A stretch of 64,000 bases of DNA from an uncultured Rhodospirillaceae bacterium (lineage in GTDB: Bacteria > Pseudomonadota > Alphaproteobacteria > UBA9219). The notes beneath the pieces are model-generated. The model was given only the letters and a program-made list of their open reading frames with translations, was not told the DNA's origin and ran no database searches. This document shows, piece by piece, positions 1 through 64,000 of the stretch (positions are counted from its first letter, which is position 1; each line of letters begins with the position of its first letter). The stretch is from contig CAZYPX010000001.1 of NCBI GenBank assembly GCA_964649675.1, forward strand, positions 10,470 to 74,469, in the 5' to 3' direction. The translations under genes were made by a program, and so were the position numbers.

Positions 1-136
1 CGAAGGCTTGGATATCACGTTGACGGACTCCTACGTCTACCAGCGCCAGATCTGGGAGAAGAACCCGGCAACCGCCGCCAACTGGAGCGAGGCCGATATC
101 AACGCCGCTGAGTTTGGCTACAAGGTTCAAACGTAA
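1..136 (+). CDS. 3' end of a phage-like structural (possibly tail-fibre-type) protein; 5' part lies outside the window
   Basis: Frame-2 reading frame is open from the window edge to TAA at 134-136 (…DITLTDSYVYQRQIWEKNPATAANWSEADINAAEFGYKVQT). The context is phage-like. No homology was verified. Confidence 0.3.
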   Translation, partial: EGLDITLTDSYVYQRQIWEKNPATAANWSEADINAAEFGYKVQT

Positions 137-360
137 GAAGAGATCGACATGCTCCGAATTACCCAAACCGCGACGGAAGTCATCCGCCGTCCTACGACTG
201 CGTCCCTGCGCACCTCGCATGTTACAGCCGAGGTTGTGTCACGTCCCGTAACGCGGCATGCTCGAACCACCCACGTCACCGTTGAAATCCTGCGCATGAA
301 CGCCGCACCGGCAACAAACGATCAGCAACCAATGGTCATCATCGTCGCTGGATAAAGCCC

Positions 361-663
361 ATGACTCACCCCCAATCACAACCTGCGCCCTTAGCGCCGG
401 GACAGGAGAACTTTGCCATGAGTCCCAATGAGCAAATCGAGTACTTCCGCAGTATCGGACGGCTAGAGGCGCAAGTTTCAGCGTTGGTCAGCGCTGTGGC
501 CGAACTCAAAACCAAAATGGATGGCATCGACGCGCGGCTCGATCAGCTCGACCGTTTGGCCAATCGATGGAAAGGCGGCTTCGCCGTGATCCTCAGCCTC
601 GGCGCGCTGGCTGGTTTCGTCCTCGACAACCTGTTCCGGTGGTGGACTGCCAAGGGCCAGTGA
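361..663 (+). CDS. hypothetical coiled-coil protein with C-terminal transmembrane helix (phage-associated; holin-like or tail-assembly-like)
   Basis: 100-aa ORF with a central heptad-like region (LEAQVSALVSAVAELKTKMDGIDARLDQLDRL) and a hydrophobic C-terminus (GGFAVILSLGALAGFVLDNLF). Confidence 0.35.
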   Translation: MTHPQSQPAPLAPGQENFAMSPNEQIEYFRSIGRLEAQVSALVSAVAELKTKMDGIDARLDQLDRLANRWKGGFAVILSLGALAGFVLDNLFRWWTAKGQ

Positions 664-785
664 ACACAGCCGGAACCGATCACATGATAATCAAAACGGG
701 CCAATAATCGCCATCAGATAACCCCTTATCTCCTTGATAATCAAGGCGGAAAGAGCGTGAATGATGGTGTGTTAAGGCAAGAATT

Positions 786-1103
786 ATGGAGGCTACTATG
801 AGCAGCAAATTGAATTACCGCGCCATCATTGACGACGTCCAATCCGAGAAATGCAGTGATGAAGAATTGGCAAACCTTCTCGAAATTTTTGAATACGCCG
901 TCAAGAGCATGGCTACGACCCTGGCCTGCAAGGCATGGTTTGATCTGAATGATTTCGCCACCGCAAAAAAGCGGGGCGTCGATGGCTTTATGCTCGTGCT
1001 TGATAAATATCCCCATGCACAGGCCAACCAATGGAAAGGCACCTTTGAGAAGGCAGGCAGGACGGTGAAGGTTTTTTGCACGCTGGAGAAAGATCAGTCT
1101 TGA
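786..1103 (+). CDS. hypothetical protein (105 aa)
   Basis: ORF with an AT-rich codon profile like the surrounding island; no recognisable motif. Confidence 0.25.
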   Translation: MEATMSSKLNYRAIIDDVQSEKCSDEELANLLEIFEYAVKSMATTLACKAWFDLNDFATAKKRGVDGFMLVLDKYPHAQANQWKGTFEKAGRTVKVFCTLEKDQS

Positions 1104-2029
1104 GGGATATCCCAATCGGCCATGCGGTGCTCCCCGGTCTGATAAAACTGACGCACCAATTTGATGCATTCGAGAAAGTCCACATTTTCTTCCGCAAGCC
1201 TGTTCGCTGCATTCCAGTCAACATCCATGCGCTCCCGTGAGGGGATTAGGATTTCGCTATCCGCAGGGCTCTCCACGTCAAGCTTGATAACGCCAATGCC
1301 ATGCAGCCCAGCCAGCATGCGTAATTCCTTTTCTGCACCCTGAATTTCGGCAGCAACAAGATAACCAAAGTTTGACCACGAAGAGTTGCTGACAGCCTGA
1401 AAATAAGCCTCGCGCACATTCGAACGATTGATCAGCTTTTTTACTTCAAAAGACCACAGCTTGGTTTTGCGATCAGCGATTTGCTTCACGCAATCCTTGA
1501 TTTCTTGATGCCACTCCCGGCTGAGGTCTTCCAAACCAACAAGATCAGGGTAAAGCCAGCGATTGCCTCCGGCACCATGATTGTTGTGCGCGCGTTTTTC
1601 GTTAATGCGCTTGCTAAAGACATTCAGTTCGCGCCATAGGAACTCACTGAGCATGGGATAAAGATCATGCTCGGTATATTTCAGAGATGCATCAGCGACA
1701 ACCTGACGTGTGTTTTCTACCGCCGCCGCCTCGGCTTCATCGGACTTGGTGCTGAAGTAGTATTTGCGCGGCCGACCATCGGTTGTTTTCAGTTGCGGGG
1801 ACCGTTTCTCCATTAGCGGACGTTGTGCACTAATCTCGGCGACCAGTTGTTGAACCAATGCGGCATCGGAATCGAGAGGGATAACCGTGGCCTTACTGCG
1901 CTGCTGTTTTTCACGGCACTCAGCCGGATAAGTCTTGAAAATCCAATCCGCGATTTGCCGCGCGGTGAATTTTTCGTCCGGATGAGACTGCAGGAATTCC
2001 AGAACAGTTTTCGACAGGTTCAGCAGCAT
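1094..2029 (-). CDS. Mrr-like restriction-endonuclease-type protein (N-terminal winged helix plus PD-(D/E)xK core)
   Basis: 311-aa ORF. N-terminal part looks like a wH DNA-binding domain. It carries the motif …NRWLYPDLVGLED…WSFEVKK…, which fits D…(D/E)xK. Confidence 0.45.
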   Translation of the reverse strand: MLLNLSKTVLEFLQSHPDEKFTARQIADWIFKTYPAECREKQQRSKATVIPLDSDAALVQQLVAEISAQRPLMEKRSPQLKTTDGRPRKYYFSTKSDEAEAAAVENTRQVVADASLKYTEHDLYPMLSEFLWRELNVFSKRINEKRAHNNHGAGGNRWLYPDLVGLEDLSREWHQEIKDCVKQIADRKTKLWSFEVKKLINRSNVREAYFQAVSNSSWSNFGYLVAAEIQGAEKELRMLAGLHGIGVIKLDVESPADSEILIPSRERMDVDWNAANRLAEENVDFLECIKLVRQFYQTGEHRMADWDIPQD

Positions 2030-2140
2030 GAGTCCTTCCTTGTTAGGACGCGATAATAAGCAATTTGCCTAAAACCACAATCAGGAAGCGCAAAGCCTGA
2101 CTTTTTCAGGATTTTCAACACACAGCCACAGGAGAACGAC

Positions 2141-2812
2141 ATGACTACCCATAAAACGGGGCTGACGCCGCGCGGCATACGCAACAACAACCCAGGCAAC
2201 CTCCGCAAAACGAATGACAAATGGCAAGGGCTGACGGATCCGCAGACAGACGCGGTTTTTTGCACGTTCAAAAGCCCAATTTATGGGATCCGTGCGCTAG
2301 CGCGAACGCTGATCGCCTATCAGGACGATCACAATCTTCGCACGATACGGCAGATCATAAGCCGCTGGGCACCGACCTTGGAAAACGACACGGTCGCCTA
2401 TATCAAGGCTGTCGTTGAAACCACCGGATTCACGCCAGATCAAACTCTCGACATGCATACCTATAATCATCTGAAGCCGCTGGTTCAGGCGATCATCAAA
2501 CACGAAAACGGTCAACAGCCCTACACAGCCACACAGATCGACAAAGCCTTGGTGCTGGCGGGTGTGGAGCCTCCGGCCAAGAACCTCCAACACACGCGCA
2601 CCGTAAAGGGCGGACAGGCCGCTACGGCGGCAACCGTGGGTCTTGGTGCGCTGGAATCCATCCGTGACAGCCTCGACCCGGCACGCGACACGCTGCAAAC
2701 GCTTGTTCCTTACCTCGACATCGCCAAATGGCTTCTGTTGGTAATCACGTTGCTCGGCGTTGGCGTCATGCTCTGGGCGCGGATTGACGATTACAGGAAA
2801 GGACTGCGCTGA
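2141..2812 (+). CDS. phage-derived protein with C-terminal membrane anchor, first gene of a lysis-type cassette
   Basis: 223-aa ORF with the motif GIRNNNPGNLR, which I recall from phage virion or lysis proteins. It has a C-terminal TM helix (WLLLVITLLGVGVMLWA) and is directly followed by spanin-like genes. Confidence 0.4.
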   Translation: MTTHKTGLTPRGIRNNNPGNLRKTNDKWQGLTDPQTDAVFCTFKSPIYGIRALARTLIAYQDDHNLRTIRQIISRWAPTLENDTVAYIKAVVETTGFTPDQTLDMHTYNHLKPLVQAIIKHENGQQPYTATQIDKALVLAGVEPPAKNLQHTRTVKGGQAATAATVGLGALESIRDSLDPARDTLQTLVPYLDIAKWLLLVITLLGVGVMLWARIDDYRKGLR

Positions 2813-3051
2813 TGTGGACGCTTTTATCTGGCTGGCTAACCAGCAACGTCCTGAAACTGATCGGCTGGAGCACAGTAGCTTTATCCGTCCTCGCCGTCCT
2901 ATTCGGCGCACGCCAATCCGGCAAAAACGCCGAGCGCTATGACCAACTCAAGAAAATCGTGGAGATCAAAGATGCGCAATTACGTGCAACGCTTTCTGCC
3001 CCTAGTACTCGCGCTGAGCTTGTTGAATGCCTGCGGGACGGGGATTTCTAG
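2812..3051 (+). CDS. i-spanin (Rz)-like inner-membrane protein
   Basis: 79-aa ORF with an N-terminal TM segment (LIGWSTVALSVLAVLFGA) followed by a charged or coiled region. Its start overlaps the stop of the upstream gene (ATGA). Confidence 0.4.
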   Translation: MWTLLSGWLTSNVLKLIGWSTVALSVLAVLFGARQSGKNAERYDQLKKIVEIKDAQLRATLSAPSTRAELVECLRDGDF

Positions 3052-3205
3052 ATCAGCCTGTGTTTGTCCTCCAATCAAGGCGTATAGCAAAGAGATTCAG
3101 GTTGCTCTAGCGGAAGAGATCAAAGCTGCTCCTTCCGGCGCTGTATTTCCTCAATTTTTAGGTGATTATGCGCTGCTACGAAATCAAATTGGTCTATGCA
3201 AATAA
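2972..3205 (+). CDS. o-spanin (Rz1)-like lipoprotein, encoded out of frame overlapping the i-spanin gene
   Basis: GGAG lies 7 nt upstream of ATG 2972. There is a signal peptide plus a lipobox-like LLNAC, and the mature part is Cys- and Pro-containing (CVCPPIK). This is the classical overlapped Rz/Rz1 geometry. Confidence 0.4.
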   Translation: MRNYVQRFLPLVLALSLLNACGTGISRSACVCPPIKAYSKEIQVALAEEIKAAPSGAVFPQFLGDYALLRNQIGLCK

Positions 3206-6200
3206 TCCATTTGCGTTGGGTCTGTACTCGAACTTCACACGCAATCGTTTGGCACGTTCTTTAAAAGCAGCCTCTCCACCTTCTAGAATTTCACAAACTT
3301 TCCGTCGAATTTCAGGATTTTCCAACCCACCGCTGAAGTACCGAATTTTTGGAAGCTGATTTTGTTGATGCTTTCCACAAGAAGCAATGATTATCTGGTC
3401 TGCATCAGTATTAACAACAAGATTAGCATTATGAGTCACGATAATAATTTGACGACGCTTTCGCGCTGATTTAAACAGAGGAACGAGTTCATCGAAGATT
3501 GATTTTGGATCAAGGTTTTCTTCCGGTTGATCAATAATAAGAGGGCGGTCATCTTCTTTGTCTACCAGTAAATACAATGATAACAACACGATTCCGCGAG
3601 TACCTGGCGATAGCTGCTTTATATCGACCCCTTCATGTTGGATGCCATATTTTACCGTTATGTGGGCTGTCCCATATAGCCAATCCGCAACGTTGTTTGC
3701 CCAGGATCTAAAAGCTGGACGGTCACTTTTTTCAACTTGTGAATGTTCCAGAAGCCCCTGATCATATTTTTCACGGAATAAATTAAGAGCAGACACTATT
3801 TCATCAGAATTTCCTTTCTCCCATGCCACCTGAAGCTCGTTCTGAACCGCAGTTAAAAGTGCTCCCTTACCCTTAAATGGACCTGCTTTTCGCAAATCAA
3901 GAAGCGATTCTCCGCGCTCCGACCAAGATTTTATATCAGCCCGACGCTGCACAATAAAAGAAAGCTTACCAACGGTGCCTTCCTGAGCCTGAAGGTGCTT
4001 CATTAGCGGTTGGTAAAGTGCCTTTAATTGATTTTCCTCTTCTTGAATTGCTTCCAGTACAGCTCTGTACGCTTTTTTCCGTTCATCAATGATATCTTTA
4101 ATTCGTCCAGAAGCTTTTTCAGCGGCTTCAATGTCGCGTTGCAGCTTAGCTTTCTCGGCCTCATCCTTGGCTATTTTTTGACTTATGCGTGCGTATTTTT
4201 TTGCGTTTTCGTTATCAACGCCAATGAGCTGCTGCAACCTAGCAAGCTCTGCGCTTAACAATTCAAACGTTTGTTCATTCAAAGGTACTCCGGTAGGAAT
4301 TAGCGAGTCCACATGAGAGTTCTGAGCCGAAATCGCAGTTCCCGTAATTGATTTTACCAATAAATCAACTTTCTCGTTTTCACATTTGAGAATGGCATCG
4401 ACATCTCCCGCAAATTGAAAGTGGAATTTGTTCCATTGATCCTCATCGAGAAGAGCCGCAGCATGGGTTGTATGTAGTTTTCTAAATGTTTGCGGAAACA
4501 CAGAAGCCTTTATGTTCTTAATTTCTTCCTGTAAGTTTTTGAGAGCTAGTTGCCGTCTTTTCGCGGCTTCGAGTTTCGCACGTACCGAGTCAAGCGCTAA
4601 TGCAACTTCTCCATGCTTTGTTGCACGCTCTTCTTTGCCTTTCCCGACAAGCGACTGTCGATCTTTCTTATCGTTTTCTATGGCTCTTTCTTTTTCTCTC
4701 AATTGTTTCTTTAGTGCTGGAAGACTATCTATTTTTTCACGTTCTGAATTAAGCTCATCCGAAAGTGCCGATAAATGTTTTTCATGGTAGTCCCGAGAGG
4801 CCTTTGCTTGCGCTGAGCGTAAATCAAGTAACTCTCGAAAACTTCCTGCACCCATTCGATCTTCTAACTTATGAGCTTGAAAGATAACCCGTTCTATCTC
4901 TTCCATTAACTTATCTGTCGGCCCTTCTGCGGTACATAAATCTTCAACAAACTGCTGTGAAAGATACTGGACACGAGGAACATCTAGTAACTCTTCGATT
5001 TCAACAAATCGAAGGCCGTTGCTTGTAGACTCTCCCGCGCCCCATACCAGAGTAGCCGTTTCGTCGGTAAATAACTCATTCGCACGATGAATAAATGATC
5101 TCTCGTTCAACTGCGATAATGCCGAATAGCCACCGACGGCAACAAGATCCGCAAGCGCTGTTTTTCCAGAGCCGCGTGCGCCGATGACCGCTATTAAACC
5201 GGAATTAAGTTGTATGCATGAGGTTTCCAGCCAAGCTGCATCGCTTACGTGAACACTTCGAATAATCTGCGAGGGCGTTCCTCCTGTCGGGCAATTCTCA
5301 GCGATGCAAACGCGTCCATCTGGTTCTATGCACGCTTGCCTAAGTGATTCAAATGTCAAATCACCCTTAATCCATGAATATCTGTTTAAAGCGGGATTTG
5401 CGACAGCAGCTTGCTCATGAGCATCGCAGCCATGTAAACATGGCTTTCTTCCATCGTACATTTCTTCGAGTTGAACGGTTGATAGCCTTCCTTTCCCCAA
5501 CCAAAACTCTCTTTGTTTGGGGTTCGATGAAAATATGATGTGCGATACCCGTTCAATTTCGATTCTGGTTGCAGCAAAAGTAGCATCTTGCTGCAGTCCT
5601 GAGGTTCCATCCGAACCATTACCAGAAACCGCAACGAGAATATTTTGAAGTGCCCATTCGTTCTGCCTGAAAACACCTCTTAGTTGATCTAGGGAGATTT
5701 TAAATTGATTGGTTCCTGCTGAAAGCGCCTGCTTTTCATCCAAGGTTGCACCGCAGCACGCCCTTCCAAGCAGTATTAGATCCTCGCGTTCACATCTGTA
5801 GGTTTCTTTGCCGTATTCAAAGGAAAAGTTCTTTAAAAAACGTTTGATTTGATCGACATGATCAGGATCGTCAGGTGATACGAGAAAATGAGTGTTTATA
5901 GCTGTCCCGCGAGATGTTCCAACGATTAGCCGAAATTCAATGTTCGGAAAAATTAATCCGACATTTTTTAGACGTCCTGTTGCTTTATATTCCAACACTT
6001 TCTCGTAGTTCTTCAGGCTTAAGTAATCTGTATAGCCGAGCTAAAATAAAATGATCAAAAGAAGGAAACCAAATGGGATCCCCGCCTTCGCGGGGATGAC
6101 GAGTATGGGATTCATTTCAAAATATAAAACCGTCATCCCCGCGAAGGCGGGGATCCCATTTTTTGAATCATTTTATTCTGGATCAGCTATAATGCCAAGG

Positions 6201-6394
6201 GCACGAATTTGAGGATCAGACGATTCAATTTGAGAAAGAAAGGAATTCCACGGATCTTCTCCATTAAATTGATCGTTTAATATTGTTTCAGGCGTATGTA
6301 TGTGGGGATCCCAGCGATGCCAAACTGATCCTTCAGGATTTTTTGTAAAATCTCTCTTTGTATTTGGTTCCTCTGTTTTAGCGGCAATTTGCAT
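3194..6394 (-). pseudogene. PHP-domain fused to ABC/SMC-like coiled-coil ATPase (about 1000 aa), reading frame interrupted by a palindromic insertion
   Basis: The upstream 73-aa ORF (6394-6173) carries WDPHIHTPET (PHP motif I). The 934-aa ORF continues the PHP fold (NIEFRL, INTHFLV, CLHGCDAHE matching GSDAH-like motif IV). It then carries Walker A VIGARGSGKT and a coiled coil of about 400 aa. The ABC signature LSPGTRG, Walker B LIIDQPEENLD and H-loop VTHN follow. Both ORFs are in the same frame (coordinate mod 3 = 1) and are separated by the 6041-6176 element, which supplies TAA and TAG stops. Confidence 0.6.
6041..6176. mobile_element. MITE-like palindromic element (about 136 bp) inserted inside the PHP-ATPase gene
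   Basis: Perfect 28-nt inverted repeat AATGGGATCCCCGCCTTCGCGGGGATGAC / GTCATCCCCGCGAAGGCGGGGATCCCATT around a 33-nt core. It is flanked by outer inverted ends AAAATAAAATGAT / ATCATTTTATT that carry stop codons. Confidence 0.6.
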
Positions 6395-6493
6395 AACTAT
6401 CTCCCCACGATATTCTGTCGTTCCAGATTAAACTCGATAGTTCACGAGCATACTGTTAGGCAATAAAAGACCGACTCGTTTGATAAAGCCGAG

Positions 6494-9001
6494 TTAACCC
6501 GCTACGTTTCCGCGATATTCCACAACAGTCAGAACGGTATCGTATAAACCAACATCTTCAAGCTCGTGCTTGTTGATACCAGTGTATTCAAGGCTAGCAT
6601 CCTCATAGCGTTTAAATTTGTAGACAGCATCATTCATCAATGCGCTGTTGAAAACGCCAAGGCTGACCAGTAGCTCGAAGTCTTTGACGATCAATCCCGT
6701 AACTTTTTTAAACAGGCCGGGTTCAAGCTGAGTGACAACATCTCTTAAGGCTTTCTCGCGGTAATCCGTGAGATACATAAAAACGGGAATACGCGTGGCA
6801 AACTTGATAAGCTTTTCTTGAATTTGCTTGCGAAGGCTTTTGTATTCTCTTTCTTCTTCGCTTAACTGCTTCTTTTCTTTAGCCGTCAGTTCACGCTCAT
6901 TGGCTGCTTGTTTGGCCTTTTGGACAGCATCTGATTTGTTAATGATCGTTTCAATATCCTCATTGAGTGTGCGAAACCCTTCAATTCGCATTAATGCATC
7001 CATCGCGTCCTTATTTTTCATCAAGCGGTGCAGAGTGTTGTTGTCCACATTGACCAACAGAGCACTTTCCCAACGCCGTGCCAGCAGCGTGGCTGTCGTA
7101 CCACTCATTGCCATATCTAATACACCGGCGGCATTGATTTGCTTCATCGAACTACCGTCGTAAGCCAGTACGGGCAGGAAGTGTATAAACTCCTCAACCT
7201 TTTTCTCGGGGTTCGCTTCATCAATGTTCAAACGGCAGCTGTAATCTGCGATCTGACGAAGCGCACGATCGGGTGCAAAATCAAAAACGTAACACTCACG
7301 CTTGATGATTTCCTGCTTGTTCGGTGATTTGCTATCAGGGTTTTTGATGACCCACGGCGTCTGTACGCGGAACGCGGCCTGAAAATATGTCTCAGGACTT
7401 GAGCAATTTCTCAACATGAGAATACCAGTCCAAGGCTTAACCGAGACACCAGTGGTTAACTTACCGCAAGAAAGTGTAATGGTCTTTGAAATTAAAGGGT
7501 TGTCCATTGCATCTTCAACAGGTGGTAATGCCGCAACACCGAGACCTGCCTCAGAACCTGCAGCAACAATAATCTTATAGTCCTGGTAAAATTTGTTCTG
7601 CCGTTGCTTAAGCAAGTTTTTCATCGCATGGCACGATGAGACAGAAGGCAAAAACCAAAAAGTATGAGAAAGCACGTTAAGCAGTCGCGCGTCTGAAAAA
7701 GGCATGGGTGGTTTTTCTGCACCAAGCTTCAAGTTATCGACAGTTGTTTCCAAGAACGCACCACGTATCAAATCCAGCCATTTCTGGACATCGCTTTCAT
7801 ATTTAAACTTAGCTTTTGAGCCTTCACCGTTCGCTGAAAAAAAGATGTTCAAGTCGAACTGGTTATACTCCCCGCCCATGGCGATCTCACGAATAGAATC
7901 CGGCAACTGGTAGGTTAGCATGACCAAACGTGGCAAAGACTCATAAGGGTTGTTTTCGCCCTTCCATTTTTCCTTGGCGCGCTGCTCATCAGAATATGTC
8001 CAATTATAAATCTGTTCCTCGATGAACTCACCAGCAGCAATAGCGCGGAAAGGAGTGCCTGAGAGATAAAGGTATGCCGAAGTTGTAATCGGCATATTGC
8101 TCTCGTCAAAAAATTCCAAGCCTCTACCTTCGGCATCACGTATTTCTCGCTCGTCCTCGGCTTCAAAGAGATCTTTCGCGTTCTCGCGCCACGCGCCGTA
8201 ATGATATTCGTCAAAGGCTACGCAATCCCAATTTGTGGTGTGCACCCATTCATTTCTCGCCTTGATGCCACCAGCGGAATTTTTGCCCAAATAGTCTTGA
8301 AATGAGCCAAAGCAAACGATAGGCCTCTTCGGGTCAGCTTCCTCAAAAGAAAGACCGTTCCTGGAAATAAACTGCCAGCCTTTGAAATCGACGTGAGATT
8401 TAAGATCTTCCTCCCAGGCGCTCTGCACAGCGGGCTTAAAGGTCAAAACTAAAATGCGCTTCCATCCCATCTTTTTGGCAAGCTGATAGGTGGCGAATGT
8501 CTTGCCAAAACGCATTTTCGCGTTCCAAAGGAAGTGTGGCGTCTTCTTAGGATTTTCTTTCCTGAAACTTTTAAAGTAGGCAGCTGTTTTCTCTACAGCT
8601 TCCTGCTGTTCGGGTCGCATCCCAAAATCCAGCGTCCGGTTCTCCTCATTCTCAATCCCATCACGCACGGCGACGATTGACGCCTTCACGTCTTTCACGG
8701 AACACTTGAACCATTCGCCATCAGGGTTCTTGAAACCCTTCTTCTTCAAATGGCGATGAATATCGTGATCAGTGAAAGAGCTGCCGTCCTTGCGCATGGC
8801 AGATTCTTCAAGCACGATTTCGTACGGAAGTTTTCCGGGACGAAGCGTCGGGTATTGTTGTGCAACACGACTTTTAACATCCACGCTGGTAAAGCCAACT
8901 TTTAACAACCCGGCATATTGGGGGTTTGTATCACGGTAAGCATAGATTGTTGGCTTAGCCTCTGGCCTTGGCGGAAAGAAAACATCACTCATCCGTGACA
9001 T
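6494..9001 (-). CDS. SF2 helicase (ResIII/DEAH-like) with N-terminal T5orf172 (GIY-YIG-like) domain
   Basis: 835-aa ORF. N-terminus [22 protein letters not shown]…EWFKCS fits T5orf172. It is followed by Walker A-like RFGKTF and a DEYHYG box. The gene overlaps the upstream MTase gene by 17 nt. Confidence 0.6.
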
Positions 9002-10553
9002 CCCCTATCAAATCACTATCCATTGGACGAACCATTGATTCAATAAATGCGATGTCCTTCTTGTCCAAAGCATATTTCTTGTACAACTTCTCGTCCGTCC
9101 ACTCCTTGGAAAAATCCTGCATAGGCACGAAGGTATAGACCCTACGGGTAGTATCCTGAGATGGCTTGTGCAGGAGAATTAGTAGCCGTGTAAGGCGGCA
9201 TGATAGGTAGGATAACACGCTCTCAGCTTGTTTTTGGGATTCTAGCGGCCCAATACATAAATATGTTTCAGAAGAGATCGTACCCGGCTCACCAATAAAA
9301 GGGGTGCTTATGATCTTATGTGGGTAGGTATCTTTGTTGCCAGTCCCTGGAGCAGCTCGACCAGTGAAAACTTTCCATTTATCGATGTATTGGGTTCCGG
9401 ATGTAATCCTTTCTCTTGGGGTGTAGCCTACGCCCCCGTTCTGATAAACTGTCACATCATTGCTACGTTTGGCTGTTTTACCCTTGAATGTAGTCTCTAA
9501 ACCGAACGGCTTCCTAGAACTAACCAAACGATCAAAGCGCTTTGTTTCAGGCAGAGCGAGTGTTTGGGTTTGACCAGTCTCGACAGCGATGACTTTCTTA
9601 AGAATAGAAAGGCCTTCATTGAAACGAATAAAGACATCAGCTCCTTCTTCTCTAAGAGGCCGAACGGTTGTCGAAACCGGCCAATCCTTAAAGTGAGTGC
9701 TTACCTTACAAGGACCTGGATTGTCGCGGTCCCAAAGAAAGTAACAGACGCCTCCTTTGAGGCCGACACCGGGAAAAACATCGGAAGCACTTAGATAGTC
9801 ATCAATAGAACGCAATCGGTTGTCGGAAAGCATCCCGTCTCTGAATTCATCCAGTCCCTTGCCACCAGAAAACCATCTGGAAGGAATAATCATGCTCAAA
9901 TATCGCGGATTTAATTTTTTAGCTTGTTCAACAAATTTATCGTAAATGGGTGCAGCGCTAGTTCCGAAGCCAGAGTCACTCAACTGGTAGGGCGGGTTTC
10001 CTACAATGACGTCAAATCTCATGTTGAATATCCTTTCCGGCTCGTTGGTATGTATAAATTCATAGGCATGTGTTTCTAGTCCTTCTTCGCGCGAATAATT
10101 CTCTTGGCTTGCTCCACAGAACTCGCATTTTCCATTTTTCCAAGCATGTTCGGTGTGCACGTAGCGAATGTTTCCCGCCTCCCGCTTAAACGCATTTGTG
10201 ACAGAATAGTCTCCGTTAGCTTTTTTCGAACAGTACACCGAACGTCGCGATAAAAGGGATGTCATCTCAGTGATGGAAATCCCGTAAAGCTGTTTTCCGT
10301 AGATATGGTCAATGCGCTTTTGCAAATCTGGAATTTCCTTTTCAAGTCCTTTCAAAAGGCGCTTCGCTATTTCTCTCAGGAACACACCAGATTTGCACAC
10401 AGGGTCAAGAAAAGTCGCGTTTTTGTCCTGCCAAATCGTTTCAGGCAAAAGGTTAAGAACAAGATTTGCGACTAGGGGCGGCGTAAAAACCTCGTCGTTG
10501 CTCAAGTTGGCAAGACAGCTCAAAACATCCGGATTGTAGTTGATCTTAAGCAT
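8985..10553 (-). CDS. gamma-class N6-adenine DNA methyltransferase
   Basis: 522-aa ORF with motif [13 protein letters not shown], motif [13 protein letters not shown] and motif IV NPPY in the order X-I-IV, as in the Eco57I/TaqI type. Confidence 0.6.
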
Positions 10554-11202
10554 TGTCGCTCAACTTCAAAAAATGCATCAGCGGAAATTCTCTGACAGGC
10601 TTCGGGATGATTGCTGGTTCGTTTAAATCGGAAAAAAGAGTCATTTCGCCCATTGGCTGGTAATCCAGCAAATGAGCTAAAGAATAGTCCCGGCGCTTGA
10701 TCATGCTTCCATTGACCGCAGACCATTCAGCAAAAATGATGGGTTCTTGCTTGCCACAAACCGTTTTCATAGTCAGCGCATCGCCCCACAGTATGTTTTT
10801 GCTAAAAATGAATTTGACCGACTGGCGACAGGCCTCGTTGCATTCTTTGCTATAAAGAGACGTATACCGGTCATCAAAAAGATCGAAAAGTCTCTGACGA
10901 CATTGAAAGACGTTATCCTCCAGAATGTCTACGCCGTAGATTGAAGAGACTGCTAAAACAGCGTATCTTTCGTATTCGAGTTTGCTTTTCTTATAGCGGC
11001 TCTCTACGATGGCCAACTTGCGCCGCAAAACCTCGATGAGAAAATTTCCCGTTCCGCAGGCAGGTTCCAAGAAGCGGGATTCGATCCTATCGGTTTCCTG
11101 CCTAACGAGATTAAGCATCGCATTTACTTCCCTTTCAGGAGTAAACACCTCTCCGTGATCATTCACACGTTGTTTTGATTTGATTTGCAAAGCGCTAAAC
11201 AT
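10546..11202 (-). CDS. MTase-like protein with motifs X and I only (truncated or degenerate N6A-MTase module)
   Basis: [14 protein letters not shown] and [12 protein letters not shown] are present but no NPPY/F. The likely start is ATG at 11202, which overlaps the Xis stop by 8 nt (ATGTTTAG). The ORF track extends to 11358 in overlap with xis. Confidence 0.45.
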
Positions 11203-11419
11203 TTCTTCCCTTCTTTTTGCTGCTGCGCGCCCAGGCGTCAATTTCATCCAATCGAAAGCGCCACGTGCCGCCGACTTTGAAGGCAGGAATTTCGCCTCGT
11301 GTAAGAAGGGTATAGATTGAGCGTTCCGTGACCTTGAGGTAAGCGGCGACTTCCTCAACGGTAAAGACCTCTGGCAAGCGTATCTTTTGCGACTCTGTCA
11401 TAGGGCGTAAAATATTCAA
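11195..11419 (-). CDS. AlpA/Xis-family (MerR-like HTH) excisionase/regulator
   Basis: 74-aa ORF: …FTVEEVAAYLKVTERSIYTLLTRGEIPAFKVGGTWRFRLDEIDAWA, a typical phage Xis/AlpA HTH_17. It is the first gene of the minus-strand operon. Confidence 0.55.
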   Translation of the reverse strand: MNILRPMTESQKIRLPEVFTVEEVAAYLKVTERSIYTLLTRGEIPAFKVGGTWRFRLDEIDAWARSSKKKGRNV

Positions 11420-11534
11420 AACTTTTCATTCCTGCAATCCTCCGTTTGACCCCTCCGTGCATGGCGGGGATCTTGTTGGAGGAATTGCTTCAAACGTGTC
11501 AGAAGTCCAGTTCTACGGCCCTTTCTTAAATTGG

Positions 11535-11993
11535 TTAATCCACCTGTTGCGCCGTCAGGAACATCGCTTTTTCGAGAGCGGCGAAAAACTGCTGGTATGG
11601 CTGCGGATCCTCGATGGCTTGAATGTTGTACTGGGCGTTGGCCCGGACGATGAGTTGGGTGGTGCCTCTGTCTCGGACGCTGACGGTCATGCGCATGGCA
11701 TAGCCGTTAAGCTTAGTGCCGCTAACGGTTCCAAGCGTGGCGTCGGCCTTGTCGATCACGAAGCCTAAATCCTGCAGGGTGGCTATGACTGTGCGCAGCG
11801 TTTTTTGCTTGTCCGTCGTATCGAAGGCACGGCTTTGCATGCTGCGTAAGGCGACTTGGCTCTCGGATGTGGCCAGGGCTTGATCGCGGCTGTTCGTCTG
11901 ACAGGCAGCCAGTGAAAAGGCCAGCAAGGAAAGGGCAAGCATTTTGGATAATTTGGAGGACATCGATTGTTCCTTTGACGAGTTAGATTTCAT
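11535..11993 (-). CDS. lipoprotein (paralogue 1)
   Basis: Signal peptide plus lipobox LAAC. Conserved block LQDLGFVIDKADATLGTV is shared with the next gene. Confidence 0.45.
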   Translation of the reverse strand: MKSNSSKEQSMSSKLSKMLALSLLAFSLAACQTNSRDQALATSESQVALRSMQSRAFDTTDKQKTLRTVIATLQDLGFVIDKADATLGTVSGTKLNGYAMRMTVSVRDRGTTQLIVRANAQYNIQAIEDPQPYQQFFAALEKAMFLTAQQVD

Positions 11994-12576
11994 GTGCGGT
12001 TAGGAAGACGGACTGGGAAAGTTTGTCGAAGAATTCCTGATAAAGCTTCGGATCGTCCAAGGGTTCGGTTGTGGAAACCTGCCCACGGTTGTTCCAAACC
12101 ACGCGCTGGAAGGTAACGCGAGCGGCTGTCTCATTGTCACCTGTTTGACGGGTAATAAGGCTCACGCGAATTTTTTGGTTTTGATCGATGGGCATGTTCA
12201 CGCCGAACATGACGGCCATAAAGACGGCTCCCGCGACCTGTCCAGCCTCTGTGGCATCTCGATCCTTCGAGCCAACAACGACGCCAAGATCCGTTTCGCT
12301 TTCCTCAAGATTGAAACCAAGATCCTGCAAGACTTGTGCGCCTGCCGTCAGGAGCTTTTTTTCATCCTTGGTTTCAAAGCGGCGGGTTTGTGACTGTCTC
12401 TGTTGAAGGTTTTCCTGGCTTAGTTCCAAAGCTTCCTTTGGTACGGTCTGTGCGCAAGCGGTCATAATGAGCAAAAGAGAAAGGCAAAAAGCAGCTTTAC
12501 GCATCACATCCCCCTTAGAAGCTGGAGGAACGATAAGCATAGTCGCGGACGCGGCCTGCTTCGTCGAATTTAACAA
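11983..12576 (-). CDS. lipoprotein (paralogue 2)
   Basis: Lipobox IMTAC. Block LQDLGFNLEESETDLGVV is paralogous to 11535-11993. The two genes are in a tandem, overlapping arrangement. Confidence 0.45.
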   Translation of the reverse strand: MLNSTKQAASATMLIVPPASKGDVMRKAAFCLSLLLIMTACAQTVPKEALELSQENLQQRQSQTRRFETKDEKKLLTAGAQVLQDLGFNLEESETDLGVVVGSKDRDATEAGQVAGAVFMAVMFGVNMPIDQNQKIRVSLITRQTGDNETAARVTFQRVVWNNRGQVSTTEPLDDPKLYQEFFDKLSQSVFLTAHEI

Positions 12577-12964
12577 TGATGGTCAAAGTCCGCTGCGTGG
12601 TACTGGATGCGCCGGCACCGCTGCTCATACCGCCGCCAAGACCGCCCAGCAACCCAGCGCCTCCCGTTGCCCCAGCACCGCCAAAAATCAGGCCAAGGCC
12701 GCCGGAGGACGTTGAATAAACCTTCTCGGTGGCCACTTTGTCATAAACCCAGCTTTCGCGTCGCTTTTCGTCAGTTGTGACCATGTTGGGCGAGCCAAGG
12801 ACTTCAACCACCTCTGCCGAGGTCATGCCGTTGCGTATTTCACGCTGTGCGGCAGCGACTGTAAGCCTCTCCTTGTCTTGATTGGACACAGCCGCGCGGT
12901 GATCCTGCGCCGACGCACAGGCAACCAGAGGCAAAAATAAGCCAATTGTCAGAATTTTACGCAT
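12515..12964 (-). CDS. BamE(SmpA/OmlA)-like lipoprotein with C-terminal glycine-zipper
   Basis: Likely start at M19 (MRKILTIGLFLPLVAC, lipobox). It has a GMTSAEVVEVLGSPN BamE-like motif and a Gly-rich GGAGATGGAGLLGGLGGGMSSGAG stretch. Confidence 0.45.
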   Translation of the reverse strand: MRKILTIGLFLPLVACASAQDHRAAVSNQDKERLTVAAAQREIRNGMTSAEVVEVLGSPNMVTTDEKRRESWVYDKVATEKVYSTSSGGLGLIFGGAGATGGAGLLGGLGGGMSSGAGASSTTQRTLTIIVKFDEAGRVRDYAYRSSSF

Positions 12965-13093
12965 ACAAATCTCCATAGCTGCGGGAAGCAAGCACGTGAT
13001 AGCACGGTGATGTGCCAATTCCGGTCACATTGCCCCTTGGTCGCATGAGGTTTTCTGTGGCAAGGTGAGGCAAATCATTAACGAGCTAAAACC

Positions 13094-14083
13094 ATGCGTT
13101 TTGAAAAAGCGGAAGACTTGCTTAACCTTGCCTTTGCCATGCAGTCATCTGCGGATGGTGTTGCACTGGCAGAAATAGAAGAGATGTTCGAGGTCTCGCG
13201 CCGAACAGCTATGCGAATGCGCGATGCAGTCGTTCGCGTCTATCCGCAGGCCGAGGAAACCACGGACGAGAACAGGATCAAGCGCTGGCGCATTCCGAAT
13301 GCGGTGAACGGCAGACATCTCTGCCTAACCCCCGACGAACTCGCGACCCTTGATATGGCTGCCAAGGCGTTCAACGGGAAAGGCCTTGCACTACAGTCCA
13401 AGGCGCTGCGTTCGTTATGCGGAAAAATCAAAAGCTTTCAACGATGTGACATTTCACGCCGTGTCGAACCCGATCTGGAGGCGCTGATCGAAGCCGAAGG
13501 GCTTGCCGCACGTCCTGGCCCGAAGCCCAAAATCCAAGTTGAACACCTTCATTCTTTGCGCGAAGCCATTAAAGCCTGCCGCATCGTAGAGCTTCATTAT
13601 CGTGGCAAAGGCAAGAAGGACGCCGAGGTCAAACGCATTTGCCCTTACGGCTTTCTTTACGGGCACCGCCACTATCTTGTTGGCGGCGCTGCTCAGAAGG
13701 ATCGCGCGGGATCCTATTATCTCTTTTGCCTCTCCCAGATTGATGGCGTAACCATCACAAAGGAAAGCTTCCGGCGGGATCCGTCATTCAACCTGCAATC
13801 CTATGCTGAACAAGCTTTTGGCGTATGGATGGAAAAGCCGCAGGAAATTGTCTGGAAGTTCTCACCGCGTGCTGCTGTTGCTGCACGGGATTTTGTGTTC
13901 CACCCCAAGCAGACGATTGAGGAAAAAAAGGACGGTTCTCTGATCGTGCGCTTCAAGGCAGGAGGCATGCTTGAGATGGCATGGCATCTGTACATGTGGG
14001 GTGATCAGGTTGAAGTGATTAAGCCACATGAACTGAAGAAAATGTTAAAGAGCAGACCGTCAAAGTGGGAAGGTTTGCCCTAA
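13094..14083 (+). CDS. WYL-domain transcriptional regulator (HTH-WYL-WCX; BrxR/CapW-like)
   Basis: 329-aa ORF with an N-terminal HTH and a WYL core …RHYLVGGAAQKDRAGSYYLFCLSQIDGVTI. Its stop overlaps the start of the downstream nuclease gene (TAATG). Confidence 0.65.
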   Translation: MRFEKAEDLLNLAFAMQSSADGVALAEIEEMFEVSRRTAMRMRDAVVRVYPQAEETTDENRIKRWRIPNAVNGRHLCLTPDELATLDMAAKAFNGKGLALQSKALRSLCGKIKSFQRCDISRRVEPDLEALIEAEGLAARPGPKPKIQVEHLHSLREAIKACRIVELHYRGKGKKDAEVKRICPYGFLYGHRHYLVGGAAQKDRAGSYYLFCLSQIDGVTITKESFRRDPSFNLQSYAEQAFGVWMEKPQEIVWKFSPRAAVAARDFVFHPKQTIEEKKDGSLIVRFKAGGMLEMAWHLYMWGDQVEVIKPHELKKMLKSRPSKWEGLP

Positions 14084-15390
14084 TGCTCAATCCATTCGAT
14101 CAATACGATGGCGATGAAAATAGGCTAACGCATGCGTTGGCGATCACCCTTGAACGTAGCTCCGCCTTTCTAGAAGCATTTGTTAATCAATGTGGTGCGA
14201 AGCGTGCACTCGGCAAAAAAGTCAGGGTGGAGATACAAGTTGTCATGCACTCTGCTGATGCTTCTGAGGAAACAGCCATCCCAGATCTCTTACTTGTTGA
14301 TGAGGAAGGACGGCGAGGTCTCATTTTTGAGGTTAAGGTAGGCTCTCCATTGAAATTAGAGCAACTAAAGCGCCATGAATCTCGCGCTCGTGACTATGGA
14401 ATAGATGTCGCAGGTAAATACGCGATCACAGGCAGACAAATTGATGCATTGAAGATTGAACAATGGAAGCAAACTTCTATTCAGAAAGACTGGCACCACA
14501 TCGCGTGGACTGCAATTTATGAGTCAGCCAACAAACTAAAAGCTAAATGCAGCTGGTCTGCTGATCTCGCTGATTACCTTGGAATTGTAGCGGCTCAGAG
14601 AGGAGATGACGATATGGATGGTAGGGTAAAATTGACAACATTTACCGGCATTCCCTTTAAAGCACCGCATAGAAAAAAAAATCAAGAAGGCATGTATGAC
14701 TACGATCCAAACCAAGCAAAGCGACATCTATTGGCTTTAGTCGACTGCCTCGAAAGTGATCAAAGATTATTGACCGACCTTGGTTTTCTTAAAGGACAGA
14801 AACCACGGCGTCGCGGCAGTGTCGAGGTATCGAACGCTGTATGGGATTATCTCTCACCGTTGGGGCAAGAGGATCACCACATTAGCGGCTATCATTTTAC
14901 CATCGGTATCGCCACAGATCATGCAAGTGCGATGCTGACGGTTCCGAATGCAAGTGACGAATTTAGAAAATTAAGGCGATTTGTGAAAGATAAAGGCGAA
15001 GCTGCATTTGAAAAGCTTATACATAGTTTTCTCCAGAGAATTAGAGATTTAAACCTCGACAGGTTTGGTTTTCAGCCATGCATTGTCATGAAACAGCGCC
15101 GCTATAGAACCATGCGAGAGGTTTATGCAGTCGATGGTTCTTTGACATTCGATTTAAGAACGCTTGTTGGTCGTCCTGCAGAGGGGAAAGCGCCCGCCAT
15201 ACATAGGCAGCCCGAATGGACATCGTTCTGTTATCAACTTCTGAAAGATAAAAATTCAAATATCCAGTTTCAGATCGGTCTTCATTTTATGTACGGTTTT
15301 ACAGAGGAATTAAATCGGGCAGAAGCGGCTGAATATTTTAAAAATTCGCTGAGAGCTACAACAGTCTTTTTGCAGGAGTTAAAGTCTTAA
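14083..15390 (+). CDS. PD-(D/E)xK nuclease-family protein
   Basis: Carries the motif AIPDLLLVDEEGRRGLIFEVKVGS (PD…E-V-K). It is translationally coupled to the WYL regulator. An A9 homopolymer lies at 14673-14681 inside the ORF. Confidence 0.5.
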   Translation: MLNPFDQYDGDENRLTHALAITLERSSAFLEAFVNQCGAKRALGKKVRVEIQVVMHSADASEETAIPDLLLVDEEGRRGLIFEVKVGSPLKLEQLKRHESRARDYGIDVAGKYAITGRQIDALKIEQWKQTSIQKDWHHIAWTAIYESANKLKAKCSWSADLADYLGIVAAQRGDDDMDGRVKLTTFTGIPFKAPHRKKNQEGMYDYDPNQAKRHLLALVDCLESDQRLLTDLGFLKGQKPRRRGSVEVSNAVWDYLSPLGQEDHHISGYHFTIGIATDHASAMLTVPNASDEFRKLRRFVKDKGEAAFEKLIHSFLQRIRDLNLDRFGFQPCIVMKQRRYRTMREVYAVDGSLTFDLRTLVGRPAEGKAPAIHRQPEWTSFCYQLLKDKNSNIQFQIGLHFMYGFTEELNRAEAAEYFKNSLRATTVFLQELKS

Positions 15391-18300
15391 GCCACTGCCT
15401 CTTTTTCCATTCCATTCACGTACGCAGAACGATCCGCATAAGCCTTCGCCCAACAGAGCGTGTTAACGAGGCGCATCTGATCGATTGTATTGCAGGATAT
15501 CTCCAACAACCGTGGATTGGCATAAATCACGGCCAAGCATCGGGCGCGGCTGATGGCGACGTTTAGCCGGTTTCTGCTGAATAAGAATTCAATGTTGCGA
15601 GGCAATTCCTCTGCCGACGAGGTCACCATCGAAATCAGCACAACAGGCGCTTCCTGCCCTTGAAACCGGTCAACAGTGCCAACGCGCGCGCCTTCCGGCA
15701 GCGTTTTTTCCAAAAGGTCAACTTGCATATTGTAGGGCGTGACGACCAGAATATCTTCAATGCCTAGTTCGTGCTTGTCGCCAACTTCATCCACCCACGT
15801 CATACCTAACAGGCTTTCATAGGTGTGTTTGAGACGCTCGGCTTCTTCCTCGCTCTTTTGCGAACATCCTTCATGCTCGACTTCAACAAACCGCAAGCCA
15901 GCGGATATGATGGCATCCGGATCCCGATTGCCATCAGCTACAATATGCCGTCTCGCGTTATCCAGATCTGGTTGCAAACGACCATCGTACACAGCGTCTG
16001 AAATAAAGTGGCAAATCGCCGGATGCATGCGCCGCGTTGTAGCCAGGAATATCCCCTGTTCAGGCGGCACAGTCGCCGCTTCGCCAAGAAGATACTCCAG
16101 CGCAGAAAGCCCTGAGCTGCCCGGATGAATGCCTTGAATAGGCTGGGACAACTGCATCTGATCGCCAACAAGAACAATGTTCCGCGCGGACGTCCCCATA
16201 GCGACGATATTGGCAATGCTGACTTGACCAGCCTCGTCGATGAACAGGTAATCCAAAACCTGATCGAATGCCGGACGCGAAAAGAGCCAAGCTGTTCCTG
16301 CGACCAGATTATAGGCTTCGCTTTCAGCCTCTTCATTTTTCTCCGTGTTTTGGATGAAGCCCTTGCTATCTATCGCATGATCCTCGCCAGAGCATTTTTT
16401 GACCCCACGAAAATGTATGTTCTGCTCAACGGCGCGCTTTTCCACGGCGGCAAGCAAGTTATTGATTGCTTTATGAGAGTTTGAGGCAACGCCCACCCGT
16501 TTACCCTGTTTTAGCAGCTCCACAATTGCATGAGAGGATGTGTACGTCTTGCCCGTGCCCGGCGGCCCTTGGATCAGGATATGGCTGTTATCCAAACGCG
16601 CTACGGCGCTCACTGCTGCTAACGTAGGATCATCTCCCGGTTTGATAATAGGGTCGCCGTGTTGGCAACCATTGATGTGTGGCAACTCTTTACGCAAGAT
16701 GCTCGTTACGGCTGGGTATTGTCCTTGATTGCCATTCGCGACGGCCTCGGCATAGCGGAGAATGGCACCGCGCAAGACTTTGTCCTCTAACGGCCCTGGC
16801 GGAATGAGCGACAGACAATCAGGCAGATCTGTCTGTTTGTTGCTAATCTTGAGAGCAATCCGTCGGGCTTTATCGTCCAGACCTACGATGGTGCCGAAAC
16901 GCTTGCCCGTTAATGAGCTGATCGGGTCAGTTCCAACACCCATTTTGAAATCTTGTGCTGGAAACTCGAACTCATAGACGAGTGATCTGTCGCGGGGACT
17001 CAATTTGTAAGGCGTAATGGATTTGTCGAGTGTGCACTTGCCGATGCACTCAGCGTCTTCGACCATTTCCTCATCCGACATATCCAAGCGTGTAAACAGC
17101 GCCCACCAACCCGGCTTTGACTCACGGCGATGAAACTCAAGCAAGTGACCGACAAGCTCACGCCACGGCTTCTCGGTTTCAGGAACGCCTTCCTGCAGTT
17201 TTGCGATGAGTTGGGCTGTACGCGCCTCAGCCTCTTGTCGTGCGGCGTCCTTCTCCGGATTTTCGGGTTCGTCAGAATTAGGGGAAAACCAATCGACATC
17301 TGAGGGCCGCAACCTCAACAACCAATCACGGCACATCAAGGTCGAGCGGCAGTCGAATTCGTTGTAATCGGAGATTTCTCTCAGAATGGCATCATCGCCC
17401 AAAGCCCGCCATTTCTCGTACATGACAATGCTGTCACCGGCTGTCTTGACTTCACCCGCGCGTTTCTCGGCATAGAATGTTTCCATATTCTTAATGGAAT
17501 AACGCGGCTCGGAAACGCGAACGGCCTCGCGGACGACTTTGTAAAGATCGACCAGCTTCCGGTTGCGCAGAAGGAAATCAACTTCGGCCTCGCGCGTGCC
17601 GTGGTACATGGCCAAATTCTTTAGAGCCGTCTCCTCATACGCGGCGTAGTGGTAGATGTAGGCATCTGGATAGGCCGCAAGCCGAGCCATGATGAAATCC
17701 ATGACAGCCTCAAAAGCCTTTTTCTCCTCCTGGCGATCATGCGCCCAGAAAGCCTTAAACTCTGGTTCTCGCTTTTCATTTAGTAGGACGAAGCCGAACA
17801 GATATTCAAGACGCGGATTTCCGTAGTGGGGATCGCCTTCCATATCGAAGAAGAGATCGCCATCGTTAGGCCTGGGAAGACGAGCAAAACCTTTATTCGC
17901 CTGAAGAGGCAAGATTTCGCATTTGTCCTGACCATCGTCTCTCTTGGCAATTTGTAAGCGGGCTTGTTCGCGCAGGCGCGTTAAGGCATCCGGTTGCAAC
18001 TTGGGAATGGCTTGATCAACTGAAAGATTGGCTAGCTCCCGCATGCTGTTGATACCGGCACGGCGTAATTTCTTGATCTGGCTGCCCTGTATATTGGCCA
18101 CCATACGTAGATGTTCGCTCCGTTCCCATTCCTCTTCGCAACGAAATGCCCAACGGCACTTGCTGCACCGCGAACAAGGCTCGCCGGTGCGAGGCATATA
18201 TTTCTGTTTAATGAAATCTAGAAAACGCTGCCCTGCCAACCCTTGATAGTACTGGAAATCAGAAACGCGCAGTGTGACCTTGCTCTTATTGCCGAGCACG

Positions 18301-18806
18301 ACATGCAGATCACGCGGGTAAAGCCCTTGTTCTTCGGCCAGAAGATCCGAATACACATAAAGCTGGACGACATATTCCGGCTTTGCGTGCAAGGCGAGCT
18401 TCGTATCTGCAACTTCATAACTAAAATTGCCAAGTTTCGATGGCTTTTCCGTACGCAAGAGAAAATCGGCAAAGCCGTTCCATGGATCCCTGAGAAAGGC
18501 AGCCTGATAGATTACATCGACTCCGGATGCCAAAGCTTCCTTCGTCAGGGCAACCCTGCGGGTTGTCGACGTATCCTGCGGGATTTCAGCAATAGAACAA
18601 CCCAACTGCCGCAAATGCTCCAAATAGTCGTATTCATGCTGCAGCCCTTTTTGTTTCAGAAGTTCAGAGCTTTCATCGGTTTCCTTGGGCAAATCGGCTG
18701 GCGAGAAAACCTGTTGCACATCGAATAGCGTGGCACACGGACATTCCAGATACGTCACCAGATCGGAGGGAGAAAGCAACAGCCTGTTCTGTTCATCGCG
18801 GCGCAT
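15387..18806 (-). CDS. Dna2/Nhi-like nuclease-helicase (N-terminal RecB/Cas4-like Fe-S nuclease plus C-terminal SF1 helicase)
   Basis: 1139-aa ORF. N-terminus has LVTYLECPCATLFD and a Cys cluster CSRCSKCRWAFRC. C-terminus has Walker A ILIQGPPGTGKTYT, the DEAGQVS box and SF1B motifs. It is convergent with the nuclease gene, with a 4-nt overlap. Confidence 0.6.
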   Translation of the reverse strand: MRRDEQNRLLLSPSDLVTYLECPCATLFDVQQVFSPADLPKETDESSELLKQKGLQHEYDYLEHLRQLGCSIAEIPQDTSTTRRVALTKEALASGVDVIYQAAFLRDPWNGFADFLLRTEKPSKLGNFSYEVADTKLALHAKPEYVVQLYVYSDLLAEEQGLYPRDLHVVLGNKSKVTLRVSDFQYYQGLAGQRFLDFIKQKYMPRTGEPCSRCSKCRWAFRCEEEWERSEHLRMVANIQGSQIKKLRRAGINSMRELANLSVDQAIPKLQPDALTRLREQARLQIAKRDDGQDKCEILPLQANKGFARLPRPNDGDLFFDMEGDPHYGNPRLEYLFGFVLLNEKREPEFKAFWAHDRQEEKKAFEAVMDFIMARLAAYPDAYIYHYAAYEETALKNLAMYHGTREAEVDFLLRNRKLVDLYKVVREAVRVSEPRYSIKNMETFYAEKRAGEVKTAGDSIVMYEKWRALGDDAILREISDYNEFDCRSTLMCRDWLLRLRPSDVDWFSPNSDEPENPEKDAARQEAEARTAQLIAKLQEGVPETEKPWRELVGHLLEFHRRESKPGWWALFTRLDMSDEEMVEDAECIGKCTLDKSITPYKLSPRDRSLVYEFEFPAQDFKMGVGTDPISSLTGKRFGTIVGLDDKARRIALKISNKQTDLPDCLSLIPPGPLEDKVLRGAILRYAEAVANGNQGQYPAVTSILRKELPHINGCQHGDPIIKPGDDPTLAAVSAVARLDNSHILIQGPPGTGKTYTSSHAIVELLKQGKRVGVASNSHKAINNLLAAVEKRAVEQNIHFRGVKKCSGEDHAIDSKGFIQNTEKNEEAESEAYNLVAGTAWLFSRPAFDQVLDYLFIDEAGQVSIANIVAMGTSARNIVLVGDQMQLSQPIQGIHPGSSGLSALEYLLGEAATVPPEQGIFLATTRRMHPAICHFISDAVYDGRLQPDLDNARRHIVADGNRDPDAIISAGLRFVEVEHEGCSQKSEEEAERLKHTYESLLGMTWVDEVGDKHELGIEDILVVTPYNMQVDLLEKTLPEGARVGTVDRFQGQEAPVVLISMVTSSAEELPRNIEFLFSRNRLNVAISRARCLAVIYANPRLLEISCNTIDQMRLVNTLCWAKAYADRSAYVNGMEKEAVA

Positions 18807-18920
18807 TCTAAATTATCCTTATTGGAAGCGTTTAATAAGATACGACAACATGCTACCAGACAAGGGGCGTTGTAAATAATGCACACGCCAGTTTTGGTCA
18901 CATAGGATTTACGTTCGTGT

Positions 18921-20339
18921 TTAATGAATTGCCCCAAACCTTTTCCGCGCATCCTTAACAGCCTTTTTGACCATGGCTGGAGACGTTCCACCATAACTTT
19001 TTCGGCTTTTCGCGGCGGTTTCCGGCGAAAGAATAGTGAAAATCGCTGGAGTTATCCGTGGTTCAGCCTTCTGTATTTCATCAAGCTTGAGTTGATCGAG
19101 CAGACATCCTTTCTCCTCTGCCATTCTCACGATATTTCCGGTCACGTGATGCGCTTGCCTGAATGGAAGACCAAGTTCTCGCACAAGCCAATCGGCCAAA
19201 TCAGTGGCCGTGATGAATCCTTCCTGTAAAGCTGAGTCCAGAGCTGCTTTGTTTGCTTTCATATCACGCACCATGCCCGCCATAGCTGCTATCACCAAGT
19301 GCAAGGTGTCTAGCGCGTCAAAAACAGGCTCCTTGTCTTCCTGCATGTCCTTGGCATACGTGAGCGCAAGACCTTTCATGACGACAAGCAGTGTACTAAA
19401 TGAGCCGAGCAATCGACCCGTTTTTCCTCGCACAAGTTCCGCAGCATCTGGATTGCGCTTTTGAGGCATGATCGAACTGCCGGAAGTAAATGCTTCGGAA
19501 AGTTTAACAAACCCAAAGCGCGGGTTGCACCAGATAACGAACTCTTCGGCCAATCTGGACAGGTTCATGCCGATAATGCTGGCCGTTGCAAGAAATTCGA
19601 GGGCAAAATCCCTTGCAGAAACGGCGTCCATTGAATTCGCCATGGGCTTTTCGAATCCCAGTTCTTTCGCAACCATGTGTCGATCAATCGGAAATGAAGT
19701 CCCGGCCAACGCAGCAGCACCTAGCGGCATTTCATTGACGCGTTTCCTGCAATCCACGAGGCGCGCCCGATCACGGCCCAACATCTCAACGTAAGCCAGC
19801 AGATGGTGACCCATTGTAACCGGCTGGGCCGGTTGCATATGCGTGAAGCCCGGCATCAAAACGGCGGCATATTCCTCAGCCTTGTCGATCAAAGCTGCTT
19901 GCAAGTCGCGAAGAGCGGAATCCAAACCGTCAATAGCGTCCCGAAGCCATAAGCGAAAGTCGGTCGTTACCTGATCGTTCCGTGAACGCGCGGTATGAAG
20001 CCTCTTGGCTGGTTCTCCGATCAATTCGCTCAGCCGAGATTCGATGTTCATATGAACGTCCTCAAGAGTACGCGAAAATTTGAACTGACCCGTCTCTATT
20101 TCCTTCTGTATCTTGTCCAGCCCTTTGTCGATCGCTTTCGCATCTTTCTGGCTGATGATCCCGCAAGCCGCGAGCATATTGGCATGGGCTTTCGAGGCGA
20201 GGATGTCGTGCGCATAAAGCCGCTTGTCCACGTCGACGGACGCGTTGATCTCGGCCATGATCGCGGCAGGCCCTTGCGAATAATGGCCACCCCACAATGG
20301 ATTAGCTGCATTCTTTTTTGATCCCAATTTGCGCTTCAT
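18921..20339 (-). CDS. argH: argininosuccinate lyase-family enzyme (ArgH-like; island copy)
   Basis: 472-aa ORF with the fumarase/aspartase-superfamily signature [12 protein letters not shown] and an N-terminal WGGHYSQGP, as in ArgH. Confidence 0.75.
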
Positions 20340-20342
20340 GTT

Positions 20343-21440
20343 TTATCCATTCGTGAAGGATTGGATGACGTTTTTGTAAACGGTTATGGCGCTTCGAATA
20401 GACGATAAGCTCGCATATTCATCAGCTATATGGGCCTGTTTAATGCTGCCGGGGCCAAGAATTATGCTTGGCGCTGTGGCAAAAGCCATATCACAGTTTC
20501 CGTTAAAAACGCACTCAGGCTCGTCTGAATAGTTTGCACGAAAGGCTTTCACAATTTTGGAATCCGGAGGGTTCTGCATAGGGTGCCTGCGATCAAACAA
20601 GACCTCTGCATCCACCCCTGTTTCCCGTATCGCCTGTATAACCCACTCGTTATTTCTCTCCGGTGTCGTGCGAATATCGAGGGTCGTTTCTATTAGCGAG
20701 GGTATCTGGTTGGCACTTTTACCACCTTGAACGATAGTCGGCTCTATCGTTGCCCCTCCCCACGGGGAATTGTCCTTTAGATCAATGGCACGAATAGCAA
20801 CTATATCTCGCAACAGCTTATCAATCGCGTTCTTGCCTTCCCACGGCGTGGAGGCATGGCATCCGATGCCACGTGATTTAATCTTGATGCCAATGGCTCC
20901 CCTCATTGCCGATGCCATTTGCAAATCGGTAGGTTCCCCAAAGATAGCGGCATCGTACCGAGGCAAGTCCGGCTCAATTTTAACAAAGCCATTCGGGCCT
21001 GTTTCCTCTTCCGCAACCAGACACAAAATTACCTTTCCGCATCTGAGTGGCTGCACAAGGCGGGTTGCTGCTATGAGGCTGACCACGGAGGCTCCAGCGT
21101 CATTCGCGCCAAGTCCAAAAAGTTTGTCGCCCTCAATTTCCGCGCCAAAAGGATTCTTCGTCCAGTTGTCCAGAACTTGTACAGTATCTATATGGCTGCA
21201 CAGAAGGAGCGTCGGGCCTTCTGATTGACCTTCCAATTCTACTATCAGGTTGTTGCCAATTCGCCTGACCTTGTCCGAAAAATAGGCGCGCAAAAGTCCT
21301 TGAAGATAATCGGCAGCTTTTGCTTCCTCCTTGGAAAGCGAGGGAATGGCAACCAACGATTGAAGAGTCGATATAGCCTCTTGAAAAATCAATTCCGCAT
21401 CCATTTTCTTCCTCCCCGAAAAATTGGTCACCATTCCCAT
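20343..21440 (-). CDS. M20-family metallopeptidase (ArgE/DapE-like deacylase)
   Basis: 365-aa ORF with LLLCSHIDTV…GANDAGASV…AEEETG motifs typical of M20 ArgE/DapE. It starts 4 nt after argH-like. Confidence 0.6.
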   Translation of the reverse strand: MGMVTNFSGRKKMDAELIFQEAISTLQSLVAIPSLSKEEAKAADYLQGLLRAYFSDKVRRIGNNLIVELEGQSEGPTLLLCSHIDTVQVLDNWTKNPFGAEIEGDKLFGLGANDAGASVVSLIAATRLVQPLRCGKVILCLVAEEETGPNGFVKIEPDLPRYDAAIFGEPTDLQMASAMRGAIGIKIKSRGIGCHASTPWEGKNAIDKLLRDIVAIRAIDLKDNSPWGGATIEPTIVQGGKSANQIPSLIETTLDIRTTPERNNEWVIQAIRETGVDAEVLFDRRHPMQNPPDSKIVKAFRANYSDEPECVFNGNCDMAFATAPSIILGPGSIKQAHIADEYASLSSIRSAITVYKNVIQSFTNG

Positions 21441-21448
21441 ATCAGCGT

Positions 21449-22684
21449 CTACACAGGCTCAGCCCCCATATAGACATTGCCGATCTTTTCTTTTTCCAAG
21501 GCGTGATAGAGCTTTTGCTCAAACCCATGCAGCAAAGCGCTGCCTGCAGCATCAGCCCCCGTGTATGCCTTCGAAAACTCGCCATATACGGCCCCATCTG
21601 CTTTCAGCAGGTCATACGGCGAAGTGACCAGAACGGCCTTGATCCTGCCCGGTACAAGAATGACACGGCAGGTTCCTGTGACACGCTTTTGCGAGCTGAC
21701 CAAAAAGGCCTTCAGATCGTCCATATAGGGATCGTAGGTTTTTGCCTCATGCAGCAGGATTCCAAAAGTTTCGGCGATCTGCTTTTTGCCGGTTATCTGG
21801 AATTGCGTCATGACGATAGCTTCGAGCCGCTTATGAGCCTCATAAATCAGATCGGCAGCCGGAGATTCAAAGGCAATACGGCCTTTCTTTCCCGGTGTCG
21901 TGGTGCTTAGGTAATAGTTACGGCCATATCCGAACCGGTTGCCAATCTCTGTAATGCGCTGGATAATGGCGACTTCGCCGGTCGTTTTCTGACCCTCGTA
22001 GCTGAGTTCAACTAGATTGCCTTGCTCAAAGGTGATGTCGAGAACAGCTTCAGTGGCATAGGGATCTGGCTGGCTGTACCATGCCTCCTCGGGTATCAGG
22101 CCATCAGCTTTGTGGGTCTCACCGCCGCCAATAGAAATTCCCCAAAGGCCAACGTTATAAGAATACGTAGTCTTTTTTTCTGTTATCGATATGCCGTGAT
22201 TACGCAGGTAATCTGCGGAAAATGTTCTGGTTATATCGAACTCGCGGATTGGCGATTTAGGAATGATTTTCCCGCCGCCCATGACTTGTGTGGCAACATC
22301 AAAGCGGTATTGATCATTACCCGCGCCTGTCGAACCATTAATGAAAAAGTTCGCGTCTTCTTTCTCGCAAATGTCCAGAACTTCCTTGGCAATCACAGGA
22401 CGTTCCGCGCTCACGCAAAGAGGATATCCGTCACGGGTCACGTTTCCGTAAATCAGATATTTTATAATGTGCTCGTAAAATTTGTCTGCGGCTTCAACAT
22501 AGATGTGCTTATCGGCACCAACTTCCTTACTTCTTTTGGCAATAGTTTCGGCTTCCGACGATCCGAAGCCTCCTGTGTTGACGGTGCAGGTTATGATTTT
22601 CTCTATTCCATAAGCCTCGCGGCAGTACGGAACCAGAAAGGAGGTATCGAGACCTCCCGAAAATGCGATTACGGCTATAGACAT
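21449..22684 (-). CDS. argG: argininosuccinate synthase-family PP-loop enzyme (ArgG-like; island copy)
   Basis: PP-loop AFSGGLDTS at the N-terminus plus downstream ArgG blocks (GSTGAGNDQYRFD, ISIGGGETH). The likely start is ATG 22684, which has an AGGAG RBS. The ORF track begins at the upstream GTG 22765. Confidence 0.75.
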   Translation of the reverse strand: MSIAVIAFSGGLDTSFLVPYCREAYGIEKIITCTVNTGGFGSSEAETIAKRSKEVGADKHIYVEAADKFYEHIIKYLIYGNVTRDGYPLCVSAERPVIAKEVLDICEKEDANFFINGSTGAGNDQYRFDVATQVMGGGKIIPKSPIREFDITRTFSADYLRNHGISITEKKTTYSYNVGLWGISIGGGETHKADGLIPEEAWYSQPDPYATEAVLDITFEQGNLVELSYEGQKTTGEVAIIQRITEIGNRFGYGRNYYLSTTTPGKKGRIAFESPAADLIYEAHKRLEAIVMTQFQITGKKQIAETFGILLHEAKTYDPYMDDLKAFLVSSQKRVTGTCRVILVPGRIKAVLVTSPYDLLKADGAVYGEFSKAYTGADAAGSALLHGFEQKLYHALEKEKIGNVYMGAEPV

Positions 22685-22712
22685 CTTTGTTCTCCTTCTG
22701 GAAACGGTTTCA

Positions 22713-23609
22713 TTACAGGTGGTAGCCTTGTGGACGCTCGATAATCGGCAAAAACACGCCATCACTGCGTGTTACGGAATACGGCGGAGCGATAATGTAG
22801 TGCTTTCCGCTCTCAATACCTTCCTGTATGCGTCGCTTTGTCGACATATCATGGGCGTTCAACCAGAAGGTCGGTTTGATCGGATGATCAGGTATTTCAA
22901 CGTGGTCGGGACTGTAATTCACGTTCATTTTCAAAATGAGCGTCATGTCCTTCCCTGGATGCAACGGAACCATTGATTGCTCTATTTCCATTGATTTGGA
23001 CACCCGTCCATGCACCTTGATTGAGGGGCTGTCGTATTGAGCAATAACGCGATACTCCTTGCCATTCGCCATGTGCGTTTCGAGGGACAGAATCTTGGTG
23101 TAGAGGCCGAGATTCTTAACCCCATCTATTTCCCTGCCGAGGCTAAACAGAGAGAAGTTTACGAAACTTCCGTCAGCTGCCATTGCATCAATCTGTCCCG
23201 AAACGGGAATATGAGAGAGTTGCTCAAGCTCGATGCAAGGATCATTTTGATAATGTTCCAGCATCACCTTGGGTATATCTCCTTTCGGCTTCATGAAGCC
23301 CACGACGCTTTCTTGCATCAGGACGCAATCGACATAGACCCATCCCGGCATCTTGTAGTCTGCTGATTTAAAGCTAAGCGAATTTGAGAGGAGATAGGCT
23401 TCAAGCAAGGCCTTATGTTCCTCAGCCTCCATGACAAAAGGGCAAAGGTCGATGCCGAAAGGCTTAAGGTTGAAGTGAGGCAAAAGCCGCTTGGACGTTG
23501 CTATATAGGGCACGTAACCGTGCTCTAGAAGTGAGGCAAGCCACGCAGGCGGCTTTTCTCTCACACTTTTTTCAATTTTAGACATTGGGGTACCTTCCTC
23601 CATTCCCAA
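22713..23609 (-). CDS. hypothetical protein (298 aa), first gene of the argG-like operon
   Basis: ORF with no motif I can assign. It ends 26 nt before the argG-like start. Confidence 0.35.
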   Translation of the reverse strand: MGMEEGTPMSKIEKSVREKPPAWLASLLEHGYVPYIATSKRLLPHFNLKPFGIDLCPFVMEAEEHKALLEAYLLSNSLSFKSADYKMPGWVYVDCVLMQESVVGFMKPKGDIPKVMLEHYQNDPCIELEQLSHIPVSGQIDAMAADGSFVNFSLFSLGREIDGVKNLGLYTKILSLETHMANGKEYRVIAQYDSPSIKVHGRVSKSMEIEQSMVPLHPGKDMTLILKMNVNYSPDHVEIPDHPIKPTFWLNAHDMSTKRRIQEGIESGKHYIIAPPYSVTRSDGVFLPIIERPQGYHL

Positions 23610-23858
23610 AACACAGAATTTGCGTTCAGGTCGGCGTTAAAAGTTTTGATGCAAGTCGGCATGCGCTTTTAACGCATGAAGACAAACACAGATGTAATTT
23701 AGGCAGGAGGATATGTGCGCCTAAGCGGCGCGTCGCAGCGTACGAAGAGCAGAAATGTGTGCGACATACTTCATGCGTCATATCCTATGCGAACGGGCCT
23801 GAAGATTCAATAGAAAACACAGGGTTTTTTACTTTCTTCGTGCCCATGGGCATGCCTA

Positions 23859-24836
23859 CTAAAACAACTCGCAAACCATGCAACGAACCGAACCGCCGCC
23901 GAATTTCTCAATCGTTGGGATTGGCGCTTTGATGAATCCCGTCACGTGATTTCGGTATTGCTTGATTTGCGTCCGTGTAAGTGCGCCAAAAGCGCACTGC
24001 GATAGAGCCAAATAACGTTCGTTACTACGGCCAACCACTTCCAGTGCATTTCCACTGAAACTGCGTACCTGATCTGATGTCAGCACGATTACTTCATGGT
24101 TTCGCTCAAGCTCGCTTACAACGCGCTGGCGGTCTCCCTGCACAATCATGTCGGCTGCTATAGCAGCGTACCCGGTACCGATATGGGCTACTACGTTCGT
24201 GTGATAAACAGGTTTGCCTGTGCTATCATCACAAGTGTCAAATACAACCGGTTTATAATCGGTAATCCTGCTCCAGATCTGGATTAAGTCGTCGTTGGTG
24301 CGGCGTGACCGCGCGACATAGGCTTCTCTGTTAATATGGTCGAGGACAAAAACACCCGTTCCCTCCAAACTTTGCCCCTGTCTTTCCGCGCGCGAAAGAT
24401 CAAAAACAAAGTCGTACTTTTCTTTAAGGAAGTTTGTTATGTCATCTCGTCGTTCACGACGGCGGCTTGGCGTCGCCATAGGATAAAGAAACATCGCACC
24501 ATCGGGCGTCGTTGACACCCAATTGTTTGGGAAAACATCATCGGGACAGTTTTTGCTTCCTACAAAACAGGTAACTTGGACACCAGCTTCCAAAAACCGA
24601 TCACGCAAATCGCGCATCTCACGTCTGGCATTTTCAGCGACCTCAGCAGCATTTAAGTCGTTTTTGTGCTGAAATCCGTTATCGACGCCTGTTTCGTGGT
24701 TGTAATTGAACGCAACCGGCTCGATCATAAGAATATGATTGGTAGATTGTGGTCTGTCTTGCATAAGCTCTCCTTTAAATGTCGTTTTGCTATAAAGTGA
24801 ATTGCTGTGCGGCCTCTTTGGGCGTTGAGAGCCCAC
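23859..24836 (-). CDS. guanidino-group modifying enzyme superfamily protein (DDAH/amidinotransferase/CtlX-like)
   Basis: 325-aa ORF with a C-terminal GGGSVRCMVCEL active-site Cys context typical of the amidinotransferase/DDAH/ADI fold. Confidence 0.5.
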   Translation of the reverse strand: MGSQRPKRPHSNSLYSKTTFKGELMQDRPQSTNHILMIEPVAFNYNHETGVDNGFQHKNDLNAAEVAENARREMRDLRDRFLEAGVQVTCFVGSKNCPDDVFPNNWVSTTPDGAMFLYPMATPSRRRERRDDITNFLKEKYDFVFDLSRAERQGQSLEGTGVFVLDHINREAYVARSRRTNDDLIQIWSRITDYKPVVFDTCDDSTGKPVYHTNVVAHIGTGYAAIAADMIVQGDRQRVVSELERNHEVIVLTSDQVRSFSGNALEVVGRSNERYLALSQCAFGALTRTQIKQYRNHVTGFIKAPIPTIEKFGGGSVRCMVCELF

Positions 24837-25854
24837 CGGGAACGCGGTGTTGATTGATGTTGTTTGTTAGGCAATGAATAGCCCCGCCTGCGGCAATGAA
24901 GCGGCTGACGTCTCTCGTAACAACTTCGTATCCAGCCTTGCGAATGCGTTCCTGAAGATCATTGCTGCATTCGGGAATGACGACCGTGCCATTCAGACAA
25001 ACAAGGTTACAGGCCAGCTTTTCGGCATCTTCTTTGGTCACGGGAATGAGGTAGTCATTTATTGGCAAGTCGTAATCGCCAAAAGCACGCTTTTTGAAAA
25101 ACTGAAGCGCTTTTGGAGAAATGCCCTTCTCGTAAAAAACGATGTGGCCCTTAGAGAGGGGCGCTAATGACGTATCAATATGAAAAAACGGTCGGCTTAC
25201 CGGGAGACTTACCACCTCTATTCCAGTCGTCGCTTTTAAAGCCTCATGCGCGCGTAAATCCGAACGCCCTGAAGCCGCGCAAGATCTGTCCGGCTGCTGA
25301 CAATATCCTGACCAAAAGACATCTCTGAAAGCATCATAGACATTATCGCCGGTACCCTCAGTCCGATAATAAGATTCGACAATAGGTCTGTTTGGAAGGT
25401 TGCGCTCGAAAAAAGCTGCATTTATTGCGACCTCGGTTTGCCGGTTTTCATTTGAAAAGCGGCTTAAGAGCGTAATTGATTTTGGCTGATTTGCCCTGCG
25501 CAAGTCCCAGCCATTCCCAATTACTGAAAGCGTTGGGTCGGCTGTAAACACCAAGTCCGGACAATTTCTATCCGGAGTGATTTCTACTACCTGAGCGCCG
25601 AGCGATACCAAAGTACGCTTTAAATCCTTCCATTGGGCATTTGCCTCGCGGCGAAACTTTTTAGGACTTTTTTGATATTCCCTGAATCCCTTAACTTCAA
25701 AATCGTTGGCAGCCCCAACCGCTAAGTCCGGTTCCCTGATCTCATAAAAATCTGGAGGACACATCAAAAAAACTGGGGCTTCACACGAGTTACCTGTCTC
25801 GTGTCCGCTTATGGCAAAATCTACGGCAGACATGGTTTTTGCGCTCCACAACAC
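24790..25854 (-). CDS. amidinotransferase-superfamily protein (second, overlapping paralogue-like gene)
   Basis: 354-aa ORF with C-terminal AAGGAIHCLTNN (conserved catalytic Cys). Its 3' end overlaps the next gene by 47 nt (translational coupling). Confidence 0.5.
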   Translation of the reverse strand: MLWSAKTMSAVDFAISGHETGNSCEAPVFLMCPPDFYEIREPDLAVGAANDFEVKGFREYQKSPKKFRREANAQWKDLKRTLVSLGAQVVEITPDRNCPDLVFTADPTLSVIGNGWDLRRANQPKSITLLSRFSNENRQTEVAINAAFFERNLPNRPIVESYYRTEGTGDNVYDAFRDVFWSGYCQQPDRSCAASGRSDLRAHEALKATTGIEVVSLPVSRPFFHIDTSLAPLSKGHIVFYEKGISPKALQFFKKRAFGDYDLPINDYLIPVTKEDAEKLACNLVCLNGTVVIPECSNDLQERIRKAGYEVVTRDVSRFIAAGGAIHCLTNNINQHRVPGGLSTPKEAAQQFTL

Positions 25855-26129
25855 AAATCAAATTATGTTGTTTGAGGTAACAAAATCCGCGCATACGAAG
25901 CCACGGCAGTAATGATCGCAAAGTGATCACCTTGTGAGCGCTTTCCGCTCAATTCTTTAAGGTGAGTGCACTGCTTTCATGCATTGATGCTTTATGGCTC
26001 AGTCGTTTCCTTTGATTCAAAATCGCTCATATAACGAGCGCAAAATGCTCATTAAACCCGATGCGGTTGCGCACACAAATTTGAAAAATGGAGGCATTCA
26101 ATGAACAGATTTTATGATCAGGAAACGTT

Positions 26130-27998
26130 ATGTGCAGGATATATGGGTATATTTCAGATGGGTCGGATCGCCTCGACCAAAAGATTTTTCAGGTCTCACA
26201 ATCCCAGATAAATGGTGGGCCTGACTCACAGAAAATGGTTGCTTTCCCCGAGTATGGGATTGGATGCAATCGTCTCGCCATAACCGACCCAAGCGGCGGC
26301 CTTCAACCCTATAATGGAGTGCCTGGTGTGTACGCCGTCCTGAATGGCGAAATTTATAATCACGATGAACTGCGACGCGAACTTGAAGGTTACGGATATC
26401 GGTTCAAAGACAGATGCGACGGCACAATTATACCTGCCTTATATGAGAAATACGGCGCGGCGTTCCCTGAATATCTCGATGGGATGTTTACAATTGCCGT
26501 TCTTGATTTGCGTCGAAACAAACCATCCTTGCTGTTGGCCTCCGACACATCTGGTATAAAACCGGTTTATTTTACCCATCGTTCTGGCAATGGCTCACTC
26601 GCTTTTGCGACCGAAATCCCGGCCTTGTTGAACTTCGGCATTGCGCCAGGCTCAATATGGAAAACAGGGATTGATCACTATCTGACAACCCGTAGCGTCA
26701 CAGGCCTTCGCACATTATTGGATGACGTGTATTCGTTGCCGCCGGGCAGCGTTTTACATAAACGATTTGGCAAAGAGCCGAAAATCTCAGCTTACAAGTC
26801 TCGCATTCAATATAACGGCCCTACGCCAAAAGATTTAAATGAAGCAAGCGAGATTTTCAGGGATCTTTTGGCACACGAAGTCAAAAGTCTGTCCAGAGCG
26901 GACGCAAAGGTCTGCAGCATAAACAGCGGAGGTCTGGACTCAAGCCTTGTCACCTCGCTCCTTTGCAGGGCGACTGAAAGTCAGGTCAGCTCGTTTCACG
27001 TCGCTGTCGCAGGCAACTGGCCCTTCGATGAACGCGTCTATGCACGTGAGCTGGCTACCACGTACGGTATCGATTATCACGAGGCCATCGTTCACCCCGA
27101 AGAGATACCGGCGCTGTTCTCAAAGATGGCCTACCATTTGGGACAGCCAAACTGCGCGCCCCACGCCCTAAGCACATTTCGATTGTTTGAAAAGGTCTCG
27201 CAGCATGGCTTCAGGGTTGCGCTAACCGGCGAAGGCTCTGATGAACTATTCTGCGGCCATAGCCGGATCGGGCTTGCCATTAGAGATCAGAATAGAAACT
27301 GGGCTTCGAATTATCTGGATCGCATGGCTCCTTGTCCAGAAGACATGCGTTGGTCGCTTTACAGCAGCGATTTTGCCCAGAGTTTGAAGGCTTCTCAATC
27401 CGTATGCAAAGACAAAAAGACTCAATGGCTCCACAGCATTGAAGACAGGTCGGTTGCGGTCAGAAAATTCGAGCAATGCTTTAGCTTGCCTTACTACATC
27501 CTCCATCGTGTCGAGCCACTCGCTATGGCATCGGGCGTTGAAGTGCGCGTGCCTTTCTGCCAGCCACGCATCATGGACTTTGCGTGGAAAGTTGATCCTA
27601 ATCTCTTTCTTGCCAATGGAGATCGCGGCAAGGCAATCGTCTACGGTGCGGCAGAAGGCCTTGTTCCCCGCTCGATCTTAGAGCGTCCCAAGCAGCCTTT
27701 CACTCTTCCTGTTATCAAATTGATGCACAAGGGAAGCCCGCTGATGGACTTCATTAAAAGCACTCTCTTTTCGCACAGCTTGGCTGAGGATGGAACATTC
27801 AACCAAAGCGGCCTTAAGCGCCTTATCGAAAGGCAAGAAGCCTCACCCTCCAAGGAGACCGCTTTCACCATCTGGGCCGTGGCGAATTACGCTGTCTGGA
27901 AGGACATGGTTGAGGAAATCGTGAAGCAAGCACCTGCGCCAGAGCGGGCTGCAACTCTCGTGGCACAGCCAACCTGCCGCTTGGCTGCATTACCTTAA
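26130..27998 (+). CDS. asparagine synthetase B-like glutamine-dependent amidoligase
   Basis: N-terminal MC nucleophile (class II GATase), PP-loop SINSGGLDSS, 622 aa. The divergent promoter region 25855-26129 is shared with the amidinotransferase operon. Confidence 0.7.
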   Translation: MCRIYGYISDGSDRLDQKIFQVSQSQINGGPDSQKMVAFPEYGIGCNRLAITDPSGGLQPYNGVPGVYAVLNGEIYNHDELRRELEGYGYRFKDRCDGTIIPALYEKYGAAFPEYLDGMFTIAVLDLRRNKPSLLLASDTSGIKPVYFTHRSGNGSLAFATEIPALLNFGIAPGSIWKTGIDHYLTTRSVTGLRTLLDDVYSLPPGSVLHKRFGKEPKISAYKSRIQYNGPTPKDLNEASEIFRDLLAHEVKSLSRADAKVCSINSGGLDSSLVTSLLCRATESQVSSFHVAVAGNWPFDERVYARELATTYGIDYHEAIVHPEEIPALFSKMAYHLGQPNCAPHALSTFRLFEKVSQHGFRVALTGEGSDELFCGHSRIGLAIRDQNRNWASNYLDRMAPCPEDMRWSLYSSDFAQSLKASQSVCKDKKTQWLHSIEDRSVAVRKFEQCFSLPYYILHRVEPLAMASGVEVRVPFCQPRIMDFAWKVDPNLFLANGDRGKAIVYGAAEGLVPRSILERPKQPFTLPVIKLMHKGSPLMDFIKSTLFSHSLAEDGTFNQSGLKRLIERQEASPSKETAFTIWAVANYAVWKDMVEEIVKQAPAPERAATLVAQPTCRLAALP

Positions 27999-28024
27999 AC
28001 CACAAAATTAACAGGAGAATACAA

Positions 28025-29137
28025 ATGAAAGATTTTTATAAAAAACATAAAGATGATTTTAAATTCGCTTGGGAAGTCGAATTGATGGTTACCGATGATA
28101 ACTACACACCTTTGTTTGGTGATACGTTACCGTTTGATCGTCTTCAAGACATCCTGAATTCCGTGCCAGTCAATGATATCCCGTATGTTGTCGAAAAATA
28201 CAAAGGGTCAGGTGTCCGTCCTTACTATATCGAAGGCTACGACGCCGGATATGAAGGGGAAAAAGTCCGAAGCGTCTTTGTAAAAGGGATCGAGATCCGC
28301 ACACCAATATCCTTCACAATAAATGACTCAGTTCAGTCCTTCGCTACATATTACGACAAGATGCAGACAGCGATAGAAGGCGAAAAACTTCACCTTACAT
28401 GTTTTGGTAATCATCCCTTCCAACCAGCCTTTAAAGGGGAACGAGGCCGCCGCAGTGTTATCGAATGGACTTCAGCAGAAGTAGCCACCACCACGCATGG
28501 GCTTGTCGTCAATATCAGTTTGCCCGACGCGCTTGAAGCCAAACTGGATCGGCAAAAGCTCGACATCCGCTTTTCCTACGCGGCCCCCACGATGGTGCTA
28601 TTTGCGGGAAACACGCCCTTCAGAAATGGCGAACTCTGGAAGCCCGATGGACGGCAAGCCTATTCAGATCGATCATACCGCAGATCATTCGTGCGCAATA
28701 CGGTCTATTACCGCGACGAGCATCACAATCGTAAGGAAGTGACATTGTTCGATATGACCAATGATCTGAACATGTACCGAGCTTTCGCGGCCCTTAGCCT
28801 TGGCATTATTCTCAGCGATGAGGAAGTTCCTGTAATCCCTGACCGTTTTTCGAAAGAAAATATCCGTCGCGTTACAAAGCATGGTTATGACGCACAACTC
28901 ATGAACAGGCACTTTGAAGAGGCTGCAGCTGAAACCGTAGCCCATCGCGTGCTCGACTTGGTCTCGACAGCCCTCAAGCAACATGGCTTTGACACCGCAA
29001 TGGTCAATCCATTATGGAAACAGGTCGAGGAGAAGGAAATGCCCGCTCATCGCACTATTCAAGCCTACAACGAAGGCGGGTCTATCCAGTCCGTGCTAAA
29101 GTCCCGTTCGCAGCTCATACGTCTGACCCGCGAATGA
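28025..29137 (+). CDS. divergent GCS2/YbdK-like carboxylate-amine ligase (tentative)
   Basis: 370-aa ORF. FAWEVELMV and VLFAGNTPF resemble the YbdK blocks LGVEFELGL and LSASSPF seen in the bona fide ybdK at 46280-47533 in this window. The similarity is weak. Confidence 0.35.
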   Translation: MKDFYKKHKDDFKFAWEVELMVTDDNYTPLFGDTLPFDRLQDILNSVPVNDIPYVVEKYKGSGVRPYYIEGYDAGYEGEKVRSVFVKGIEIRTPISFTINDSVQSFATYYDKMQTAIEGEKLHLTCFGNHPFQPAFKGERGRRSVIEWTSAEVATTTHGLVVNISLPDALEAKLDRQKLDIRFSYAAPTMVLFAGNTPFRNGELWKPDGRQAYSDRSYRRSFVRNTVYYRDEHHNRKEVTLFDMTNDLNMYRAFAALSLGIILSDEEVPVIPDRFSKENIRRVTKHGYDAQLMNRHFEEAAAETVAHRVLDLVSTALKQHGFDTAMVNPLWKQVEEKEMPAHRTIQAYNEGGSIQSVLKSRSQLIRLTRE

Positions 29138-29827
29138 TCACCGGCTTGACTTCGTGTGCTTCTGAACCATCGGCATTGTTTGCGTCGCCTTTTCCCACAG
29201 AGATGTGAAATGGCGACGCGCCGAAATAACCATCTTGGGCGACTCAACAAGAATGAGTTTGCCAAAAGGTTCTCCATTTGGAGCCACGATGCCGTATTTC
29301 TCGCCATAGACGCAAAATGGCACGGGATCCATAAAGGTGCGTGGCAGGACACGGAATTGAAACCGAGGTGTTGAAAATGGCGGTTCAATCTCATCCGTCA
29401 GCAAACATTTAATTGTCACAGTGCTGTTAAGATCAACAAGCGCGTCAAGGTCGGTAATACGTCCTATACCGCAATACTTGGCGAACGCAGCTGACGTTGG
29501 CGCAACAATAAGGACATCTCCGCCATAGTGCTGAACAGTTTGCTTCAGATCCTCGTAGAAATCTTTACCGCCGTGTCCGCCTTCGTAGATATGAACGCCG
29601 CTCAATCGCCTCCGGAGGCCATCCGACTCCAGAAACTCGATACCGGCAGTTTCAAGACATTGCCTTATCTGCGTGGTCGTTGCTCCACGCGGCATAAAGC
29701 CGGTTTCAATCCGTCTTATAGTTGCCAGCGATATGCCCGTGGCATTCGCCAATTCCTTTTGCGACCAGTCTAACAAAGCCCGCGCTGCTCTGATTTGCCG
29801 CGAGCTGATACTATCAACCCGCCACAT
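29138..29827 (-). CDS. XRE-type HTH protein with conserved C-terminal domain of about 150 aa (paralogue 1)
   Basis: N-terminus IRAARALLDWSQKELANATGISLATIRRIE. The C-terminus shares blocks (GIEF, GGDV, KCLL, FQFR, P.PF..YG.KY, F…WEK) with the ORFs at 31172, 33377 and 63110. Confidence 0.55.
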   Translation of the reverse strand: MWRVDSISSRQIRAARALLDWSQKELANATGISLATIRRIETGFMPRGATTTQIRQCLETAGIEFLESDGLRRRLSGVHIYEGGHGGKDFYEDLKQTVQHYGGDVLIVAPTSAAFAKYCGIGRITDLDALVDLNSTVTIKCLLTDEIEPPFSTPRFQFRVLPRTFMDPVPFCVYGEKYGIVAPNGEPFGKLILVESPKMVISARRHFTSLWEKATQTMPMVQKHTKSSR

Positions 29828-30335
29828 GATATTCTCCTAAATTTGCATTTTCGGGTAAAAAGAATTCAGCCATATCGATTAGCTCATGCAGGACAGGTGT
29901 CTCGGCATGTTTCAAAAGGCTAATTTTCTTTAGAAACCTGTGCTTGCGTTTTTGCTTCGGTAGAAGTGGATCTTCGGAGGCTACCCGACCGGAATAGACA
30001 AGCGTGTAGACCGGCTCGCCTTTATCATTCCTTCCCTCAAGAATACTTGAAACGCGCAGGTCGCCAAGCTTCACGTTGGCGGCTTCAATGGCTTCCCTTC
30101 TAGCCGCGTCCTCAGCGTCTTCATCATCCCACTCGACCTTACCGCATAAAATTGAGTACTTCCGGCCCTGCCTAAAGGACAAAATTCTATCCTGATCGTT
30201 AAACGCAATCACCTTGACCCTACGAACCCTATCGGGATCGTAAGGAAAAACAGGTTCATGAAGCTGGATATCTATCATCAATAAGCCTCCAGCCAATTCA
30301 ATTCGACTTTCGCGAGGCCATAAGCCATGCGCCAA
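29814..30335 (-). CDS. NUDIX-like hydrolase (degenerate Nudix box)
   Basis: GKVEWDDEDAEDAARREAIEAANV approximates GX5EX7REUXEEXGU. 173 aa. Confidence 0.35.
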   Translation of the reverse strand: MAHGLWPRESRIELAGGLLMIDIQLHEPVFPYDPDRVRRVKVIAFNDQDRILSFRQGRKYSILCGKVEWDDEDAEDAARREAIEAANVKLGDLRVSSILEGRNDKGEPVYTLVYSGRVASEDPLLPKQKRKHRFLKKISLLKHAETPVLHELIDMAEFFLPENANLGEYHVAG

Positions 30336-30487
30336 TGCTGCTCGATTTCTCCTTGAGTAAAACCTTCCGCCTTCAAGTCTTCGGGACGGCAGGATCCGTT
30401 GTTTTTCAGGAGTTCAATGATGGCGGTCGCCATGCGGTCGCAATCAGCAAAGAATCCTTTATCGCCTTGGATGCCAACGATTTTCAT
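30278..30487 (-). CDS. hypothetical small protein (69 aa)
   Basis: ORF only. It overlaps neighbours at both ends, so the start is uncertain. Confidence 0.2.
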   Translation of the reverse strand: MKIVGIQGDKGFFADCDRMATAIIELLKNNGSCRPEDLKAEGFTQGEIEQHWRMAYGLAKVELNWLEAY

Positions 30488-30924
30488 ATTTCCTCTCCTT
30501 CGTCGGCTTTTATTTCCTCGTCGATCATCGCCAAAACGCGGTTCGCGATCAGGTCGTCGGTAGCCATCTGGTAAAAATGCTGTTCCCGGAGGCGCGTTTG
30601 GCGAACTATGAGTTGTTCATAAAACTGAAGTAAGGTGGGTCGATCATGCGGAAGAGAGGCATCGCCTTTGTTCACGAGCTGACCTTTGAAATGATTGATC
30701 ATGTCGTTGATAGTGGTGCTGCTGACAGAAGGAACTTGATCGCATCTGCCAAATTGCTCTGGATGTGTTACTATGCAGAACTCTTCGATAAGACCGGCCA
30801 GCTTTCTTGCTTTATCCGCACCATCGTTATTGGCGTTTTCGCCCTTCATAACGACCGCTAAAAATCCCAAAGCTGTGAAAAGAACCTTAAAATCCGTGCG
30901 TGTCATGAAATCCTCTTTGATCAA
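30484..30924 (-). CDS. hypothetical protein (146 aa), first gene of the NUDIX/XRE operon
   Basis: ORF in the same orientation and tightly packed with the downstream genes. Confidence 0.3.
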   Translation of the reverse strand: MIKEDFMTRTDFKVLFTALGFLAVVMKGENANNDGADKARKLAGLIEEFCIVTHPEQFGRCDQVPSVSSTTINDMINHFKGQLVNKGDASLPHDRPTLLQFYEQLIVRQTRLREQHFYQMATDDLIANRVLAMIDEEIKADEGEEI

Positions 30925-31127
30925 ATATCACTTTGACCAAATGCGCAGGATCCCAAGCGTAAAACCACTTGTATATTTGTAGGTATTCAATGAAGTTTTG
31001 GAGGTTTCATACAAAAACAAGGACAGTTAGCGAAATTCGCTGATTTTTTGTATGTTTTTGCGAAGCTGAAAAGCAGGTGACGCAGATCGCGTATATTAAT
31101 TTGCTGTTATGAAGCACAAAAAACGAT

Positions 31128-31152
31128 AAGCGCGGCACCAACCGCGCTATAT
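31128..31152 (-). terminator. rho-independent terminator after XRE paralogue 2
   Basis: Minus-strand hairpin AGCGCGG-TTGGTG-CCGCGCT followed by a T-rich run (TATCGTTTTTTGTG). Confidence 0.35.
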
Positions 31153-31171
31153 CGAACCAATCCAAAATGTT

Positions 31172-31831
31172 TTAAGCGTTTGTGCGAGCGGTAAGCGGTC
31201 TGCCTTTTTCCCAAAAGACGTGAAATTGTGTGCGATGGGAGCTGGCCATACGTGTGGACGTGAAGACAAGATACCTGTAATTGCCGTTTTCTTCCAGGAG
31301 GACGTGAGCGTATTTATTGCCGTAAATATAAAACGGTGGCGGCATAATCGAGAAGCTGGTTATTGCGCGAAATTCAAACTGCGGAATTCTCATAGCAAAT
31401 TCGGAAGTTTGCGGCAGCAAGCATTTCACAGGAGCAATTTTGCCGATCTGCAGCAGTCGATCCATCGCATTTGGCCCAACGGCCCCACACGTATCGGCAA
31501 GCATCTCGGAGGATTCCATCATTGAAACCACGTCCCCGCCTCGCAGCTGTATAGTGGTCTTCAGGTCTTCGAGGAAACATTCGGTGCTTTTCTCGCCCAT
31601 AAAAACGTCAAAGTCTCGACGGCGTTGAACGCCTTCGGCGGTAGTAAACTCCAGTCCAGCCTTCTCGACAGCGCGTTTAATGTTTTCAGCAACTCTCACG
31701 CTTGGGACACAGCCCGTTTCGATGTTGCGGATCGTTGAAACGGCGACACCTGCTTCTTCAGCCATTCGTTCCTGAGACCAGTCAAGCATGGCTCTGGCGG
31801 CTTTGATTTGAGCTGGCTGCAAGCGGTACAT
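31172..31831 (-). CDS. XRE-type HTH protein with conserved C-terminal domain (paralogue 2)
   Basis: IKAARAMLDWSQERMAEEAGVAVSTIRNIE plus the shared C-terminal blocks. Confidence 0.55.
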   Translation of the reverse strand: MYRLQPAQIKAARAMLDWSQERMAEEAGVAVSTIRNIETGCVPSVRVAENIKRAVEKAGLEFTTAEGVQRRRDFDVFMGEKSTECFLEDLKTTIQLRGGDVVSMMESSEMLADTCGAVGPNAMDRLLQIGKIAPVKCLLPQTSEFAMRIPQFEFRAITSFSIMPPPFYIYGNKYAHVLLEENGNYRYLVFTSTRMASSHRTQFHVFWEKGRPLTARTNA

Positions 31832-31852
31832 AAGTTTGTCCTTGAAAATCTT

Positions 31853-32155
31853 TTATTCAAATACTTCGTTCGCCACCTTGGCATCTTCAGCTTGATCTGC
31901 GGAAGAGTGTTGCTGAAGTTTTTCCTTCAACGAAACCCCATGCTGCGTAAAAAACTCAACACCGTGATCTGAAAATACGCTTATAATTTTCTCAACTGTC
32001 GCAGCGGTCGGCATAAACTGACCGTGCTCGATATTTTTTACTGTTTCAGCGGAAATACCTACGAATTTCCCGCATTGCGCTCGACTCCAGTCCAACAGTG
32101 CTCTGGCAGCACGAAGTTGTACAGGTTTGATGGTTGTAGGGGTCTGCTGCTTCAT
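31853..32155 (-). CDS. short XRE-type HTH protein (HTH module only; paralogue 5)
   Basis: VQLRAARALLDWSRAQCGKFVGISAETVKNIE…HGVEFF. The likely start is M29 of the listed ORF (32155), which avoids overlap with the upstream gene. Confidence 0.45.
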   Translation of the reverse strand: MKQQTPTTIKPVQLRAARALLDWSRAQCGKFVGISAETVKNIEHGQFMPTAATVEKIISVFSDHGVEFFTQHGVSLKEKLQQHSSADQAEDAKVANEVFE

Positions 32156-32168
32156 AGTTCGGCTCTTG

Positions 32169-32489
32169 TTAGTTGATGGCCTCGGCAAAGTTAAAATTGA
32201 CGAGATAACGAACGACATCATCAAATTGATCTCGTTCAAAATCTTTGACGGCTTTAACGCCGAAGGCTGTCGTCAAAATTGCGACAACCAGTTCTGCACT
32301 AACGTTTTGTGAGTAGGCCACGTAGGCAACTACAGCAGAAACTGCTCTCAATTCCTGTTGTGCAAACTTCCCCGTATAAAGGGAGGCAAGCTCTATATTG
32401 ATGGGATTTGCGCGTTCGGCGAAGTAGTCATGCGCCGGTTTGGCTTCCTCAATCATTTTACGAATAAGAGCTTTACGATCTGACAACAT
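32169..32489 (-). CDS. small protein of unknown function (paralogue A)
   Basis: Shares a conserved core (…A.V.AYVA.SQ.V..E.V..I.TT..G..AV…Q…Y.D.VEYLV…) with 32506-32832. Confidence 0.35.
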   Translation of the reverse strand: MLSDRKALIRKMIEEAKPAHDYFAERANPINIELASLYTGKFAQQELRAVSAVVAYVAYSQNVSAELVVAILTTAFGVKAVKDFERDQFDDVVRYLVNFNFAEAIN

Positions 32490-32505
32490 GACGAACCTTA
32501 AATAA

Positions 32506-32832
32506 TTAGTTCACAACCTGATCCATCTTCAAATCTACCAGGTACTCAATGGCGTCTTGATAAAGGCGCGAAGGCAGCGCCGCCACGGCACCGATACCAT
32601 AATGAGTTGTAATGACCTCACACACGGTCTCTTCCCGAACTTTCTGCGTATGAGCTACATAAGCAATCAGGCCGAGAACAGCGGTCAGCTCAATTTTGTT
32701 CAGGGATTTTTCGTTGGCTTTCCGATGGGCAATGAGGGCAGAGGTCAAACGGTTAAGCTCGCCAGTCGAGATTTCACCATCTTCCGTTCGGTCGCTTGAG
32801 ATAATCGCTTTTTGAATTTTCGAACTGGTCAT
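32506..32832 (-). CDS. small protein of unknown function (paralogue B)
   Basis: 108-aa tandem paralogue of 32169-32489. Confidence 0.35.
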   Translation of the reverse strand: MTSSKIQKAIISSDRTEDGEISTGELNRLTSALIAHRKANEKSLNKIELTAVLGLIAYVAHTQKVREETVCEVITTHYGIGAVAALPSRLYQDAIEYLVDLKMDQVVN

Positions 32833-32853
32833 TTGAAATCCCTCTCTGTAAAA

Positions 32854-33060
32854 TTAGGCCATACCTGCGGCATACGCTCCCGTTTCACTGGTGAAATATT
32901 TGTCCGTTTCGCGGATGAAATAATTCCAGCGATCCTCTAAGGACATCACAACTTGATGTTTGATTTTCATGTGGCGTTCCCAGCCTTCGACAATCTCGTG
33001 GGCAACGCTTTCGCCGCGTGTTGCGACATATGTGTCAAAATGCATCGTCATTAATTTCAT
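32854..33060 (-). CDS. hypothetical small protein (68 aa), first gene of the small-protein/XRE operon
   Basis: ORF with a plausible RBS context, sitting at the head of a five-gene minus-strand array. Confidence 0.25.
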   Translation of the reverse strand: MKLMTMHFDTYVATRGESVAHEIVEGWERHMKIKHQVVMSLEDRWNYFIRETDKYFTSETGAYAAGMA

Positions 33061-33282
33061 CCCTTAAAAAATAACGTCAATTTACCCTTAATGTTTGTGA
33101 CCTTACCAAACGGGTCGGGTGAAAGCAAGGTAATAGTTTATGTGAGAGATACTCAAAGTTACTTTAATAGTAATATTGCAGCCACCAGAAAAGCCTGCAG
33201 AAGACCAAAATCTTTAACTACTTCTTAACACTTAACAGCGCCATACCCATAATTGGTAGATTAGTACCAATAACCGGTAAAA

Positions 33283-33304
33283 TTTTGCCGATCATCTTCT
33301 TGCT
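33283..33304 (+). promoter_or_regulatory. palindromic candidate operator AATTGGTA-N6-TACCAATA upstream of XRE paralogue 3 and AsnB-like 2
   Basis: The perfect 8-nt inverted repeat with a 6-nt spacer lies about 70 nt upstream of ATG 33377 in an AT-rich promoter region. That region also holds three CTTAAC direct repeats (33216-33240). Confidence 0.3.
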
Positions 33305-33376
33305 TTTCTTGTGCAACTATTTCTGCTATGGTAATTTAAAATTACTCTGAGAGATACATTTCAACAGGAACAAGCC

Positions 33377-34036
33377 ATGCCAACAGGGAAACAAGTCAGG
33401 GCTGCACGGGTTCTCGCTGGATGGGATGCGGAGCATCTTGCGCAAAGCACAGGTCTCACCGCCGTCACCATCCTAAAGATTGAGCGAGACGAAGCAATGC
33501 CACGTCCGGCCACGATGGAGAAAATTGTTCGGGCGTTTGACAAAGAAGGCATCGAGTTCACCGACAACCAAGGCGTTCGATTCAAACCAACGGGCGTTAC
33601 CGTATATGATGGTGTGGCTGCCTTCGAAGACTTCCATGAATTCCTGTATCTCCATTTGAAACAACACGGCGGTGAAGTTTGCCTGAGCATTTATGATGAA
33701 CCTTCGCTCGCCAAGTACCGTAAAGATCCTGAAATACATCGCTCACGCATGAGAGAGTTGGTAGGTAGCGGAAAAGTCACCTTCAGAATACTGACGACAC
33801 AAAGCAGTTGGAATACGCGTGGGTACATTCAATTTAAATGGCTGCGAAACCAACGGCCTTTACCTACAGGCTTTTATGCGTTCGGAGATTGCTTGGCATT
33901 GGTGTCATTTGTTGATCCGCAATCGCCATATGTTGTCGTTCTTCAATCAGGGCCAATGACTGAAGCCTATCGCCAAGGCTTCAATATCGCATGGGATTCA
34001 GCGGAGAATCCCCCAAGCGAAGGCACCGATAAATGA
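33377..34036 (+). CDS. XRE-type HTH protein with conserved C-terminal domain (paralogue 3)
   Basis: VRAARVLAGWDAEHLAQSTGLTAVTILKIE plus the shared C-terminal blocks. It is followed 13 nt later by AsnB-like 2. Confidence 0.55.
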   Translation: MPTGKQVRAARVLAGWDAEHLAQSTGLTAVTILKIERDEAMPRPATMEKIVRAFDKEGIEFTDNQGVRFKPTGVTVYDGVAAFEDFHEFLYLHLKQHGGEVCLSIYDEPSLAKYRKDPEIHRSRMRELVGSGKVTFRILTTQSSWNTRGYIQFKWLRNQRPLPTGFYAFGDCLALVSFVDPQSPYVVVLQSGPMTEAYRQGFNIAWDSAENPPSEGTDK

Positions 34037-34049
34037 GTGGGGAATAGCT

Positions 34050-35876
34050 ATGTGTCGAATCTTCGGACAATTAGGCCATCCTCATATTGATGAAAGAGTA
34101 TTGCAGCGAGTTGCGCTCGCTATGGTGCATGGCGGCCCAGATCGTCAAAATTACGTAGTCGGCAATATGTGGGCCATGGGCAGCGACCGCTTGGCTATAC
34201 AAGGAATCGAGGGCGGCAATCAGCCATTCACAGAGCACAAAGGTCTCTGCATTTTATTCAATGGCGAAATTTACAATCACCGTGCGCTCAGAGAAGACTT
34301 AAGAACACAAGGCTTCTCCTTTTCTGATGAATGTGACGGCAACGTTATTGCGCCGCTATTTTTGCTCCATGGGGCGGATTTTGTCAGATATCTTGAAGGC
34401 ATGTTTGCCATTGCTCTGTTGGACGAGCGCAGCCAGCCGACGCTTTATGTGTATTCAGATCCGTCTGGTATGAAATCCGTCTACTACCAATGGGACAGCA
34501 AAAACCAAGTTCTGAGTTTTGCTTCCGAAATTGAGGGTTTGGCTTTGTTGACGCAGACCCCGCTTACTATCAAGCCCAAGCCCCTTTACGATTACTTTTC
34601 TTTACGTGCTATTTGTGGCGAAGAAACGATTTTTCAGAACATTTCTACGCTGGGGCCAGCTCGCATGTTGCGCTATGAGTTGGGCAAAGAGCCACAAATT
34701 ACTACTTATTCCTCCGCCGCAAAGTCGGAAACACCCGATAACGATCTAACGAAGGCCGGACTTCAACTGCGTGACCTTCTGGACAAAGAAATCGCGTTGC
34801 AGCTGGCTTCAGATATGCCGGCGTGCCTTGTTATAAGCGGAGGTGTAGATTCGTCCCTAGTCGCGGCTTTGGCAGCTCGACAAAAGGATAATCTTCACTC
34901 ATTTCACCTTTGTTATAAGGGCAACTGGCCGTACGACGAACGAAGGTATGCGCGTGACACAGCCGAGAAATGGCGCATCAATCATCATGATGTCGAGCTT
35001 GATCCGGATACATTCCCTGCCTCTATTATGAAAATGGTTCGGCATCTCGGACAGCCTAACTGGGCACCCCATACCTTAAGCACCTACTGTTTATTCGAAG
35101 AAATTCACAACTCTGGATTTAGAGTTGCTATTACTGGTGAAGGTTCTGACGAGTTTTTTGGCGGTTACCAATATTACAGTTCAGCCTTGGCCGAGGGCAA
35201 TAACTGGGTTGATGACTTTTTGTATAAACTCAGTCCATTTACGAAAACAGTGCGCGACGATGTGCTTGCTTCCGATTATAAAGAACTTCTATGCAGCCAG
35301 ACAACTCACGTCGAAGAGTACACCAAACAATTAGAGAAAACGCGTCCTGGCGAGGAACGGCTCAATTTGATGCAATCCTTCGATCAACAAATGCGTTTTC
35401 CAAATTATATTTTGCGTCGCGGCGATCATTTGAGCATGGCACATGCTGTTGAGATGCGTGCTCCGTTTTGTCAACCACGCATCATGGATTTTGGATCACG
35501 CTTACCGTTTGGGCATCGCGTGTCAGTGGAACAAAGAAAACGCACAGTTTATGAAGCGGCACGCGGGCTTGTTCCCGACTCCGTAATGAACCGCGAAAAG
35601 CAAGCATTCGTTCTTCCGATTACAGAAATGATAAAACGTGGAAGTCGATTGTACGATTTTATGATGTCTATTTTTGAATCGGCATCATTTCGTCATCGTG
35701 GCTACTTTGATGCGGATAGGATATTGGCTTATTCCCAGCAACAAGCCAAAACTCCAAGCGTTGATGTTGCCAATGCGATGTGGGCGGCAATGTCTCTTGA
35801 ATTATGGCTTCAATATATTGACGAAATAAATTCGGAACTTGAGTTGTCCCCCTTGGTCGAGCAGGAAGTGGCTTGA
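34050..35876 (+). CDS. asparagine synthetase B-like glutamine-dependent amidoligase (second copy)
   Basis: MC N-terminus, PP-loop VISGGVDSS, 608 aa; paralogous to 26130-27998. Confidence 0.7.
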   Translation: MCRIFGQLGHPHIDERVLQRVALAMVHGGPDRQNYVVGNMWAMGSDRLAIQGIEGGNQPFTEHKGLCILFNGEIYNHRALREDLRTQGFSFSDECDGNVIAPLFLLHGADFVRYLEGMFAIALLDERSQPTLYVYSDPSGMKSVYYQWDSKNQVLSFASEIEGLALLTQTPLTIKPKPLYDYFSLRAICGEETIFQNISTLGPARMLRYELGKEPQITTYSSAAKSETPDNDLTKAGLQLRDLLDKEIALQLASDMPACLVISGGVDSSLVAALAARQKDNLHSFHLCYKGNWPYDERRYARDTAEKWRINHHDVELDPDTFPASIMKMVRHLGQPNWAPHTLSTYCLFEEIHNSGFRVAITGEGSDEFFGGYQYYSSALAEGNNWVDDFLYKLSPFTKTVRDDVLASDYKELLCSQTTHVEEYTKQLEKTRPGEERLNLMQSFDQQMRFPNYILRRGDHLSMAHAVEMRAPFCQPRIMDFGSRLPFGHRVSVEQRKRTVYEAARGLVPDSVMNREKQAFVLPITEMIKRGSRLYDFMMSIFESASFRHRGYFDADRILAYSQQQAKTPSVDVANAMWAAMSLELWLQYIDEINSELELSPLVEQEVA

Positions 35877-35892
35877 ACGATTTAAACTTCTG

Positions 35893-37770
35893 TTACTTGT
35901 TGGAATTGATAATTTCTCGCAGAAATGCTTCCCCATATCGCTCCAGCTTAGCCGCGCCAATCCCCGAAATGTTCCCCATCTCCTGTAACGTCTTTGGCTG
36001 CGCTTTGGCTAAACCAATCAGGGTTGTGTCATGGAAAATGACATAAGGTGGCACGTTTTGCGCCTTGGAGAGTTCGAGACGCAAAGCACGCAAGCGTTGG
36101 AAAAGTTGTTCGTCGTCCGCATTGTCCAGAGTTGGTTTGCCCTTTGGGCCTTCGGAGGCTGAAACGCGCTTTGATTTAACCTCACGTCTAAGCGCAAAAG
36201 TGGCATCCTCACGCAGCGTCACTTTCTTCTCGCCGCGTAAGACCGGTTTGCATAGCTCGTCGGATCCCAACCGTAAACCGCCATGCCCTTCCATGTCTGT
36301 AACAAGCAATCCATGAACGACAAGCTGGCGAAAAATGTCGCGCCACTGAACGCGGCTGAACTCCTTGCCCACACCATAGGTCGGCAACTGGTTGTGCCGG
36401 AACTGGCGAATGCGTTCGGTATCCGCGCCAACGAGCACGTCCGTCAGATGGGCCGCGCCGAACCTCTGGCCGGTGCGGATCGCGCACGACAACGCCTTTT
36501 GCGCGGCTACGGTGCCGTCAAAAGAGGGAACAGGGTGAAGGCACAGGTCACAGTTGCCGCAGGGTTCGGCAAGTGTTTCCCCAAAGTATTCCAGCAGAAC
36601 CTGCCTGCGGCATCGGGGGCTTGAGCAATAACCGATCAAGGCATCCAGCTTGCGGCGCTCCAGTTGCTTGCGCTGTTCGCTTGCTTCGCCGTCCTCGATC
36701 ATCTAGCGCAGCTTGGCGACATCCTCAATGCCGTAGAGCAGCAATGCTTCCGAAGGCAGGCCATCGCGTCCGGCACGGCCTGTTTCCTGATAGTAGGCCT
36801 CGATGCTTTTGGGCATATCCATGTGAACAACAAAGCGCACATCCGGCTTGTCGATCCCCATGCCAAAGGCGATGGTTGCCACGATGATCACGCCTTCGTC
36901 TTTGATAAACCTGTCTTGGTTTCGCGCACGGACATCGGCTGCCAGTCCTGCGTGATAAGGAAGCGCGTTATAGCCTTGTCGTGCCAACCAATCGGCGATC
37001 TCCTCAACACGAGCGCGGGACAAGCAATAGACGATTCCGGATTCCCCGGCGTGATCTTTCTTTAGAAACCGCAACAACTGCTCGCGCGGCTTGGCTTTCG
37101 GCGTGACATGATAGCGGATGTTTGGACGATCAAAGCTGGAAATAAAGATGCGCCCGCGTTCCAATTTCAGCTTTTTGACAATCTCATTACGAGTCGGCAC
37201 ATCGGCGGTGGCCGTCAAAGCGATGCGCGGGACATTCGGGAAGCGTTCATGCAAAACAGTCAGTTGCAGGTATTCAGGTCGGAAATCGTGCCCCCATTGG
37301 GAGACGCAATGCGCCTCATCAATGGCAAACAGAGAAATCTGGCATTCGCCCAACAGGTTGAGCGTTCCCTCCATCAACAGTCGTTCTGGCGCAACGTAAA
37401 GAAGATCAAGTTCCCCGGAGCGCATCTTCCCGATAATCCGTGCAGCTTCGCCATTCCCCAGTGTTGAATTGAGCGCTGCTGCCCGAACTCCAAGCTGCTT
37501 TAAAGCCTCCACCTGATCTCGCATCAGGGCAATCAGCGGCGATATCACAACTCCAACGCCTGGACGGCATAGGGCGGGTATTTGAAAGCACAGTGACTTT
37601 CCTCCGCCCGTAGGCATCAGCACAAGAGCCTCGCCGCCGTTTACCGCATGCGTGATAATTTCTTCTTGCCTGCCCCGAAAAGAGTCAAAACCAAAAACAT
37701 TGCGCAGAACATCAAATGAATCGGCTTGCTTTGCTTTTGTGATTTCACAGTTTGGCGAGGACAATTGCAT
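35893..37770 (-). pseudogene. recQ: recQ helicase gene interrupted by a single in-frame TAG (helicase core, then Zn-binding/WH/HRDC part)
   Basis: The 355-aa ORF (DEAH helicase, …[25 protein letters not shown]) stops at TAG 36703-36705. The next codon is the ATG of a 269-aa ORF in the same frame (…CGNCDLC… then an HRDC-like C-terminus). Together they align collinearly with RecQ as I recall it. Confidence 0.7.
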
Positions 37771-37776
37771 ATGTTC

Positions 37777-38208
37777 TTATCGGTTTTTCAAATTTCCAAA
37801 TTTTTCTTCTAGATTTTTTCCTGTCAGCCAATCCTCCAAAATCTCTGGTTCGTCCCATTTGCTTGTCCAAGCTTTAGTCTGCTTATCCATGTTGTCCTCG
37901 AACTCAAAGTCGCCATCCTCCATGCGATTGAAAATCGTATAAATCCGGTTCACAACCTGTTTCATGAATTCGCGCATTTCTTCTTCGTTTATGTGTGAAA
38001 CCTGTTTCCAAGGAATCTCACCGTACGGCGAAACCACTTTGACATCCGAATAATCGCCTGTTTTGCTGTCGGGATATGTGCCCCTGTGGAACTGCTCAAG
38101 CATTGTCGTGCGTACGCAATGGAAGGCAAAGTTTTTTGCCACACGTTTCAGCGTTTCTTCTTTGATGGACATATTCGACTCGTAAGTAAGGAAAAAACGT
38201 GAGTACAT
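37777..38208 (-). CDS. hypothetical protein (143 aa), AT-rich
   Basis: ORF only; its composition resembles the island. Confidence 0.3.
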   Translation of the reverse strand: MYSRFFLTYESNMSIKEETLKRVAKNFAFHCVRTTMLEQFHRGTYPDSKTGDYSDVKVVSPYGEIPWKQVSHINEEEMREFMKQVVNRIYTIFNRMEDGDFEFEDNMDKQTKAWTSKWDEPEILEDWLTGKNLEEKFGNLKNR

Positions 38209-38429
38209 TAGATGAAATTTTCCGTGCTCGCGATCCCTATAAAACTGGCATATTTCAATTTACTCCGCTCTTTCGATCCCAATCCCGCGCGACATCCAGC
38301 CCGTAACTGATAGACACAAGTATGGGTAAAACATGGGTAAGAATTATGGGAAAAACTGACAATTTCCGATGCATAACGAACAAAAATATGCAAAAATATC
38401 AAAATTGAGTGGTAAAATAATGGGTTAGG

Positions 38430-38482
38430 AGACCCGTTGACATGGTAGGGGTCACAGGTTCAATCCCTGTCGCACCCACCAC
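38430..38482 (+). other. 3' fragment of a tRNA gene (T-arm plus acceptor plus CCA); probable att-site remnant marking the island boundary
   Basis: …ACAGGTTCAATCCCTGTCGCACCCACCA has a perfect T-stem/loop and a 3' acceptor strand with discriminator A and CCA. No complementary 5' acceptor strand (GGGTGCG) or D-arm exists upstream, so it is not an intact tRNA. Confidence 0.5.
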
Positions 38483-38621
38483 TGATTTCATTCGGCGTTT
38501 GTTGGTGATTTTGTCGCCGGGCTTGTTCAGAGTCCGTCTAGCGACTTCATGAAGGACTACAAAGTTTCCGTCTTTTTGACAGGCGTTTGAAGGAGGGTTT
38601 TCTCCTTGCCTTCTCAATAAA

Positions 38622-38668
38622 GGACGGTTTCGGGCTTTTTTATGGGCAAAAAAAGCCCGAAAACGGGC
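38622..38668 (-). terminator. rho-independent (bidirectional-type) terminator downstream of polA
   Basis: GGGCTTTTTT-ATGGGC-AAAAAAAGCCC palindrome lies 57 nt after the polA stop. Confidence 0.5.
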
Positions 38669-38724
38669 TATGCGACGTATCGTTGGCGCTACTAAACAGT
38701 CGTGCTTGGCTCAACCTGCGCGTG

Positions 38725-41649
38725 TCAATGCGCCTCGGCCCAGTTTTTGGCGTGCCCCGCTTCGGCCACCAAAGGCACGTTCAATTTCACCGCCGGAAGC
38801 GGCGCGTCCCGCATCACCTTTTTCACCGTCGCTGCCGTGGCCTCGATCTCTTTCAACGGAACCTCGAACACGAGTTCGTCATGCACCTGAAGCAACAGCT
38901 TTGCCTTCAGCCCATCGGCTTCCAGAGCGGGAGGCACGCGGATCATCGCGCGTTTCATGATGTCCGCCGCCGTGCCCTGAATGGGCGCGTTGATCGCTTG
39001 CCGCTCGGCGGCATTCCGGCGCACCGCCGTCTTTTCGTGGATTCCGGCGATATGCACACGCCGACCGAACAGCGTTTCGACAAAGCCGTGCTGCCGCGCG
39101 AAGGCCTTCGTTGCCTCCATCCAGTCGCGCAGTTCGTGGAAACGGTCGAGGTATTGGCGGATGAACTCCGCCGCCTCGCCTGGTGTCGTGCCGATCTGTT
39201 TCGCCAGCCCGAACCCGCTGATGCCGTAAATGATGCCGAAATTGATGGCCTTGGCCTGACGGCGTTTTTCCGGTGTCATATCTTTCAGCGGAATGTCAAA
39301 AACCTGGCTGGCGGTGATGGCGTGAATGTCCGCGCCGTCATGAAACGCCTGAATGAGCGCCTCTACGCCCGCCATTTCAGCCGCCAAGCGCATCTCGATC
39401 TGCGAATAATCGACCGACATTAATTCATAACCATCGGCGGCGACGAACGCGCGGCGGATCGCGCGGCCATCCTCCGTGCGGATGGGTATGTTCTGCAAAT
39501 TGGGGGCGGTCGACGACAAGCGGCCCGTGGCCGCGCCCACCATCGAGTACGACGTGTGCACGCGGCCCGTTTTGGGGTCGATCTGCTCCGGCAGCGCATC
39601 GGTGTAGGTGGATTTCAGCTTGGAAAGGCCGCGCCAATCCAACACTTTGGCCACAACCTCAGGCCCTTGCTCAGCCAGCGGCTCAAGGACATCGACGCTA
39701 GTGGAATACGAGCCCGTTTTGCCTTTGCTGCCGCCCTGTAAGCCCATCTCTCCGAACAAAACGTCGCCCAATTGCTTGGGCGAGCCGACGTTGAACGGAT
39801 GGCCCGCGAGTTTGTGAATTTCTTCTTCCAAGGCTTGCAAGCGCTTGGCAAGGCCGCCGCTTTGGGCCTTCAGTATGGCGGGGTCTATCCGCACGCCCGC
39901 GCGTTCCATGGCGGCTACCACGGGAATCAAGGGCTTTTCGATCCGCTCGTAAACGCGGGTTACATGCTGTTGCGCCACAAGCGGCTTAAGCAGCGTCCAC
40001 AAGCGCAGGGTATAGTCCGCGTCTTCGGCGGCATAGTCGGTTGCCTTATCCAGCGGCACGCGGTCGAAAGTGATGCGGTTGCGGCCCGTTCCGGTCATGT
40101 CATCGAACGAGATCATCTTGTGCTGGAGGTGCTTAAGGGCCAGTTCGTCCAGTCCATGTCCGTGAAGGCCTGCGCCCAGCGCGTACGACATCAAAATCGT
40201 GTCGTCGTATGAAATTATTTCAAGCCCAAACTGCCCTAAAACTTGCATGTCGAACTTGAGGTTGTGCGCTATCTTTAGGATGGCGGGATCAGCCAACAAC
40301 GCCTTCAAACCGTTGATAAGTTCCGCGGGCTTGATCTGGCGCGGGGGCTTGCTCTCGTCTGAAAAAAGCCCTTCGCCTCCTGTGCTGGAGGGATCGACGT
40401 GACCGACAGGAACATAACAGGCTTTGCCGGGTTTTATGGCCAGCGATACGCCCACAAGTTGCGTGGTGGAGGGAGTTAGCGAGGTCGTCTCGGTGTCGAA
40501 GGCGACGAAGCCCTGCTCATGCGCCGCATCAATCCACCAGCGCAACCTCTTGGTATCCTGAACAACTTCGTAATCGCGATCCTCGTGGCTCAGCATCTTT
40601 TGGAGCGCGGCATGGGACTCGCGATCGTAAGGGTTCGCGCCCATGCCAAGGTAGTCGGACACACGGCGCAGTTGCGCCGGTTGGGCTTGGTGAATTTCGG
40701 GAGTTTTGAGCGGCTCTTTTGCCGGTATCGGCGATTCTTTTGCAGGCCCTAAACCGCATTCTTCGACATCGCCTGTGGCAAGGCCTTTTTGCTCGATCCG
40801 CGCGAGGATGGAGCGGAAACCCTGAGTTTCCAGAAAGCTTTTCAGGCCGTCGAGGTGATCGGGCCGCGCCACCAGTTCATTGAGCGGCATAGGCAGCGGG
40901 GCCTTGTCGGTCAACGTCACCAGTTTTTTGGAAATGCGGGCCTGCTCGGCGAACTCGGTAAGCGCTTCACGGCGTTTGGGCTGCCTGATCTCGCTTGCCT
41001 TGGCGAGCAAGGTTTCCAGATCGCCGTATTCGTTGATGAGTTGGGCCGCCGTTTTTACCCCGATTCCGGGGACGCCGGGGATGTTGTCGGTGCTGTCGCC
41101 CGCCAAAGCCTGAACGTCGATGACCTTCGACGGCATCACGCCGAACTTGGCCTCGACTTCCTTGTGGCCGATGGGTGTGGCTTTCATGGGGTCGAACATC
41201 TCGATCCCCGGGCGGACCAGCTGCATCAAGTCCTTATCAGTCCCGACGATGCGCACGTTCCGCCCATGCGCCAAGGCTTCCGTGGCATACGAGGCGATCA
41301 GGTCGTCGGCCTCATAGCCCTGCAGCTCCAGCGCGGGAATTCCATAGGCTCTCGTGGCCTCGCGGATCAGCGGAAACTGGGGGATCAGCTCGGGCGGCGG
41401 CGGCGGCCTGTGGGCCTTATAGTCGGGGTAGATGTCGTTGCGGAAGGTCTTCCTTTCCGCGTCAAAAATCACAGCGATGTGCGCAGCCTTAAGGTCAGTA
41501 AGCAGCTTTTGCAGCATGTTGCAAAAGCCATAGACCGCGTTGACAGGCGTGCCGTCGGCTCGCGTCATGGGCGGCAGGGCATGAAAAGCCCGAAAGATAA
41601 AGCCGGAGCCATCAACAAGGTACAAAGTTTCGGAATGAGCGGGGTTCAT
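38725..41649 (-). CDS. polA: DNA polymerase I
   Basis: 974 aa with a 5'-3' exonuclease N-terminus (LYLVDGSGFIFRAFHA), a 3'-5' exonuclease domain and polymerase motifs (…RRAAKAINFGIIYG…, QVHDELVFE). Confidence 0.9.
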   Translation of the reverse strand: MNPAHSETLYLVDGSGFIFRAFHALPPMTRADGTPVNAVYGFCNMLQKLLTDLKAAHIAVIFDAERKTFRNDIYPDYKAHRPPPPPELIPQFPLIREATRAYGIPALELQGYEADDLIASYATEALAHGRNVRIVGTDKDLMQLVRPGIEMFDPMKATPIGHKEVEAKFGVMPSKVIDVQALAGDSTDNIPGVPGIGVKTAAQLINEYGDLETLLAKASEIRQPKRREALTEFAEQARISKKLVTLTDKAPLPMPLNELVARPDHLDGLKSFLETQGFRSILARIEQKGLATGDVEECGLGPAKESPIPAKEPLKTPEIHQAQPAQLRRVSDYLGMGANPYDRESHAALQKMLSHEDRDYEVVQDTKRLRWWIDAAHEQGFVAFDTETTSLTPSTTQLVGVSLAIKPGKACYVPVGHVDPSSTGGEGLFSDESKPPRQIKPAELINGLKALLADPAILKIAHNLKFDMQVLGQFGLEIISYDDTILMSYALGAGLHGHGLDELALKHLQHKMISFDDMTGTGRNRITFDRVPLDKATDYAAEDADYTLRLWTLLKPLVAQQHVTRVYERIEKPLIPVVAAMERAGVRIDPAILKAQSGGLAKRLQALEEEIHKLAGHPFNVGSPKQLGDVLFGEMGLQGGSKGKTGSYSTSVDVLEPLAEQGPEVVAKVLDWRGLSKLKSTYTDALPEQIDPKTGRVHTSYSMVGAATGRLSSTAPNLQNIPIRTEDGRAIRRAFVAADGYELMSVDYSQIEMRLAAEMAGVEALIQAFHDGADIHAITASQVFDIPLKDMTPEKRRQAKAINFGIIYGISGFGLAKQIGTTPGEAAEFIRQYLDRFHELRDWMEATKAFARQHGFVETLFGRRVHIAGIHEKTAVRRNAAERQAINAPIQGTAADIMKRAMIRVPPALEADGLKAKLLLQVHDELVFEVPLKEIEATAATVKKVMRDAPLPAVKLNVPLVAEAGHAKNWAEAH

Positions 41650-41737
41650 GAGCCCATTCTGGCAGGAACAAAGGGGTGGGGCTAGGGGTTACTGTCTTGT
41701 ATGGACACGACGTTAATTCGTGTTTTAGTGTCGTGAC

Positions 41738-42316
41738 ATGGGTACGATTTTCGCCGAAACCGACCGCCTTCGCTTGCGCGCTCTTGAAAAACGCGACCTG
41801 CCGCGCTTTCCCGAATTCCTCAATGACTGGGATGTCGTGAAATGGTTGGCGCGCGTTCCCTATCCTTACAGCATGGATGACGCCATGTGGTGGTTCGATC
41901 ATATCCAAGAAGCCTATCGCAAGAACCAATCGGAATTTTTTGTCATCGCCAGCAAAGAAGATGTGCTTATGGGCGCGCTTGGCTTTCATGCGCTTACCCT
42001 GTCCGAGCCAAAAGAGGGCGAACTTGAAATCGGCTATTGGTTGGCTAAACCTTATTGGGGAAGCGGCTTGATGAGTGAAGCGGTGACCGCTGCATTGCCG
42101 CTCGTGTTTGCGCGCCCCGAAATTACAAAACTTACGTCATTCACCGATCCCGACAATCAAGCCTCGCAAAACGTGTTGCGTAAATCAGGCTTGCGCTATC
42201 TCGGCATTCATCCCTGCACAGCAAAAGGCCGTCTTCGCGGCAGCGATACCGCCACGCTTTGGGAAATGACGCGGGAGGATTACCTCACCAATTTCCCCAC
42301 AACCTGCGCGGTGTAG
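41738..42316 (+). CDS. GNAT-family N-acetyltransferase (RimJ/RimL-like)
   Basis: 192-aa ORF with a GNAT core (…IGYWLAKPYWGSGLMSEAV…). Confidence 0.55.
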   Translation: MGTIFAETDRLRLRALEKRDLPRFPEFLNDWDVVKWLARVPYPYSMDDAMWWFDHIQEAYRKNQSEFFVIASKEDVLMGALGFHALTLSEPKEGELEIGYWLAKPYWGSGLMSEAVTAALPLVFARPEITKLTSFTDPDNQASQNVLRKSGLRYLGIHPCTAKGRLRGSDTATLWEMTREDYLTNFPTTCAV

Positions 42317-43314
42317 TCGACCATCGGGATGATGCGGGCGTAGTTCATGCGCACGGGACCGATGACGCCGATGGCGCCGATCACGTGTTCCTGACGGTTT
42401 TTATAAGGCGCGACGATCACGCTGCAGCCCGCATTGGCGAACAGAGCGTTTTCCGCACCGATGAAAATCTGCACACCTTCCGCGCCTTGCGTGGCTTGGA
42501 GCAAACGAGCCATAGCTTCCTCGGTTTCCAGTGCATCGAACAACTGACGCACGCGTTCGACATCGGCCAAGGCGTTCACATCTTCGAGCAAGCGCGCCTG
42601 ACCGCGAATGAGAAGCTGCCCCGCGCCTTGCTGGCCCGACCAAACGGCAAGGCCCGCCTCGATCAGCTTGCGCGTGAGTTCATCAATCTCGGCGCGGCGT
42701 TGGTTCATATCGTTTTCGATGTCGCGCTGAACTTCGGCTAGATTGCGTCCCGCAAGCTGGCGGTTCAGATAATTCGCCGCCATCGTGAGCGTGCCCGCAT
42801 CAAGGCCGAGCGGCGCTTCGATCACGCGGTTTTCGACAAGCCCGTCTTCAGTCACAAGAATAACGAGAACGCGGCCTGGCGAAAGATTCACAAACTCTAT
42901 CTGACGCAAAGGTCGATCCATCTTCGGCGCAAGCACAAGGCCCGCGCATGATGACAAGCCCGCCAGCGCGTTCGTGGCATTCGCCAATACATCGGCGAGA
43001 TTTTTGCCTTGCGCGGCGCATTGAGCCTCGATGTTTTTCTTTTCATCCGCCGCAAGGTCGCCGACTTCCAGCAAGCCATCGACGAAAAAGCGCAGGCCCC
43101 TATCGGTAGGCACGCGGCCCGCCGAAATGTGCGGCGCGTGGAGCAGGCCATGGCCTTCCAACTCGGCCATCACGTGGCGGATGCTAGCGGGCGAGAGCGT
43201 CATGCCCAAGCGTTCGGCAACCGCGCGCGAGCCGACTGGCTCGCCCGTCGACATGTAGGCGTCGACGATTTGTTTCAAAACGTCGCGCGAACGTTGGTTG
43301 AGGGTGGAGAACAT
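42280..43314 (-). CDS. hrcA: heat-inducible transcription repressor HrcA
   Basis: N-terminus LNQRSRDVLKQIVDAYMSTGEPVGSRAVAERLGMTLSPASIRHVMAELE is typical HrcA; 344 aa. Confidence 0.85.
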   Translation of the reverse strand: MFSTLNQRSRDVLKQIVDAYMSTGEPVGSRAVAERLGMTLSPASIRHVMAELEGHGLLHAPHISAGRVPTDRGLRFFVDGLLEVGDLAADEKKNIEAQCAAQGKNLADVLANATNALAGLSSCAGLVLAPKMDRPLRQIEFVNLSPGRVLVILVTEDGLVENRVIEAPLGLDAGTLTMAANYLNRQLAGRNLAEVQRDIENDMNQRRAEIDELTRKLIEAGLAVWSGQQGAGQLLIRGQARLLEDVNALADVERVRQLFDALETEEAMARLLQATQGAEGVQIFIGAENALFANAGCSVIVAPYKNRQEHVIGAIGVIGPVRMNYARIIPMVDYTAQVVGKLVR

Positions 43315-43504
43315 GGGGGGATGTTAGGATAGAAAGGCTTGTTTGGTCAAAAGGGCCTTTCCTTTGCAATCATCCCCGTTATTCTCCTTCGCCGAGGCAA
43401 AGGAGGACATGTGCCGTAAAAACCCTGCGAAGCTTTCGTATAGTAGGGAAACGTGGGTTCAGTGGCGCCGGGTTACTGTTCTTGCGGGAAAGCCATCAAT
43501 CGCT

Positions 43505-45319
<1,815 letters not shown>

Positions 45320-45351
45320 TTTGCGTCCCTTGTCTTTTCCTAAGTTTTCTA

Positions 45352-46020
45352 TCAGCCTGAAAAATATCCCCTAACGCCGGCGACAAGCGCCCAAACCGCC
45401 AACGGGGTCAAAGCAACGGCGGTGACGCGGTTGATTAAAACCACCGCCCCCTCGGTGAAATGGCGTCGGATCAACGCTGTTCCACCGCTCAACAAAAACC
45501 ACCACAAAGACGAACCCAGAAAAATGCCACCGACGATGATGGCCGCTTCCTTACGGCCCTGCAAGCCTCCGAATGTCGCAACGACAGCCATAACGCCGAA
45601 AAGCGTCGCGGGGTTAGTAATGGTGATCAGAAAGCTGCTGACCATAGCTTTAGCAAGACCTGTAACTTTAACGCCAAGTTTGGCTAATCGCTTTTCCTCA
45701 ACATCTTCAGGCTCAGGCTGGCGCGGCTTGTCACGCCAAGTGTGCCAAGCGATGAAAAGCAAAAAAGCCCCGCCGACAATATAAATCGGGTGAGTGTGGT
45801 TCCGTATAATTTCCATAATTGCCGCAAGAGCAAATGCGGCAACCGCGCTAAAAAGAGCGTCCGCAAAAGCCGCACCGAATCCCGTTGCAAACCCAGCCAT
45901 CATGCCTTTTTGAAGGGTGCGGCGGATGCAAAGCAAACCGACCGGACCGACCGGAGCCGCCACCATAATCCCCAGCATGATGCCACGGTATAAAACGCCA
46001 ATTTCGTCAAACAGACTCAA
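45352..46020 (-). CDS. LysE/RhtB-family amino-acid exporter
   Basis: 222-aa polytopic membrane protein with an N-terminal …MLGIMVAAPVGPVGLLCIRRTLQKG… LysE-type signature. Confidence 0.7.
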   Translation of the reverse strand: MSLFDEIGVLYRGIMLGIMVAAPVGPVGLLCIRRTLQKGMMAGFATGFGAAFADALFSAVAAFALAAIMEIIRNHTHPIYIVGGAFLLFIAWHTWRDKPRQPEPEDVEEKRLAKLGVKVTGLAKAMVSSFLITITNPATLFGVMAVVATFGGLQGRKEAAIIVGGIFLGSSLWWFLLSGGTALIRRHFTEGAVVLINRVTAVALTPLAVWALVAGVRGYFSG

Positions 46021-46279
46021 AATTACCTCAGGGTTCCGTCTTTATCGCTGGGAGCTTATGACATTATTGCGTAGGGATCGCAAGATAGCAGCCTTTCATG
46101 GTTTATTACGTGTTTTCCTATGGAATTCCTTATGTTTCAAGCGACTCGCCCCCATCGTTGCACAAGCCAAATAACATTAATGGGCCGGAGAGCGCAAAGG
46201 CCCTGTCCGGGAAAATGTCTTTTCTTCTCTTCTGTGGCTCAACCTTTTGCGTTTCGCAGATAAAAAAGCCGTGGACTTT

Positions 46280-47533
46280 TTATCCGGCTGCGGTCTTTGG
46301 TCCAAGAGCGTTTGTTATCGCTTCGAGTTTTTCCCACAACGGTGTCTGCGCGGCGAATTCGGCGCAGTTGAACCTGGCGACTTCTTCAAGGCTTTGCGTT
46401 GCCTCCCAAAGCCGTTGTTGCCTTTTGGCGCTGTTCCCACGCTCTAATATATTCTCAAGCATCTTCATGTGCGGCTCATAACCGAGTTTTTTGGTGATGT
46501 TTTCGACACGTGAAGCCCAGCTTTTTATATCGTCGCAAAGAGGCGTAGTGTCGCCTTGGTTGTTCATAACAAGCCGCGCATCCAGGCCATAGCGCATGGT
46601 GCGCCATTTGTTTTCACGCGAGCGCCATACATTTGGCCGCGGCATTTCGTCGATCCAACTTTGGTGTTCGTCAAACCAGTGCGCCAAAAGATGAACAAAG
46701 GCGACGATGGCCATGCCCTCGGTTATGGTGGAAGGCTGGTCACAAACCCTGATCTCGAGCGTACCGTAATTGGGCGAAGGCCGTAGATCCCACCACAAAT
46801 CCTTAAGTTTATGGATCGAGCCGGCGCGAAACAGAGCGCGGCATAACTGGACGTAGCCCTGCCAATCCTGAAAGTAATAAGGCGATCCGGAAATAGGCAT
46901 GGATTCCGCCACGGTCGGCCGCATGGAAGCAAGCCCCGTAAAAACGCCTTCCTCAAAAGGCGAGCTGGCGCTAAGCGCGATCAGATGCGGCAGGAAGTGC
47001 ATAAAGAAGTTGTTGTAGCGGACACACTCTTCCGCGTCCTTCATGCCCAAATGAATGTGCATGCCCAGCGCGCCAAAACGCGTGCGTAAAATCTGCCGTT
47101 CTTCGGTCAGCCGGAAATAGCGCTCGTTCTGTGTGCTGACCGTGTCGGCCTGTTTGATGGTCGGAGGTCTGCCGGTTCCCGTCAACAAAAGCTCGCGTTT
47201 TTCGCAAGCCTGCGACAGTTTGGCTATTTCCTGCATGATTTGAGATTCGGTCTCGCCAACGGTCTCGCCAATGGCCGATGTGACTTCAACCATGTGCTGT
47301 AAGCCCTCTTCCTTAATGTAAGGGGAAGCCAAAGTGCCAACGATATCGGGTCCAACGTTGGCCGGCAAAAGGGTTTTATGGTCAAGCAAGCCCAGCTCGA
47401 ACTCTACCCCTAGCGTCAAATGCTTGCTTGCCGCGAAAACAAGTTGATCGTCGATTTCCTTAAATTGACGCCGTTCGTTGGTGTTGCGCTTTTTCGCATC
47501 GAACAAATTGGTTAACCACTTGACGACAGCCAA
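46280..47533 (-). CDS. ybdK: carboxylate-amine ligase YbdK (GCS2 family)
   Basis: 417 aa with LGVEFELGLLD, GMHIHLG and LSASSPF blocks characteristic of YbdK/GCS2. Confidence 0.75.
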   Translation of the reverse strand: MAVVKWLTNLFDAKKRNTNERRQFKEIDDQLVFAASKHLTLGVEFELGLLDHKTLLPANVGPDIVGTLASPYIKEEGLQHMVEVTSAIGETVGETESQIMQEIAKLSQACEKRELLLTGTGRPPTIKQADTVSTQNERYFRLTEERQILRTRFGALGMHIHLGMKDAEECVRYNNFFMHFLPHLIALSASSPFEEGVFTGLASMRPTVAESMPISGSPYYFQDWQGYVQLCRALFRAGSIHKLKDLWWDLRPSPNYGTLEIRVCDQPSTITEGMAIVAFVHLLAHWFDEHQSWIDEMPRPNVWRSRENKWRTMRYGLDARLVMNNQGDTTPLCDDIKSWASRVENITKKLGYEPHMKMLENILERGNSAKRQQRLWEATQSLEEVARFNCAEFAAQTPLWEKLEAITNALGPKTAAG

Positions 47534-47676
47534 AACCGACCTCTTCTGTGTTGTTGACGTGAATTTGCAAAAGGAGCGTTGATTTTTAGCAAAAAAATCC
47601 TGAAACGAGAAACAATTTCGCTTTCATGCGCGGAAGGCACTAAAATTGCTTGTTATTTTTCTCTGTCTCAAGATCG

Positions 47677-48144
47677 CTAATAAGACGAATTCCGCATTAA
47701 ACAGTTTCTCACCGCATAGGCGCATTGCTCGTCTTCGGTTAGAAACCCTCCGGTAGGGCCGCTGTAATTCACCCTTTTTACAAGGCTTTTTTCAAAAATC
47801 ACGTGTACGGCGCAAAAGCGGCGCTCGCTTACATCGCCGCCAAACGACAAGCTTTCACCAAGCGCATCCCAAAAATTCCCAGTCGGCCGCCCCCGCCGGT
47901 TAAAGGACGTTACGGTTCGCGTCCGCTCGATCCTCCCGTTACCAGAATCATAGGCCCAGACCTCAAGGCCACCCTCTTTTCCTTTGCGCTTGGGAATTCC
48001 CATGCAGGCAAAAACCTGTTCTTTCGTCATGCCAAGCATAAGCTGTTGGGCCGTTTCGGAGTCTTGCGCTCGTTGAACGGCGCAGGCGGAGACAAACAAC
48101 AGGAAAAGGGCGATGCAAGGAGATTTCATGCGATTTTTCTTCAT
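47677..48144 (-). CDS. lipoprotein
   Basis: Signal peptide with lipobox FVSAC; 155 aa. Confidence 0.4.
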   Translation of the reverse strand: MKKNRMKSPCIALFLLFVSACAVQRAQDSETAQQLMLGMTKEQVFACMGIPKRKGKEGGLEVWAYDSGNGRIERTRTVTSFNRRGRPTGNFWDALGESLSFGGDVSERRFCAVHVIFEKSLVKRVNYSGPTGGFLTEDEQCAYAVRNCLMRNSSY

Positions 48145-48306
48145 ACGGGACGGGGCTTTGTGCTTGATGAATTCGGCCTGTTCAAAAAGAGCGTCATGGG
48201 ACGCTTTTCCTTTTTATAATATTAGACTCACACGGCGCGTCTTGCCAACAGGCAGAATCGCCGCAATACTGAACCCGTCTTGTTGGCACCAAAGATAAAG
48301 GCCTGA

Positions 48307-49296
48307 ATGACACAGCCGGATAAACGCGAGGCCTATGACCCGGAAAACACATGGCTCCATGATCTTGATTTCGTGGATATGTACGTTTCCCTGTATCGTG
48401 ACTTTCCAAGTTACTGCCAAGTCATAGAACCCGACGCCTTTTCAGTAATTACGCGACATGTGCCGCAATCATATCAAGCCGATATTCGCCAATTGCGCCA
48501 CGAACTGGAAATGGCGCTTGAGGGCCGCGAGGAAGCCAGCATCCTTTATGATGGCTTACGTCTGCGCGCGAGCAAAATTGTCACCACACGGGGTGAAACG
48601 TGGGTCGCGTTGCGTCGCGTTGCGGATAGGCCGCCCTTGATCGAAAGTTTGGGCTTCACCATCCCCATTACGCAATTGCTCCGTGAATTGGGAAGGCGCG
48701 AAGGACTCGTCCTCGTTTGCGGAGGGACGGGTCAAGGCAAGACCACCACGGCCAGCGCGCTGCTTTATGATTATCTCAATCGCTTTGGCGGCCTGGCGTT
48801 TAGCATAGAAGATCCTGTGGAATATCTGCTGGACGGAAGTCATGGCGAGTCGGGCCTCTGTTACCAGGTCGAAGCTCAACACGATGACGATTGGGCAAAA
48901 TACTTGAAGCGCGGGTTGCGATGGAATCCCCGTTACATTATGGTCGGCGAGGTGCGCACGCCTCAGGCAGCCAACCAATTGCTGCGCGCAGCGAATTCCG
49001 GCCATCTGGTGATTACAACGATGCATGCCGGCTCCATTGAGGAAGCGCTGGATGGTCTGTTGCAACTTGCTTTCCAAGCCATCGGCGAGATGGCGCCGAC
49101 ATTGCTGGCTTCGGGCCTTACGGCGGTCATGCACCAAAGTTTTCTTTCCCACTCGGTCGGAACGCGATTGTACGTCACGGAAAGCGCAAGCCTAGGAGAA
49201 CCTGTGCGGGCGCTTATACGCGAACGCCGTATCGGTCAAATCACAACGTTCGTCGATCAGCAGGAAGCACGGAGGGCGCATAAGCCAAGGGGATAG
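48307..49296 (+). CDS. PilT/VirB11-family secretion-type ATPase
   Basis: Walker A VCGGTGQGKTTT, Asp box IEDPVEY and His box TTMHAGS; 329 aa. Confidence 0.55.
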   Translation: MTQPDKREAYDPENTWLHDLDFVDMYVSLYRDFPSYCQVIEPDAFSVITRHVPQSYQADIRQLRHELEMALEGREEASILYDGLRLRASKIVTTRGETWVALRRVADRPPLIESLGFTIPITQLLRELGRREGLVLVCGGTGQGKTTTASALLYDYLNRFGGLAFSIEDPVEYLLDGSHGESGLCYQVEAQHDDDWAKYLKRGLRWNPRYIMVGEVRTPQAANQLLRAANSGHLVITTMHAGSIEEALDGLLQLAFQAIGEMAPTLLASGLTAVMHQSFLSHSVGTRLYVTESASLGEPVRALIRERRIGQITTFVDQQEARRAHKPRG

Positions 49297-49302
49297 CAGC
49301 GG

Positions 49303-50259
49303 TTATGAGCTCCCAATCAAAACACCCGCGAGAAGCACCAGACTGCCCCCCAAGACGACCTGCACGAGCGCGGAAGTAAACGGCGTTTCCATATATTTCC
49401 AGCGAATCCAACAAATGGCCAACAATTCGAACAGCACAAGAACGCCGGCAACGGCCGTCGCCGTCCAGAAATCGGCAATAAGGTATGGCAGCGTGTGGCC
49501 AAGCCCCCCAGCGGTTGTCATAAGGCCACAAGCCGTGCCGCGTATCCACGGATGCCCTCGGCCCGTAAGAGTTCCATCGTCCGACATGGCCTCGGTGAGG
49601 CCCATGCTGATGCCGGAACCTATGGAGGCCGCCAAGCCGACAAGGAAAGCATCCCACGTTTGCCGCGTCGCAAAAGCCGCAGCAAAGATAGGCGCCATTG
49701 TGGAAACGGATCCGTCGATTAATCCGGCAAGGCCAGGCTGCACGATCTGCAGCAAAAACATCCGTCGCGCCACGCTGTTTTCGGCTTTTTGGGCATCTTC
49801 GGGGACAAGCGCCTTTTCCGTGGCGTCCGCTTTCGCGGCATGTCCCACCTCTTCGGCGGCTAGATCCCCCAACAATTTGCGCACGTCGATATCCGTCGAA
49901 CGACGCGCGGCGCGGTTATAGAAATTGGCGGCTTCAACCTCCATCATGGCCGCTTGCCGTCGAACAGCATCGATACGAAGGTTGTTCATGAGCCAAATCG
50001 GACGACGCTTCATGAAGCCCCGCACGTCTTGCCGCGTGATGTAGGGCATGCGCTCGCCGAACTTCCTGCGGAAGAGTTCAAGCAAGCGGTTTTTATGCCC
50101 TTGTTCTTCCGCAGCCATGGTCTCGAACATTTTCGCCGTTGCGGGATATTCGTCACGCAACCTGCTGGCAAAGCTAAGATAAATTTGCATGTCCTCTTCC
50201 TCGCTGGAGATAGCAAGGGCGAGAACTTCGCTTTCGTCAAGCTCGCAAAAACGTTTCAT
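49303..50259 (-). CDS. mbfA: membrane-bound ferritin-like / VIT1 (CCC1) family iron exporter, MbfA-like
   Basis: An N-terminal ferritin/rubrerythrin-like domain (likely start MKRFCELDE… at 50259) is fused to a C-terminal VIT1-family membrane domain. The ORF track start at 50505 is probably a spurious extension. Confidence 0.65.
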   Translation of the reverse strand: MKRFCELDESEVLALAISSEEEDMQIYLSFASRLRDEYPATAKMFETMAAEEQGHKNRLLELFRRKFGERMPYITRQDVRGFMKRRPIWLMNNLRIDAVRRQAAMMEVEAANFYNRAARRSTDIDVRKLLGDLAAEEVGHAAKADATEKALVPEDAQKAENSVARRMFLLQIVQPGLAGLIDGSVSTMAPIFAAAFATRQTWDAFLVGLAASIGSGISMGLTEAMSDDGTLTGRGHPWIRGTACGLMTTAGGLGHTLPYLIADFWTATAVAGVLVLFELLAICWIRWKYMETPFTSALVQVVLGGSLVLLAGVLIGSS

Positions 50260-50333
50260 AGGAATGGCCTTTGTTTGGGGAAGCTTATACAGATAAGCCT
50301 TCGAAACGGCGAAAAGCAAGCGCAGGAATCTTG

Positions 50334-50954
50334 TCAGATCGCGCCTGTGTGTTCGAGTACGATAATGACGCCTATGCCGATCAGTACGGCGCCACCAAAG
50401 GCACCTGCGATTTTTCCTCCCCGCTTTCCGATAGCATGGCCGATCGTCACGCCGGCAGCGGACATTGTGAACGTTGCTAAACCAATAGTCACCGCAGCGA
50501 TCCATATGTTGGCGTCGATGAACGCCAATGAAACGCCCACCCCCATGGAATCAATGCTTGTCCCAAATGCGGTTACGAGCAGCAGTTGTTTTTTATGCTT
50601 CTTGGGTTCTTGTTTGTGTTCAAACACCATGTTTTCCACAATCATTTTTACACCCAAAGCCGTAAGTATGAAAAACGCGATCCAATGGTCGAGCATCGTG
50701 ATAATCGAGCTGGCCATAAGCCCGAAAAACCACCCCACTATTGGCATGCACCCTTCTACCGCGCCGAAAATTGAGGCTATTCGAAGAGCTTCGGTTGGCT
50801 TGGGGCGACGCAATTCGGCGCCTTTGGCCACGGATGCGGCAAAAGCGTCCATCGACAAACCAAGAGCGACGAGGATGGTTGCAGCAGGAGTCATAAAAGC
50901 GTCATTTTCGGGAAAACACCAACGACAAAACACAGGCAAAAACGCCCAGGGCAA
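50334..50954 (-). CDS. mntP: manganese efflux pump MntP
   Basis: 206-aa membrane protein with the MntP/YebN repeat architecture (…GLSMDAFAASVAKG…). Confidence 0.8.
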   Translation of the reverse strand: MPWAFLPVFCRWCFPENDAFMTPAATILVALGLSMDAFAASVAKGAELRRPKPTEALRIASIFGAVEGCMPIVGWFFGLMASSIITMLDHWIAFFILTALGVKMIVENMVFEHKQEPKKHKKQLLLVTAFGTSIDSMGVGVSLAFIDANIWIAAVTIGLATFTMSAAGVTIGHAIGKRGGKIAGAFGGAVLIGIGVIIVLEHTGAI

Positions 50955-50959
50955 ACCTC

Positions 50960-51165
50960 ACCCTGGACCCCTTTGCGTACAAGACAGGGCCTCTTTTGTT
51001 ATAGAGGAAGCGTTAATACAATCCGAAAAGGAAGTGGCCGGACAAGGCGAGAAAGACCACAAAAAGAAAAATCATTGCTTTCTCATGACCACATAGCCCT
51101 TTTATATGCTGACACCCCTCCATTTTGCACATTATCGACATAGCTCTCCCCTTGGTTTGATGTGA
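50960..51165 (-). promoter_or_regulatory. candidate yybP-ykoY-type Mn(2+) riboswitch leader of mntP-mbfA
   Basis: The minus-strand leader contains AAGGGGAGAGC…CAGCAUAU, resembling conserved yybP-ykoY elements. This riboswitch class is classically found upstream of mntP. The structure was not folded. Confidence 0.3.
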
Positions 51166-51245
51166 TCTAGAATATATTCTATCATAGTTTTACTAAGGCC
51201 TTGAAGGGCAAGACAAGGATAAAGCCGTGTTGGCTTCGGTTCTTT

Positions 51246-52529
51246 TCAAGGAGTTTTGTCATCGAACTCCTTCATCTTCGGCACGCGGGAAAAGGCGATT
51301 TTGCTGGTCATGGAAGGCAAATACGCGCCGAAAGCCAGCGTGCCTTTGCCATAGCGCGCGTTGATCTTGTCGACGGCGAGCGAAAGTGCTTCCGGCGCGC
51401 GGCTGTCGAACAGGTCGGGCTGGTGGGCTTCGCGCGGCCTCAAGTCAGCAAGCGTGATGCCGACGCGCAAGGGCTTCAGCGACGGAGCGGCGTGCCACAG
51501 CGGCAGCATGACTTTCAGCAAAAACGCCGTATCCTGTGTTTCCTGAAAACGGCTCTCCTGCACGTAATAGCCGAGATCCTGCACCCATTTCACCTCGAGG
51601 ATCAGGCGACGGCAGTAAAAGCCTTCGTCGCGCAAACGTTGCGCCGCGCGCACGAGCAATTGCCGGATCACGGGAGCGGCAAGATCGAGCCGCCGTTCAT
51701 CGGGCGGCAAAACATGCTGATGCCCGAGGCTGCGTCGCGGGTGGCTGGGGCTCGGCAAATCCTCGCCGTGCAAAAGCGCATGAAAACGCGCGCCCGTCAC
51801 GCCGCGCCAGATAGAGCGCAAACGTCCGGCATCCGCTGTCCATAGCGTCGCGATGTCGGGAATGCCCGCCGCGCGCAGGCGCGCAGCCATGTTCGCGCCA
51901 ATGCCGGGAACGTCTTCGAGGCTGAGACGTAAAATGGCTTGTGGCAGGATTTTGAGCGGCAAGAGCGTAAGGCCGTCGGGCTTGTGCATGTTCGAAGCCA
52001 GCTTGGCGAGCAGCTTGTTCGGCGCGATGCCGATGGAGCTTGTCAAACAGGCTCCCACGCGCTGGCGGATAGCGACCTTCAGCGCGAACGCCAATTTACG
52101 CGCTTCATCGGGTTCACGCTGTACGCGGTCGAGACGGCACGCGACTTCGTCGATGGATAAAACATCGTCGATAGGGATGAGCGTTTCGATCGCTTCAAGA
52201 AACCTGTGGTGATATTCGACGTAAAGCTTGGGCCGCGCCTGAACGAGCTTGAGGTGTGGGCACATCAATCTGGCTTCGCGCACCATCGTGCCGGTTTTGA
52301 CGCCGAAAGCCTTGGCTTCGTAACTGGCCGCGATGGCGCAGGTGGTGTCCGCCATCATCGGCACGACCGCAACGGGTTGACCACGCAAGGCAGGGACAGC
52401 CTGCTGCTCGCACGAAGCGAAAAAACTGTTCATGTCAAGAAAAAGCCAACGCAAACAAAAGGATAAGCTGGATTCGCCTTGGCCCAAGCCGTCTAAAATG
52501 TTCATGTTTCGTTCTATAACCCAAAACAT
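51246..52529 (-). CDS. dinB: Y-family DNA polymerase IV (DinB-like)
   Basis: Catalytic N-terminus LDMNSFFASCEQ and Y-family palm/fingers blocks. The true start is probably an internal Met (52505 or 52433). Confidence 0.7.
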   Translation of the reverse strand: MFWVIERNMNILDGLGQGESSLSFCLRWLFLDMNSFFASCEQQAVPALRGQPVAVVPMMADTTCAIAASYEAKAFGVKTGTMVREARLMCPHLKLVQARPKLYVEYHHRFLEAIETLIPIDDVLSIDEVACRLDRVQREPDEARKLAFALKVAIRQRVGACLTSSIGIAPNKLLAKLASNMHKPDGLTLLPLKILPQAILRLSLEDVPGIGANMAARLRAAGIPDIATLWTADAGRLRSIWRGVTGARFHALLHGEDLPSPSHPRRSLGHQHVLPPDERRLDLAAPVIRQLLVRAAQRLRDEGFYCRRLILEVKWVQDLGYYVQESRFQETQDTAFLLKVMLPLWHAAPSLKPLRVGITLADLRPREAHQPDLFDSRAPEALSLAVDKINARYGKGTLAFGAYLPSMTSKIAFSRVPKMKEFDDKTP

Positions 52530-52644
52530 GCCCTGTATGCAATTACGTTATGAAAGGAAGTTTTTTGCTGATAATTAAGGAGGAAAGGATGAGTTGAGGA
52601 AAGACACCAGCTACCATGAGAAAACAACTGGATAGGAGCGGTCC

Positions 52645-53109
52645 TTGGAGATAAGACAGCTAAGCCATCAGGATTTGCCACCTCTTCTGGAACTTTACAA
52701 ACACCTGAATAAAACCGATGCTCCCTTGCCGCCTATGGAGCAAGTTGAAGGGGTTTGGAGTTGCATCATCTCCAGCGATATATGTTCATGTTTTGGCGGA
52801 TTCGTAAACGACGTGTTGGTTTGCTGTTGCATTCTTTCCATTATCCCAAACCTTTCGCGCGGATGTCGGCCTTATGGTGTTATGGAGAACATCGTGACGC
52901 ACACAAACCACAGAAAACGAGGCTTTGGCGGCGGTCTCTTGAAATATGTGTTGGCGTATGCGTGGTCGAAAAATTGTTATAAAGTGATGCTGTCAACGGG
53001 CCGTAAAGACGAAGAAATCGAGCGCTTTTATGTCTCTGTCGGTTTTGATCCCAAGGCAAAAAGGGCGTTTGTCGCCACCCCCCCTGTTGTTGAACACGAC
53101 AATGCATAG
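52645..53109 (+). CDS. GNAT-family acetyltransferase
   Basis: 154-aa ORF with an HRKRGFGGGLLKYVL acetyl-CoA-binding motif. Confidence 0.55.
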   Translation: MEIRQLSHQDLPPLLELYKHLNKTDAPLPPMEQVEGVWSCIISSDICSCFGGFVNDVLVCCCILSIIPNLSRGCRPYGVMENIVTHTNHRKRGFGGGLLKYVLAYAWSKNCYKVMLSTGRKDEEIERFYVSVGFDPKAKRAFVATPPVVEHDNA

Positions 53110-53446
53110 CCCGTCCTTCAGAAAAGTAACAGACAGAGATTCGCCTTTCCTGATCGCCCTCAGGGAGTTCACGATGCGTGAACATGTTGAGCGTTCAGCT
53201 TACATCATGCGTTATGCGTTGCTTATAACGGAAAACACCTTACATGACCGCGCAAGGCCAGAACAGTCCTTTGCACGCACAGTGCCCTGATATTCCCGCT
53301 TTGTTCTGCGCAAAACCAGAGAAAAGGTTTCCAGCCTTTCACGAGAAAGATGTTGGCCTTTTCAAAAGCTCAGGTCCTTCCGCCCAAAGCGTTTTTAGTG
53401 GCCAGCTTTGGCGCAATTATGTAGAAGACATCCCGCTTACCGTTAA

Positions 53447-54619
53447 ATGCAATGGATGATTCCATTTTTCATGTCTACGCCCCAGAAACCCGAACGCATC
53501 GTTTCCCTTGATTTCTGGCGTGGCGCTTTTCTGCTCATGATCTATGTCAACCATGTGCCCAACAATTTTTTAGCGTCGGTTACTTTGCGAAACTGGGGCT
53601 TTGCGGACTCAGCCGAGCCTTTCGTTTTCATCTCCGGTTTCAGCGCTATGCTGGCTCTAGGCCGTTATTTCGAGACAGGGGGGATAGGCATCGGTCTTTT
53701 GCGGGTTTTAAAGCGCATATGGCAGCTGTTTTGCGCTCATGTGCTTCTTGTCTTTGCTCTTTCGGCCATTATTGCTTTCGCGGGCGAGTTTACGGATAGC
53801 AAATCGATCATGGAACAACTCAACTTCTCACCGTTTTTTGTCGAAACGGACATAGCCATCAAAAAACTCCTTAAACTCGGATATATGCCAAATTTGACGG
53901 ATATCTTGCCGCTTTATATCGTTCTGGTCTTCCTGTTTCCCATAGCGTGGGCGTTGACAAAAACATCTTCTCTTCTTGCCCTTCTGGCATCCCTATCACT
54001 GTGGCTTTTTGTCACGCTGACAAACCACAGTTTATCGAATTATCCGGAAGGTGCGGTCTGGTTTTTCAACCCTCTGGCCTGGCAAGTTTTGTTTGTCGCC
54101 GGCATGGTGACGTATAAGGAGCGCGCCCGTCTTCCGCGAGTGCTTCAATCAAACAGCCTGCTCTGGCTGTCCCTCATCATCGTATTCGCTAGTATGGTCG
54201 CTGTGGCCCCATGGACGCATATTCCTTCCTTGAGGGAATACAGGCTTGTGCCCACCGCGTTTCTTTCCATCGATAACAAAACCAACTTGTCATGGGTGCG
54301 TATCGTTCATTTTATGGCTCTGGCTTTCCTCGCCGCGCGTCTGGTTCCAGCCAGCGCGAGCCTTTGGAAGAACAGAATCGTTAAGGCGGTTTCTCTTTGC
54401 GGGCAGCATTCTCTGACGATTTATTGCGCAGGCTCGGCCCTGTCCCTGGCCGCGCACATCATTTTGCACATAGGTGGCCTCGGGCCGGTTGTCGCCATGT
54501 GGCCTGTGGCGGCTGGCGTAGTCCTTCTTGTTTTTTTGGCCATGGCCTTACAGACGGCCAAAGTCTTGCTTATGCACAACGGAGCTCGCAGCAAAATCGC
54601 AAGCACTGCGGCACTCTAG
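53447..54619 (+). CDS. opgC: OpgC-like membrane acyltransferase (acyltransferase_3 family)
   Basis: Ten or more TM segments and an N-terminal FWRGAFLLMIYVNH motif typical of OpgC/acyltransferase 3. Confidence 0.55.
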   Translation: MQWMIPFFMSTPQKPERIVSLDFWRGAFLLMIYVNHVPNNFLASVTLRNWGFADSAEPFVFISGFSAMLALGRYFETGGIGIGLLRVLKRIWQLFCAHVLLVFALSAIIAFAGEFTDSKSIMEQLNFSPFFVETDIAIKKLLKLGYMPNLTDILPLYIVLVFLFPIAWALTKTSSLLALLASLSLWLFVTLTNHSLSNYPEGAVWFFNPLAWQVLFVAGMVTYKERARLPRVLQSNSLLWLSLIIVFASMVAVAPWTHIPSLREYRLVPTAFLSIDNKTNLSWVRIVHFMALAFLAARLVPASASLWKNRIVKAVSLCGQHSLTIYCAGSALSLAAHIILHIGGLGPVVAMWPVAAGVVLLVFLAMALQTAKVLLMHNGARSKIASTAAL

Positions 54620-54647
54620 GCGCCCGCGCAAGGGGACTTTCCTAAGT

Positions 54648-56396
54648 CTAGATATGCACAAACGACCCAATATGAACTTGCGCAAGAGCCCCGCCATTGC
54701 TCGCGCCAGACAAGCCGGATCCCAGCATGCCTTGCGTTTTGCCTTCGGGCGCTTCGGCCCCCCTCAGGTCAAGCCAGGGCCGCTCCAGTGAAGGGCGTCC
54801 AAAATAATAGCCTTGCATCATGTCGACTTTTTCCTCACGCAGCCATTGCGCTACGTCTTCGGTTTCCACACCTTCGGCGACCGTTTTCAGCCCAAGGCCC
54901 CGCGCAATCTGGATCAACATACGGACAAGATGCTGTTGTTCGTTATTGCCGATCAGATTCAAAAGAAGCTCACGGTCAATTTTCATGATGGACAAAGAAA
55001 GCGTACGAAGGTGGCGAATCGAGGTCGACCCTGCCCCGAAGTCGTCAAGCGCGACTTGACTGCCTAACCTGTTAAGGGATTCCACAAGTCGCTTTGTTTC
55101 GGCGACATCCATGATGGCAGCCGTTTCCGTAATCTCGATAATAAGCCGTTTTGCCACTTCAGGTTTTGAAGACAAAAGCTTGTTCATGTAATTTGGCCAT
55201 TCGGCCTGCGCCGCCGTCAATCCGGAAACGTTTACGGCCAGCTGCAGCCTATCGTAGGCTTCCAGCTCGCGAATGGCGAGCTTTAGGACGTGGCGATCGA
55301 GCTCCGATGCCAGACCTTGTTGCTCAACAATCGGGATAAATTCTGCGGCGGGCATAATACGGCCGTCGTCGCGGTATAGGCGCGCCAAGGCTTCGTAAAA
55401 CAAAACCTGTCCCGTTTCGGTTTCAATGATCGGTTGAAAAGCCAGCTTTAAGCGATCGTTTTTCAGCGCATGTTTAACGCGTTCAGCTATTTCGAGAACA
55501 TTGCGGTTTTCTTGAGATCTTCCGGGCGACACCTGATATTCGACAAATTGGTTGCGGCCCTTTTGCCGAGCTTCACGCAACGCCTGTTCCGCGCGGATCA
55601 TAACCTCGCGCGCATCGAGTTTCGAGCCGTTTATATGCATGAAACCGATGGAAACCGTGATGTGGATGGACGATACCGCCGTTATGACGGGGCGATCGCG
55701 AAAGCTTTGGAGAACACGATCGGTAAAATCGAGGGTTCCGCTAGCAAGTCCCGGCAAAATGATGCCGAAGGTATCACCGCCGCAACGCCCTACAATGGCT
55801 TTGAAAGGACTCAGGTTGCTAAGACGGTCAGCGACGGCGCATAAAATAGTGTCTGCGGGCTTGGTGCCTACGGCTTCGTTTACAAAGGCCATATCGTCGA
55901 TGCCGATAACAAGGTATGCGGTGGATTGCCTGCTTTCTTGAGGCCCCTCAAGAATGCGTTTAAGCTGCGTTAGAAGTCCGTTCCGGTTTAATCGTCCGGT
56001 AAGGTGGTCTCTCTCATTGGGCGCTGCCGCCAAAGGCAAAAGACGCTGATGGGGGCCGTCAATAATGCGTATCAGACCATTCTGGCGAACGGAGCGGCCA
56101 TTGTCGTGGTCTGTCGAACCATGTTCGCAAACCCACACAACACGTCCATCAGCCAAGAGGACGCGATATTCGCGATCAAACTCCGGGGAGCTGTCGTTAA
56201 AGACAAGATAGTGGTCGTCAGGCAAAACATGCCGTGCCAATGTTTCCGCGTTATGCGGCGGTGCGTCGATATCTCCGAAAAGTTTTTGCCACGGCCCCAT
56301 CCAGACAAGCGAGTCGTTGACGAGATCCCAGCTATAGGCGATATGGCCTGAAGCGGCCAAGATATCGGCTAGAGAGGTTGGGGTGTGGTCTGTCAT
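54648..56396 (-). CDS. PAS-GGDEF-EAL signalling protein (c-di-GMP turnover)
   Basis: Degenerate GGDTF in the GGDEF domain; EAL-domain blocks (QPIIETETG, ETA…KID) follow. Confidence 0.75.
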   Translation of the reverse strand: MTDHTPTSLADILAASGHIAYSWDLVNDSLVWMGPWQKLFGDIDAPPHNAETLARHVLPDDHYLVFNDSSPEFDREYRVLLADGRVVWVCEHGSTDHDNGRSVRQNGLIRIIDGPHQRLLPLAAAPNERDHLTGRLNRNGLLTQLKRILEGPQESRQSTAYLVIGIDDMAFVNEAVGTKPADTILCAVADRLSNLSPFKAIVGRCGGDTFGIILPGLASGTLDFTDRVLQSFRDRPVITAVSSIHITVSIGFMHINGSKLDAREVMIRAEQALREARQKGRNQFVEYQVSPGRSQENRNVLEIAERVKHALKNDRLKLAFQPIIETETGQVLFYEALARLYRDDGRIMPAAEFIPIVEQQGLASELDRHVLKLAIRELEAYDRLQLAVNVSGLTAAQAEWPNYMNKLLSSKPEVAKRLIIEITETAAIMDVAETKRLVESLNRLGSQVALDDFGAGSTSIRHLRTLSLSIMKIDRELLLNLIGNNEQQHLVRMLIQIARGLGLKTVAEGVETEDVAQWLREEKVDMMQGYYFGRPSLERPWLDLRGAEAPEGKTQGMLGSGLSGASNGGALAQVHIGSFVHI

Positions 56397-56673
56397 TTTT
56401 GTGCTTACAGCTCTTATGGTAAAATGCGCAATTTTTTTTCTGTATTACCGTTGAGCCCTCAAGGGTTAGCTTTTCGAATTCATTAATTATCATAGGCCTA
56501 GCTCTCTTAATTTTTCCTAAAATCGCGCAAAACCTTTTGCTTTTGCTGCGCCTCGCGGCAAGGCGCTGAAATATCAGGAAAAATGTCCTTACGCGCTTTG
56601 GGAGCACGCTGCGAACACGCCTTTTTGTCTTAATGTGCAGTTAGGCGTTTTATGTAAAAAAACGTTGCTGCTT

Positions 56674-57723
56674 TTATTGGGATTGTTTGTTCTCGATACG
56701 GCTTTCCTGAAAAACCGTTTCAGCCAGTCTCTTGATCGTTTTTTTGAGAGAATCGCGGACGTCAATCGCCGCTTGCATGTCGGCAACCTTGCCCTCATGG
56801 GTAAAGACCGTAAAGCGGTGTGAGGGGGTTATATAGAATAAAAGGGCTCCAGAAATGCCGTTTTCGCCCGCGCTTTTTTTGTTTGAATTCGCCACGCATT
56901 GCACATCAACAACACGCATAACAAGGTCGCCTGCTTGCTCTTCTTGGCCAATCTCGACGTCAAAAGAACCTGCACACTTTTTTTTCAGGCCATTCACATA
57001 AAGGCCGATCAGATCGCTCAGACTTTTGCCTTTTACGACAAGGCGTTCGCGCACGCCACCCTTAAGCGCCCCCGTTTGCCACATGTAATCGGCGGGCCTT
57101 CGGTCGACAGGCAAACCTTCGAGGCTAAGGGGCACGACATTTTTAAGGCCGGATTCGAATAAAAGAGCCTTAAGCGCATCCGGCAAGTCTTCAGAAGCTA
57201 CGGCTTTTTTCGTCTTTTTTTTGTTGTCGCGGGTGCATTTTTGTAAATCATTTATTGTCCCGCGCATATTGTTCAAGGAATAATCCAGTCTTTTGCCGGC
57301 CGCCTCGACGCTGAGCCGGTTGGCCTTGATCAAAGATTCCGTGAAAGCCGGATTATTTCCCATCTGTAAAATGAGGGAGTCGGCATCGATGGCTATGGAA
57401 CGAATGGCCCGTTCGTATTTTCCGCTCTGTTCTTTCTGTGAAGTCTCCAGAGAGAGCGTCAGATCGTACTGGGCGTTCGCCACGAAGCCTGCGTCAGGAA
57501 TCACAAGCCCAATGTTGAGCTTGTTTGACGGCGCAAAGGCAAAAGCAAGCTTGCGCCCATCGGCATAACTCTTTTCGACAAGGCAAAAACCGAAGGTTCC
57601 ATCTTGCTCGAAGATGGGCCACGCCCTCAGATCTTCGCTCTTTTGCTGGCCTAAAACGGGCGCGACCGAGGCAATCAGAACCCCTAGACCGAAAAAAACT
57701 GCTCTTGCTATGATCCGCGCCAT
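56674..57723 (-). CDS. secreted protein of unknown function
   Basis: The likely start is MARIIARAVFFGLGVLIASVAPVLG (signal peptide) at 57723. The longer listed ORF overlaps lpxD on the opposite strand. Confidence 0.4.
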   Translation of the reverse strand: MARIIARAVFFGLGVLIASVAPVLGQQKSEDLRAWPIFEQDGTFGFCLVEKSYADGRKLAFAFAPSNKLNIGLVIPDAGFVANAQYDLTLSLETSQKEQSGKYERAIRSIAIDADSLILQMGNNPAFTESLIKANRLSVEAAGKRLDYSLNNMRGTINDLQKCTRDNKKKTKKAVASEDLPDALKALLFESGLKNVVPLSLEGLPVDRRPADYMWQTGALKGGVRERLVVKGKSLSDLIGLYVNGLKKKCAGSFDVEIGQEEQAGDLVMRVVDVQCVANSNKKSAGENGISGALLFYITPSHRFTVFTHEGKVADMQAAIDVRDSLKKTIKRLAETVFQESRIENKQSQ

Positions 57724-57864
57724 GAACGATCCATAAAAACGGCCTTTTTTTAAAAGACGCCTTGTTTTCAACATTATGAGGGGTAAAGTACGCTTGCGGA
57801 CCTTGTAAGGCAAGCCGTATGCAACCTCCTGTTTTTCACCTTGTAAACGGGCTAAACCAAAAAC

Positions 57865-58968
57865 ATGAAAAAAAGCTATTCCATGCAAGTTGTGGCCGAG
57901 GCTCTCGGCGGACATCTCATAGGCGACGGTACTCATCAAGTCGAACGCCTTGTTCACCCTGCTGAGGTTAGGGGGGCTCAAGACCTCGTTCTCGCCACCG
58001 ACAAAGCGCTCTTGCCTCTTTTGGCCGGATCCCTCGCGAAGGCCGCTGTCATTGCCGATATGGATGCCGTGAACCAGAAAGCCTTCGCGGCACTTATCGT
58101 CGTGGAGCGGCCTCGCTTCGCGATGGCAGCGTTGACCCGCGTGTTCGAGCAAAGGCCACAAGTGGCTGTTGGCGTTCACCCGACAGCGATTGTCGAGAAA
58201 GGCGCCAAGCTTGCTGATAACGTGTCCATCGGACCCATGGTTTACATCGGGGCCGACGCAATCATCGGCGCGAACAGCATCGTGCATCCACATGTTTATA
58301 TAGGCCCAGAAGCCCAAATCGGGGACGGATGCCTGATTCATGCGGGCGTAAAGATCGGTGCGCGCGTCAAAATCGGGAAACGAAACATCCTTCACTTTAA
58401 CGCGTCGGTCGGCGCGGACGGCTTTAGTTTTGTAACGCCCCAAATAGGCAGCGTCGAGGCCGCCAAAGCCACAGGCGAGGTTGTGGCGACGAACGATCAA
58501 CTTGTCCGCATTGCCTCGCTTGGCACAGTCATTCTGGGCGATGACGTCGAAGTCGGGGCCAACACCTCAATTGACCGTGGCACGATTACGGCTACCCGTA
58601 TCGGCAACGGCTCAAAAATCGACAATCAGGTTCAGATAGGACACAACGTTACGGTTGGCGAAAACTGTATGCTGTGCGGACGCGTAGGTATCGCGGGAAG
58701 CGCCGTGATCGGCGACAGAGTCGTGCTCGGCGGCGCCGTGGGCGTTGCGGATCACGTGAAGATAGGAGATGACGCTATCGCCATGGGCATGAGCGGCATA
58801 GCCTCCAATGTTCCGCCCAAAACCATCGTAGGCGGGATGCCGGCCAAGCCGCGCGAAAGGGCCTTGCAGGAGCAATTGTTCCTTGGGCGCTCCAAGTCTT
58901 TGGTTAAAAAGATCGAATTATTGGCTGAGCGTCTCGAGAAGCTTGAGCGGCAGGCCAATAACGACTAG
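57865..58968 (+). CDS. lpxD: UDP-3-O-acylglucosamine N-acyltransferase-like (LpxD family, hexapeptide repeats)
   Basis: 367 aa with LbH hexapeptide repeats and an LpxD-like N-terminus. Confidence 0.7.
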
Positions 58969-59000
58969 TTTGCCTTTAGGAAGCATCAAGGGGAAACGCG

Positions 59001-59255
59001 ATGTCCCAAATTGACGAAATTCTGGATGTAGTTGCCGAAAAGGCCATGGTGGACCGGAGTAAGCTTGTGCCCGAAGCCAAGCTGAGCGACTTGGAAATCA
59101 GCTCGCTTGACATGGTCGAAGTGATTTTTGCTCTTGAAGACAAGCTTGGAATTGAGATGCCGTTCAACGCCAACGTCAACGCGCAGGAATTCCAAACGCT
59201 CGGCGATGTCATTACGGCTGTTGAAAAACAGCTTGCGAACAAGAAAAGCGCATAA
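59001..59255 (+). CDS. acyl carrier protein (specialised ACP)
   Basis: 84 aa with a DLEISSLDMVE phosphopantetheine-attachment Ser motif. Confidence 0.75.
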   Translation: MSQIDEILDVVAEKAMVDRSKLVPEAKLSDLEISSLDMVEVIFALEDKLGIEMPFNANVNAQEFQTLGDVITAVEKQLANKKSA

Positions 59256-59278
59256 CAAGCTTAAGAGAAACGGTTTCG

Positions 59279-60499
59279 ATGAATCACTCCCGCCGCATCG
59301 TTATCACGGGCTTAGGCGTTGTCAGCCCCATTGGCCTTGATGTTCTTACGTTCAAGAATAATTTATTCAACGGCGTTTGCGGCATCGAAAGCGCCGTATT
59401 TTCTTATCGCGGAGACGACGTGCGCTTTCCGGCCGCGCCCGTTAAAAATTTTGACGTCACGCGTTATATGGACACGAAGAAAGCATCGTTGCTTGATCGC
59501 TTCTCACAGCTTTCCGTGGCCGCCGCCATGCAAGCGATGGAAGATTCCGGCCTGAAGCTTACGCCCGAAAAGGCAGAGCGCATGGCCGTAATAACGGGCA
59601 CCGGCGTAGGCGGCCAGAACACGCTGGAAGATTCCTATATGAAGCTTCTGGGCAACGGGCCTCCGCGCGTGCACCCCTTTACGATTCCGCGCCTTATGGC
59701 GAACGCCGGTTCAAGCCAAATCAGCATGGCGCTTGGCATACAAGGTCCTGGCTTTACGGTTGCAAGCGCATGCGCTTCGGCCATTCATGCTATGGGCGTG
59801 ACCCTGCACATGATGCGCTCGGGCCTTTTCGATATGGCCATCACCGGGGGCGCTGAATCGTGTCTTACGTTCGGTACCCTGAAAGGATGGGAAGCTCTGC
59901 GGGTTATGGCTCCGGACATTTGCCGCCCGTTTTCGATCAATCGTGCCGGAATGGTCATCGGCGAAGGCGCGGCGATGTTTGTTCTGGAGACCTTGGAGTC
60001 CGCCAAAGCGCGCGACGCAAAGATCTATGCCGAATTTCTTGGTTTTGGGATGAGTTCGGATGCTAAAGACCTCACAACGCCCGATGTGAACGGCGCTGCT
60101 CGCGCGGTCATAAACGCGCTTAAAGATTCCGGAATCAAACCCGATGACGTCGATTATATCAACGCGCACGGCACAGGCACGCGCATCAACGACCTCACCG
60201 AAACGGCGGTGATAAAACAGGTGTTCGGCGACAAAGCAAAAAAGCTCGCCGTTTCTTCAAGCAAGTCCTTGTTCGGCCACGCCTTGGGGGCGGCAGGCGC
60301 GCTGGAAATGCTAGCCACGGTTATGGCGGTGACCGACGATAAAGCCCCGCCAACGGTCAACTACCTTGGTCTTGATCCCGAATGCGATCTTGATGTTGTG
60401 CCTAACCAAGCGCGCGCTATGCCAATCCATATTGCCCTTAATAACTCTTTCGCCTTTGGTGGCTTAAACGCGGTCGTCGCCATTAAAAAGGCCGTTTAA
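59279..60499 (+). CDS. fabF: beta-ketoacyl-ACP synthase II (FabF-like)
   Basis: 406 aa with the active-site Cys in ASACAS, His blocks (HGTGT, GHALGAAG) and C-terminal NSFAFGGLNA. Confidence 0.85.
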   Translation: MNHSRRIVITGLGVVSPIGLDVLTFKNNLFNGVCGIESAVFSYRGDDVRFPAAPVKNFDVTRYMDTKKASLLDRFSQLSVAAAMQAMEDSGLKLTPEKAERMAVITGTGVGGQNTLEDSYMKLLGNGPPRVHPFTIPRLMANAGSSQISMALGIQGPGFTVASACASAIHAMGVTLHMMRSGLFDMAITGGAESCLTFGTLKGWEALRVMAPDICRPFSINRAGMVIGEGAAMFVLETLESAKARDAKIYAEFLGFGMSSDAKDLTTPDVNGAARAVINALKDSGIKPDDVDYINAHGTGTRINDLTETAVIKQVFGDKAKKLAVSSSKSLFGHALGAAGALEMLATVMAVTDDKAPPTVNYLGLDPECDLDVVPNQARAMPIHIALNNSFAFGGLNAVVAIKKAV

Positions 60500-60634
60500 G
60501 CCGTATGTTTACACGCGGCGCAGGCTTTATATGCGTGAAGGCTTTTTTGTTTGCGGATAACACCCATTCCTTGCTTTTGTGCTATAATCGATCCAGTTTT
60601 CTTGGGCTTTCGCTCTGAAAAAAGGAGGATGACA

Positions 60635-61318
60635 ATGCGCACATGCCGAAAAATAGTCCTTTTCAGCCTGTTTTTGGCCATGACCGCAGCTTCTTTCGCC
60701 TCATATCCTCAAGCGGCTGAAACGGACGCTGCCAACCAGGCTCGATCCATCAGAAACGAGGAAGCCCTGAAAAGTCCGGCAGGTCGGTATATTCAGGACT
60801 TGGGCCATCGCGCCATCAAAATTTTAAGCGATCAACGCCTTACGCTCGAACAGCGTAAGATCGAATATCACACCATTTTGCGCGATTCGTTCGATGTTCC
60901 GACTATGGGAAAATTTGTGGCCGGTCGAGCCTGGAATTTGGCCGCGCCCGAAAAGCAGAAGGAGTATTTGCGCCTCTTTGAGGAACTTCTTGTCAAGATC
61001 TACGCTGAGCGTCTCGCCTCCTATAAAGGGGAGGATCTGATGGTGACAGGCGTTCGGCAAGAAAGCGAACGCGACTATGTTGTCTCCAGCGAAATACTCC
61101 ACCTTCGCACGGGGGCGCCGCCTACTGCCGTGGATTGGCGCGTGCGCAAAAACAATGACAAGCTGGCCATCGTCGATGTTGTGATCGAAGGCGTCAGCCA
61201 AAGCGTTTCCCAACGCGAGGAATACGCCTCGATCATCCATCGGGATGGAGGAAAGCTTGACGCCCTTTTGTCCCAGATGCGCGAGCAACTGCAAGCCCTT
61301 AATCATGCAAAAGGGTAG
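60635..61318 (+). CDS. mlaC: MlaC/Ttg2D-like periplasmic phospholipid-binding protein
   Basis: Signal peptide, then Tol-tolerance Ttg2D-type blocks (…FDVPTMGKFVAGRAW…). Confidence 0.5.
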   Translation: MRTCRKIVLFSLFLAMTAASFASYPQAAETDAANQARSIRNEEALKSPAGRYIQDLGHRAIKILSDQRLTLEQRKIEYHTILRDSFDVPTMGKFVAGRAWNLAAPEKQKEYLRLFEELLVKIYAERLASYKGEDLMVTGVRQESERDYVVSSEILHLRTGAPPTAVDWRVRKNNDKLAIVDVVIEGVSQSVSQREEYASIIHRDGGKLDALLSQMREQLQALNHAKG

Positions 61319-61350
61319 TCTTTGGCCGCTTGGGTTGATAAGGGCTTTCG

Positions 61351-61965
61351 ATGAATTCCAGCGTCTTTAATGCAGAAAAGGGTCGTAAACCTTTGGTGTT
61401 TCCGTCTGACGTACGACGGGTTTTGCTTCACTCCTGCTGTGCGCCTTGCTCCGGCGAAATTATCGACGCGATTCATGAAACGGGAACGGCTTTCACGGTA
61501 TATTACTACAATCCCAATATATATCCTCGCGATGAATACGAAAAACGCAAGGCCGAGAATAAGCGCTTTGCCGAAAAACTTGGCGTGCCCTTTGTTGACG
61601 TTGATTACGACAACGATTGCTGGTTGGCTCGCGTGAAGGGTTTGGAAAACGAACCCGAACGAGGAGCCCGATGCACGATATGCTTTTCTATGCGCCTAGA
61701 ACGCGCTGCGCTTTATGCGCACGAAAACGGTTTTGATACGCTGGCGACCAGCCTCGGCATTTCACGGTGGAAAAACCTGAATCAGGTGAACGCCTGCGGT
61801 CTCAAAGCGGCTGAGCCTTATGCAGGCTTGCGTTTTTGGGATTACAACTGGCGGCAAAACGGCGGCGCTGATCGTCGCTTCGTCATCGCAAGACGCGAAG
61901 GTTTTTACCAACAGGATTATTGCGGTTGTATGTATTCGCTTAAGGCCGCGCAGAAAAAAACATAA
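61351..61965 (+). CDS. queH: epoxyqueuosine reductase QueH (DUF208)
   Basis: [11 protein letters not shown]-terminal Cys cluster and C-terminal QDYCGCMYS; 204 aa. Confidence 0.75.
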
Positions 61966-62135
61966 AAGCAGAACGCTTCACAAAGCCTAGCTCATTGATA
62001 GGCGCAGACCCTGACTCTGCTTGATTGTTGCCGTTTCACCAGCAAAAACCAGGGGCTTTTTGCGCAAGCCCTCGTTCCCCCCCCCCCCTTCTCGCAGAGG
62101 AGCGGAACGCCGCTTTATCTTTTTCGCTATTGAGA

Positions 62136-62693
62136 CTACTTGGCGCTGAGGATCATGACGATCTGGCGGCCTTCGAAGCTGGGTTCGCTTTCGACCTTGC
62201 CGATGGCATCCAGTTCCTCGCGGACGCGTTTAAGCAGGGTTTGCGCGATTTCCTGATGCGACATCTCGCGGCCGCGGAAGCGCAGCGTGATTTTCACCTT
62301 GTCGCCGTTTTCCAGAAACGATTTGGCGTTCTTCATTTTGATGTTGAAGTCATGATCGTCGATCATCGGGCGAAGCTTGATTTCCTTAAGCTCGATCACC
62401 TTTTGCTTTTTGCGCGCTTCGGCGGCTTTCTTTTGCATCTCGTATTTATATTTGCCCGAGTCGAGAATCTTGCATACGGGCGGATCGGCGTTGGGCGAAA
62501 TTTCTACGAGATCAAGTCCGGCTTCTTCGGCCAAGGCCATGCCTTCTCGTACCGTCATGACGCCGCGCATTTCTCCTGCCGCATCGATTACACGAATTTG
62601 CCTTGCGACGATGGCGCCGTTAATGCGGGGGCCATCCGTTTTATCTTTCCGGAAGCCGTCTTGGCGATCCCGGGCTGGTTGTGGACGAACGAT
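62136..62693 (-). CDS. infC: translation initiation factor IF-3 with non-AUG (AUC) start
   Basis: …[22 protein letters not shown]… is classical IF-3. The frame is open upstream with no ATG. An ATC codon at 62691-62693 lies 8 nt after an AAGGAG RBS. Confidence 0.75.
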
Positions 62694-63109
62694 GGAAAAA
62701 TCTCCTTTGGTTGTTGTCTATATCTTGATGACCGAAAAACGCTTGTTTTTTTAATTAGCCCCAAAAGCCAGAGCATGATGTACAGATACGCGCGTCCAAG
62801 GCCAGATCTATAATTAGGCGGTCTACGCTATTTTGGTCAAGTAAGGAACGTTAAATGTGGGCCGGAGAATTTCTCATTGCATGGCGTTGGTTAAAGGCTT
62901 TTTTACGTAAAAGTGAGGCACCCATGATTGTTTTTCGACGTTTTTGGGTGTAAGAGAGCCGTTCCTGAGAGGGCCCAAAGACACAGCCATCAAAAACCCC
63001 TAAAAAGCCTTTGAAAAAAAAGGGTTTTTACTTCTAGAGAATATTTGGGATTATAGCCTTGATTTTGTATAGTAGAGTTAACTTTTATATTTAGGCAATA
63101 GAACACCCC

Positions 63110-63763
63110 ATGAGCAATGGACAATCTGTAATGATCACAATCCCGCAGATCAAGGCCGCCCGAGCTCTTTTGGGATGAACGCAGCGGGATTTGGCCAAGA
63201 CAAGCGGCATTTCGTTGGCGGCAATAGCCCAGATCGAGAGCGGCGCAGGCAATCCGCGTCTTGGAACGATGCGTGTCATTCAAAACGCTTTTGAGAGGCA
63301 TGGGGTCGAATTTTCTGATGATCCGGGGGTTCGCGTTCAGGCGGAACCGTTCGACGTTATAGTGTGGCAGGGGCGCGAGGCTGTTGAACGGCTTTGGAAC
63401 GATATCGAGGAGACGATGGGCGATGGCGGCGTATTATCGGTCAGTGCGATGCGTCACCACATCTGGGAGGAGTTGTTTCCCGGGCGCGTAAAAGAAGTTT
63501 ATGAAAGCCGCGTCAAGAAGAACATAAGCATGCGTGGGCTGTTCGCGAAGATAGAAGACAACACGACGTGGCCGTCCGAGAGTTGCCGTCTTGTGCCGCT
63601 TGACGCGCTCAACACGCACACGCCGCACTACATCTATGCCGACAAAGTGGCGCTCGTAAAGCTGACCGATCCCTTGCGCGTCGTCTTGATCCGCAATCCA
63701 ACGCTGGCGGAAAGCTTTCTCAAACAGTTCCAGTTTCTGTGGGACACCGGTAAAAAATTCTAG
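63110..63763 (+). pseudogene. XRE-type HTH protein, paralogue 4, with in-frame TGA replacing the conserved Trp codon
   Basis: ATG 63110 gives MSNGQSVMITIPQIKAARALLG-TGA-TQRDLAKTSGISLAAIAQIESG… In the paralogues this position is W (ALLDWSQ, VLAGWDA). The rest of the 217 codons are intact and carry the shared C-terminal blocks. Confidence 0.5.
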
Positions 63764-64000
63764 CGCAAATCCGGCGGCGTCGATTCCATGACGATCAGCT
63801 TGACCGCATCTTCGAGCTTCAGGATTTCCTGAGCCTCGCCTCCAAGGCGGCGTAATGCCACCGTGTGTCCTTCGGCTTCCTTCTTGCCGACGACAAGGAT
63901 CAAAGGAACCTTTTGTAAACTGTGATCGCGGATTTTGGCGTTGATCTTTTCCGGACGCAGGTCCGTTTCAACGCGCAGACCCGCCGCATCCAACGCCTTG
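63760..64000 (-). CDS. thrS: threonyl-tRNA synthetase, 3' (anticodon-binding) part; gene continues beyond the window
   Basis: …[41 protein letters not shown]… is a typical ThrS C-terminus. It has the conserved thrS-infC synteny. Confidence 0.8.

Follow-up and report, generated by a model that had tools for sequence, protein, structure and literature searches.

The locus examined here raises the question of whether a long AT-rich tract that ends at a displaced tRNA fragment was acquired as a single island. The DNA analysed, hereafter the window, is a 64,000-nucleotide stretch from an uncultured Rhodospirillaceae bacterium. An earlier note, made from the letters alone, had read positions 1–38482 as one genomic island or degenerate prophage. 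Calculation of the GC content showed that this tract is indeed AT-richer than the remainder (0.486, or 48.6%, for 1–38482 against 0.541, or 54.1%, for 38483–64000), and phage late and lysis genes together with three defence modules make it rich in mobile DNA. Its composition is uneven: 0.528 at 1–3205, 0.449 at 3206–11400, 0.536 at 11401–13050, 0.47–0.50 between 13 and 36 kb, and 0.521 in recQ. The neighbouring core stands at 0.577 from polA to typA and at 0.526 at 46–64 kb; thrS, which the earlier note had named as part of this core, was not seen among the right-hand ORFs that were scanned.

It is scarcely credible that the tract is native chromosome of an ordinary kind, with its lower GC explained by gene content and its tRNA fragment incidental. 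Although argH, recQ and some segments come near the GC of parts of the 46–64 kb core, this reading has to accommodate the phage late and lysis genes, the three defence modules, a MITE insertion and several phage-type regulators, as well as a defence block at 0.449 GC, compared with 0.54–0.56 in the core loci of relatives.

A tRNA-Val(GAC) fragment marks an integration junction beside polA

The tRNA piece is a 3′ fragment of tRNA-Val(GAC), located at 38437–38481 on the + strand. It runs from the anticodon loop through CCA, is identical at 45 of 45 positions to the tRNA-Val(GAC) of locus L056, and is missing its 5′ half. The orphan tRNA 3′ end described earlier is therefore genuine, but it is 45 nt long, not 53. 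The 25-mer quoted for it occurs once in the window (38457–38481, + strand), with 0 occurrences expected by chance. Alignment to tRNA-Val(GAC) ruled out a long-arm tRNA (Leu/Ser) and tRNA-Val(CAC).

The first base of the anticodon loop is where the identity begins, and four independent tRNA-Val fragments from other alphaproteobacterial MAGs begin there too; the same tRNA-Val 3′ repeat is also borne by IMG/VR proviruses. The site classes used by tDNA-integrated elements, including the anticodon-centred class, the principle behind them and the frequency of anticodon-centred sites have been set out for the Islander collection (Hudson et al. 2015, PMC4383910). Two hallmarks of these islands are found here: a separate tRNA gene fragment, usually the 3′ part, and a boundary at a known crossover sublocation, here the anticodon loop. 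On sequence grounds, 38437–38481 is a genuine attR-type integration scar, a direct repeat of the integrase type oriented with the element on its left, as had been proposed. Two loci played no part in this comparison: L087/L033 was dropped as a textbook tRNA-Val islet control because no integrase was recognised there, and a tRNA-Thr call in L234 was disregarded, as it falls within coding sequence.

The counterparts of the scar were sought in the window and in the sequence to its left (L001, 8.9 kb, −8906 to 0; the metagenome contig runs to about −10.5 kb). No second att copy was found in the window or L001 by mismatch search, blastn-short, Smith–Waterman alignment or a repeat finder, and neither holds a cognate intact tRNA-Val. 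Within the window, no tRNA of any kind was detected by ARAGORN or by Rfam at its gathering score. The ORFs scanned over 1–38.5 kb, nearly all those of at least 140 aa not overlapped by a longer ORF, gave no match to Phage_integrase, so that the tyrosine integrase typically carried inside an Islander element was not found in this interval; the integrase of a related provirus, used as a tblastn query, had no match in the window. The intact tRNA and int gene predicted to lie beyond coordinate 1 thus did not appear in the 8.9 kb covered by L001.

The flank that separates the scar from the stop codon of polA (38482–38724) contains the polA terminator hairpin (38654–38669, − strand). On its other side the scar adjoins an AT-rich arm of 228 bp (38209–38436, + strand, 0.43 GC), in which three ATGGG(T/A)AA repeats (38322–38353) may represent candidate arm-type integrase sites. 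A 9-mer, AGTATGGGT, common to this arm and the arm of locus L062 was set aside as a hint only, its chance occurrence being estimated at about 0.1–0.3. Beyond the arm is orf143 (37777–38208, − strand), which matches no Pfam or PHROG family; hypothetical proteins encoded by Caulobacter/Brevundimonas jumbo phages and by alphaproteobacterial conjugative plasmids are its homologues, which places it in this phage/plasmid gene pool.

Might the scar have arisen by some route other than integration at this spot? It could be an unrecombined attP copy that arrived with orf143, or a resident tRNA-Val whose 5′ half was deleted. In keeping with such an origin, both sides of the scar are unalignable with L208, the closest polA relative, where homology ends 19 nt past the polA stop codon, and a weak tRNA-like Rfam match extends back to 38403. 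This match, however, scores 21.3 bits, below the 29-bit cut-off, and its stems are unpaired; moreover, the tRNA sequence breaks off precisely at the anticodon-loop boundary seen in integrase-made tRNA-Val repeats elsewhere, a point that a random deletion would seldom hit. We consider a non-integration origin very unlikely. As for island-free relatives, a genome scan found no polA near tRNA-Val at at least 119 tRNA-Val loci, among the matches listed; a metagenome scan with polA yielded relatives of at most 67% identity, with no synteny found; and no tRNA-Val lies near polA in L208 or L209.

A temperate prophage occupies the left edge of the window

Positions 1–3205 (+ strand) carry the distal end of the late operon of a temperate, lambda-like siphophage whose tail module is of the RcGTA type, as judged by collinearity with related proviruses. 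The start of the window falls inside a 342-aa tail-associated ORF, whose C-terminus extends to 136 (+ strand), which accounts for the tail gene fragment seen before; this ORF comes after a 1066-aa Phage-tail_3/Rcc01698_C host-specificity gene. It is followed on the + strand by small ORFs at 149–355 and 361–663, one of which has one TM helix and is a possible holin, and by an ORF at 786–1103. A 311-aa gene on the − strand (1094–2029) is an insertion, missing from related proviruses. The phage lysis cassette recognised earlier is confirmed on the + strand as an endolysin (2141–2812; phrog_873, 2e-62) and overlapping i- and o-spanin-like ORFs (2812–3051 and 2939–3205).

The nearest relative of this prophage is UViG_3300028241_004058, an IMG/VR provirus of 42.4 kb. 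The structural and lysis genes of L001 and window 1–3205 are collinear with this provirus and with L228, and the late genes run in parallel through the spanins. The aligned late-region blocks share 66–87% nucleotide identity with UViG_3300028241_004058 up to window position 3050, and the tail genes 81–87%; its tail protein is 90% identical, whereas that of the more distant alphaproteobacterial phage PhiJL001, gp86, is 35% identical. The window differs from UViG_3300028241_004058 in holding only the last ~3 kb of the phage, with different cargo and the extra 311-aa gene, and of its own prophage copy only the part between about −10.5 kb and 3.2 kb is known. The relative encodes int, xis, a cI-like repressor, a gpA terminase, a lambda-family portal, a primase and a helicase; its ends are trimmed, and its att site lies outside the record. 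L062 genes located 159 nt downstream of an intact tRNA-Val encode proteins that share 62% and 81% identity with its Int and Xis, respectively. By way of the relative's integrase, the left-edge phage family can be linked provisionally to tRNA-Val as its attachment site, in keeping with the tRNA-targeting integrase that the earlier note had envisaged.

The tail module shares the families DUF2460, Phage_phiJL001_Gp84_N/BR0599 and Phage-tail_3/Rcc01698_C with RcGTA-type clusters, which are head–tail clusters without lysis, integrase or replication genes. Unlike these, the phage here has a lysis cassette after its tail genes, and its relative carries integrase, excisionase, repressor and replication genes. 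We therefore regard it as a prophage and not a gene transfer agent.

Defence genes follow the lysis cassette

All three defence modules noted earlier (3194–6394, 6494–11201 and 13094–18806) were recovered. The first is a Ppl-like PHP/ATPase gene (3194–6394, − strand; PADLOC Ppl, 3.8e-27). A Ppl defence protein would be expected as one unbroken chain of about 900 aa; here the best stretch of profile match takes in the C-terminal part only, and the reading frame is broken by a palindromic MITE-like insert of ~150 bp (6031–6191), the two pieces of the gene being separated between 5998 and 6173. The stop codon of this gene overlaps the o-spanin gene's end, so that there is no gap between them.

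The second is a restriction-modification-type operon (6494–11401, − strand), comprising a 68-aa HTH_17 protein (11196–11401; PF12728, 1.4e-17), a short methylase-like ORF (10546 to ~11201), an Eco57I-family methylase (8985–10553) and a T5orf172 plus ResIII helicase gene (6494–9001), all on the − strand. The HTH_17 gene had been taken for an AlpA/Xis gene. Its product does have the small HTH_17/MerR-type DNA-binding fold of such proteins, but the gene adjoins neither an integrase nor an att site: no integrase is found nearby, the scar is 27 kb away, and the gene is translationally coupled to the methylase operon. The protein is only 32% identical to the Xis of the related provirus.

Three small ORFs with a host-like GC of 0.536, one of them BamE-like (11535–13018, − strand), separate this operon from the third module (13094–18806, mixed strands), which consists of a WYL/WCX regulator (+ strand), a 441-aa ORF whose family was not recognised (+ strand) and a 1139-aa RNaseH-like plus SF1 helicase protein (− strand) whose C-terminus resembles Mokosh MkoA. 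The related provirus L228 carries different restriction genes, a Z1 helicase and type III-like Mod/Res, at the same post-spanin position. Comparison of these two family members suggests that the left prophage carries swappable defence genes directly after its lysis cassette.

An arginine cluster, a regulator-cassette locus and recQ fill the remainder of the tract

An arginine/citrulline gene cluster occupies 18921–29137 (mixed strands). It includes an argH that passes the TIGR00838 cut-off, along with ArgE/DapE-family deacylase, argG-like, CtlX-like and arginine-dihydrolase-like genes and a gene for a 298-aa protein of unknown family; an asparagine-synthase-like gene and a weakly GCS2-like gene are divergent to the arginine genes. 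Next is an Xre-regulator cassette locus (29138–35876, mixed strands) that encodes three paralogous HTH_3 proteins (219–229 aa), a 128-aa HTH protein, paralogous 106/108-aa ORFs, a NUDIX protein, several small ORFs and a second AsnB-like protein (34050–35876). The locus is collinear with L223, with its enzyme cassette swapped: the enzyme is AsnB-like in the window and an EgtD-like methyltransferase in L223 and L208. Its pair of a regulator gene and a 100-aa gene has a counterpart in the lysogeny module of the phage family itself.

The adjoining recQ (35893–37770, − strand) is full length but for a single nonsense codon, TCG to TAG at codon 356 (36703–36705). Because the recQ-cassette block is collinear with L223 at 88–90% nucleotide identity, it behaves as inherited sequence, and a related cassette adjoins polA in L208. 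In L223 and L224, truncated late operons of the same phage family abut the 5′ side of recQ and read away from it; on the other side of recQ, L224 continues into host DNA (tRNA-Thr, murJ, infC). The contig of L223, NODE_4448, was rejected as the left neighbour of the window: its phage genes show only 52–63% protein identity to the relative and its recQ does not occur in the NCBI source, which makes such a join unlikely.

A true argH is unusual for a phage arm and favours a mosaic, as do a canonical recQ and a regulator-cassette locus that in relatives stands in other contexts. The left 38 kb is thus probably a patchwork of separately acquired phage-derived, defence and accessory DNA, and its acquisition as one island, as first supposed, is unlikely.

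The scar may be the last remnant of a separate prophage

Which element left the scar? Our tentative preference, to which we give a little under an even chance, is that the scar, the 228-bp arm and orf143 (37777–38481) are the last remnant of a separate prophage between recQ and polA, within a mosaic tract. Crossover by a tyrosine integrase in the anticodon loop of tRNA-Val duplicated the segment from the loop to CCA and left the displaced original 3′ end beside its native downstream flank, polA. The element responsible would have been a lambda-like temperate phage of the same family as the left-edge prophage, integrated between recQ and polA in a tRNA-Val(GAC) gene; deletion from the attL side would then have removed the regenerated tRNA, the integrase and nearly the whole phage. 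The DNA to the left of recQ, namely the Xre-cassette locus, the arginine cluster, the WYL–helicase module and another prophage belonging to that family, would have a history of its own.

A separate prophage is the most likely source of the scar because the truncated prophages of L223 and L224 abut the 5′ side of recQ, which is the position of the scar, and the affiliation of orf143 with the phage/plasmid gene pool adds support. Several observations weigh against this remnant. An intact recQ–tRNA-Val(GAC)–polA arrangement was not seen in any relative examined, and the regenerated tRNA must have been deleted here and likewise lost from L223 and L224. The left prophage is oriented as if the scar were its own attR, and the window has no other att copy. 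In the MAG with L224, recQ shows 91% identity but polA only 69%, so that recQ may be mobile or the contig mis-binned. Finally, the left boundary of the whole tract lies beyond the sequence covered.

Some of these observations would fit a single composite element of ~78 kb, a reading that comes near to that of the earlier note and that we find rather doubtful but worth weighing. The left prophage would sit at an intact tRNA-Val ~40 kb to the left of the window, and the 45-nt piece would be its own attR, or that of an older island onto which the phage was later stacked; the 35 kb from the spanins to orf143 would be either a right arm that had become inflated or an island that had accreted. Late genes and scar lie on strands that agree with this arrangement, the integrase of the closest relative is of a family that occurs next to tRNA-Val, and the window contains a single att-like repeat and no integrase. 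The gapless junction of the Ppl-like and spanin genes indicates that cargo starts inside the phage arm, and L228 shows cargo at the same position. However, a phage of ~42 kb whose large terminase is of the lambda type (gpA) could not package a further 35 kb, judging from the size limit of lambda-type cos packaging, and the tandem version calls for a second integrase as well as an att copy inside the tract, neither of which is present (criteria from PMC4383910). The arm would also have to hold argH/argG, recQ and a locus found in other contexts in relatives, and the phage remnants of L223 and L224 lie on the 5′ side of recQ, not the 3′ side.

Discussion

The fragment beside polA resembles those of the Islander tDNA islands and prophages (Hudson et al. 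2015, PMC4383910): the same anticodon-loop-to-CCA piece is displaced, the element lies on its 5′ side, and the attP is of the anticodon-centred class. It differs from them in that no intact cognate tRNA or integrase was found in the window plus 8.9 kb to its left, and in that the DNA beside the fragment is mostly not one element. Islands and prophages integrated at tDNAs are reportedly also treated in Williams 2002. A tRNA scar is not by itself enough to set the limits of an island; in this case the scar most likely records a phage since lost, beside AT-rich DNA of several separate origins.

Prophage arms harbour hotspots of defence genes, such as the lambda b-region and the P2/P4 hotspots. 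The two members of the present family that were compared likewise hold unrelated defence genes at one fixed post-lysis position, Ppl-like plus restriction-modification genes in the window and a Z1 helicase plus Mod/Res in L228. This post-lysis hotspot and the swapping regulator–enzyme cassettes provide leads for defence-system mining.

A bolder reading, which we regard as unlikely, is that one phage family has, in this uncultured alphaproteobacterial lineage, repeatedly landed and decayed at the tRNA-Val site beside recQ, with recurrent left-end deletions removing the tRNA and integrase, and that the neighbouring locus swaps whole cassettes of Xre HTH_3 regulator and enzyme. If so, the locus, phage-derived and hypervariable, would act as a switch for defence or for small molecules, of a so far undescribed kind.

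The tract does not overturn current understanding and is a known kind of mobile DNA mosaic. Its main value lies in annotation: a real integration junction beside polA is pinned down by the 45-nt piece, and tRNA-Val is identified, by way of a relative's integrase, as the probable attachment site, in an uncultured alphaproteobacterial lineage, of a family of lambda-like phages that have GTA-type tails.

A tRNA-Val(GAC) fragment closes the AT-rich tract

In the window, ARAGORN detected 0 tRNA genes, and no RNA family reached its Rfam gathering score. The 25-mer quoted in the earlier note as a tRNA 3′ end is present there in a single copy, at 38457-38481 (+), with 0 copies expected by chance. The same 25-mer was found at at least 119 loci, nearly all from Alphaproteobacteria, in a scan of one genome per species, and the intact genes that bear it at these loci are tRNA-Val. 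The window's piece contains the TTGACAT loop of the GAC isoacceptor and is 100% identical to the tRNA-Val(GAC) gene of a comparison locus, L056, over 38437-38482. Since this identity opens at base 1 of the anticodon loop, and the piece lacks the 5′ strand of the anticodon stem, the D arm and the 5′ acceptor strand, it measures 45 nt (38437-38481, +). The earlier description, a 53-nt tRNA 3′ end with no 5′ half, was thus right in kind but not in length. A tRNA match in Rfam reaching back to 38403 was rejected (21.3 bits against a cut-off of 29, with ill-formed stems).

Other alphaproteobacterial MAGs supply four independent cases (L033, L031, L027 and L072) of an orphan tRNA-Val fragment starting at the same loop position, and the tRNA-Val 3′ end is carried by 10 IMG/VR viral contigs, on several as an orphan fragment. 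Native downstream flank is kept beside the fragments in Acetobacter okinawensis, Asaia astilbis and Chelatococcus. When a tyrosine integrase inserts an element at a tRNA gene, the incoming DNA makes the gene whole again at one boundary, and the original 3′ part, now displaced, labels the opposite boundary. The scar in the window is the standard product of such an insertion. Anticodon-centred sites are used by about half of catalogued islands (PMC4383910). As the displaced 3′ fragment, the scar places the inserted element left of 38437 and the native flank from 38482 onwards; the polA terminator (38654-38669) lies inside this flank.

A lambda-like prophage and its defence cargo at the left edge

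The window opens in the end of a tail-associated ORF, which accounts for the tail-gene fragment reported earlier. A metagenome contig 100% identical to window 1-32207 reaches about -10.5 kb, that is, left of the window, and its extension carries DUF2460, Gp84_N/BR0599 and Phage-tail_3/Rcc01698_C genes that read in the direction of the window. The lysis cassette was also recovered, as an endolysin (phrog_873, 2e-62) and two overlapping spanin-like ORFs. A close relative in IMG/VR is the provirus UViG_3300028241_004058 (42,371 nt), which was pieced together from four loci. The two tail proteins are 90% identical; at the nucleotide level, the tail genes match at 81-87% and the aligned late-region blocks as a whole, which reach window 3050, at 66-87%. 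Its genes run from an integrase (PF00589) and HTH_17 excisionase, through an HTH_3 230-aa/98-aa gene pair and cI-like repressor, a helicase, a Toprim primase and two methylases, to a gpA terminase and lambda-family portal, followed by a GTA-type tail, endolysin and spanins. This content identifies a lambda-like temperate phage and rules out a gene transfer agent. Between the putative holin gene and the endolysin gene, a 311-aa gene without a family match (1094-2029, within 764-2166) is encoded on the opposite strand; both related proviruses, UViG_3300028241_004058 and L228, lack it.

The related provirus had been trimmed exactly at the integrase stop codon, so that its att site is invisible. 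In locus L062, an intact tRNA-Val(CAC) is followed after 159 nt by genes to which the provirus Int and Xis are 62% and 81% identical, respectively. Should the window's phage share the gene order of this provirus, an integrase would be expected some 40 kb beyond the window's left end; neither an intact tRNA-Val nor an integrase was found from -8.9 kb to 38.4 kb.

The three defence modules of the earlier note were seen in the tract, as was its AlpA/Xis gene, which encodes a 68-aa HTH_17 protein (11196-11401). The stop codon (3194) of a PHP/ATPase, Ppl-like gene (3194-6394, -) overlaps that of the o-spanin (3205); hence the defence genes start within the phage arm. In L228, whose tail protein is 69% identical, the same post-lysis place holds other genes, namely a Z1-domain helicase, a DNA methylase and the start of a Res-type helicase, pointing to a hotspot at which defence genes can be exchanged. 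A palindromic MITE-like insert of about 150 bp (6031-6191), with 31-nt perfect inverted repeats (6071-6101 and 6131-6161) and imperfect outer repeats, interrupts the Ppl-like gene in its 5998-6394 part and leaves a 73-aa N-terminal piece with an HxH motif as its own ORF.

Composition and accessory genes of the tract

Windowed composition bore out the contrast with the polA side: GC stays below that of the right-hand part until about 38 kb and then rises to 0.55-0.59 in the polA region (means of 0.486 for 1-38482 and 0.541 for 38483-64000). Within the tract GC is non-uniform, at 0.528 in 1-3205, 0.449 in 3206-11400, 0.536 in 11401-13050, 0.47-0.50 from 13 to 36 kb and 0.521 in the recQ segment. 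The ORF at 18921-20339 is a true argH by NCBIfam (592 bits; cut-off 280), with argG-like, ArgE/DapE-family, CtlX-like and arginine-dihydrolase-like neighbours. This arginine cluster (18921-29137) is low in GC, and its AsnB-like and weak GCS2-like genes are transcribed divergently.

The recQ gene (35893-37770, -) has canonical RecQ domain content and is intact except at codon 356 (36703-36705), where a single nonsense mutation turns TCG into TAG; the metagenome contigs show this mutation too. Homologues in relatives (85-96% identity) are intact, including one 91% identical, in L223, from the same metagenome. In the MAG of locus L224 (GCA_040275305.1), recQ is 91% identical to the window's over the N-terminal 355 aa, but a polA match apparently from the same assembly (L028) is only 69% identical; recQ may therefore have moved horizontally, or the contig may be mis-binned.

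Gene order in L223 follows that of window 29.8-37.7 kb, with nucleotide identities of 88% for recQ and 90% for a 65-aa/108-aa gene pair; further along, the genes have diverged but keep their order, and the window's AsnB-like and HTH_3 cassette gives way to a 515-aa gene, an EgtD-like methyltransferase gene and one for an HTH_3 protein. The HTH_3 proteins form an Xre family (212-246 aa, conserved C-terminal domain; window 29138-35876, with three copies, L223 4388-11824, L208 13340-16400 and L266 10448-11563), often paired with an ORF of about 100 aa beside a variable enzyme, AsnB-like or EgtD-like methyltransferase. The pair also occurs in the lysogeny module of UViG_3300028241_004058, and one homologue lies near the tRNA-Val fragment in L072.

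By polA, the closest relative is L208 (90% protein identity), which has the methyltransferase and HTH_3 cassette of L223 directly after polA, and neither recQ nor a tRNA remnant at that locus. Compared with window 38.7-46 kb and the more distant L209, in which folP directly follows polA, its hrcA-acetyltransferase-polA-cassette block is inverted relative to typA-lysE and it has an extra 698-aa gene, marking the polA 3′ flank as a rearrangement breakpoint in this lineage. polA is intact in the window (38725-41649) and split into 645-aa and 299-aa ORFs in metagenome contig NODE_952 (L007/L222), which differs from the window by 4 mismatches and 1 gap over 13.5 kb; the split is probably an assembly or population indel. 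Elsewhere in the core region, a 608-aa ORF (56674-58500) has no Pfam match, and no threonyl-tRNA synthetase, the thrS of the polA-thrS core named in the earlier note, was found among the right-hand ORFs scanned.

Which element left the scar

In both L223 and L224, the 5′ side of recQ adjoins a truncated late operon of the left-edge phage family, reading away from recQ: L223 54-766 matches UViG_3300028241_004058 at 26.5-27.3 kb, and L224 67-3238 matches it in the tape-measure region at 30.35-33.0 kb. Beyond recQ's opposite end, L224 has host DNA (tRNA-Thr, murJ and infC). In the window, the same recQ flank consists of orf143 (37777-38208, -), whose homologues occur only in jumbo phages and conjugative plasmids, a 228-bp AT-rich arm (38209-38436) and the scar. 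The simplest account, which we favour only tentatively, is that phages of this family integrate at a tRNA-Val gene beside recQ and then decay through deletions from the attL side; in the window, decay would be nearly complete, with orf143, the arm and the scar remaining. A single composite element of about 78 kb, extending from an unseen tRNA-Val to the scar, would fit the strand of the late genes and the failure to find another att copy, but it requires a 35-kb arm holding argH/argG and recQ, and its tandem version an internal att copy and a second integrase, both absent; we regard it as rather unlikely. Both accounts are qualified by the recQ of the L224 MAG, which may be mobile or lie on a mis-binned contig. 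The arm beside the scar has three ATGGG(T/A)AA repeats (38322-38353) and shares the 9-mer AGTATGGGT with the L062 arm that separates tRNA-Val from the related integrase (2520-2545); these sequences may serve an integrase as arm-type sites, the match being statistically weak.

The earlier reading of a single island ending at a tRNA 3′ fragment is borne out only in part: the integration scar is genuine, and the contents are heterogeneous (the argH cluster, recQ and the cassette locus shared with L223). Phage-derived, defence and accessory DNA together make the tract a mosaic that ends at this tRNA-Val(GAC) scar, and the finding is real and largely ordinary. Acetobacter okinawensis, Asaia astilbis, a Chelatococcus sp. 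and one alphaproteobacterial MAG (L009, L051, L075 and L033/L087) have orphan 3′ fragments of tRNA-Val(CAC); in the MAG, 5.1 kb separates the fragment from an intact gene. Integration at tRNA-Val thus seems to be common in this class.

What the first reader, a model, noticed from the sequence alone, without database searches (positions are those of the whole stretch)
3194..6394. Single-polypeptide PHP-phosphoesterase fused to an ABC/SMC-like coiled-coil ATPase: candidate defence effector of unrecognised type
PHP motifs (H-x-H in WDPHIHT, plus E, H and a GSDAH-like D-x-H) sit upstream of a Rad50/SbcC-like ATPase split by a coiled coil of about 400 aa (Walker A, then LSPGTRG, Walker B and the H-loop at the C-terminus). 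In SbcCD/Mre11-Rad50 the nuclease is a separate calcineurin-like subunit, and in the OLD, Gabija and PARIS systems the ATPase pairs with a TOPRIM domain. A PHP nuclease fused in cis to this ATPase is not an arrangement I can match to a named system. The gene lies in a defence island next to R-M-like and nuclease-helicase genes.
Basis: partly seen in the sequence, partly recalled or inferred. Interest (0 to 1): 0.7.

Follow-up and report, generated by a model that had tools for sequence, protein, structure and literature searches.

The report
Transposon-broken TrlF (Ppl-like) nuclease-ATPase gene
This is a real gene for a PHP phosphoesterase fused to an SMC/Rad50-like ATPase, but it belongs to a named, widespread family (TrlF) related to the known anti-phage protein Ppl, and this copy has been split by a small mobile element.

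Summary
Window 3194-6394 (minus strand) encodes one 1013-aa protein once a 157-nt MITE-like insertion with a TA duplication is removed. The exact join is 6394-6190 + 6030-3194.

The interpretation as an "unrecognised type" does not hold. The protein scores 678 bits against NCBIfam NF045780, "TrlF family AAA-like ATPase" (cutoff 350), over the full model length. More than 4000 intact single-polypeptide homologues exist in many phyla, and relatives sit on more than 1100 plasmids.

The family aligns with the anti-phage protein Ppl (PHP + ATPase, single gene) over 641 columns (hhalign probability 99.6%).

Across 82 related loci no neighbouring gene is conserved, so TrlF is a stand-alone gene carried in mobile or defence islands.

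By analogy with Ppl, an intact protein is probably a nucleotide-regulated nuclease acting on DNA ends; this is inferred, not shown. This copy is most likely inactive.

Verdict: known kind, low interest.

The parts
6190..6394 (-). 5' part of the trlF-like coding sequence (aa 1-68 plus the first base of codon 69). The start ATG is at 6394-6392, preceded by GGGGAG. This part carries the PHP motif H31-x-H33 (6296-6304).
   Evidence: The 73-aa ORF 6173-6394 ends in a stop codon supplied by the inserted element.
6031..6191 (-). MITE-like insertion. The 157-nt element lies at 6033-6189 and is flanked by a duplicated TA (6190-6191 and 6031-6032). It has terminal inverted repeats of about 30 nt and an internal perfect 31-nt inverted repeat (6071-6101 / 6131-6161).
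   Evidence: Removing it restores the reading frame and the conserved ALGITDY motif. There is no other copy in the window. The 27-nt core palindrome occurs in at least 120 metagenome stretches, but the full element was not recovered there.
3194..6030 (-). 3' part of the coding sequence (rest of codon 69 to the stop codon at 3194-3196). Gene callers report it as a 933/934-aa ORF starting at a spurious GTG (5998).
   Evidence: (P0001).
5300..6331 (-). PHP (polymerase and histidinol phosphatase) phosphoesterase domain, aa 22-312, interrupted by the insertion between I68 and T69. The putative metal ligands are H31, H33, D70, E100, H116, H268, D271 and H273.
4937..5263 (-). ABC/SMC-type ATPase N-terminal lobe, aa 325-433. 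It contains Walker A GARGSGKT (5159-5182) and the conserved QYLSQQF (Q-loop region).
   Evidence: (Rad50 E 2.7e-7 over profile positions 314-380).
3665..4915 (-). Insert between the two ATPase lobes, aa 441-857. It has long antiparallel helices (466-577 out, 657-749 back), a conserved apex region (about 583-656, with W601, F604, G610-D611-V612 and no CxxC hook), and an extra alpha/beta module (758-857).
   Evidence: Full-length AF2 model: pLDDT 82.5. Foldseek hits are Smc, MukB, JetC, Rad50 and RecN heads with coiled coils.
3242..3664 (-). ABC/SMC-type ATPase C-terminal lobe, aa 858-998. It contains the signature motif LSPGTRG (3593-3613), Walker B PLIIDQPE plus the D-loop (3521-3547) and the H-loop THNAN (3422-3439).
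   Evidence: Pfam AAA_21 2.7e-11 and SMC_N 1.7e-9. The Ppl, Spaf_1101 and AriA models hit this region.

Best explanation
Window 3194-6394 (minus strand) is a chromosomal copy of a TrlF-family gene. It encodes a single polypeptide of about 1000 aa with an N-terminal PHP metal-dependent phosphoesterase/nuclease domain fused to an SMC/Rad50-like ABC ATPase. The two ATPase lobes are separated by a coiled-coil insert.

Shown: the family is a sister of the known single-gene anti-phage protein Ppl and has the same architecture. It is a stand-alone gene carried in variable mobile or defence islands and on plasmids.

Inferred, by analogy with Ppl and with SMC/Rad50-type sensors: an intact TrlF dimerises through its ATPase heads or coiled coil. 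The ATPase senses nucleotide state and/or foreign DNA ends. It then licenses the PHP domain to degrade invading or replicating DNA, most likely as a 3'-5' exonuclease on ends or nicks.

In this genome a 157-nt MITE-like element inserted at a TA inside codons 68-69. This separates the H-x-H motif (on a 73-aa fragment) from the rest of the PHP active site. The copy is therefore most likely an inactive and recently formed pseudogene.
For: Identity:
- NCBIfam NF045780 TrlF_fam_ATP scores 678.3 bits against a cutoff of 350, covering aa 22-998 and profile positions 2-943 of 944.
- More than 4181 homologues were found. The 120 listed are nearly all 986-1016 aa, and many are named TrlF family.
- At least 569 species genomes carry a relative.
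- 1146 plasmid records match, including annotated TrlF and Ppl genes.

PHP fold. SMC/Rad50-like ATPase.

Homology with Ppl:
- hhalign gives probability 99.6%, E 1e-24, over 641 columns. The alignment spans the GSDAH motif, the coiled coil and both ATPase lobes.
- The Ppl HMMs also hit the protein.
- Ppl is a single-gene PHP + ATPase defence (PMC11482910). It is described as an NTP-inhibited ssDNA 3'-5' exonuclease that detects 3'-OH ends (PMC12904381).

Stand-alone status: no neighbour is conserved across 82 loci. Contexts include Gabija, type I R-M, Abi genes, integrases, IS91, Tn7-like genes and conjugative plasmids.

Disruption. The same junctions occur in a separately deposited ENA contig record.

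Recent disruption: there is no other frame defect. Only 5 of 190 otherwise invariant positions differ, which is within the family range of 0-6.

Island: GC is 43-47% across 3-10.5 kb, against 51% for the window.
Against: - No experiment shows that any TrlF-clade protein restricts phage or plasmids. The only genetics is the Photorhabdus TRL operon, where the phenotype is temperature-dependent growth arrest, it maps to trlG, and no trlF mutants were recovered (PMC7554251).
- The protein falls far below the Ppl equivalog cutoff (108.5 against 1000 bits), so Ppl's mechanism may not transfer.
- The first 257 aa did not enter the hhalign alignment with Ppl.
- The Pfam PHP model (PF02811) does not hit the sequence. 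The PHP assignment therefore rests on predicted structure and motifs.
- The claim of inactivity is inferred from sequence only.
Confidence: 0.85

Rival explanations
1. One reading: a PHP nuclease fused in cis to an SMC-like ATPase is a defence effector of a type not yet recognised.
For: The architecture is real. PADLOC and Pfam give only partial ATPase hits. No solved structure of such a fusion was found in the PDB copy.
Against: The full-length match to the curated TrlF family is nearly twice the cutoff. Thousands of homologues are already annotated. Ppl has the same architecture, is homologous, and has been a published anti-phage gene since the Gao et al. screen (PMC11482910, PMC12904381).
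Confidence: 0.03
2. It is one component of a Photorhabdus-type temperature restriction locus (trlR-trlF-trlG). On this view it causes regulated growth arrest together with a TrlG (AlbA_2 + HATPase_c_4) partner, rather than acting alone.
For: The family takes its name from that operon. Deleting the operon relieves growth arrest at 36 C (PMC7554251).
Against: No AlbA_2/HATPase_c_4 protein was found among the ORFs of at least 120 aa in window 1-26000. No conserved partner appears in 82 related loci or in the plasmid and chromosomal contexts inspected. In Photorhabdus the phenotype maps to trlG, not trlF.
Confidence: 0.04
3. TrlF works as the effector of a composite system with the adjacent upstream genes on the same strand: the T5orf172-helicase at 6494-9001 and the Eco57I-type methyltransferases at 8985-11358.
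For: The genes share a strand and are tightly packed. The upstream genes overlap each other, and only 99 nt separate them from trlF. The whole block shares low GC.
Against: The helicase and methyltransferase together match a type IIG restriction-modification model, so they look self-sufficient. This neighbourhood recurs in none of the 82 related loci, and TrlF neighbours differ everywhere.
Confidence: 0.05
4. It is a housekeeping DNA-repair enzyme, a functional analogue of SbcCD or Mre11-Rad50 in which a PHP nuclease replaces Mre11.
For: Rad50, RecN and SMC heads are the closest solved structures for the ATPase part. PHP domains act as proofreading or repair nucleases in Pol III, PolX and EndoQ.
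Against: The distribution is patchy and horizontal. The gene is frequent on conjugative plasmids and integrative elements. It sits in a low-GC island. It is dispensable here, because it is disrupted. There is no zinc-hook CxxC at the apex.
Confidence: 0.04
5. The split gene is still functional. Either the 73-aa and 934-aa products complement each other, or the ATPase fragment acts alone.
For: The 3' ORF is intact and the remainder shows no extra decay.
Against: The break lies inside beta-strand 2 of the PHP barrel. It separates H31/H33 from D70 and the other ligands. The 3' ORF has no obvious ribosome-binding site or conserved start, only a GTG at 5998 that is simply the first start codon after a stop.
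Confidence: 0.04

Closest known systems
TrlF family AAA-like ATPase (NCBIfam NF045780; prototype Photorhabdus laumondii TrlF, PluDJC_RS01880, WP_011144772.1)
   Same: There is a full-length profile match above the curated cutoff. It is a single polypeptide of about 1000 aa with a PHP domain followed by an ABC ATPase. The Photorhabdus protein was annotated "histidinol phosphatase" (PMC7554251). The nearest relatives are 51-57% identical over at least 95% of the length.
   Different: No trlG or trlR neighbours are present. This copy is interrupted by a MITE-like element. It is only about 28% identical to the enterobacterial plasmid TrlF proteins sampled.
Ppl (anti-phage protein; NCBIfam NF042955, PADLOC PDLC02208; e.g. 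E. coli WP_015059139.1, 891 aa)
   Same: It is a single-gene system with the same domain order: PHP, then ATPase N-lobe, coiled-coil insert and ATPase C-lobe. hhalign gives probability 99.6% over 641 columns, including the GSDAH motif. Both are carried on plasmids and mobile elements.
   Different: The score is far below the Ppl cutoff (108.5 against 1000 bits). TrlF is about 100 aa longer. The N-terminal 257 aa did not align by profile. Anti-phage activity and the NTP-inhibited 3'-5' ssDNA exonuclease mechanism are reported only for Ppl (PMC12904381).
SbcCD / Mre11-Rad50
   Same: It has an ABC ATPase head split by an antiparallel coiled coil. Rad50 is the best PDB sequence match (E 2.7e-7), and Rad50, RecN and SMC structures lead the fold search. 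The ATPase is coupled to a metal-dependent nuclease.
   Different: The nuclease is a PHP domain fused in cis, not a separate calcineurin-like Mre11/SbcD subunit. There is no CxxC zinc hook. The coiled coil is much shorter (about 100 aa per arm). The gene is not a conserved housekeeping gene.
ABC-ATPase plus nuclease defence proteins: OLD, Gabija GajA, PARIS AriA/AriB, Septu PtuA/PtuB, Lamassu LmuB, Wadjet JetC
   Same: The logic is the same: an SMC/ABC-type ATPase sensor is coupled to a nuclease effector. The C-terminal ATPase lobe hits the AriA, PtuA, Old and LmuB models.
   Different: In those systems the effector is a TOPRIM, HNH or other nuclease, often on a separate subunit. None of them uses a PHP domain.
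Spaf_1101 family AAA-like ATPase (NCBIfam NF045781)
   Same: It shares the C-terminal ATPase lobe (133 bits).
   Different: The score is well below the cutoff (475). Only aa 871-996 match strongly. Its architecture was not examined here.

Membership tests
TrlF family AAA-like ATPase (NF045780) | Full-length match to the curated equivalog HMM above its cutoff | tested here: met
   678.3 bits against a cutoff of 350. Residues 22-998 align to profile positions 2-943 of 944, E 2.9e-203.
TrlF family AAA-like ATPase (NF045780) | Single polypeptide with an N-terminal PHP-like domain and a C-terminal ABC/SMC-like ATPase | tested here: met
   Reconstruction. Structure predictions and fold searches. Listed homologues are nearly all single ORFs of 986-1016 aa.
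TrlF family AAA-like ATPase (NF045780) | Uninterrupted, expressible open reading frame | tested here: not met
   A 157-nt insertion with a TA duplication splits codons 68/69 and introduces a stop codon.
Photorhabdus TRL operon (trlR-trlF-trlG) | An adjacent trlG (AlbA_2 + HATPase_c_4) and a small regulator trlR | tested here: not met
   No such domains occur in the neighbouring ORFs. No partner is conserved in 82 related loci.
Photorhabdus TRL operon (trlR-trlF-trlG) | Temperature-dependent growth restriction | not testable with these tools
   The phenotype is known only from PMC7554251, where it maps to trlG.
Ppl anti-phage protein (NF042955 / PDLC02208) | Match to the Ppl equivalog HMM above its cutoff | tested here: not met
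   108.5 bits against a cutoff of 1000, with the best stretch only at aa 858-998. PADLOC Ppl scores 92 bits.
Ppl anti-phage protein (NF042955 / PDLC02208) | Same domain architecture and detectable homology beyond the ATPase lobe | tested here: met
   hhalign of the TrlF alignment against E. coli Ppl gives probability 99.6%, E 1e-24. TrlF 258-999 aligns to Ppl 201-889, including the GSDAH motif.
Ppl anti-phage protein (NF042955 / PDLC02208) | Confers phage resistance; NTP-inhibited 3'-5' ssDNA exonuclease | not testable with these tools
   Reported for Ppl in PMC11482910 and PMC12904381. No data exist for TrlF.
PHP superfamily phosphoesterases | Distorted (beta/alpha)7 barrel fold | tested here: met
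PHP superfamily phosphoesterases | Conserved metal-binding His/Asp/Glu residues (H-x-H, E, H, D-x-H) | tested here: met
   H31, H33, D70, E100, H116, H268, D271 and H273 are invariant in the 31 sequences of alignment A1 and lie at or after predicted strand ends. Their geometry in the model was not inspected.
PHP superfamily phosphoesterases | Match to Pfam PHP (PF02811) | tested here: not met
   No hit at E <= 1. Only weak PHP_C (PF13263) hits were found, in 20 of 31 members (best E 0.0081).
SbcCD / Mre11-Rad50 | Rad50/SbcC-type ABC ATPase with a coiled-coil insertion | tested here: met
SbcCD / Mre11-Rad50 | Separate calcineurin-like (Mre11/SbcD) nuclease subunit | tested here: not met
   No such neighbour is present. 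The nuclease is a PHP domain in cis.
SbcCD / Mre11-Rad50 | CxxC zinc hook at the coiled-coil apex | tested here: not met
   There is no CxxC between aa 578 and 657 and no conserved Cys there in the family consensus.
OLD / Gabija GajA / PARIS | TOPRIM nuclease domain paired with the ABC ATPase | tested here: not met
   No TOPRIM hit in Pfam, NCBIfam or PADLOC. Only the ATPase lobe matches AriA and Old.

The most novel reading that the evidence does not exclude
TrlF-clade proteins have never been tested for immunity. They could be a stand-alone anti-phage or anti-plasmid nuclease whose trigger or chemistry differs from Ppl. One example would be an EndoQ-like PHP endonuclease licensed by an SMC-like head that recognises DNA ends or topology. 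If so, a very widespread single-gene defence family (at least 569 species, and many conjugative plasmids among the 1146 records that match TrlF or Ppl) would still lack a mechanism. The window's own copy would remain a dead example.
Probability: 0.25. Interest if true: 0.4.

Novelty: already known. Interest (0 to 1): 0.15.

Why it matters
It matters little for discovery. The gene belongs to a curated, widespread family, and its PHP + SMC-like ATPase architecture is already represented among known defences by Ppl.

Three points have modest value:
- The work gives structure-based support that the TrlF N-terminus is a PHP nuclease-type domain, which Pfam does not detect.
- It shows that TrlF is a stand-alone gene with no conserved partner in this clade. 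This contrasts with the Photorhabdus trlFG operon that gave the family its name.
- It gives a clean example of a defence-island gene recently inactivated by a TA-targeting MITE-like element.

The TrlF family itself remains experimentally untested as a defence system, and that is a reasonable target.

Tried and rejected
- **Pfam on the reconstructed protein and on 31 family members.** There was no PF02811 PHP hit, only weak PHP_C. The PHP call had to be tested by structure instead.
- **PDB sequence searches, single sequence and profile.** No solved TrlF or Ppl homologue was found. Only Rad50, AriA and SMC heads matched.
- **Search for a conserved partner.** I clustered all ORFs within 4 kb of TrlF in 82 loci. 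The largest clusters were integrases, in 5-6 loci. Immediate same-strand neighbours vary in size and presence. A 156-aa ORF follows TrlF in Halomonas and Tistrella but is not general.
- **An apparent second paralogue in L007** turned out to be a spurious high-GC ORF.
- **MITE copies.** There is no second copy in the window. The metagenome scan found the 27-nt core palindrome widely, but not the full element with its outer repeats. Its family and its autonomous partner remain unidentified.
- **Rfam.** There were no hits in the window. **tRNA scan.** None found.
- **Source of Ppl.** I first recalled Ppl as coming from Rousset et al. 2022. That paper does not mention it. It is attributed to Gao et al..
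- **Primary Ppl mechanism paper.** It was not found in the library, so only the review statement is cited.
- **Source organism.** It could not be named. GTA-like tail genes just outside the window hint at an alphaproteobacterium.
Full report
**1. What is in the sequence**

On the minus strand there is a 73-aa ORF (6394-6173) and a 934-aa ORF (5998-3194). Between them lies a short element with nested inverted repeats.

Reading across the junctions shows ...GCC CTT GGC ATT A|TA-GCTGATCC......CTCGGC-TA|TA|CA GAT TAC... Removing 159 nt (window 6031-6189) restores GGC ATT ACA GAT TAC, which reads G-I-T-D-Y. The removed stretch is a 157-nt element plus one copy of a duplicated TA.

The result is a continuous ORF of 3042 nt, or 1013 aa. 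ALGITDY is an almost invariant motif in homologues, so the reconstruction is correct to the base. The exact join is 6394-6190 + 6030-3194.

The element has these features:
- imperfect terminal inverted repeats of about 30 nt;
- an internal perfect 31-nt inverted repeat;
- a TA target duplication.

This is the anatomy of a MITE. The window holds no other copy. The 27-nt core palindrome is common in metagenomes (at least 120 stretches), but the complete element was not recovered there. A separately deposited ENA contig record of this contig carries identical sequence across 3001-6600, insertion included.

**2. What the protein is**

The reconstructed protein matches NCBIfam NF045780, "TrlF family AAA-like ATPase". 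The score is 678 bits against a curated cutoff of 350. Residues 22-998 align to profile positions 2-943 of 944.

Weaker sub-threshold hits go to the Spaf_1101 family and to the anti-phage protein Ppl. Pfam sees only the ATPase (AAA_21, SMC_N, weak AAA_23) and no PHP domain.

A search of 5.8 billion proteins returned more than 4181 homologues. The 120 listed are nearly all 986-1016 aa, 51-57% identical over about 97% of the query, and many are already named "TrlF family AAA-like ATPase". The truncated 933-aa ORF of this same contig is also in the database (P0001).

A scan of one genome per species found at least 569 species with a relative. They include Alpha-, Beta- and Gammaproteobacteria, Actinomycetota, Acidobacteriota, Bacteroidota, Planctomycetota and others. 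A tblastn search of plasmids found 1146 records, 824 of them conjugative, whose features are annotated as TrlF family or Ppl.

**3.

An AlphaFold2 model of residues 1-338, built from a 21-sequence alignment, has mean pLDDT 78.8 and pTM 0.78.

- In Foldseek against the PDB, ranks 1-16 are all PHP proteins: a Bifidobacterium PHP phosphoesterase, RNase AM, and the PHP domains of Taq and E. coli Pol III alpha. Probabilities are 0.93-1.00 and E-values run from 1e-5 to 5e-2.

H31, H33, D70, E100, H116, H268, D271 and H273 are invariant in the 31 sequences of alignment A1. They sit at or just after predicted beta-strand ends, as expected for PHP metal ligands. Twenty of 31 family members give weak Pfam PHP_C hits. 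The PHP fold is therefore supported.

**4. The ATPase**

Walker A (GARGSGKT), the QYLSQQF segment, the signature LSPGTRG, Walker B plus D-loop (PLIIDQPEENLD) and the H-loop (THNAN) are all invariant.

A family profile finds Rad50 (E 2.7e-7) and AriA in the PDB.

The full-length model (pLDDT 82.5, pTM 0.65) has this layout:

| Region | Residues |
|---|---|
| PHP domain | 25-312 |
| ATPase N-lobe | 325-433 |
| Long helices out | 466-577 |
| Apex region | about 583-656 |
| Long helices back | 657-749 |
| Extra alpha/beta module | 758-857 |
| ATPase C-lobe | 858-997 |

Foldseek matches it to Smc, MukB, JetC, Rad50, RecN, cohesin/condensin, AriA and LmuB heads. RNase AM matches the PHP part. There is no CxxC hook at the apex.

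**5. Relation to Ppl**

I took E. coli Ppl (WP_015059139.1, 891 aa) from an annotated IncF plasmid. It aligns with the TrlF profile at hhalign probability 99.6%, E 1e-24, over 641 columns. TrlF 258-999 aligns to Ppl 201-889. The alignment starts at the shared (L)HGSDAH / LRGSDAH PHP motif and runs through both ATPase lobes.

Ppl is described as a single gene with an ATPase domain and a PHP domain that restricts T7 and is countered by Bas63 gp130 (PMC11482910). A 2026 review describes it as an ssDNA 3'-5' exonuclease with two properties (PMC12904381):
- it is inhibited by NTPs bound to both its PHP and NTPase domains;
- it is activated by nucleotide depletion together with 3'-OH ends made by phage homing endonucleases.

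Ppl came from the Gao et al. screen. A PHP nuclease fused in cis to this kind of ATPase is therefore an established defence architecture.

**6. Origin of the name TrlF**

In Photorhabdus laumondii a three-gene "temperature restriction locus" (trlR, trlF, trlG) stops growth at 36 C. Every suppressor mutation that mapped to the locus was in trlG (AlbA_2 + HATPase_c_4) and none in trlF; some tolerant clones had no trlG mutation, and one carried a fur mutation. The authors left TrlF's role open (PMC7554251).

**7. Neighbourhood**

In the window the gene is preceded on the same strand by:
- two methyltransferase genes (10546-11358, and 8985-10553 of Eco57I type);
- a T5orf172 + SF2 helicase gene (6494-9001).

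The 522-aa methyltransferase and the helicase together match a type IIG R-M model.

Further on lie a WYL/WCX regulator, a 441-aa unknown protein and a TM0106 RecB-like nuclease fused to an SF1 helicase (MkoA-like). After these come argH and other housekeeping genes, including polA, typA, dinB and fabF.

GC is 43-47% over 3-10.5 kb, against 51% for the whole window. The "defence island" context is a fair description.

No TrlG-like gene is present. I clustered all ORFs within 4 kb of TrlF in 82 related loci. No neighbour family occurs in more than 6 loci, and those that recur are integrases.

Annotated contexts elsewhere are varied:
- Gabija;
- type I R-M and Tn7-like genes;
- integrases and IS91 in an ICE-like region;
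- Abi-family genes and partition or transfer genes on plasmids.

TrlF is therefore a stand-alone cargo gene of mobile and defence islands. It is not part of an SbcCD-like pair and, in this clade, not part of a trlFG operon.

**8. State of this copy**

The insertion falls inside beta-strand 2 of the PHP barrel, between I68 and T69. H31/H33 are left on a 73-aa peptide, and the rest of the protein has no native start. The copy is most likely non-functional.

Apart from this there is no frameshift or stop codon. The sequence departs from only 5 of 190 positions that are invariant in the 30 homologues, and family members range from 0 to 6 on the same measure. One of the five changes is S270C in the GSDAH motif. 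This suggests the disruption is recent.

**9. Mechanism**

Shown here:
- domain composition, with intact catalytic and ATPase motifs;
- homology with Ppl;
- autonomy of the gene;
- its mobile and island context;
- the disruption.

Inferred: the intact protein acts as a self-contained sensor-effector. The SMC/Rad50-like head, probably dimeric, reads nucleotide state and/or DNA ends. It then gates a PHP nuclease that degrades foreign or replicating DNA.

I put about 0.5 on a Ppl-like exonuclease mechanism for intact TrlF proteins. I put about 0.85-0.9 on the identity and pseudogene statement.

**10. Verdict**

The claim of an unrecognised type is not correct.

This is a MITE-disrupted member of the known TrlF family, which is related to Ppl. 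The novelty rating is "already known" and interest is low (0.15).

The one open point lies outside this window: TrlF-clade proteins themselves have not been tested for defence.

Noticed in passing
window 6031-6191: A 157-nt MITE-like element with a TA target duplication. It has terminal inverted repeats of about 30 nt and an internal perfect 31-nt hairpin pair. Its 27-nt core palindrome GGGATCCCCGCCTTCGCGGGGATGACG occurs in at least 120 metagenome stretches (median GC 65%), but the whole element was not found elsewhere.
   Followed up: partly
window 6494-11358 (minus strand): An R-M-like module just upstream of trlF. It comprises a 270-aa methyltransferase-like ORF, a 522-aa Eco57I-type methyltransferase and an 835-aa T5orf172 (GIY-YIG-like) + SF2 helicase protein. 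The last two match the C-terminal and N-terminal halves of one type IIG PADLOC model, but in swapped gene order.
   Followed up: partly
window 13094-18806: A WYL/WCX regulator (329 aa) overlaps by 19 nt a downstream 441-aa ORF with no family hit. This pair converges on a 1139-aa TM0106 RecB-like nuclease + RNase_H_2 + SF1 helicase protein (MkoA-like, 158 bits). This may be another defence unit in the same island.
   Followed up: no
window 3001-10500: GC is 43-47% here, against about 51% for the window. This is consistent with horizontal acquisition of the trlF + R-M-like block.
   Followed up: partly
window 2141-3051 (plus strand) and 1094-2029 (minus strand): Three ORFs downstream of trlF (79, 223 and 311 aa), the first two convergent with it. 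The 223- and 311-aa ORFs had no significant hit in Pfam, NCBIfam or PADLOC; the 79-aa ORF was not scanned.
   Followed up: partly
L001 15860-22109 (just beyond window position 1): Phage-tail or GTA-like genes (Phage-tail_3 + Rcc01698_C, Phage_BR0599, phiJL001 Gp84-like) flank the island. They hint that the source is an alphaproteobacterium.
   Followed up: no
L002 10994-15378 and L004 11015-15423: In Halomonas and Tistrella, TrlF is followed after 15 nt by a 156-aa ORF with no Pfam hit, and then by Gabija (GajA OLD-TOPRIM + GajB UvrD). This trio is shared by two distant genomes.
   Followed up: partly
window 26130-27998 and 34050-35876: Two paralogous glutamine-hydrolysing asparagine synthase-like genes lie 6 kb apart. 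They may flank a biosynthetic cluster.
   Followed up: no
window 23859-25854: Two adjacent ORFs (overlapping by 47 nt) with matches to the eukaryotic-type DDAH Pfam model (one strong, one weak) lie next to the argG/argH/argE-like genes.
   Followed up: no

What the first reader, a model, noticed from the sequence alone, without database searches (positions are those of the whole stretch)
6041..6176. 136-bp MITE-like palindromic element inserted inside the PHP-ATPase gene, splitting the PHP domain
Nested perfect inverted repeats (a 28-nt inner pair and 13-nt outer AT-rich ends) form a near-perfect hairpin. The element sits exactly between two ORFs that are in the same frame and together form one domain. 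Its AT-rich ends contribute TAA and TAG stops. Removing 6041-6175 (135 nt) would restore an uninterrupted frame. The outcome is either a recent inactivating insertion or a Rickettsia-RPE-like in-frame element that has acquired stops.
Basis: seen in the sequence. Interest (0 to 1): 0.6.

Follow-up and report, generated by a model that had tools for sequence, protein, structure and literature searches.

The report
Small mobile palindrome splits defence gene
A 157-bp non-coding mobile palindrome has landed at a TA inside a phage-defence-type ATPase gene (trlF) of an uncultured Micavibrio-like bacterium and broken it; this is an ordinary kind of event, but the clean insertion site shows exactly which unit moved.

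Summary
It placed the ends at the two in-frame stop codons. The true element is 6033-6189 (157 bp). It is flanked by a duplicated TA at 6031-32 and 6190-91. Removing 159 nt makes the gene collinear, without a gap, with 34 of 34 TrlF homologues at ALGI|TDY.

The core is a head-to-head pair of identical CGTC-1 REP units (Di Nocera 2013). This class includes Neisseria dRS3 and Rickettsia RPE-6 and is reported in Micavibrio. The pair has the 29-nt spacer seen in 8 of 14 such pairs in the fetched loci, seven of them in a Micavibrio MAG. It sits inside an AT-rich shell with TAGC...GCTA ends.

Two other full-length copies with the same shell, asymmetry and TA flanks exist. One is in Micavibrio sp. 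IMS_BF and one in a metagenome contig. Both are intergenic.

All six reading frames through the element contain stops, so it is not a tolerated RPE-like peptide insert. TrlF is inactivated, probably recently, because the other 1013 codons are intact.

No transposase lies in the window. The TA duplication plus terminal inverted repeats suggests an IS630-type enzyme acting in trans, which is an inference.

Verdict: a new member of a known kind, of modest interest.

The parts
3194..6394 (-). trlF (TrlF-family PHP + AAA-like ATPase), interrupted. The reconstructed product is 1013 aa.
   Evidence: NCBIfam NF045780 scores 678 bits, matching profile positions 2-943 of 944. Homologues of 990-1015 aa show 51-57% identity over 95-99% of the query. 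There is no other stop or frameshift once 159 nt are removed.
6191..6394 (-). 5' fragment of trlF, codons 1-68, which includes the PHP HxH motif. The open frame runs on into the element as far as the TAA at 6173-6175.
   Evidence: It is called as a 73-aa gene in the ENA assembly.
3194..6032 (-). 3' fragment of trlF, codons 69-1013. Gene callers start it at an internal GTG/TTG (933-934 aa).
   Evidence: (P0001).
6031..6032 (.). TA, left copy of the target-site duplication.
   Evidence: The native sequence inferred from homologues is CTG-TA-ATGCC (GGC ATT ACA = G-I-T). Only one TA is needed.
6190..6191 (.). TA, right copy of the target-site duplication.
   Evidence: TA flanks are also present at both ends of the L068 and L125 copies.
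6033..6189 (.). The inserted element: 157 bp, non-coding, with termini TAGCC...AGCTA. It folds into one long hairpin.
6033..6073 (+). Long shell arm (terminal inverted repeat, 32% GC): TAGCCGAGCTAAAATAAAATGATCAAAAGAAGGAAACCAAA.
   Evidence: Conserved in L068 and L125 in the same position relative to the core. Composition.
6074..6101 (-). CGTC-1 REP unit 1. Read on the minus strand: CGTC head, 8-bp stem ATCCCCGC/GCGGGGAT, 4-nt loop GAAG, CCCA tail.
   Evidence: Family definition from Di Nocera 2013.
6102..6130 (.). 29-nt AT-rich spacer between the two CGTC heads.
   Evidence: 29 nt is the modal spacer of head-to-head pairs in the fetched loci (8 of 14, seven of them in the Micavibrio sp. IMS_BF loci, the eighth being the window). 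The spacer sequence is not conserved.
6131..6158 (+). CGTC-1 REP unit 2, identical to unit 1 (a homodimer, heads facing inward).
6159..6189 (+). Short shell arm (terminal inverted repeat, 26% GC): TTTTTTGAATCATTTTATTCTGGATCAGCTA.
6173..6175 (-). First in-frame stop (TAA), contributed by the short shell arm. It ends the 73-aa N-terminal fragment.
6041..6043 (-). Second in-frame stop (TAG), contributed by the long shell arm.

Best explanation
The feature is a 157-bp non-autonomous transposable element. Its core is a head-to-head pair of identical CGTC-1 REP units separated by 29 nt. The core is wrapped in an AT-rich shell of imperfect terminal inverted repeats that end in TAGC...GCTA.

The element inserted at a TA dinucleotide spanning codons 68/69 (ATT|ACA) of trlF and duplicated that TA. 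It carries stops in the reading frame, so it cuts the PHP domain between its HxH motif and the rest of the protein and inactivates TrlF. trlF is the last gene of a low-GC restriction/defence operon.

Shown here:
- the exact limits of the element;
- the TA duplication;
- the gene disruption;
- membership of the core in the CGTC-1 class;
- two other full-length copies at unrelated loci.

Inferred:
- The insertion is evolutionarily recent, because the remaining 1013 codons carry no other lesion.
- It happened in this Micavibrio-like lineage, because the core matches the Micavibrio type with the 29-nt spacer.
- It was mobilised in trans by a cut-and-paste DDE transposase of the IS630/Tc1-mariner type encoded elsewhere. 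Terminal inverted repeats plus a 2-bp TA duplication are that family's signature, as proposed for RUP with IS630-Spn1.
For: Anatomy and significance:
- The inner arms are 31 nt and 100% complementary, and the outer arms reach TATAGC/GCTATA.
- The fold has z = -12.6.

Insertion site:
- Removing 159 nt gives a 1013-aa ORF.
- That ORF aligns without a gap to 34 of 34 homologues at ALGI|TDY.
- It matches the TrlF HMM end to end.

Family:
- The core fits every feature that defines CGTC-1 in PMC3733652.
- It translates to VIPAKAGI, as listed for CGTC-1 in that paper's supplement.
- The paper reports CGTC-1 in Micavibrio.
- The exact 26-mer is found in at least 120 genome stretches.

Other full-length copies:
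- L068 (Micavibrio sp. IMS_BF) and L125 (Ga0307423_1013025) share the shell, the long-arm/short-arm asymmetry, the TAGC...GCTA ends and the TA flanks.
- Both lie between convergent genes.

Other points:
- The host is Micavibrio-like.
- Bacterial MITEs are typically under 200 bp, AT-rich, with terminal inverted repeats, TA at the termini and target duplications. RUP is linked to IS630-Spn1 and TA targets (PMC2229807).
Against: - No transposase of any kind is encoded in the 64-kb window or the 6.8 kb beyond it.
- No insertion sequence with matching ends was found in about 1 Mb of fetched loci.
- Only three full-length copies are known, so the ends rest on few sequences.
- The 9 nt next to TAGC differ between copies and between the two arms of one copy.
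- No empty-site allele of this very gene exists in the databases. The next homologue is 57% identical, so the pre-insertion sequence is inferred from protein conservation and not observed.
- TA could in principle be a fixed part of the ends, joined by a mechanism that makes no duplication.
- Di Nocera 2013 found no transposase of any class regularly associated with CGTC repeats.
Confidence: 0.8

Rival explanations
1. REPIN-type mobility. The head-to-head REP pair is the active unit. It is excised and inserted as a single-stranded hairpin by a REP-associated tyrosine (HUH) transposase (RAYT). The shell is only extended hairpin stem, and the TA flanks reflect a cleavage or target preference and not a duplication.
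For: - The core has the REPIN architecture: two inverted REPs, a short spacer, and one long hairpin (REPIN definition in PMC3337134 and PMC3116915, abstracts).
- Most Micavibrio head-to-head pairs lack this shell yet are dispersed. The pair can therefore spread without it.
Against: - CGTC repeats, unlike GTAG repeats, are not associated with RAYT or other transposase genes (PMC3733652).
- No Y1/HUH transposase is present in the window.
- IS200/IS605-type insertion makes no target duplication (my own knowledge). Here exactly one extra TA is present.
- The unit that moved included the AT-rich shell with conserved TAGC ends.
Confidence: 0.12
2. Nested origin. The shell is an independent TA-duplicating MITE into whose centre a CGTC-1 REP pair once inserted. 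Only the shell is recognised by the transposase, and the REP pair is passive cargo.
For: - The shell and core have very different composition: 26-32% GC against 71%.
- The arms are 10 nt out of register.
- The same kind of REP pair occurs without this shell, and inside a different palindromic shell (TTCAAGAGTTGG...CCAACTCTTGAA) at other Micavibrio loci.
- Di Nocera 2013 reports REP pairs sitting inside longer palindromes in A. variabilis and H. neapolitanus.
Against: - No shell-only copy was found in the loci held.
- All three full-length copies carry the pair at the same place and in the same orientation.
- This rival is a statement about origin. It is compatible with the best explanation for the present insertion.
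Confidence: 0.3
3. Tolerated or functional insertion. The element behaves like a Rickettsia RPE-type in-frame peptide insert, or the gene works as two polypeptides, or the element is a reversible switch that excises precisely between the TA repeats to turn TrlF back on.
For: - The inserted length is a multiple of 3 (159 nt).
- The inner pair alone is open in the gene's frame, reading NGIPAFAGMT...VIPAKAGIP.
- CGTC-1 pairs do occur in-frame in genes, including Micavibrio DNA polymerase I.
- The rest of the gene is undamaged.
- A long palindrome between short direct repeats is a classic substrate for slippage deletion (my own knowledge).
Against: - There are two stops in the gene's frame, and stops in all six frames of the full element.
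- The split removes the HxH metal-binding motif from the rest of one PHP domain.
- None of the 119 listed homologues (990-1015 aa) is split there.
- No excised allele exists in the databases, and the held ENA contig is identical to the window.
Confidence: 0.06
4. Not a mobile element. The feature is a local palindromic amplification or an assembly artefact.
For: There is only one copy in 64 kb, and none in 21 kb of a close relative with 94% TypA identity.
Against: - The same composite, with the same ends, occurs at two unrelated loci in other organisms.
- The core is a widespread repeat class.
- The junctions are exact and flanked by TA.
- The ENA contig carrying the element is 100% identical to the window, and a second contig of 76 kb from the NCBI record also encodes the same 933-aa fragment. 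These may derive from the same reads.
Confidence: 0.02

Closest known systems
CGTC-1 REP repeats (Di Nocera, De Gregorio & Rocco 2013, PMC3733652). The class includes Neisseria dRS3 and Rickettsia conorii RPE-6 and was reported in Micavibrio aeruginosavorus.
   Same: - The inner units have the unpaired CGTC head, the 8-bp stem starting with AT, the 4-nt loop and the CCA tail.
- They form a head-to-head homodimer, the predominant CGTC-1 arrangement.
- They encode VIPAKAGI, as listed for CGTC-1.
- The host is Micavibrio-like.
   Different: - The pair is wrapped in a 31-41-nt AT-rich shell with TAGC ends and TA flanks. That paper does not describe such a shell for Micavibrio.
- Intragenic CGTC repeats in the paper are read through in-frame, whereas this one carries stops and breaks the gene.
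- In the Micavibrio sp. IMS_BF loci the pairs are heterodimers, whereas here the two units are identical over 31 nt.
REP pairs embedded in longer palindromes (same paper): A. variabilis GTAG-15 pairs inside TATAGGA...TCCTATA, and H. neapolitanus CGTC-1 pairs inside a 41-bp palindrome.
   Same: The nested design is the same: a palindromic shell around a REP pair. The A. variabilis shell also begins TATAG and ends CTATA, like TATAGC...GCTATA here.
   Different: The shell sequence and the host differ. No filled and empty site, and hence no duplication, was reported for those cases.
Classical TA-flanked bacterial MITEs: Correia/NEMIS (Neisseria), RUP (S. pneumoniae, linked to IS630-Spn1), ERIC, Nezha (PMC2229807, PMC3184786).
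   Same: All share these features: size of 100-170 bp, AT-rich terminal inverted repeats, TA at both ends, a target duplication, one long stem-loop, an intergenic location for most copies, and occasional gene disruption.
   Different: - There is no detectable sequence similarity beyond TATAG at the tips. That comparison with Correia was made from memory and not tested.
- The centre is a GC-rich REP pair, not IS-derived sequence.
- No cognate insertion sequence has been identified.
REPINs mobilised by RAYTs (Bertels & Rainey 2011).
   Same: Both consist of two inverted REPs plus a spacer that form a hairpin of about 100 nt, and both are non-autonomous.
   Different: - REPINs are built from GTAG-type REPs and are tied to a single-copy RAYT gene.
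- CGTC repeats have no such association.
- A target duplication is present here.

Membership tests
CGTC-1 REP family (Di Nocera 2013) | Unpaired terminal CGTC (or TGTC/CCTC) head | tested here: met
   Both units begin with CGTC (6131-6134 on the plus strand; 6098-6101 read on the minus strand).; definition.
CGTC-1 REP family (Di Nocera 2013) | 8-bp stem with complementary A-T at the first and second positions, and a 4-nt loop | tested here: met
   Stem ATCCCCGC/GCGGGGAT, loop GAAG.
CGTC-1 REP family (Di Nocera 2013) | Short unpaired tail fitting CCA | tested here: met
   The tail is CCCA at 6155-6158, with its mirror TGGG at 6074-6077.
CGTC-1 REP family (Di Nocera 2013) | Repeated in the genome, mostly as head-to-head pairs | tested here: inconclusive
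   The head-to-head pair is present, and the class is abundant in related MAGs. However, only this one pair occurs in the 64-kb window, and the rest of the host genome could not be scanned.
Bacterial MITE (as defined in PMC2229807 and PMC3184786) | Small size (under about 200-400 bp) with no coding capacity | tested here: met
   The element is 157 bp and has stops in all six frames.
Bacterial MITE | Terminal inverted repeats | tested here: met
   With the TA flanks, TATAGC/GCTATA pair at 6 of 6 positions, and there is an 11-nt perfect block AATAAAATGAT. Overall the outer arms are 79% complementary over 33 nt. The ends are conserved in 3 copies.
Bacterial MITE | Target-site duplication flanking the element | tested here: met
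   A TA duplication is inferred from the gap-free reconstruction against 34 homologues. TA flanks are present in 3 of 3 copies. No true empty-site allele was available.
Bacterial MITE | Multiple dispersed copies | tested here: met
   Three copies lie at unrelated loci in three organisms or samples: the window, L068 and L125. Copy number within one genome is unknown.
Bacterial MITE | Terminal inverted repeats match those of an autonomous insertion sequence whose transposase acts in trans | tested here: inconclusive
   No transposase lies in the window, and no matching insertion-sequence end was found in the loci held. ISfinder and the whole host genome were not available.
REPIN/RAYT system | Cognate RAYT (HUH tyrosine transposase) gene flanked by the same REPs | tested here: inconclusive
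   None is present in the window or flanks. The literature reports no RAYT association for CGTC repeats. The whole genome was not searched.
REPIN/RAYT system | REP of the GTAG-tagged kind | tested here: not met
   The head is CGTC, not GTAG.
Rickettsia-type RPE in-frame insert | Open reading frame through the element, so that the host protein is read through | tested here: not met
   There are two stops in the gene's frame, and at least one stop in each of the six frames.
TrlF family AAA-like ATPase (the disrupted gene) | Full-length match to NF045780 above its cut-off | tested here: met
   The reconstructed protein scores 678.3 bits against a cut-off of 350, matching profile positions 2-943 of 944.

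The most novel reading that the evidence does not exclude
CGTC-type REPs are widespread from alphaproteobacteria to Neisseria and Rickettsia, and no transposase has ever been tied to them. On this reading they spread, at least in Micavibrio-like bacteria, by riding inside TA-duplicating MITE shells moved by an IS630-like enzyme. This insertion would then be the first filled and empty site that defines the moving unit. In addition, the perfect palindrome between TA repeats could excise precisely and act as an on/off switch for a defence gene.
Probability: 0.12. Interest if true: 0.55.

Novelty: new member of a known kind. Interest (0 to 1): 0.3.

Why it matters
For annotation, 3194-6394 is one trlF pseudogene broken by a mobile element, not two genes. 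The adjacent methyltransferase and helicase-nuclease genes lie upstream in the same minus-strand gene run, so they should be unaffected by any polar effect.

For repeat biology, how CGTC REPs move is unknown, because no dedicated transposase has been found. An intragenic insertion whose pre-insertion sequence can be rebuilt to the base is rare evidence. It shows that here the moving unit was the REP pair together with an AT-rich inverted-repeat shell, and that it duplicated TA. This points to a DDE cut-and-paste enzyme and away from an HUH enzyme, and it gives a concrete sequence (TAGCYG...ATAAAATGAT) with which to look for the partner transposase.

It is also one more case of a mobile element knocking out a defence gene in a horizontally acquired island.

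Tried and rejected
- **Rfam.** Only sub-threshold hairpin look-alikes were found (miRNA precursors, FtrB and others), all far below their gathering scores. No known RNA family matches.
- **Degenerate searches of the window** for further REP units or shell ends found none beyond the element itself.
- **Empty-site allele.** The protein database holds only the 933-aa fragment at 100% identity, and the next homologue is 57% identical. The exact look-up of the neighbouring 835-aa protein found nothing.
- **Transposase hunt.**
  - Pfam on window ORFs, and precomputed Pfam for the ENA contig, found no transposase of any kind.
  - A search for shell ends about 1-2 kb apart in all fetched loci found none.
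- **More full-length copies.**
  - The viral scan found 0.
  - The metagenome scan with a shell-plus-REP pattern gave 7 stretches, of which only L125 is real and the other 6 are chance matches.
  - The plasmid database gave only core matches, in Azospirillum, Tistrella and others.
  - A search with the peptide encoded by the element returned only shell-less pairs.
  - Two relatives' contigs fetched through TypA held no copy.
- **A fuzzy-regex scan** timed out and was replaced by BLAST.
- **Promoter and terminator scan.** One junction promoter-like site (minus strand, 6198-6170) is no more than chance gives (2 found against 1.8 expected). The REP-plus-T-run terminator-like site at 6135-6154 is antisense to trlF. 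Neither is used as evidence.
- **Naming the organism** from cluster names failed, because none is given.
Full report

Yes, with corrections.

- The window holds two perfectly complementary 31-nt arms, 6071-6101 and 6131-6161 (AAATGGGATCCCCGCCTTCGCGGGGATGACG and its complement), 29 nt apart.
- A second, imperfect inverted repeat (79% over 33 nt) reaches out to 6031 and 6191.
- As a single strand, 6025-6197 folds at -93.8 kcal/mol against -42.1 +/- 4.1 for 200 shuffles. That gives z = -12.6, and no shuffle folds as well.
- The 25-nt core occurs twice in the window, both inside the element, against 0.00 expected.
- The flanking ORFs 3194-5998 and 6173-6394 share one minus-strand frame.
- The in-frame stops are TAA at 6173-6175 and TAG at 6041-6043.

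Its perfect outer pair is 11 nt, not 13. Its coordinates 6041-6176 are simply the span between the two stops.

**2. True limits and the insertion site**

On the plus strand the sequence reads CTG-TA-[TAGCCGAG...GATCAGCTA]-TA-ATGCC. Removing 159 nt (157 nt plus one TA, in any of the equivalent registers) gives a 1013-codon ORF with no internal stop.

- This ORF reads ...IRALGI|TDYLSL..., which aligns without a gap to 34 of 34 homologues.
- The element is therefore 6033-6189 (157 bp). It inserted at a TA that is now present on both sides, at 6031-32 and 6190-91.
- The pre-insertion sequence is inferred from protein conservation, not observed. The databases hold no uninterrupted allele: only the 933-aa fragment at 100% identity, then 57%.
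- The ENA contig that carries the element is 100% identical to the window over 15,995 nt. The same 933-aa fragment is also on record from an NCBI contig of 76,265 nt.

**3. The gene**

- The rebuilt protein matches NCBIfam NF045780 (TrlF family AAA-like ATPase) at 678 bits against a cut-off of 350, over profile positions 2-943 of 944. It has weaker similarity to the anti-phage protein Ppl.
- The insertion separates the N-terminal HRWDPHIH (the PHP HxH motif) from the conserved TDY and everything downstream.
- Upstream on the same strand lie an Eco57I-type methyltransferase and a T5orf172/ResIII protein. Together these resemble a split type IIG restriction-modification enzyme.
- The block at 3-11 kb has 42-48% GC, against 51% for the whole window. 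This is consistent with an acquired defence island.
- trlF is the last gene of that minus-strand run, so the insertion should affect only TrlF.

**4. Anatomy of the element**

| Coordinates | Part | GC |
|---|---|---|
| 6033-6073 | long shell arm | 32% |
| 6074-6101 | REP unit, minus orientation | 71% |
| 6102-6130 | spacer | 24% |
| 6131-6158 | REP unit, plus orientation | 71% |
| 6159-6189 | short shell arm | 26% |

- Each REP unit reads CGTC-ATCCCCGC-GAAG-GCGGGGAT-CCCA.
- The two CGTC heads face each other.
- The outer and inner arms are 10 nt out of register, because the long arm carries an extra AAGAAGGAAACC.

**5. What the core is**

Di Nocera et al. 2013 (PMC3733652) define the CGTC-1 repeat by the following features:

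- an unpaired CGTC head;
- an 8-bp stem that starts with AT;
- a 4-nt loop;
- a CCA tail;
- mostly head-to-head homodimers;
- a mainly alphaproteobacterial distribution that explicitly includes Micavibrio aeruginosavorus.

Neisseria dRS3 and Rickettsia conorii RPE-6 are members of this class. The core here meets every feature tested on the sequence. In the gene's frame it encodes GIPAFAGMT...VIPAKAGIP, and VIPAKAGI is the peptide that the paper's supplement lists for CGTC-1 units.

The hosts include Novosphingobium, Sphingomonas, Micavibrio sp. IMS_BF, MAGs labelled Bdellovibrionales, a Rhodospirillaceae MAG and Noviherbaspirillum.

Among 14 head-to-head pairs in the fetched sequences, 8 have the same 29-nt spacer as here. 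Seven of those are in Micavibrio sp. IMS_BF, where all are heterodimers, and the eighth is the window itself. The window pair is a perfect homodimer.

**6. The shell and other full-length copies**

Most Micavibrio pairs lack the outer shell. Two other sequences carry it:

- L068, from Micavibrio sp. IMS_BF contig DYDA01000032;
- L125, from metagenome contig Ga0307423_1013025.

All three copies share the same order: long arm, REP(-), spacer, REP(+), short arm. They also share the blocks ATAAARTGAT, the ends TAGC...GCTA (GCTTA in L068) and a TA on each side.

The L068 and L125 copies lie between convergent genes, the usual place for REPs and MITEs.

The 9 nt next to TAGC vary between copies and between the arms of one copy. 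This pattern fits protein-recognised ends better than a conserved stem.

**7. How it most likely works**

Shown:

- A discrete 157-bp non-coding unit with inverted-repeat ends is present at three unrelated loci.
- In the window it sits inside a conserved codon pair, with one extra TA.
- It puts two stops into the frame.
- All six frames of the element contain stops, so it cannot be a tolerated RPE-style peptide insert.

Inferred:

- The insertion is recent, because 1013 codons are otherwise intact.
- It arose in this lineage. The host's TypA is closest to MAGs labelled Alphaproteobacteria or Bdellovibrionales. NCBI files Micavibrio under Bdellovibrionales. The spacer type is the Micavibrio one.
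- It was moved in trans by a DDE transposase of the IS630/Tc1-mariner kind. The combination of small size, AT-rich terminal inverted repeats, TA at the termini and a target duplication is the classical profile of a bacterial MITE. RUP is attributed to IS630-Spn1 with TA targets (PMC2229807).

No transposase of any kind is encoded in the window or its flank. No matching insertion-sequence end was found in the loci held. The enzyme therefore remains unidentified.

**8. Rivals**

- **RAYT/REPIN-type single-strand mechanism.** It fits the architecture of the core. It does not fit the extra TA or the shell that moved with the pair. The literature also reports that CGTC repeats are not linked to tyrosine or other transposases.
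- **Nested origin** (a REP pair that once inserted into a TA-type MITE). This is plausible given the contrast in composition, the register shift, and a second, different shell around other Micavibrio pairs. It is compatible with the main explanation.
- **Functional split gene or excision switch.** This cannot be excluded without reads, but nothing supports it.
- **Artefact or local amplification.** The two other copies contradict this.

**9. Comparison with what is known, and novelty**

The core is a member of the CGTC-1 class. The whole element behaves like a TA-flanked MITE such as Correia, RUP, ERIC or Nezha.

The nested design has precedents in the same 2013 paper: A. variabilis GTAG-15 pairs inside TATAGGA...TCCTATA, and H. 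neapolitanus CGTC-1 pairs inside a 41-bp palindrome.

What is added here:

- a particular shell family;
- a Micavibrio-like host;
- a base-exact reconstruction of the insertion site for a CGTC-type element.

This makes it a new member of a known kind. Its interest is modest. The main value is a correct pseudogene annotation and a concrete lead to the unknown mobilising enzyme of CGTC repeats.

Noticed in passing
window 35893-37770 (minus strand), stop at 36703-36705: RecQ is split into two adjacent same-frame ORFs by a single in-frame TAG (...AKLR*MIEDGE...). One ORF carries DEAD + Helicase_C. The other carries RecQ_Zn_bind + RQC + HRDC. This could be a pseudogene, a sequencing error or recoding.
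   Followed up: partly
window about 3000-11000: A low-GC block (42-48% against 51% for the whole window) holds trlF, a T5orf172/ResIII protein and an Eco57I-type methyltransferase. The last two together resemble a split type IIG restriction-modification enzyme. A further small methyltransferase-like ORF lies at 10546-11358. WYL regulators (13094-14083) and an MkoA-like RecB/IGHMBP2 helicase (15387-18806) are nearby. This is probably an acquired defence island.
   Followed up: partly
L018 4600-4800; L056 2040-2260; L009 1450-1650; L022 2230-2430 (Micavibrio sp. IMS_BF): Other CGTC-1 head-to-head heterodimers sit inside a different short palindromic shell, (T)TCAAGRGTTGG ... CCAACKCTTRAAG, with no obvious TA flanks. 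The same REP pair therefore occurs in at least two shell types.
   Followed up: partly
L068 949-960: In Micavibrio sp. IMS_BF the tip of the full-length element supplies the TAA stop codon of the upstream 263-aa ORF (...LNALEKI*).
   Followed up: no
L125 1425-1470: In the metagenome copy, one REP unit has a second small GC-rich hairpin (GTCCTTGC-GAAA-GCGAGGAC) inserted in its loop, giving a palindrome nested in a palindrome.
   Followed up: no
L024 1135-1304 (MAG labelled Bdellovibrionales, JBAZNY010000009): Three same-strand copies of the exact 26-mer lie at a 72-nt period (1135, 1207, 1279), and three more copies occur within 4.3 kb. This is a clustered array, an arrangement the 2013 paper calls rare for CGTC repeats.
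   Followed up: no
Genome-contig scan, L001-L120: The identical 26-nt CGTC-1 sequence is found in very distant lineages. These include Sphingomonadales, Noviherbaspirillum (Betaproteobacteria), Lysobacter and Chiayiivirga (Gammaproteobacteria), and MAGs labelled Bacteroidales, Fibrobacter and Candidatus Moraniibacteriota. The last three could reflect binning contamination or horizontal spread.
   Followed up: no
L121 15860-22109 (beyond the window's start): Genes of the gene-transfer-agent type (Phage-tail_3/Rcc01698_C, Phage_BR0599) lie just outside the window, consistent with an alphaproteobacterial host.
   Followed up: no
window 26130-27998 and 34050-35876: Two asparagine-synthase paralogues (GATase_7 + Asn_synthase) lie 6 kb apart, each with HTH_3 (Xre-type) regulator genes nearby.
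   Followed up: no

Follow-up and report, generated by a model that had tools for sequence, protein, structure and literature searches.

Several described systems resemble the locus analyzed here in part. In Type III restriction-modification (R-M) systems, the Mod subunit is a beta-class methyltransferase (MTase), and the Res subunit carries a C-terminal PD-(D/E)xK nuclease. A prediction in PMC2731913 assigns trios of an MTase, a helicase, and a GIY-YIG protein to R-M systems that modify a single strand. For DnmA(YeeA)-YeeB-YeeC, which comprises an MmeI-like MTase, an SF2 helicase, and a T5orf172/GIY-YIG protein, the account in PMC9973331 reports that deletion of a dnmA or yeeB homolog in Vibrio raised sensitivity to some phage subclades; the B. 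subtilis system did not protect against phages in the conditions used and showed no motif avoidance (PMC9973331). The phage defense system Hma consists of HmaA, a Snf2 helicase with a C-terminal PD-(D/E)xK nuclease, together with HmaB and HmaC (PMC11232893). In phage ICP1, the T5orf172 protein Gp88 has been described as an origin-directed nuclease (PMC8263062).

In the window (the whole 64,000-nucleotide stretch analyzed, from an uncultured Rhodospirillaceae bacterium), the minus strand from 11419 to 6494 encodes four co-directional genes, HTH_17, sMT, MT, and HEL. Their stops and starts overlap by 8 nt at all three junctions, as read from the sequence, and the coupled four-gene operon described in the first-pass annotation is present at the following coordinates.

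11195..11419, minus strand: HTH_17/excisionase-family DNA-binding protein (Pfam, NCBIfam, PADLOC)
HTH/sMT junction, minus strand: 8-nt overlap, ATGTTTAG
10546..11202, minus strand: sMT, a 218-aa catalytically dead half-MTase (100% match to P0121)
sMT/MT junction, minus strand: 8-nt overlap, ATGCTTAA
8985..10553, minus strand: MT, a 522-aa gamma-class Eco57I-family N6-adenine DNA MTase (Pfam Eco57I)
9714..10553, minus strand: MT catalytic domain, residues 1-280 (block identity, residue frequencies)
9987-9998, minus strand: MT motif IV NPPY, within the catalytic domain
9114..9713, minus strand: MT variable region, the putative TRD, residues 281-480 (block identity)
MT/HEL junction, minus strand: 8-nt overlap, ATGAGTGA
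6494..8992, minus strand: HEL, the 832-aa nuclease-motor subunit (100% match to P0001)
8675..8944, minus strand: HEL T5orf172 (GIY-YIG superfamily) nuclease domain (Pfam, invariant residues)
7202..8623, minus strand: HEL SF2 translocase core (motifs I, II, III, and VI)
6497..7201, minus strand: HEL helical C-terminal domain (AF2 model, low confidence)
6471..6492, minus strand: hairpin resembling a terminator, then a T-run, immediately past the HEL stop codon

The hairpin and T-run mark where the operon ends; in front of the HTH gene, neither a sigma-70-like site on the right strand nor an inverted repeat was found. The HTH protein has 74 aa from a TTG start or 68 aa from an in-frame ATG. The open reading frame (ORF) called for sMT has 270 aa, with a TTG start and a 164-nt overlap with the HTH gene. 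Because homologs align only from residue ~58 of this ORF and the identical database protein P0121 (218 aa) starts at its M53, the gene was assigned to 11202..10546 and the 270-aa version was discarded as a longest-ORF artifact. The HEL ORF called from 9001 has 835 aa; its homologs have 832 aa, which places the start at 8992, and the identical P0001 is of that length.

HEL combines a nuclease domain with a motor. Residues 20-109 of the 835-aa ORF match T5orf172 in Pfam (E 3.8e-10; 40.6 bits against a cutoff of 20), a T5orf172/MUG113 domain of the GIY-YIG clan, and residues 127-280 match ResIII, which bears out the earlier description of a helicase with an N-terminal T5orf172 domain instead of a C-terminal PD-(D/E)xK nuclease. 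The core Tyr, Gly, Arg, and Glu of the T5orf172 branch of the GIY-YIG superfamily are all present. The catalytic-type residues Y17, K31, G33, R42, and E93 (832-aa numbering) are invariant, also in variants with 31-45% identity; Y17, G33, R42, and E93 do not vary among 42 close sequences or within a set of 11 that extends to homologs with 33-59% identity. The SF2 motifs of the motor are intact: I, GKT (163-165); II, DEYH (261-264); III, SGTP (311-314); and VI, QAAFRVQ (538-544). The structural model has a pLDDT of 56, so its fold matches are reliable at the domain level only, and at that level the fold resembles translocases. The C-terminal domain is all-helical in the low-confidence AF2 model and has no Pfam match; by position it would correspond to the MTase-docking C-domain of HsdR, a putative function.

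MT matches Eco57I in Pfam (E 1.2e-37) and MTase_II in PADLOC (5.4e-54) and carries no nuclease domain (Pfam). The order of its motifs, X (DEVFTPP, 20-26), I (48-58), IV (NPPY, 186-189), and then a C-terminal TRD, makes it a gamma-class enzyme, in agreement with the first-pass annotation. It has the features of an active gamma-class N6A MTase, with NPPY invariant across 65 homologs and motif I found as the variant DPxxK(S/T)G. A C108/H136/C143/C146 cluster is conserved in the catalytic domain. The SAM motifs are non-canonical in a family-invariant way (K54 in motif I; A/G/S at the motif II position, without an acidic residue; and N128 replacing the motif III Asp), and the activity of MT on its own is therefore uncertain. 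Identity to the window across the catalytic domain is mostly ~60-78% per 20-residue block (range, 43-78%); it drops to 14-47% per block over residues 281-480, whose flanks are still conserved. The pattern is that expected for diversifying specificity, and the region is a putative TRD that would set the sequence specificity.

sMT retains motifs X, I, II, and III and lacks motifs V-VIII and a TRD. Its motif IV is degenerate (AIIPKPV, with IPKPV in place of NPPY), so that one of the two elements of an active gamma-class N6A MTase, motif IV and the SAM motifs, is missing. Domain searches returned partial MTase matches at the N-terminal motifs only (MmeI_Mtase 17-72 of 259; N6_Mtase 19-66 of 311). 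The AF2 model (pLDDT 79) has a partial Rossmann fold, and Foldseek matched only the N-terminal halves of CamA, BsaXI, LlaGI, and PglX. The conservation of sMT is strong, and across 40 homologs, 57 columns are invariant, including GEVFT, LEPACGxGNFL, YGxD, and GDAL. In full-length relatives, the stretch aligned with the sMT tail is FDVIIGNPPY, and sMT descends from a full-length MTase. Judged by its motifs, it is the SAM-binding N-terminal half of an MTase paralog whose motif IV is dead; the invariant columns and the full-length alignment confirm the previous view of a truncated second MTase-like protein that kept its SAM-binding motifs and lost catalytic motif IV. An "SEW" motif was considered as a degenerate NPPY and rejected, as PIxFSEW precedes a separate FDVIIGNPPY in full-length relatives.

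The cassette matches no family that has been solved or named, and its nearest analogs are Type ISP, Type I, and the predicted DnmA-YeeB-YeeC systems. PDB sequence searches with HEL and MT were empty, PDB profile searches returned only insignificant or motif-level matches, and neither gave full-length homology to a characterized Type III, Type I, or Type ISP protein. The likeness to Type III drawn earlier is confined to the MTase-then-helicase gene order; the layout of HEL resembles that of HsdR, and Type ISP enzymes have the same set of domains. MT is gamma class instead of having the beta-class Mod order (IV-VIII, TRD, X, I-III), HEL has an N-terminal T5orf172 domain and no Pfam match to the C-terminal PD-(D/E)xK of Res, and EcoP15I Res showed no sequence match to HEL in PDB sequence or profile searches. 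Type ISP enzymes (LlaGI, LlaBIII) are single polypeptides with an N-terminal Mrr-type PD-(D/E)xK nuclease, whereas the cassette consists of three separate overlapping genes, has a T5orf172/GIY-YIG nuclease, and adds the dead half-MTase; PDB searches detected no sequence-level similarity between the two. Type ISP enzymes move along dsDNA by ATP hydrolysis and cleave upon head-on collision; on the side of HEL, this is paralleled by intact motor motifs and a translocase-like fold. HEL resembles Type I HsdR in its order of N-terminal nuclease, SF2 motor, and helical C-domain, with the C-domain seen in a low-confidence model and with a different nuclease fold. A gamma-class MTase, a multi-subunit composition, and several hitchhiker genes are common to Type I and the cassette. 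The separate HsdS of Type I contrasts with a TRD that is part of MT; no S-like gene was found in the window cassette or in 57 complete related loci, and Hsd families in NCBIfam and Pfam gave no match except the generic N6_Mtase and ResIII.

Type IIG/IIL enzymes (Eco57I, MmeI) join nuclease and MTase in one chain without an NTPase, whereas the nuclease of the cassette sits on an SF2 ATPase. The PADLOC profile REase_MTase_IIG, 1359 positions long, covers HEL with its positions 152-800 (E 6.4e-29) and MT with its positions 863-1356; since one profile spans both proteins, single-chain nuclease-motor-MTase relatives exist, known here only as this profile. Current annotation splits the cassette into "N-6 DNA methylase," "Eco57I domain protein," and "GIY-YIG nuclease / DEAD box helicase," and defense-finding tools would label it Type IIG at best. 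BREX PglX gave only weak domain-level matches (E 3.5e-6), and no BREX or DISARM partner (PglZ, BrxC/BrxL, DrmA/B/C) was found among neighbors in the window or at related loci. The MAD1-MAD8 set of MADS is absent, with MAD1 at 70.8 bits (cutoff 80), MAD2 at 26.6 (cutoff 720), and the MAD3 match (25 bits; cutoff 420) falling on the neighboring TrlF gene. Compared by description, DnmA-YeeB-YeeC, in concept the closest analog, has the same three activities; its nuclease and helicase are separate but united in HEL, and the cassette has an MTase of the Eco57I Pfam family about half the size, with the dead half-MTase added. Hma likewise has a helicase-nuclease fusion and defense genes inserted in the operon (PMC11232893); its nuclease differs from that of HEL in fold and position, it has an extra ATPase and no half-MTase, and no PADLOC or NCBIfam match links it to the cassette. 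In the searchable literature, neither a paper on this exact cassette nor an experimentally characterized family member was found. The designation as an unusual R-M-like module stands.

The sMT-MT-HEL genes are complete and in the same order in 57 of the 65 related species-level loci (GTDB species loci with enough upstream DNA), which come from most bacterial phyla and one archaeon. This arrangement is far beyond chance; the three genes are the core of the cassette, and the window copy is intact. The set is also complete in variants with only 31-43% HEL identity, and plasmids of Sphingopyxis and Rhizobium carry the same cassette. At the other 8 of the 65 loci, sMT, MT, or both have decayed and the HEL ORF is still intact. 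Close copies occur in at least 594 GTDB species, and the protein clusters number thousands; only five phage records hold a HEL relative, and a megablast of the locus against E. coli genomes gave no match. HEL pairwise identity is 69-100% across phyla despite saturated synonymous sites (median pS, 0.89; dN, 0.17), which indicates strong purifying selection, and its GC3 (0.23 to 0.85) follows host GC (r 0.82). In nearly every bacterial phylum, the three-gene cassette is kept at about 77% protein identity.

The cassette is found on plasmids, in prophage-adjacent islands, and in defense islands. Hitchhiker genes (DUF1016/YhcG, Bro-N, RhuM, Fic, ORF6N, PDDEXK_3, PIN, GIY-YIG) lie between the components at 22 of the 57 loci; for DUF1016, RhuM, Fic/DOC, and GIY-YIG, a place between the core genes of Type I R-M systems has been reported (PMC9881135). 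The window copy sits in a defense-rich stretch with a TrlF-family ATPase, a WYL protein, and a RecB-like nuclease/SF1 helicase. No tRNA that might mark an integration site occurs within the window. Upstream and downstream neighbors vary between loci, with no conserved fourth gene. TrlF, considered as a component, is missing from all related loci and was rejected.

We consider it probable that the cassette is a three-subunit, ATP-dependent translocating R-M system that works like Type I or Type ISP, with an optional HTH regulator. MT, by means of the variable domain at its own C-terminus, would recognize a DNA site and would N6-methylate adenine, thereby marking self DNA. HEL would be the restriction subunit, with an HsdR-like layout and the PD-(D/E)xK nuclease swapped for a T5orf172/GIY-YIG type. 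At an unmethylated site, MT would license HEL, which would then hydrolyze ATP, translocate along the DNA, and cut, probably away from the site upon collision or stalling. sMT may be a subunit that the MT-HEL complex requires for its structure or for SAM binding, and the HTH protein probably sets operon transcription. Gene content, intact catalytic motifs, conserved synteny, the variable TRD, and the descent of sMT were read from the sequences; methylation activity, ATP-driven translocation, the cleavage mode, subunit contacts, and the sMT role are inferred. The defense-rich surroundings of the window copy and the membership of T5orf172 in the GIY-YIG endonuclease superfamily were counted in favor of this explanation, as were the synteny, the conserved catalytic half and variable region of MT, the profile spanning HEL and MT, the hitchhiker genes, the strong purifying selection, and, as precedents, the Vibrio phage sensitivity and the predicted trios. 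The B. subtilis trio, the non-canonical SAM motifs of MT, and the poor HEL model were counted against it.

That same B. subtilis trio, analogous and with neither phage protection nor motif avoidance (PMC9973331), would fit an epigenetic, non-restricting module in which the MTase regulates genes and HEL acts in repair, has another role, or is inactive. This is highly improbable given nuclease and ATPase motifs that, without exception, stay unchanged from phylum to phylum while purifying selection is strong, the hypervariable TRD, the location on plasmids and in prophage-adjacent and defense islands with hitchhikers of Type I operons, and the eight loci where HEL outlasts its decayed partners. 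Even less credible is the "Xis-led" operon of the first-pass annotation, with expression coupled to mobile-element excision. The HTH protein matches Pfam HTH_17 (E 1.6e-17) and, in favor of that reading, the excisionase-family domain TIGR01764 (NCBIfam; 55.5 bits), and the window copy and its closest relatives adjoin phage tail and ParB/RepB genes; however, its top family match is MAD1, the regulator of the methylation-associated defense system (below the NCBIfam cutoff; PADLOC labels it mad1), and no integrase is adjacent. Only in the window/L004, L089/L090, and L046 does an HTH_17 gene immediately precede the cassette, and these loci share no conserved operator; L080 has a remote match ~2.3 kb upstream, within a 688-aa ORF, and the gene is missing from the remaining related loci, plasmid copies included. 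Because the gene occurs in only a few lineages, excision coupling is unsupported, and the HTH gene is probably an optional accessory that regulates operon transcription.

The role of sMT allows two more specific readings. In the first, which we consider rather unlikely, it would be an obligatory third subunit that supplies SAM binding, or senses SAM, for an MTase with drifted SAM motifs. A somewhat less likely alternative, which we doubt, is that sMT is the working SAM-binding half and that methylation, perhaps also SAM-dependent licensing of cleavage, needs an sMT:MT heterodimer; the N-terminal half of MT would then be repurposed, for example for HEL docking. The canonical motif I (EPACGxGNF), motif II Asp, and motif III Asp of sMT are all invariant, and MT K54, A/G/S, and N128 are invariant in 65 sequences and in distant variants, both as a split enzyme would have them. 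MT nevertheless has the complete gamma-class motif set in one chain, its highly conserved N-terminal half should fold with its own C-terminal half, and the first Gly of motif I is likewise missing from M.TaqI. Full-length single-chain relatives do consist of an sMT-like N-terminal half and an MT-like C-terminal half: P0313 of L092, directly upstream of a HEL homolog with 57% identity, is 64% identical to sMT 19-159 and continues as MT sequence from NMKFDVIIGNPPY. P0313 comes from one low-coverage metagenome contig only, however, and other single-chain relatives are orphans or lie beside a small unrelated gene. The sole candidate for a natural split into sMT and a C-half-only MT, L074, is a frameshifted MT pseudogene.

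If the proposed translocating R-M system is correct, a very common ATP-dependent restriction family, with close copies in at least 594 GTDB species, has so far had no biochemical study, and it places a GIY-YIG-type nuclease on an HsdR-like motor that needs a catalytically dead half-MTase. If sMT is obligatory in this way, the marking of self DNA and the licensing of the nuclease-motor would both require that an active MTase pair with a pseudo-MTase as a heterodimer, a bacterial R-M counterpart of METTL3-METTL14 that could account for the ~77% protein identity of the cassette in nearly every bacterial phylum. One characterized member would assign methylation motifs in many methylomes, would add a pseudo-enzyme-partner subunit logic to R-M biology, and might explain the unusual sequence conservation of a defense system.

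The minus strand between 11419 and 6494 carries four co-directional ORFs. Direct reading of the window sequence places 8-nt overlaps at the gene junctions (ATGTTTAG, ATGCTTAA, and ATGAGTGA) and a hairpin plus T-run directly 3′ of the last stop codon. The first ORF encodes a 74-aa protein with an HTH_17 match (E 1.6e-17) that also fits TIGR01764, a generic excisionase-family DNA-binding domain; among NCBIfam models it scores best with MAD1, the HTH protein of the methylation-associated defence system (70.8 bits, slightly below the curated cut-off of 80). The second encodes a small methyltransferase (MTase)-like protein, sMT, with partial matches only, all within the SAM-binding N-terminal portion of models for adenine MTases. 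These genes are followed by an Eco57I-family MTase of 522 aa (MT; E 1.2e-37), with motifs including NPPY in gamma-class order, and a nuclease-helicase, HEL, in which a T5orf172/MUG113 domain of the GIY-YIG clan (residues 20 to 109) precedes an SF2 ResIII-type ATPase. The domain assignments of the first-pass annotation are each borne out by these matches, and its four-gene operon was correct except for where the small gene begins. A 270-aa ORF for that gene, overlapping the HTH gene by 164 nt, was rejected as an over-extended call. Homologues align from about residue 58, and the database counterpart, P0121, has 218 aa starting at M53; the small gene is therefore 11202 to 10546.

One genome per GTDB species was scanned, and at least 594 HEL relatives were confirmed. 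The best 80 of these loci belong to Pseudomonadota, Myxococcota, Cyanobacteria, Chloroflexota, Bacteroidota, Actinobacteria, Planctomycetota, Patescibacteria, Spirochaetota, and others, together with one Woesearchaeota MAG. Synteny was counted in the 65 of these 80 with at least 2.4 kb upstream: near-full-length sMT, MT, and HEL occur in that order in 57, and the remaining 8 have sMT, MT, or both as remnants, truncated, or missing. The same trio is carried by plasmids of Sphingopyxis and Rhizobium and by distant variants in Mycolicibacterium (HEL 43.5% identical) and Legionella adelaidensis (31%), in both of which the first small gene is still an sMT homologue. Flanking genes vary between loci on both sides. 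Among the related loci compared, the HTH gene immediately precedes the cassette in the window (identical to locus L004), L089/L090, and L046 alone; L080 has a remote HTH match about 2.3 kb upstream, inside a larger ORF. The core of the cassette is thus three genes and is very widespread, and the proposal that the HTH gene couples the operon to element excision is not upheld, since this gene is directly upstream in few loci.

sMT is no fragment in the course of decay: its relatives form about 800 clusters at 50% identity (E below 1e-30), nearly all of 210 to 240 aa, and 57 columns are invariant in 40 homologues, including motifs X (GEVFT) and I (LEPACGxGNFL) and the Asp residues of motifs II (YGxD) and III (GDAL). 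Its AlphaFold model is a confident partial Rossmann fold (pLDDT 79) whose structural matches are confined to the N-halves of CamA, BsaXI, LlaGI, and PglX (TM about 0.3). Six of the top 150 cluster representatives are full-length Eco57I-family MTases (483 to 580 aa) with sMT-like N-halves and MT-like C-halves. The sMT tail aligns with LFSDFQMDFDVIIGNPPY of the full-length relatives, and sMT is therefore a truncated paralogue with a dead motif IV, just past which the protein ends. The full-length relatives are orphans, are paired with an unrelated small gene, or lie, in the case of L092, directly upstream of a HEL homologue. The latter is a two-gene variant (4592 to 6746) in which a single MTase, P0313, overlaps the start of the HEL homologue (57% identical); P0313 is 64% identical to sMT residues 19 to 159 and continues as MT sequence from NMKFDVIIGNPPY. 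Because the sole source of P0313 is one low-coverage metagenome contig, the fusion is a lead rather than proof.

The N-half of MT is itself homologous to sMT (hhalign probability 95%), with a family-invariant K54 in motif I, A/G/S replacing the acidic residue of motif II, and N128 replacing the motif III Asp. Inserted between its SAM-binding motifs and NPPY is a cluster conserved in the MT family (C108, H136, W138, C143, and C146; MT residues 108 to 146, window 10114 to 10232) and absent from sMT and its full-length relatives, which could be a zinc-binding element. MT residues 1 to 280 are mostly conserved, at about 60 to 78% identity to the window per block (range, 43 to 78%), and identity falls to 14 to 47% per block over residues 281 to 480, the pattern that would be expected of a diversifying target-recognition domain. 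Extra, unrelated genes separate the components in 22/57 complete loci (insertions between sMT, MT, and HEL occur in, among others, L007, L009, L010, L018, L032, L062, L063, L067, and L072), and a Pfam scan of ten of them found DUF1016/YhcG, Bro-N, RhuM, Fic/DOC, ORF6N, PDDEXK_3, PIN, an IS200-like transposase, and a small GIY-YIG protein. Several of these families (DUF1016, RhuM, Fic/DOC, and GIY-YIG) have also been reported as hitchhikers in Type I restriction-modification (R-M) operons, inserted among the core genes (PMC9881135). Both HEL and MT also fit PADLOC profile PDLC03626 (1359 positions, built from REBASE “Type IIG” fusions), HEL at 152 to 800 and MT at 863 to 1356; there are therefore relatives that join motor and MTase in one chain, in the order seen in Type ISP enzymes. 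The earlier reading of the operon as an atypical R-M-like module holds.

HEL was compared across 42 close homologues and an 11-sequence set that includes the 31 to 59% variants (832-aa numbering). The GIY-YIG-type core (Y17, K31, G33, R42, and E93) and the helicase motifs GKT (163 to 165), DEYH (261 to 264), SGTP (311 to 314), and QAAFRVQ (538 to 544) are invariant in both sets. Pairwise identity among 76 HEL proteins is 69 to 100% (median, 77%), and synonymous differences are saturated in 25/25 random pairs (median pS 0.89; dN 0.17). GC3 of the gene (0.23 to 0.85) follows the GC content of the surrounding host DNA (r 0.82). The protein has therefore barely changed over a period long enough for the gene copies to adapt to their host genomes. 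Such conservation is unusual for a restriction subunit, far above the usual level, and points to very tight constraints, plausibly those of a multi-partner complex. It extends over nearly every bacterial phylum and a single archaeal MAG (L006 to L085; window 6494 to 8992).

With a classical R-M system, a cell that loses the methylase while still carrying the nuclease should die. Several loci (L012, L028, L030, L074, and L076) keep a full-length HEL match with sMT or MT missing, truncated, or frameshifted, and at least in L074 the HEL ORF is intact despite this loss or damage. Either HEL is harmless without MT, or these loci are artefacts of assembly or decay. In a Polaribacter MAG (L075, 4953 to 7990), a tandem pair of MT genes separates sMT from HEL, which could provide two specificities or a specificity-switching arrangement.

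The window cassette is situated between a remnant prophage tail module and argH, and its neighbors include the following genes.

3194-6394, minus strand: TrlF-family PHP plus AAA ATPase gene, downstream of the cassette (NF045780, E 2.5e-181)
13094-14083, plus strand: WYL/WCX regulator
14065-15390, plus strand: 441-aa protein without family match, overlapping the WYL/WCX gene
15387-18806, minus strand: convergently encoded 1139-aa protein with TM0106-type RecB-like nuclease (TIGR03491, E 1.3e-82), RNase_H_2, and SF1 AAA_11/AAA_12 helicase

The stretch from 13094 to 18806 is a probable second defence module; its 1139-aa protein partially matches Mokosh MkoA. A MITE-like element of about 160 bp (6031 to 6191) interrupts the TrlF-family gene, leaving ORFs of 73 aa (N-terminal) and 934 aa; the inverted arms of the element, perfect over 31 nt (AAATGGGATCCCCGCCTTCGCGGGGATGACG), are nested within a second inverted repeat that is imperfect, and the arm does not recur elsewhere in the window. 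Small phage-like genes occupy the left edge (1 to 3200), past which L004 (15942 to 22499) encodes a Phage-tail_3/Rcc01698_C tail protein. Because the closest relatives of the cassette (among them L088, L089, and L091) occupy the same kind of site, adjoining Phage-tail_3/Rcc01698_C and ParB/RepB genes, the window subclade appears to travel as prophage or phage-plasmid cargo.

Known systems differ from the cassette in their defining features: it lacks the beta-class Mod and C-terminal PD-(D/E)xK of Type III, the single chain and Mrr nuclease of Type ISP, and the separate HsdS of Type I; it departs from Type IIG/IIL, defined by having no NTPase; and the partner genes of BREX, DISARM, and MADS are absent. 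HEL resembles Type I HsdR in the apparent order of its parts (nuclease, motor, and a helical C-domain that is modelled with low confidence), with a different nuclease fold, and in its working the cassette would be nearest to Type ISP and Type I. By composition, its nearest counterparts are the MmeI-like DnmA/YeeA-YeeB-YeeC trios; Morgan et al. predicted these to be R-M systems using a helicase and a GIY-YIG nuclease and remarked on how little attention they had received (PMC2731913). Vibrio homologues of these trios alter sensitivity to some phage subclades, and the B. subtilis copy did not show defence in the conditions used (PMC9973331). A further helicase-nuclease defence system, Hma (PMC11232893), has a different nuclease. 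Our literature searches found no description of this exact sMT-MT-HEL cassette, and neither NCBIfam (2026) nor PADLOC (2023) holds a specific model for it.

With the parts list, motif integrity, synteny, and descent of the cassette established, we infer its activities, and the most likely mechanism is an MT-licensed HEL with sMT as partner. MT would read and methylate its site and, where the site is unmodified, license HEL, which would then translocate by ATP hydrolysis and cut with its T5orf172 domain; sMT would be an obligatory non-catalytic partner, probably SAM-binding. The cassette is noteworthy because it is abundant, includes a pseudo-enzyme subunit, and is extremely conserved.
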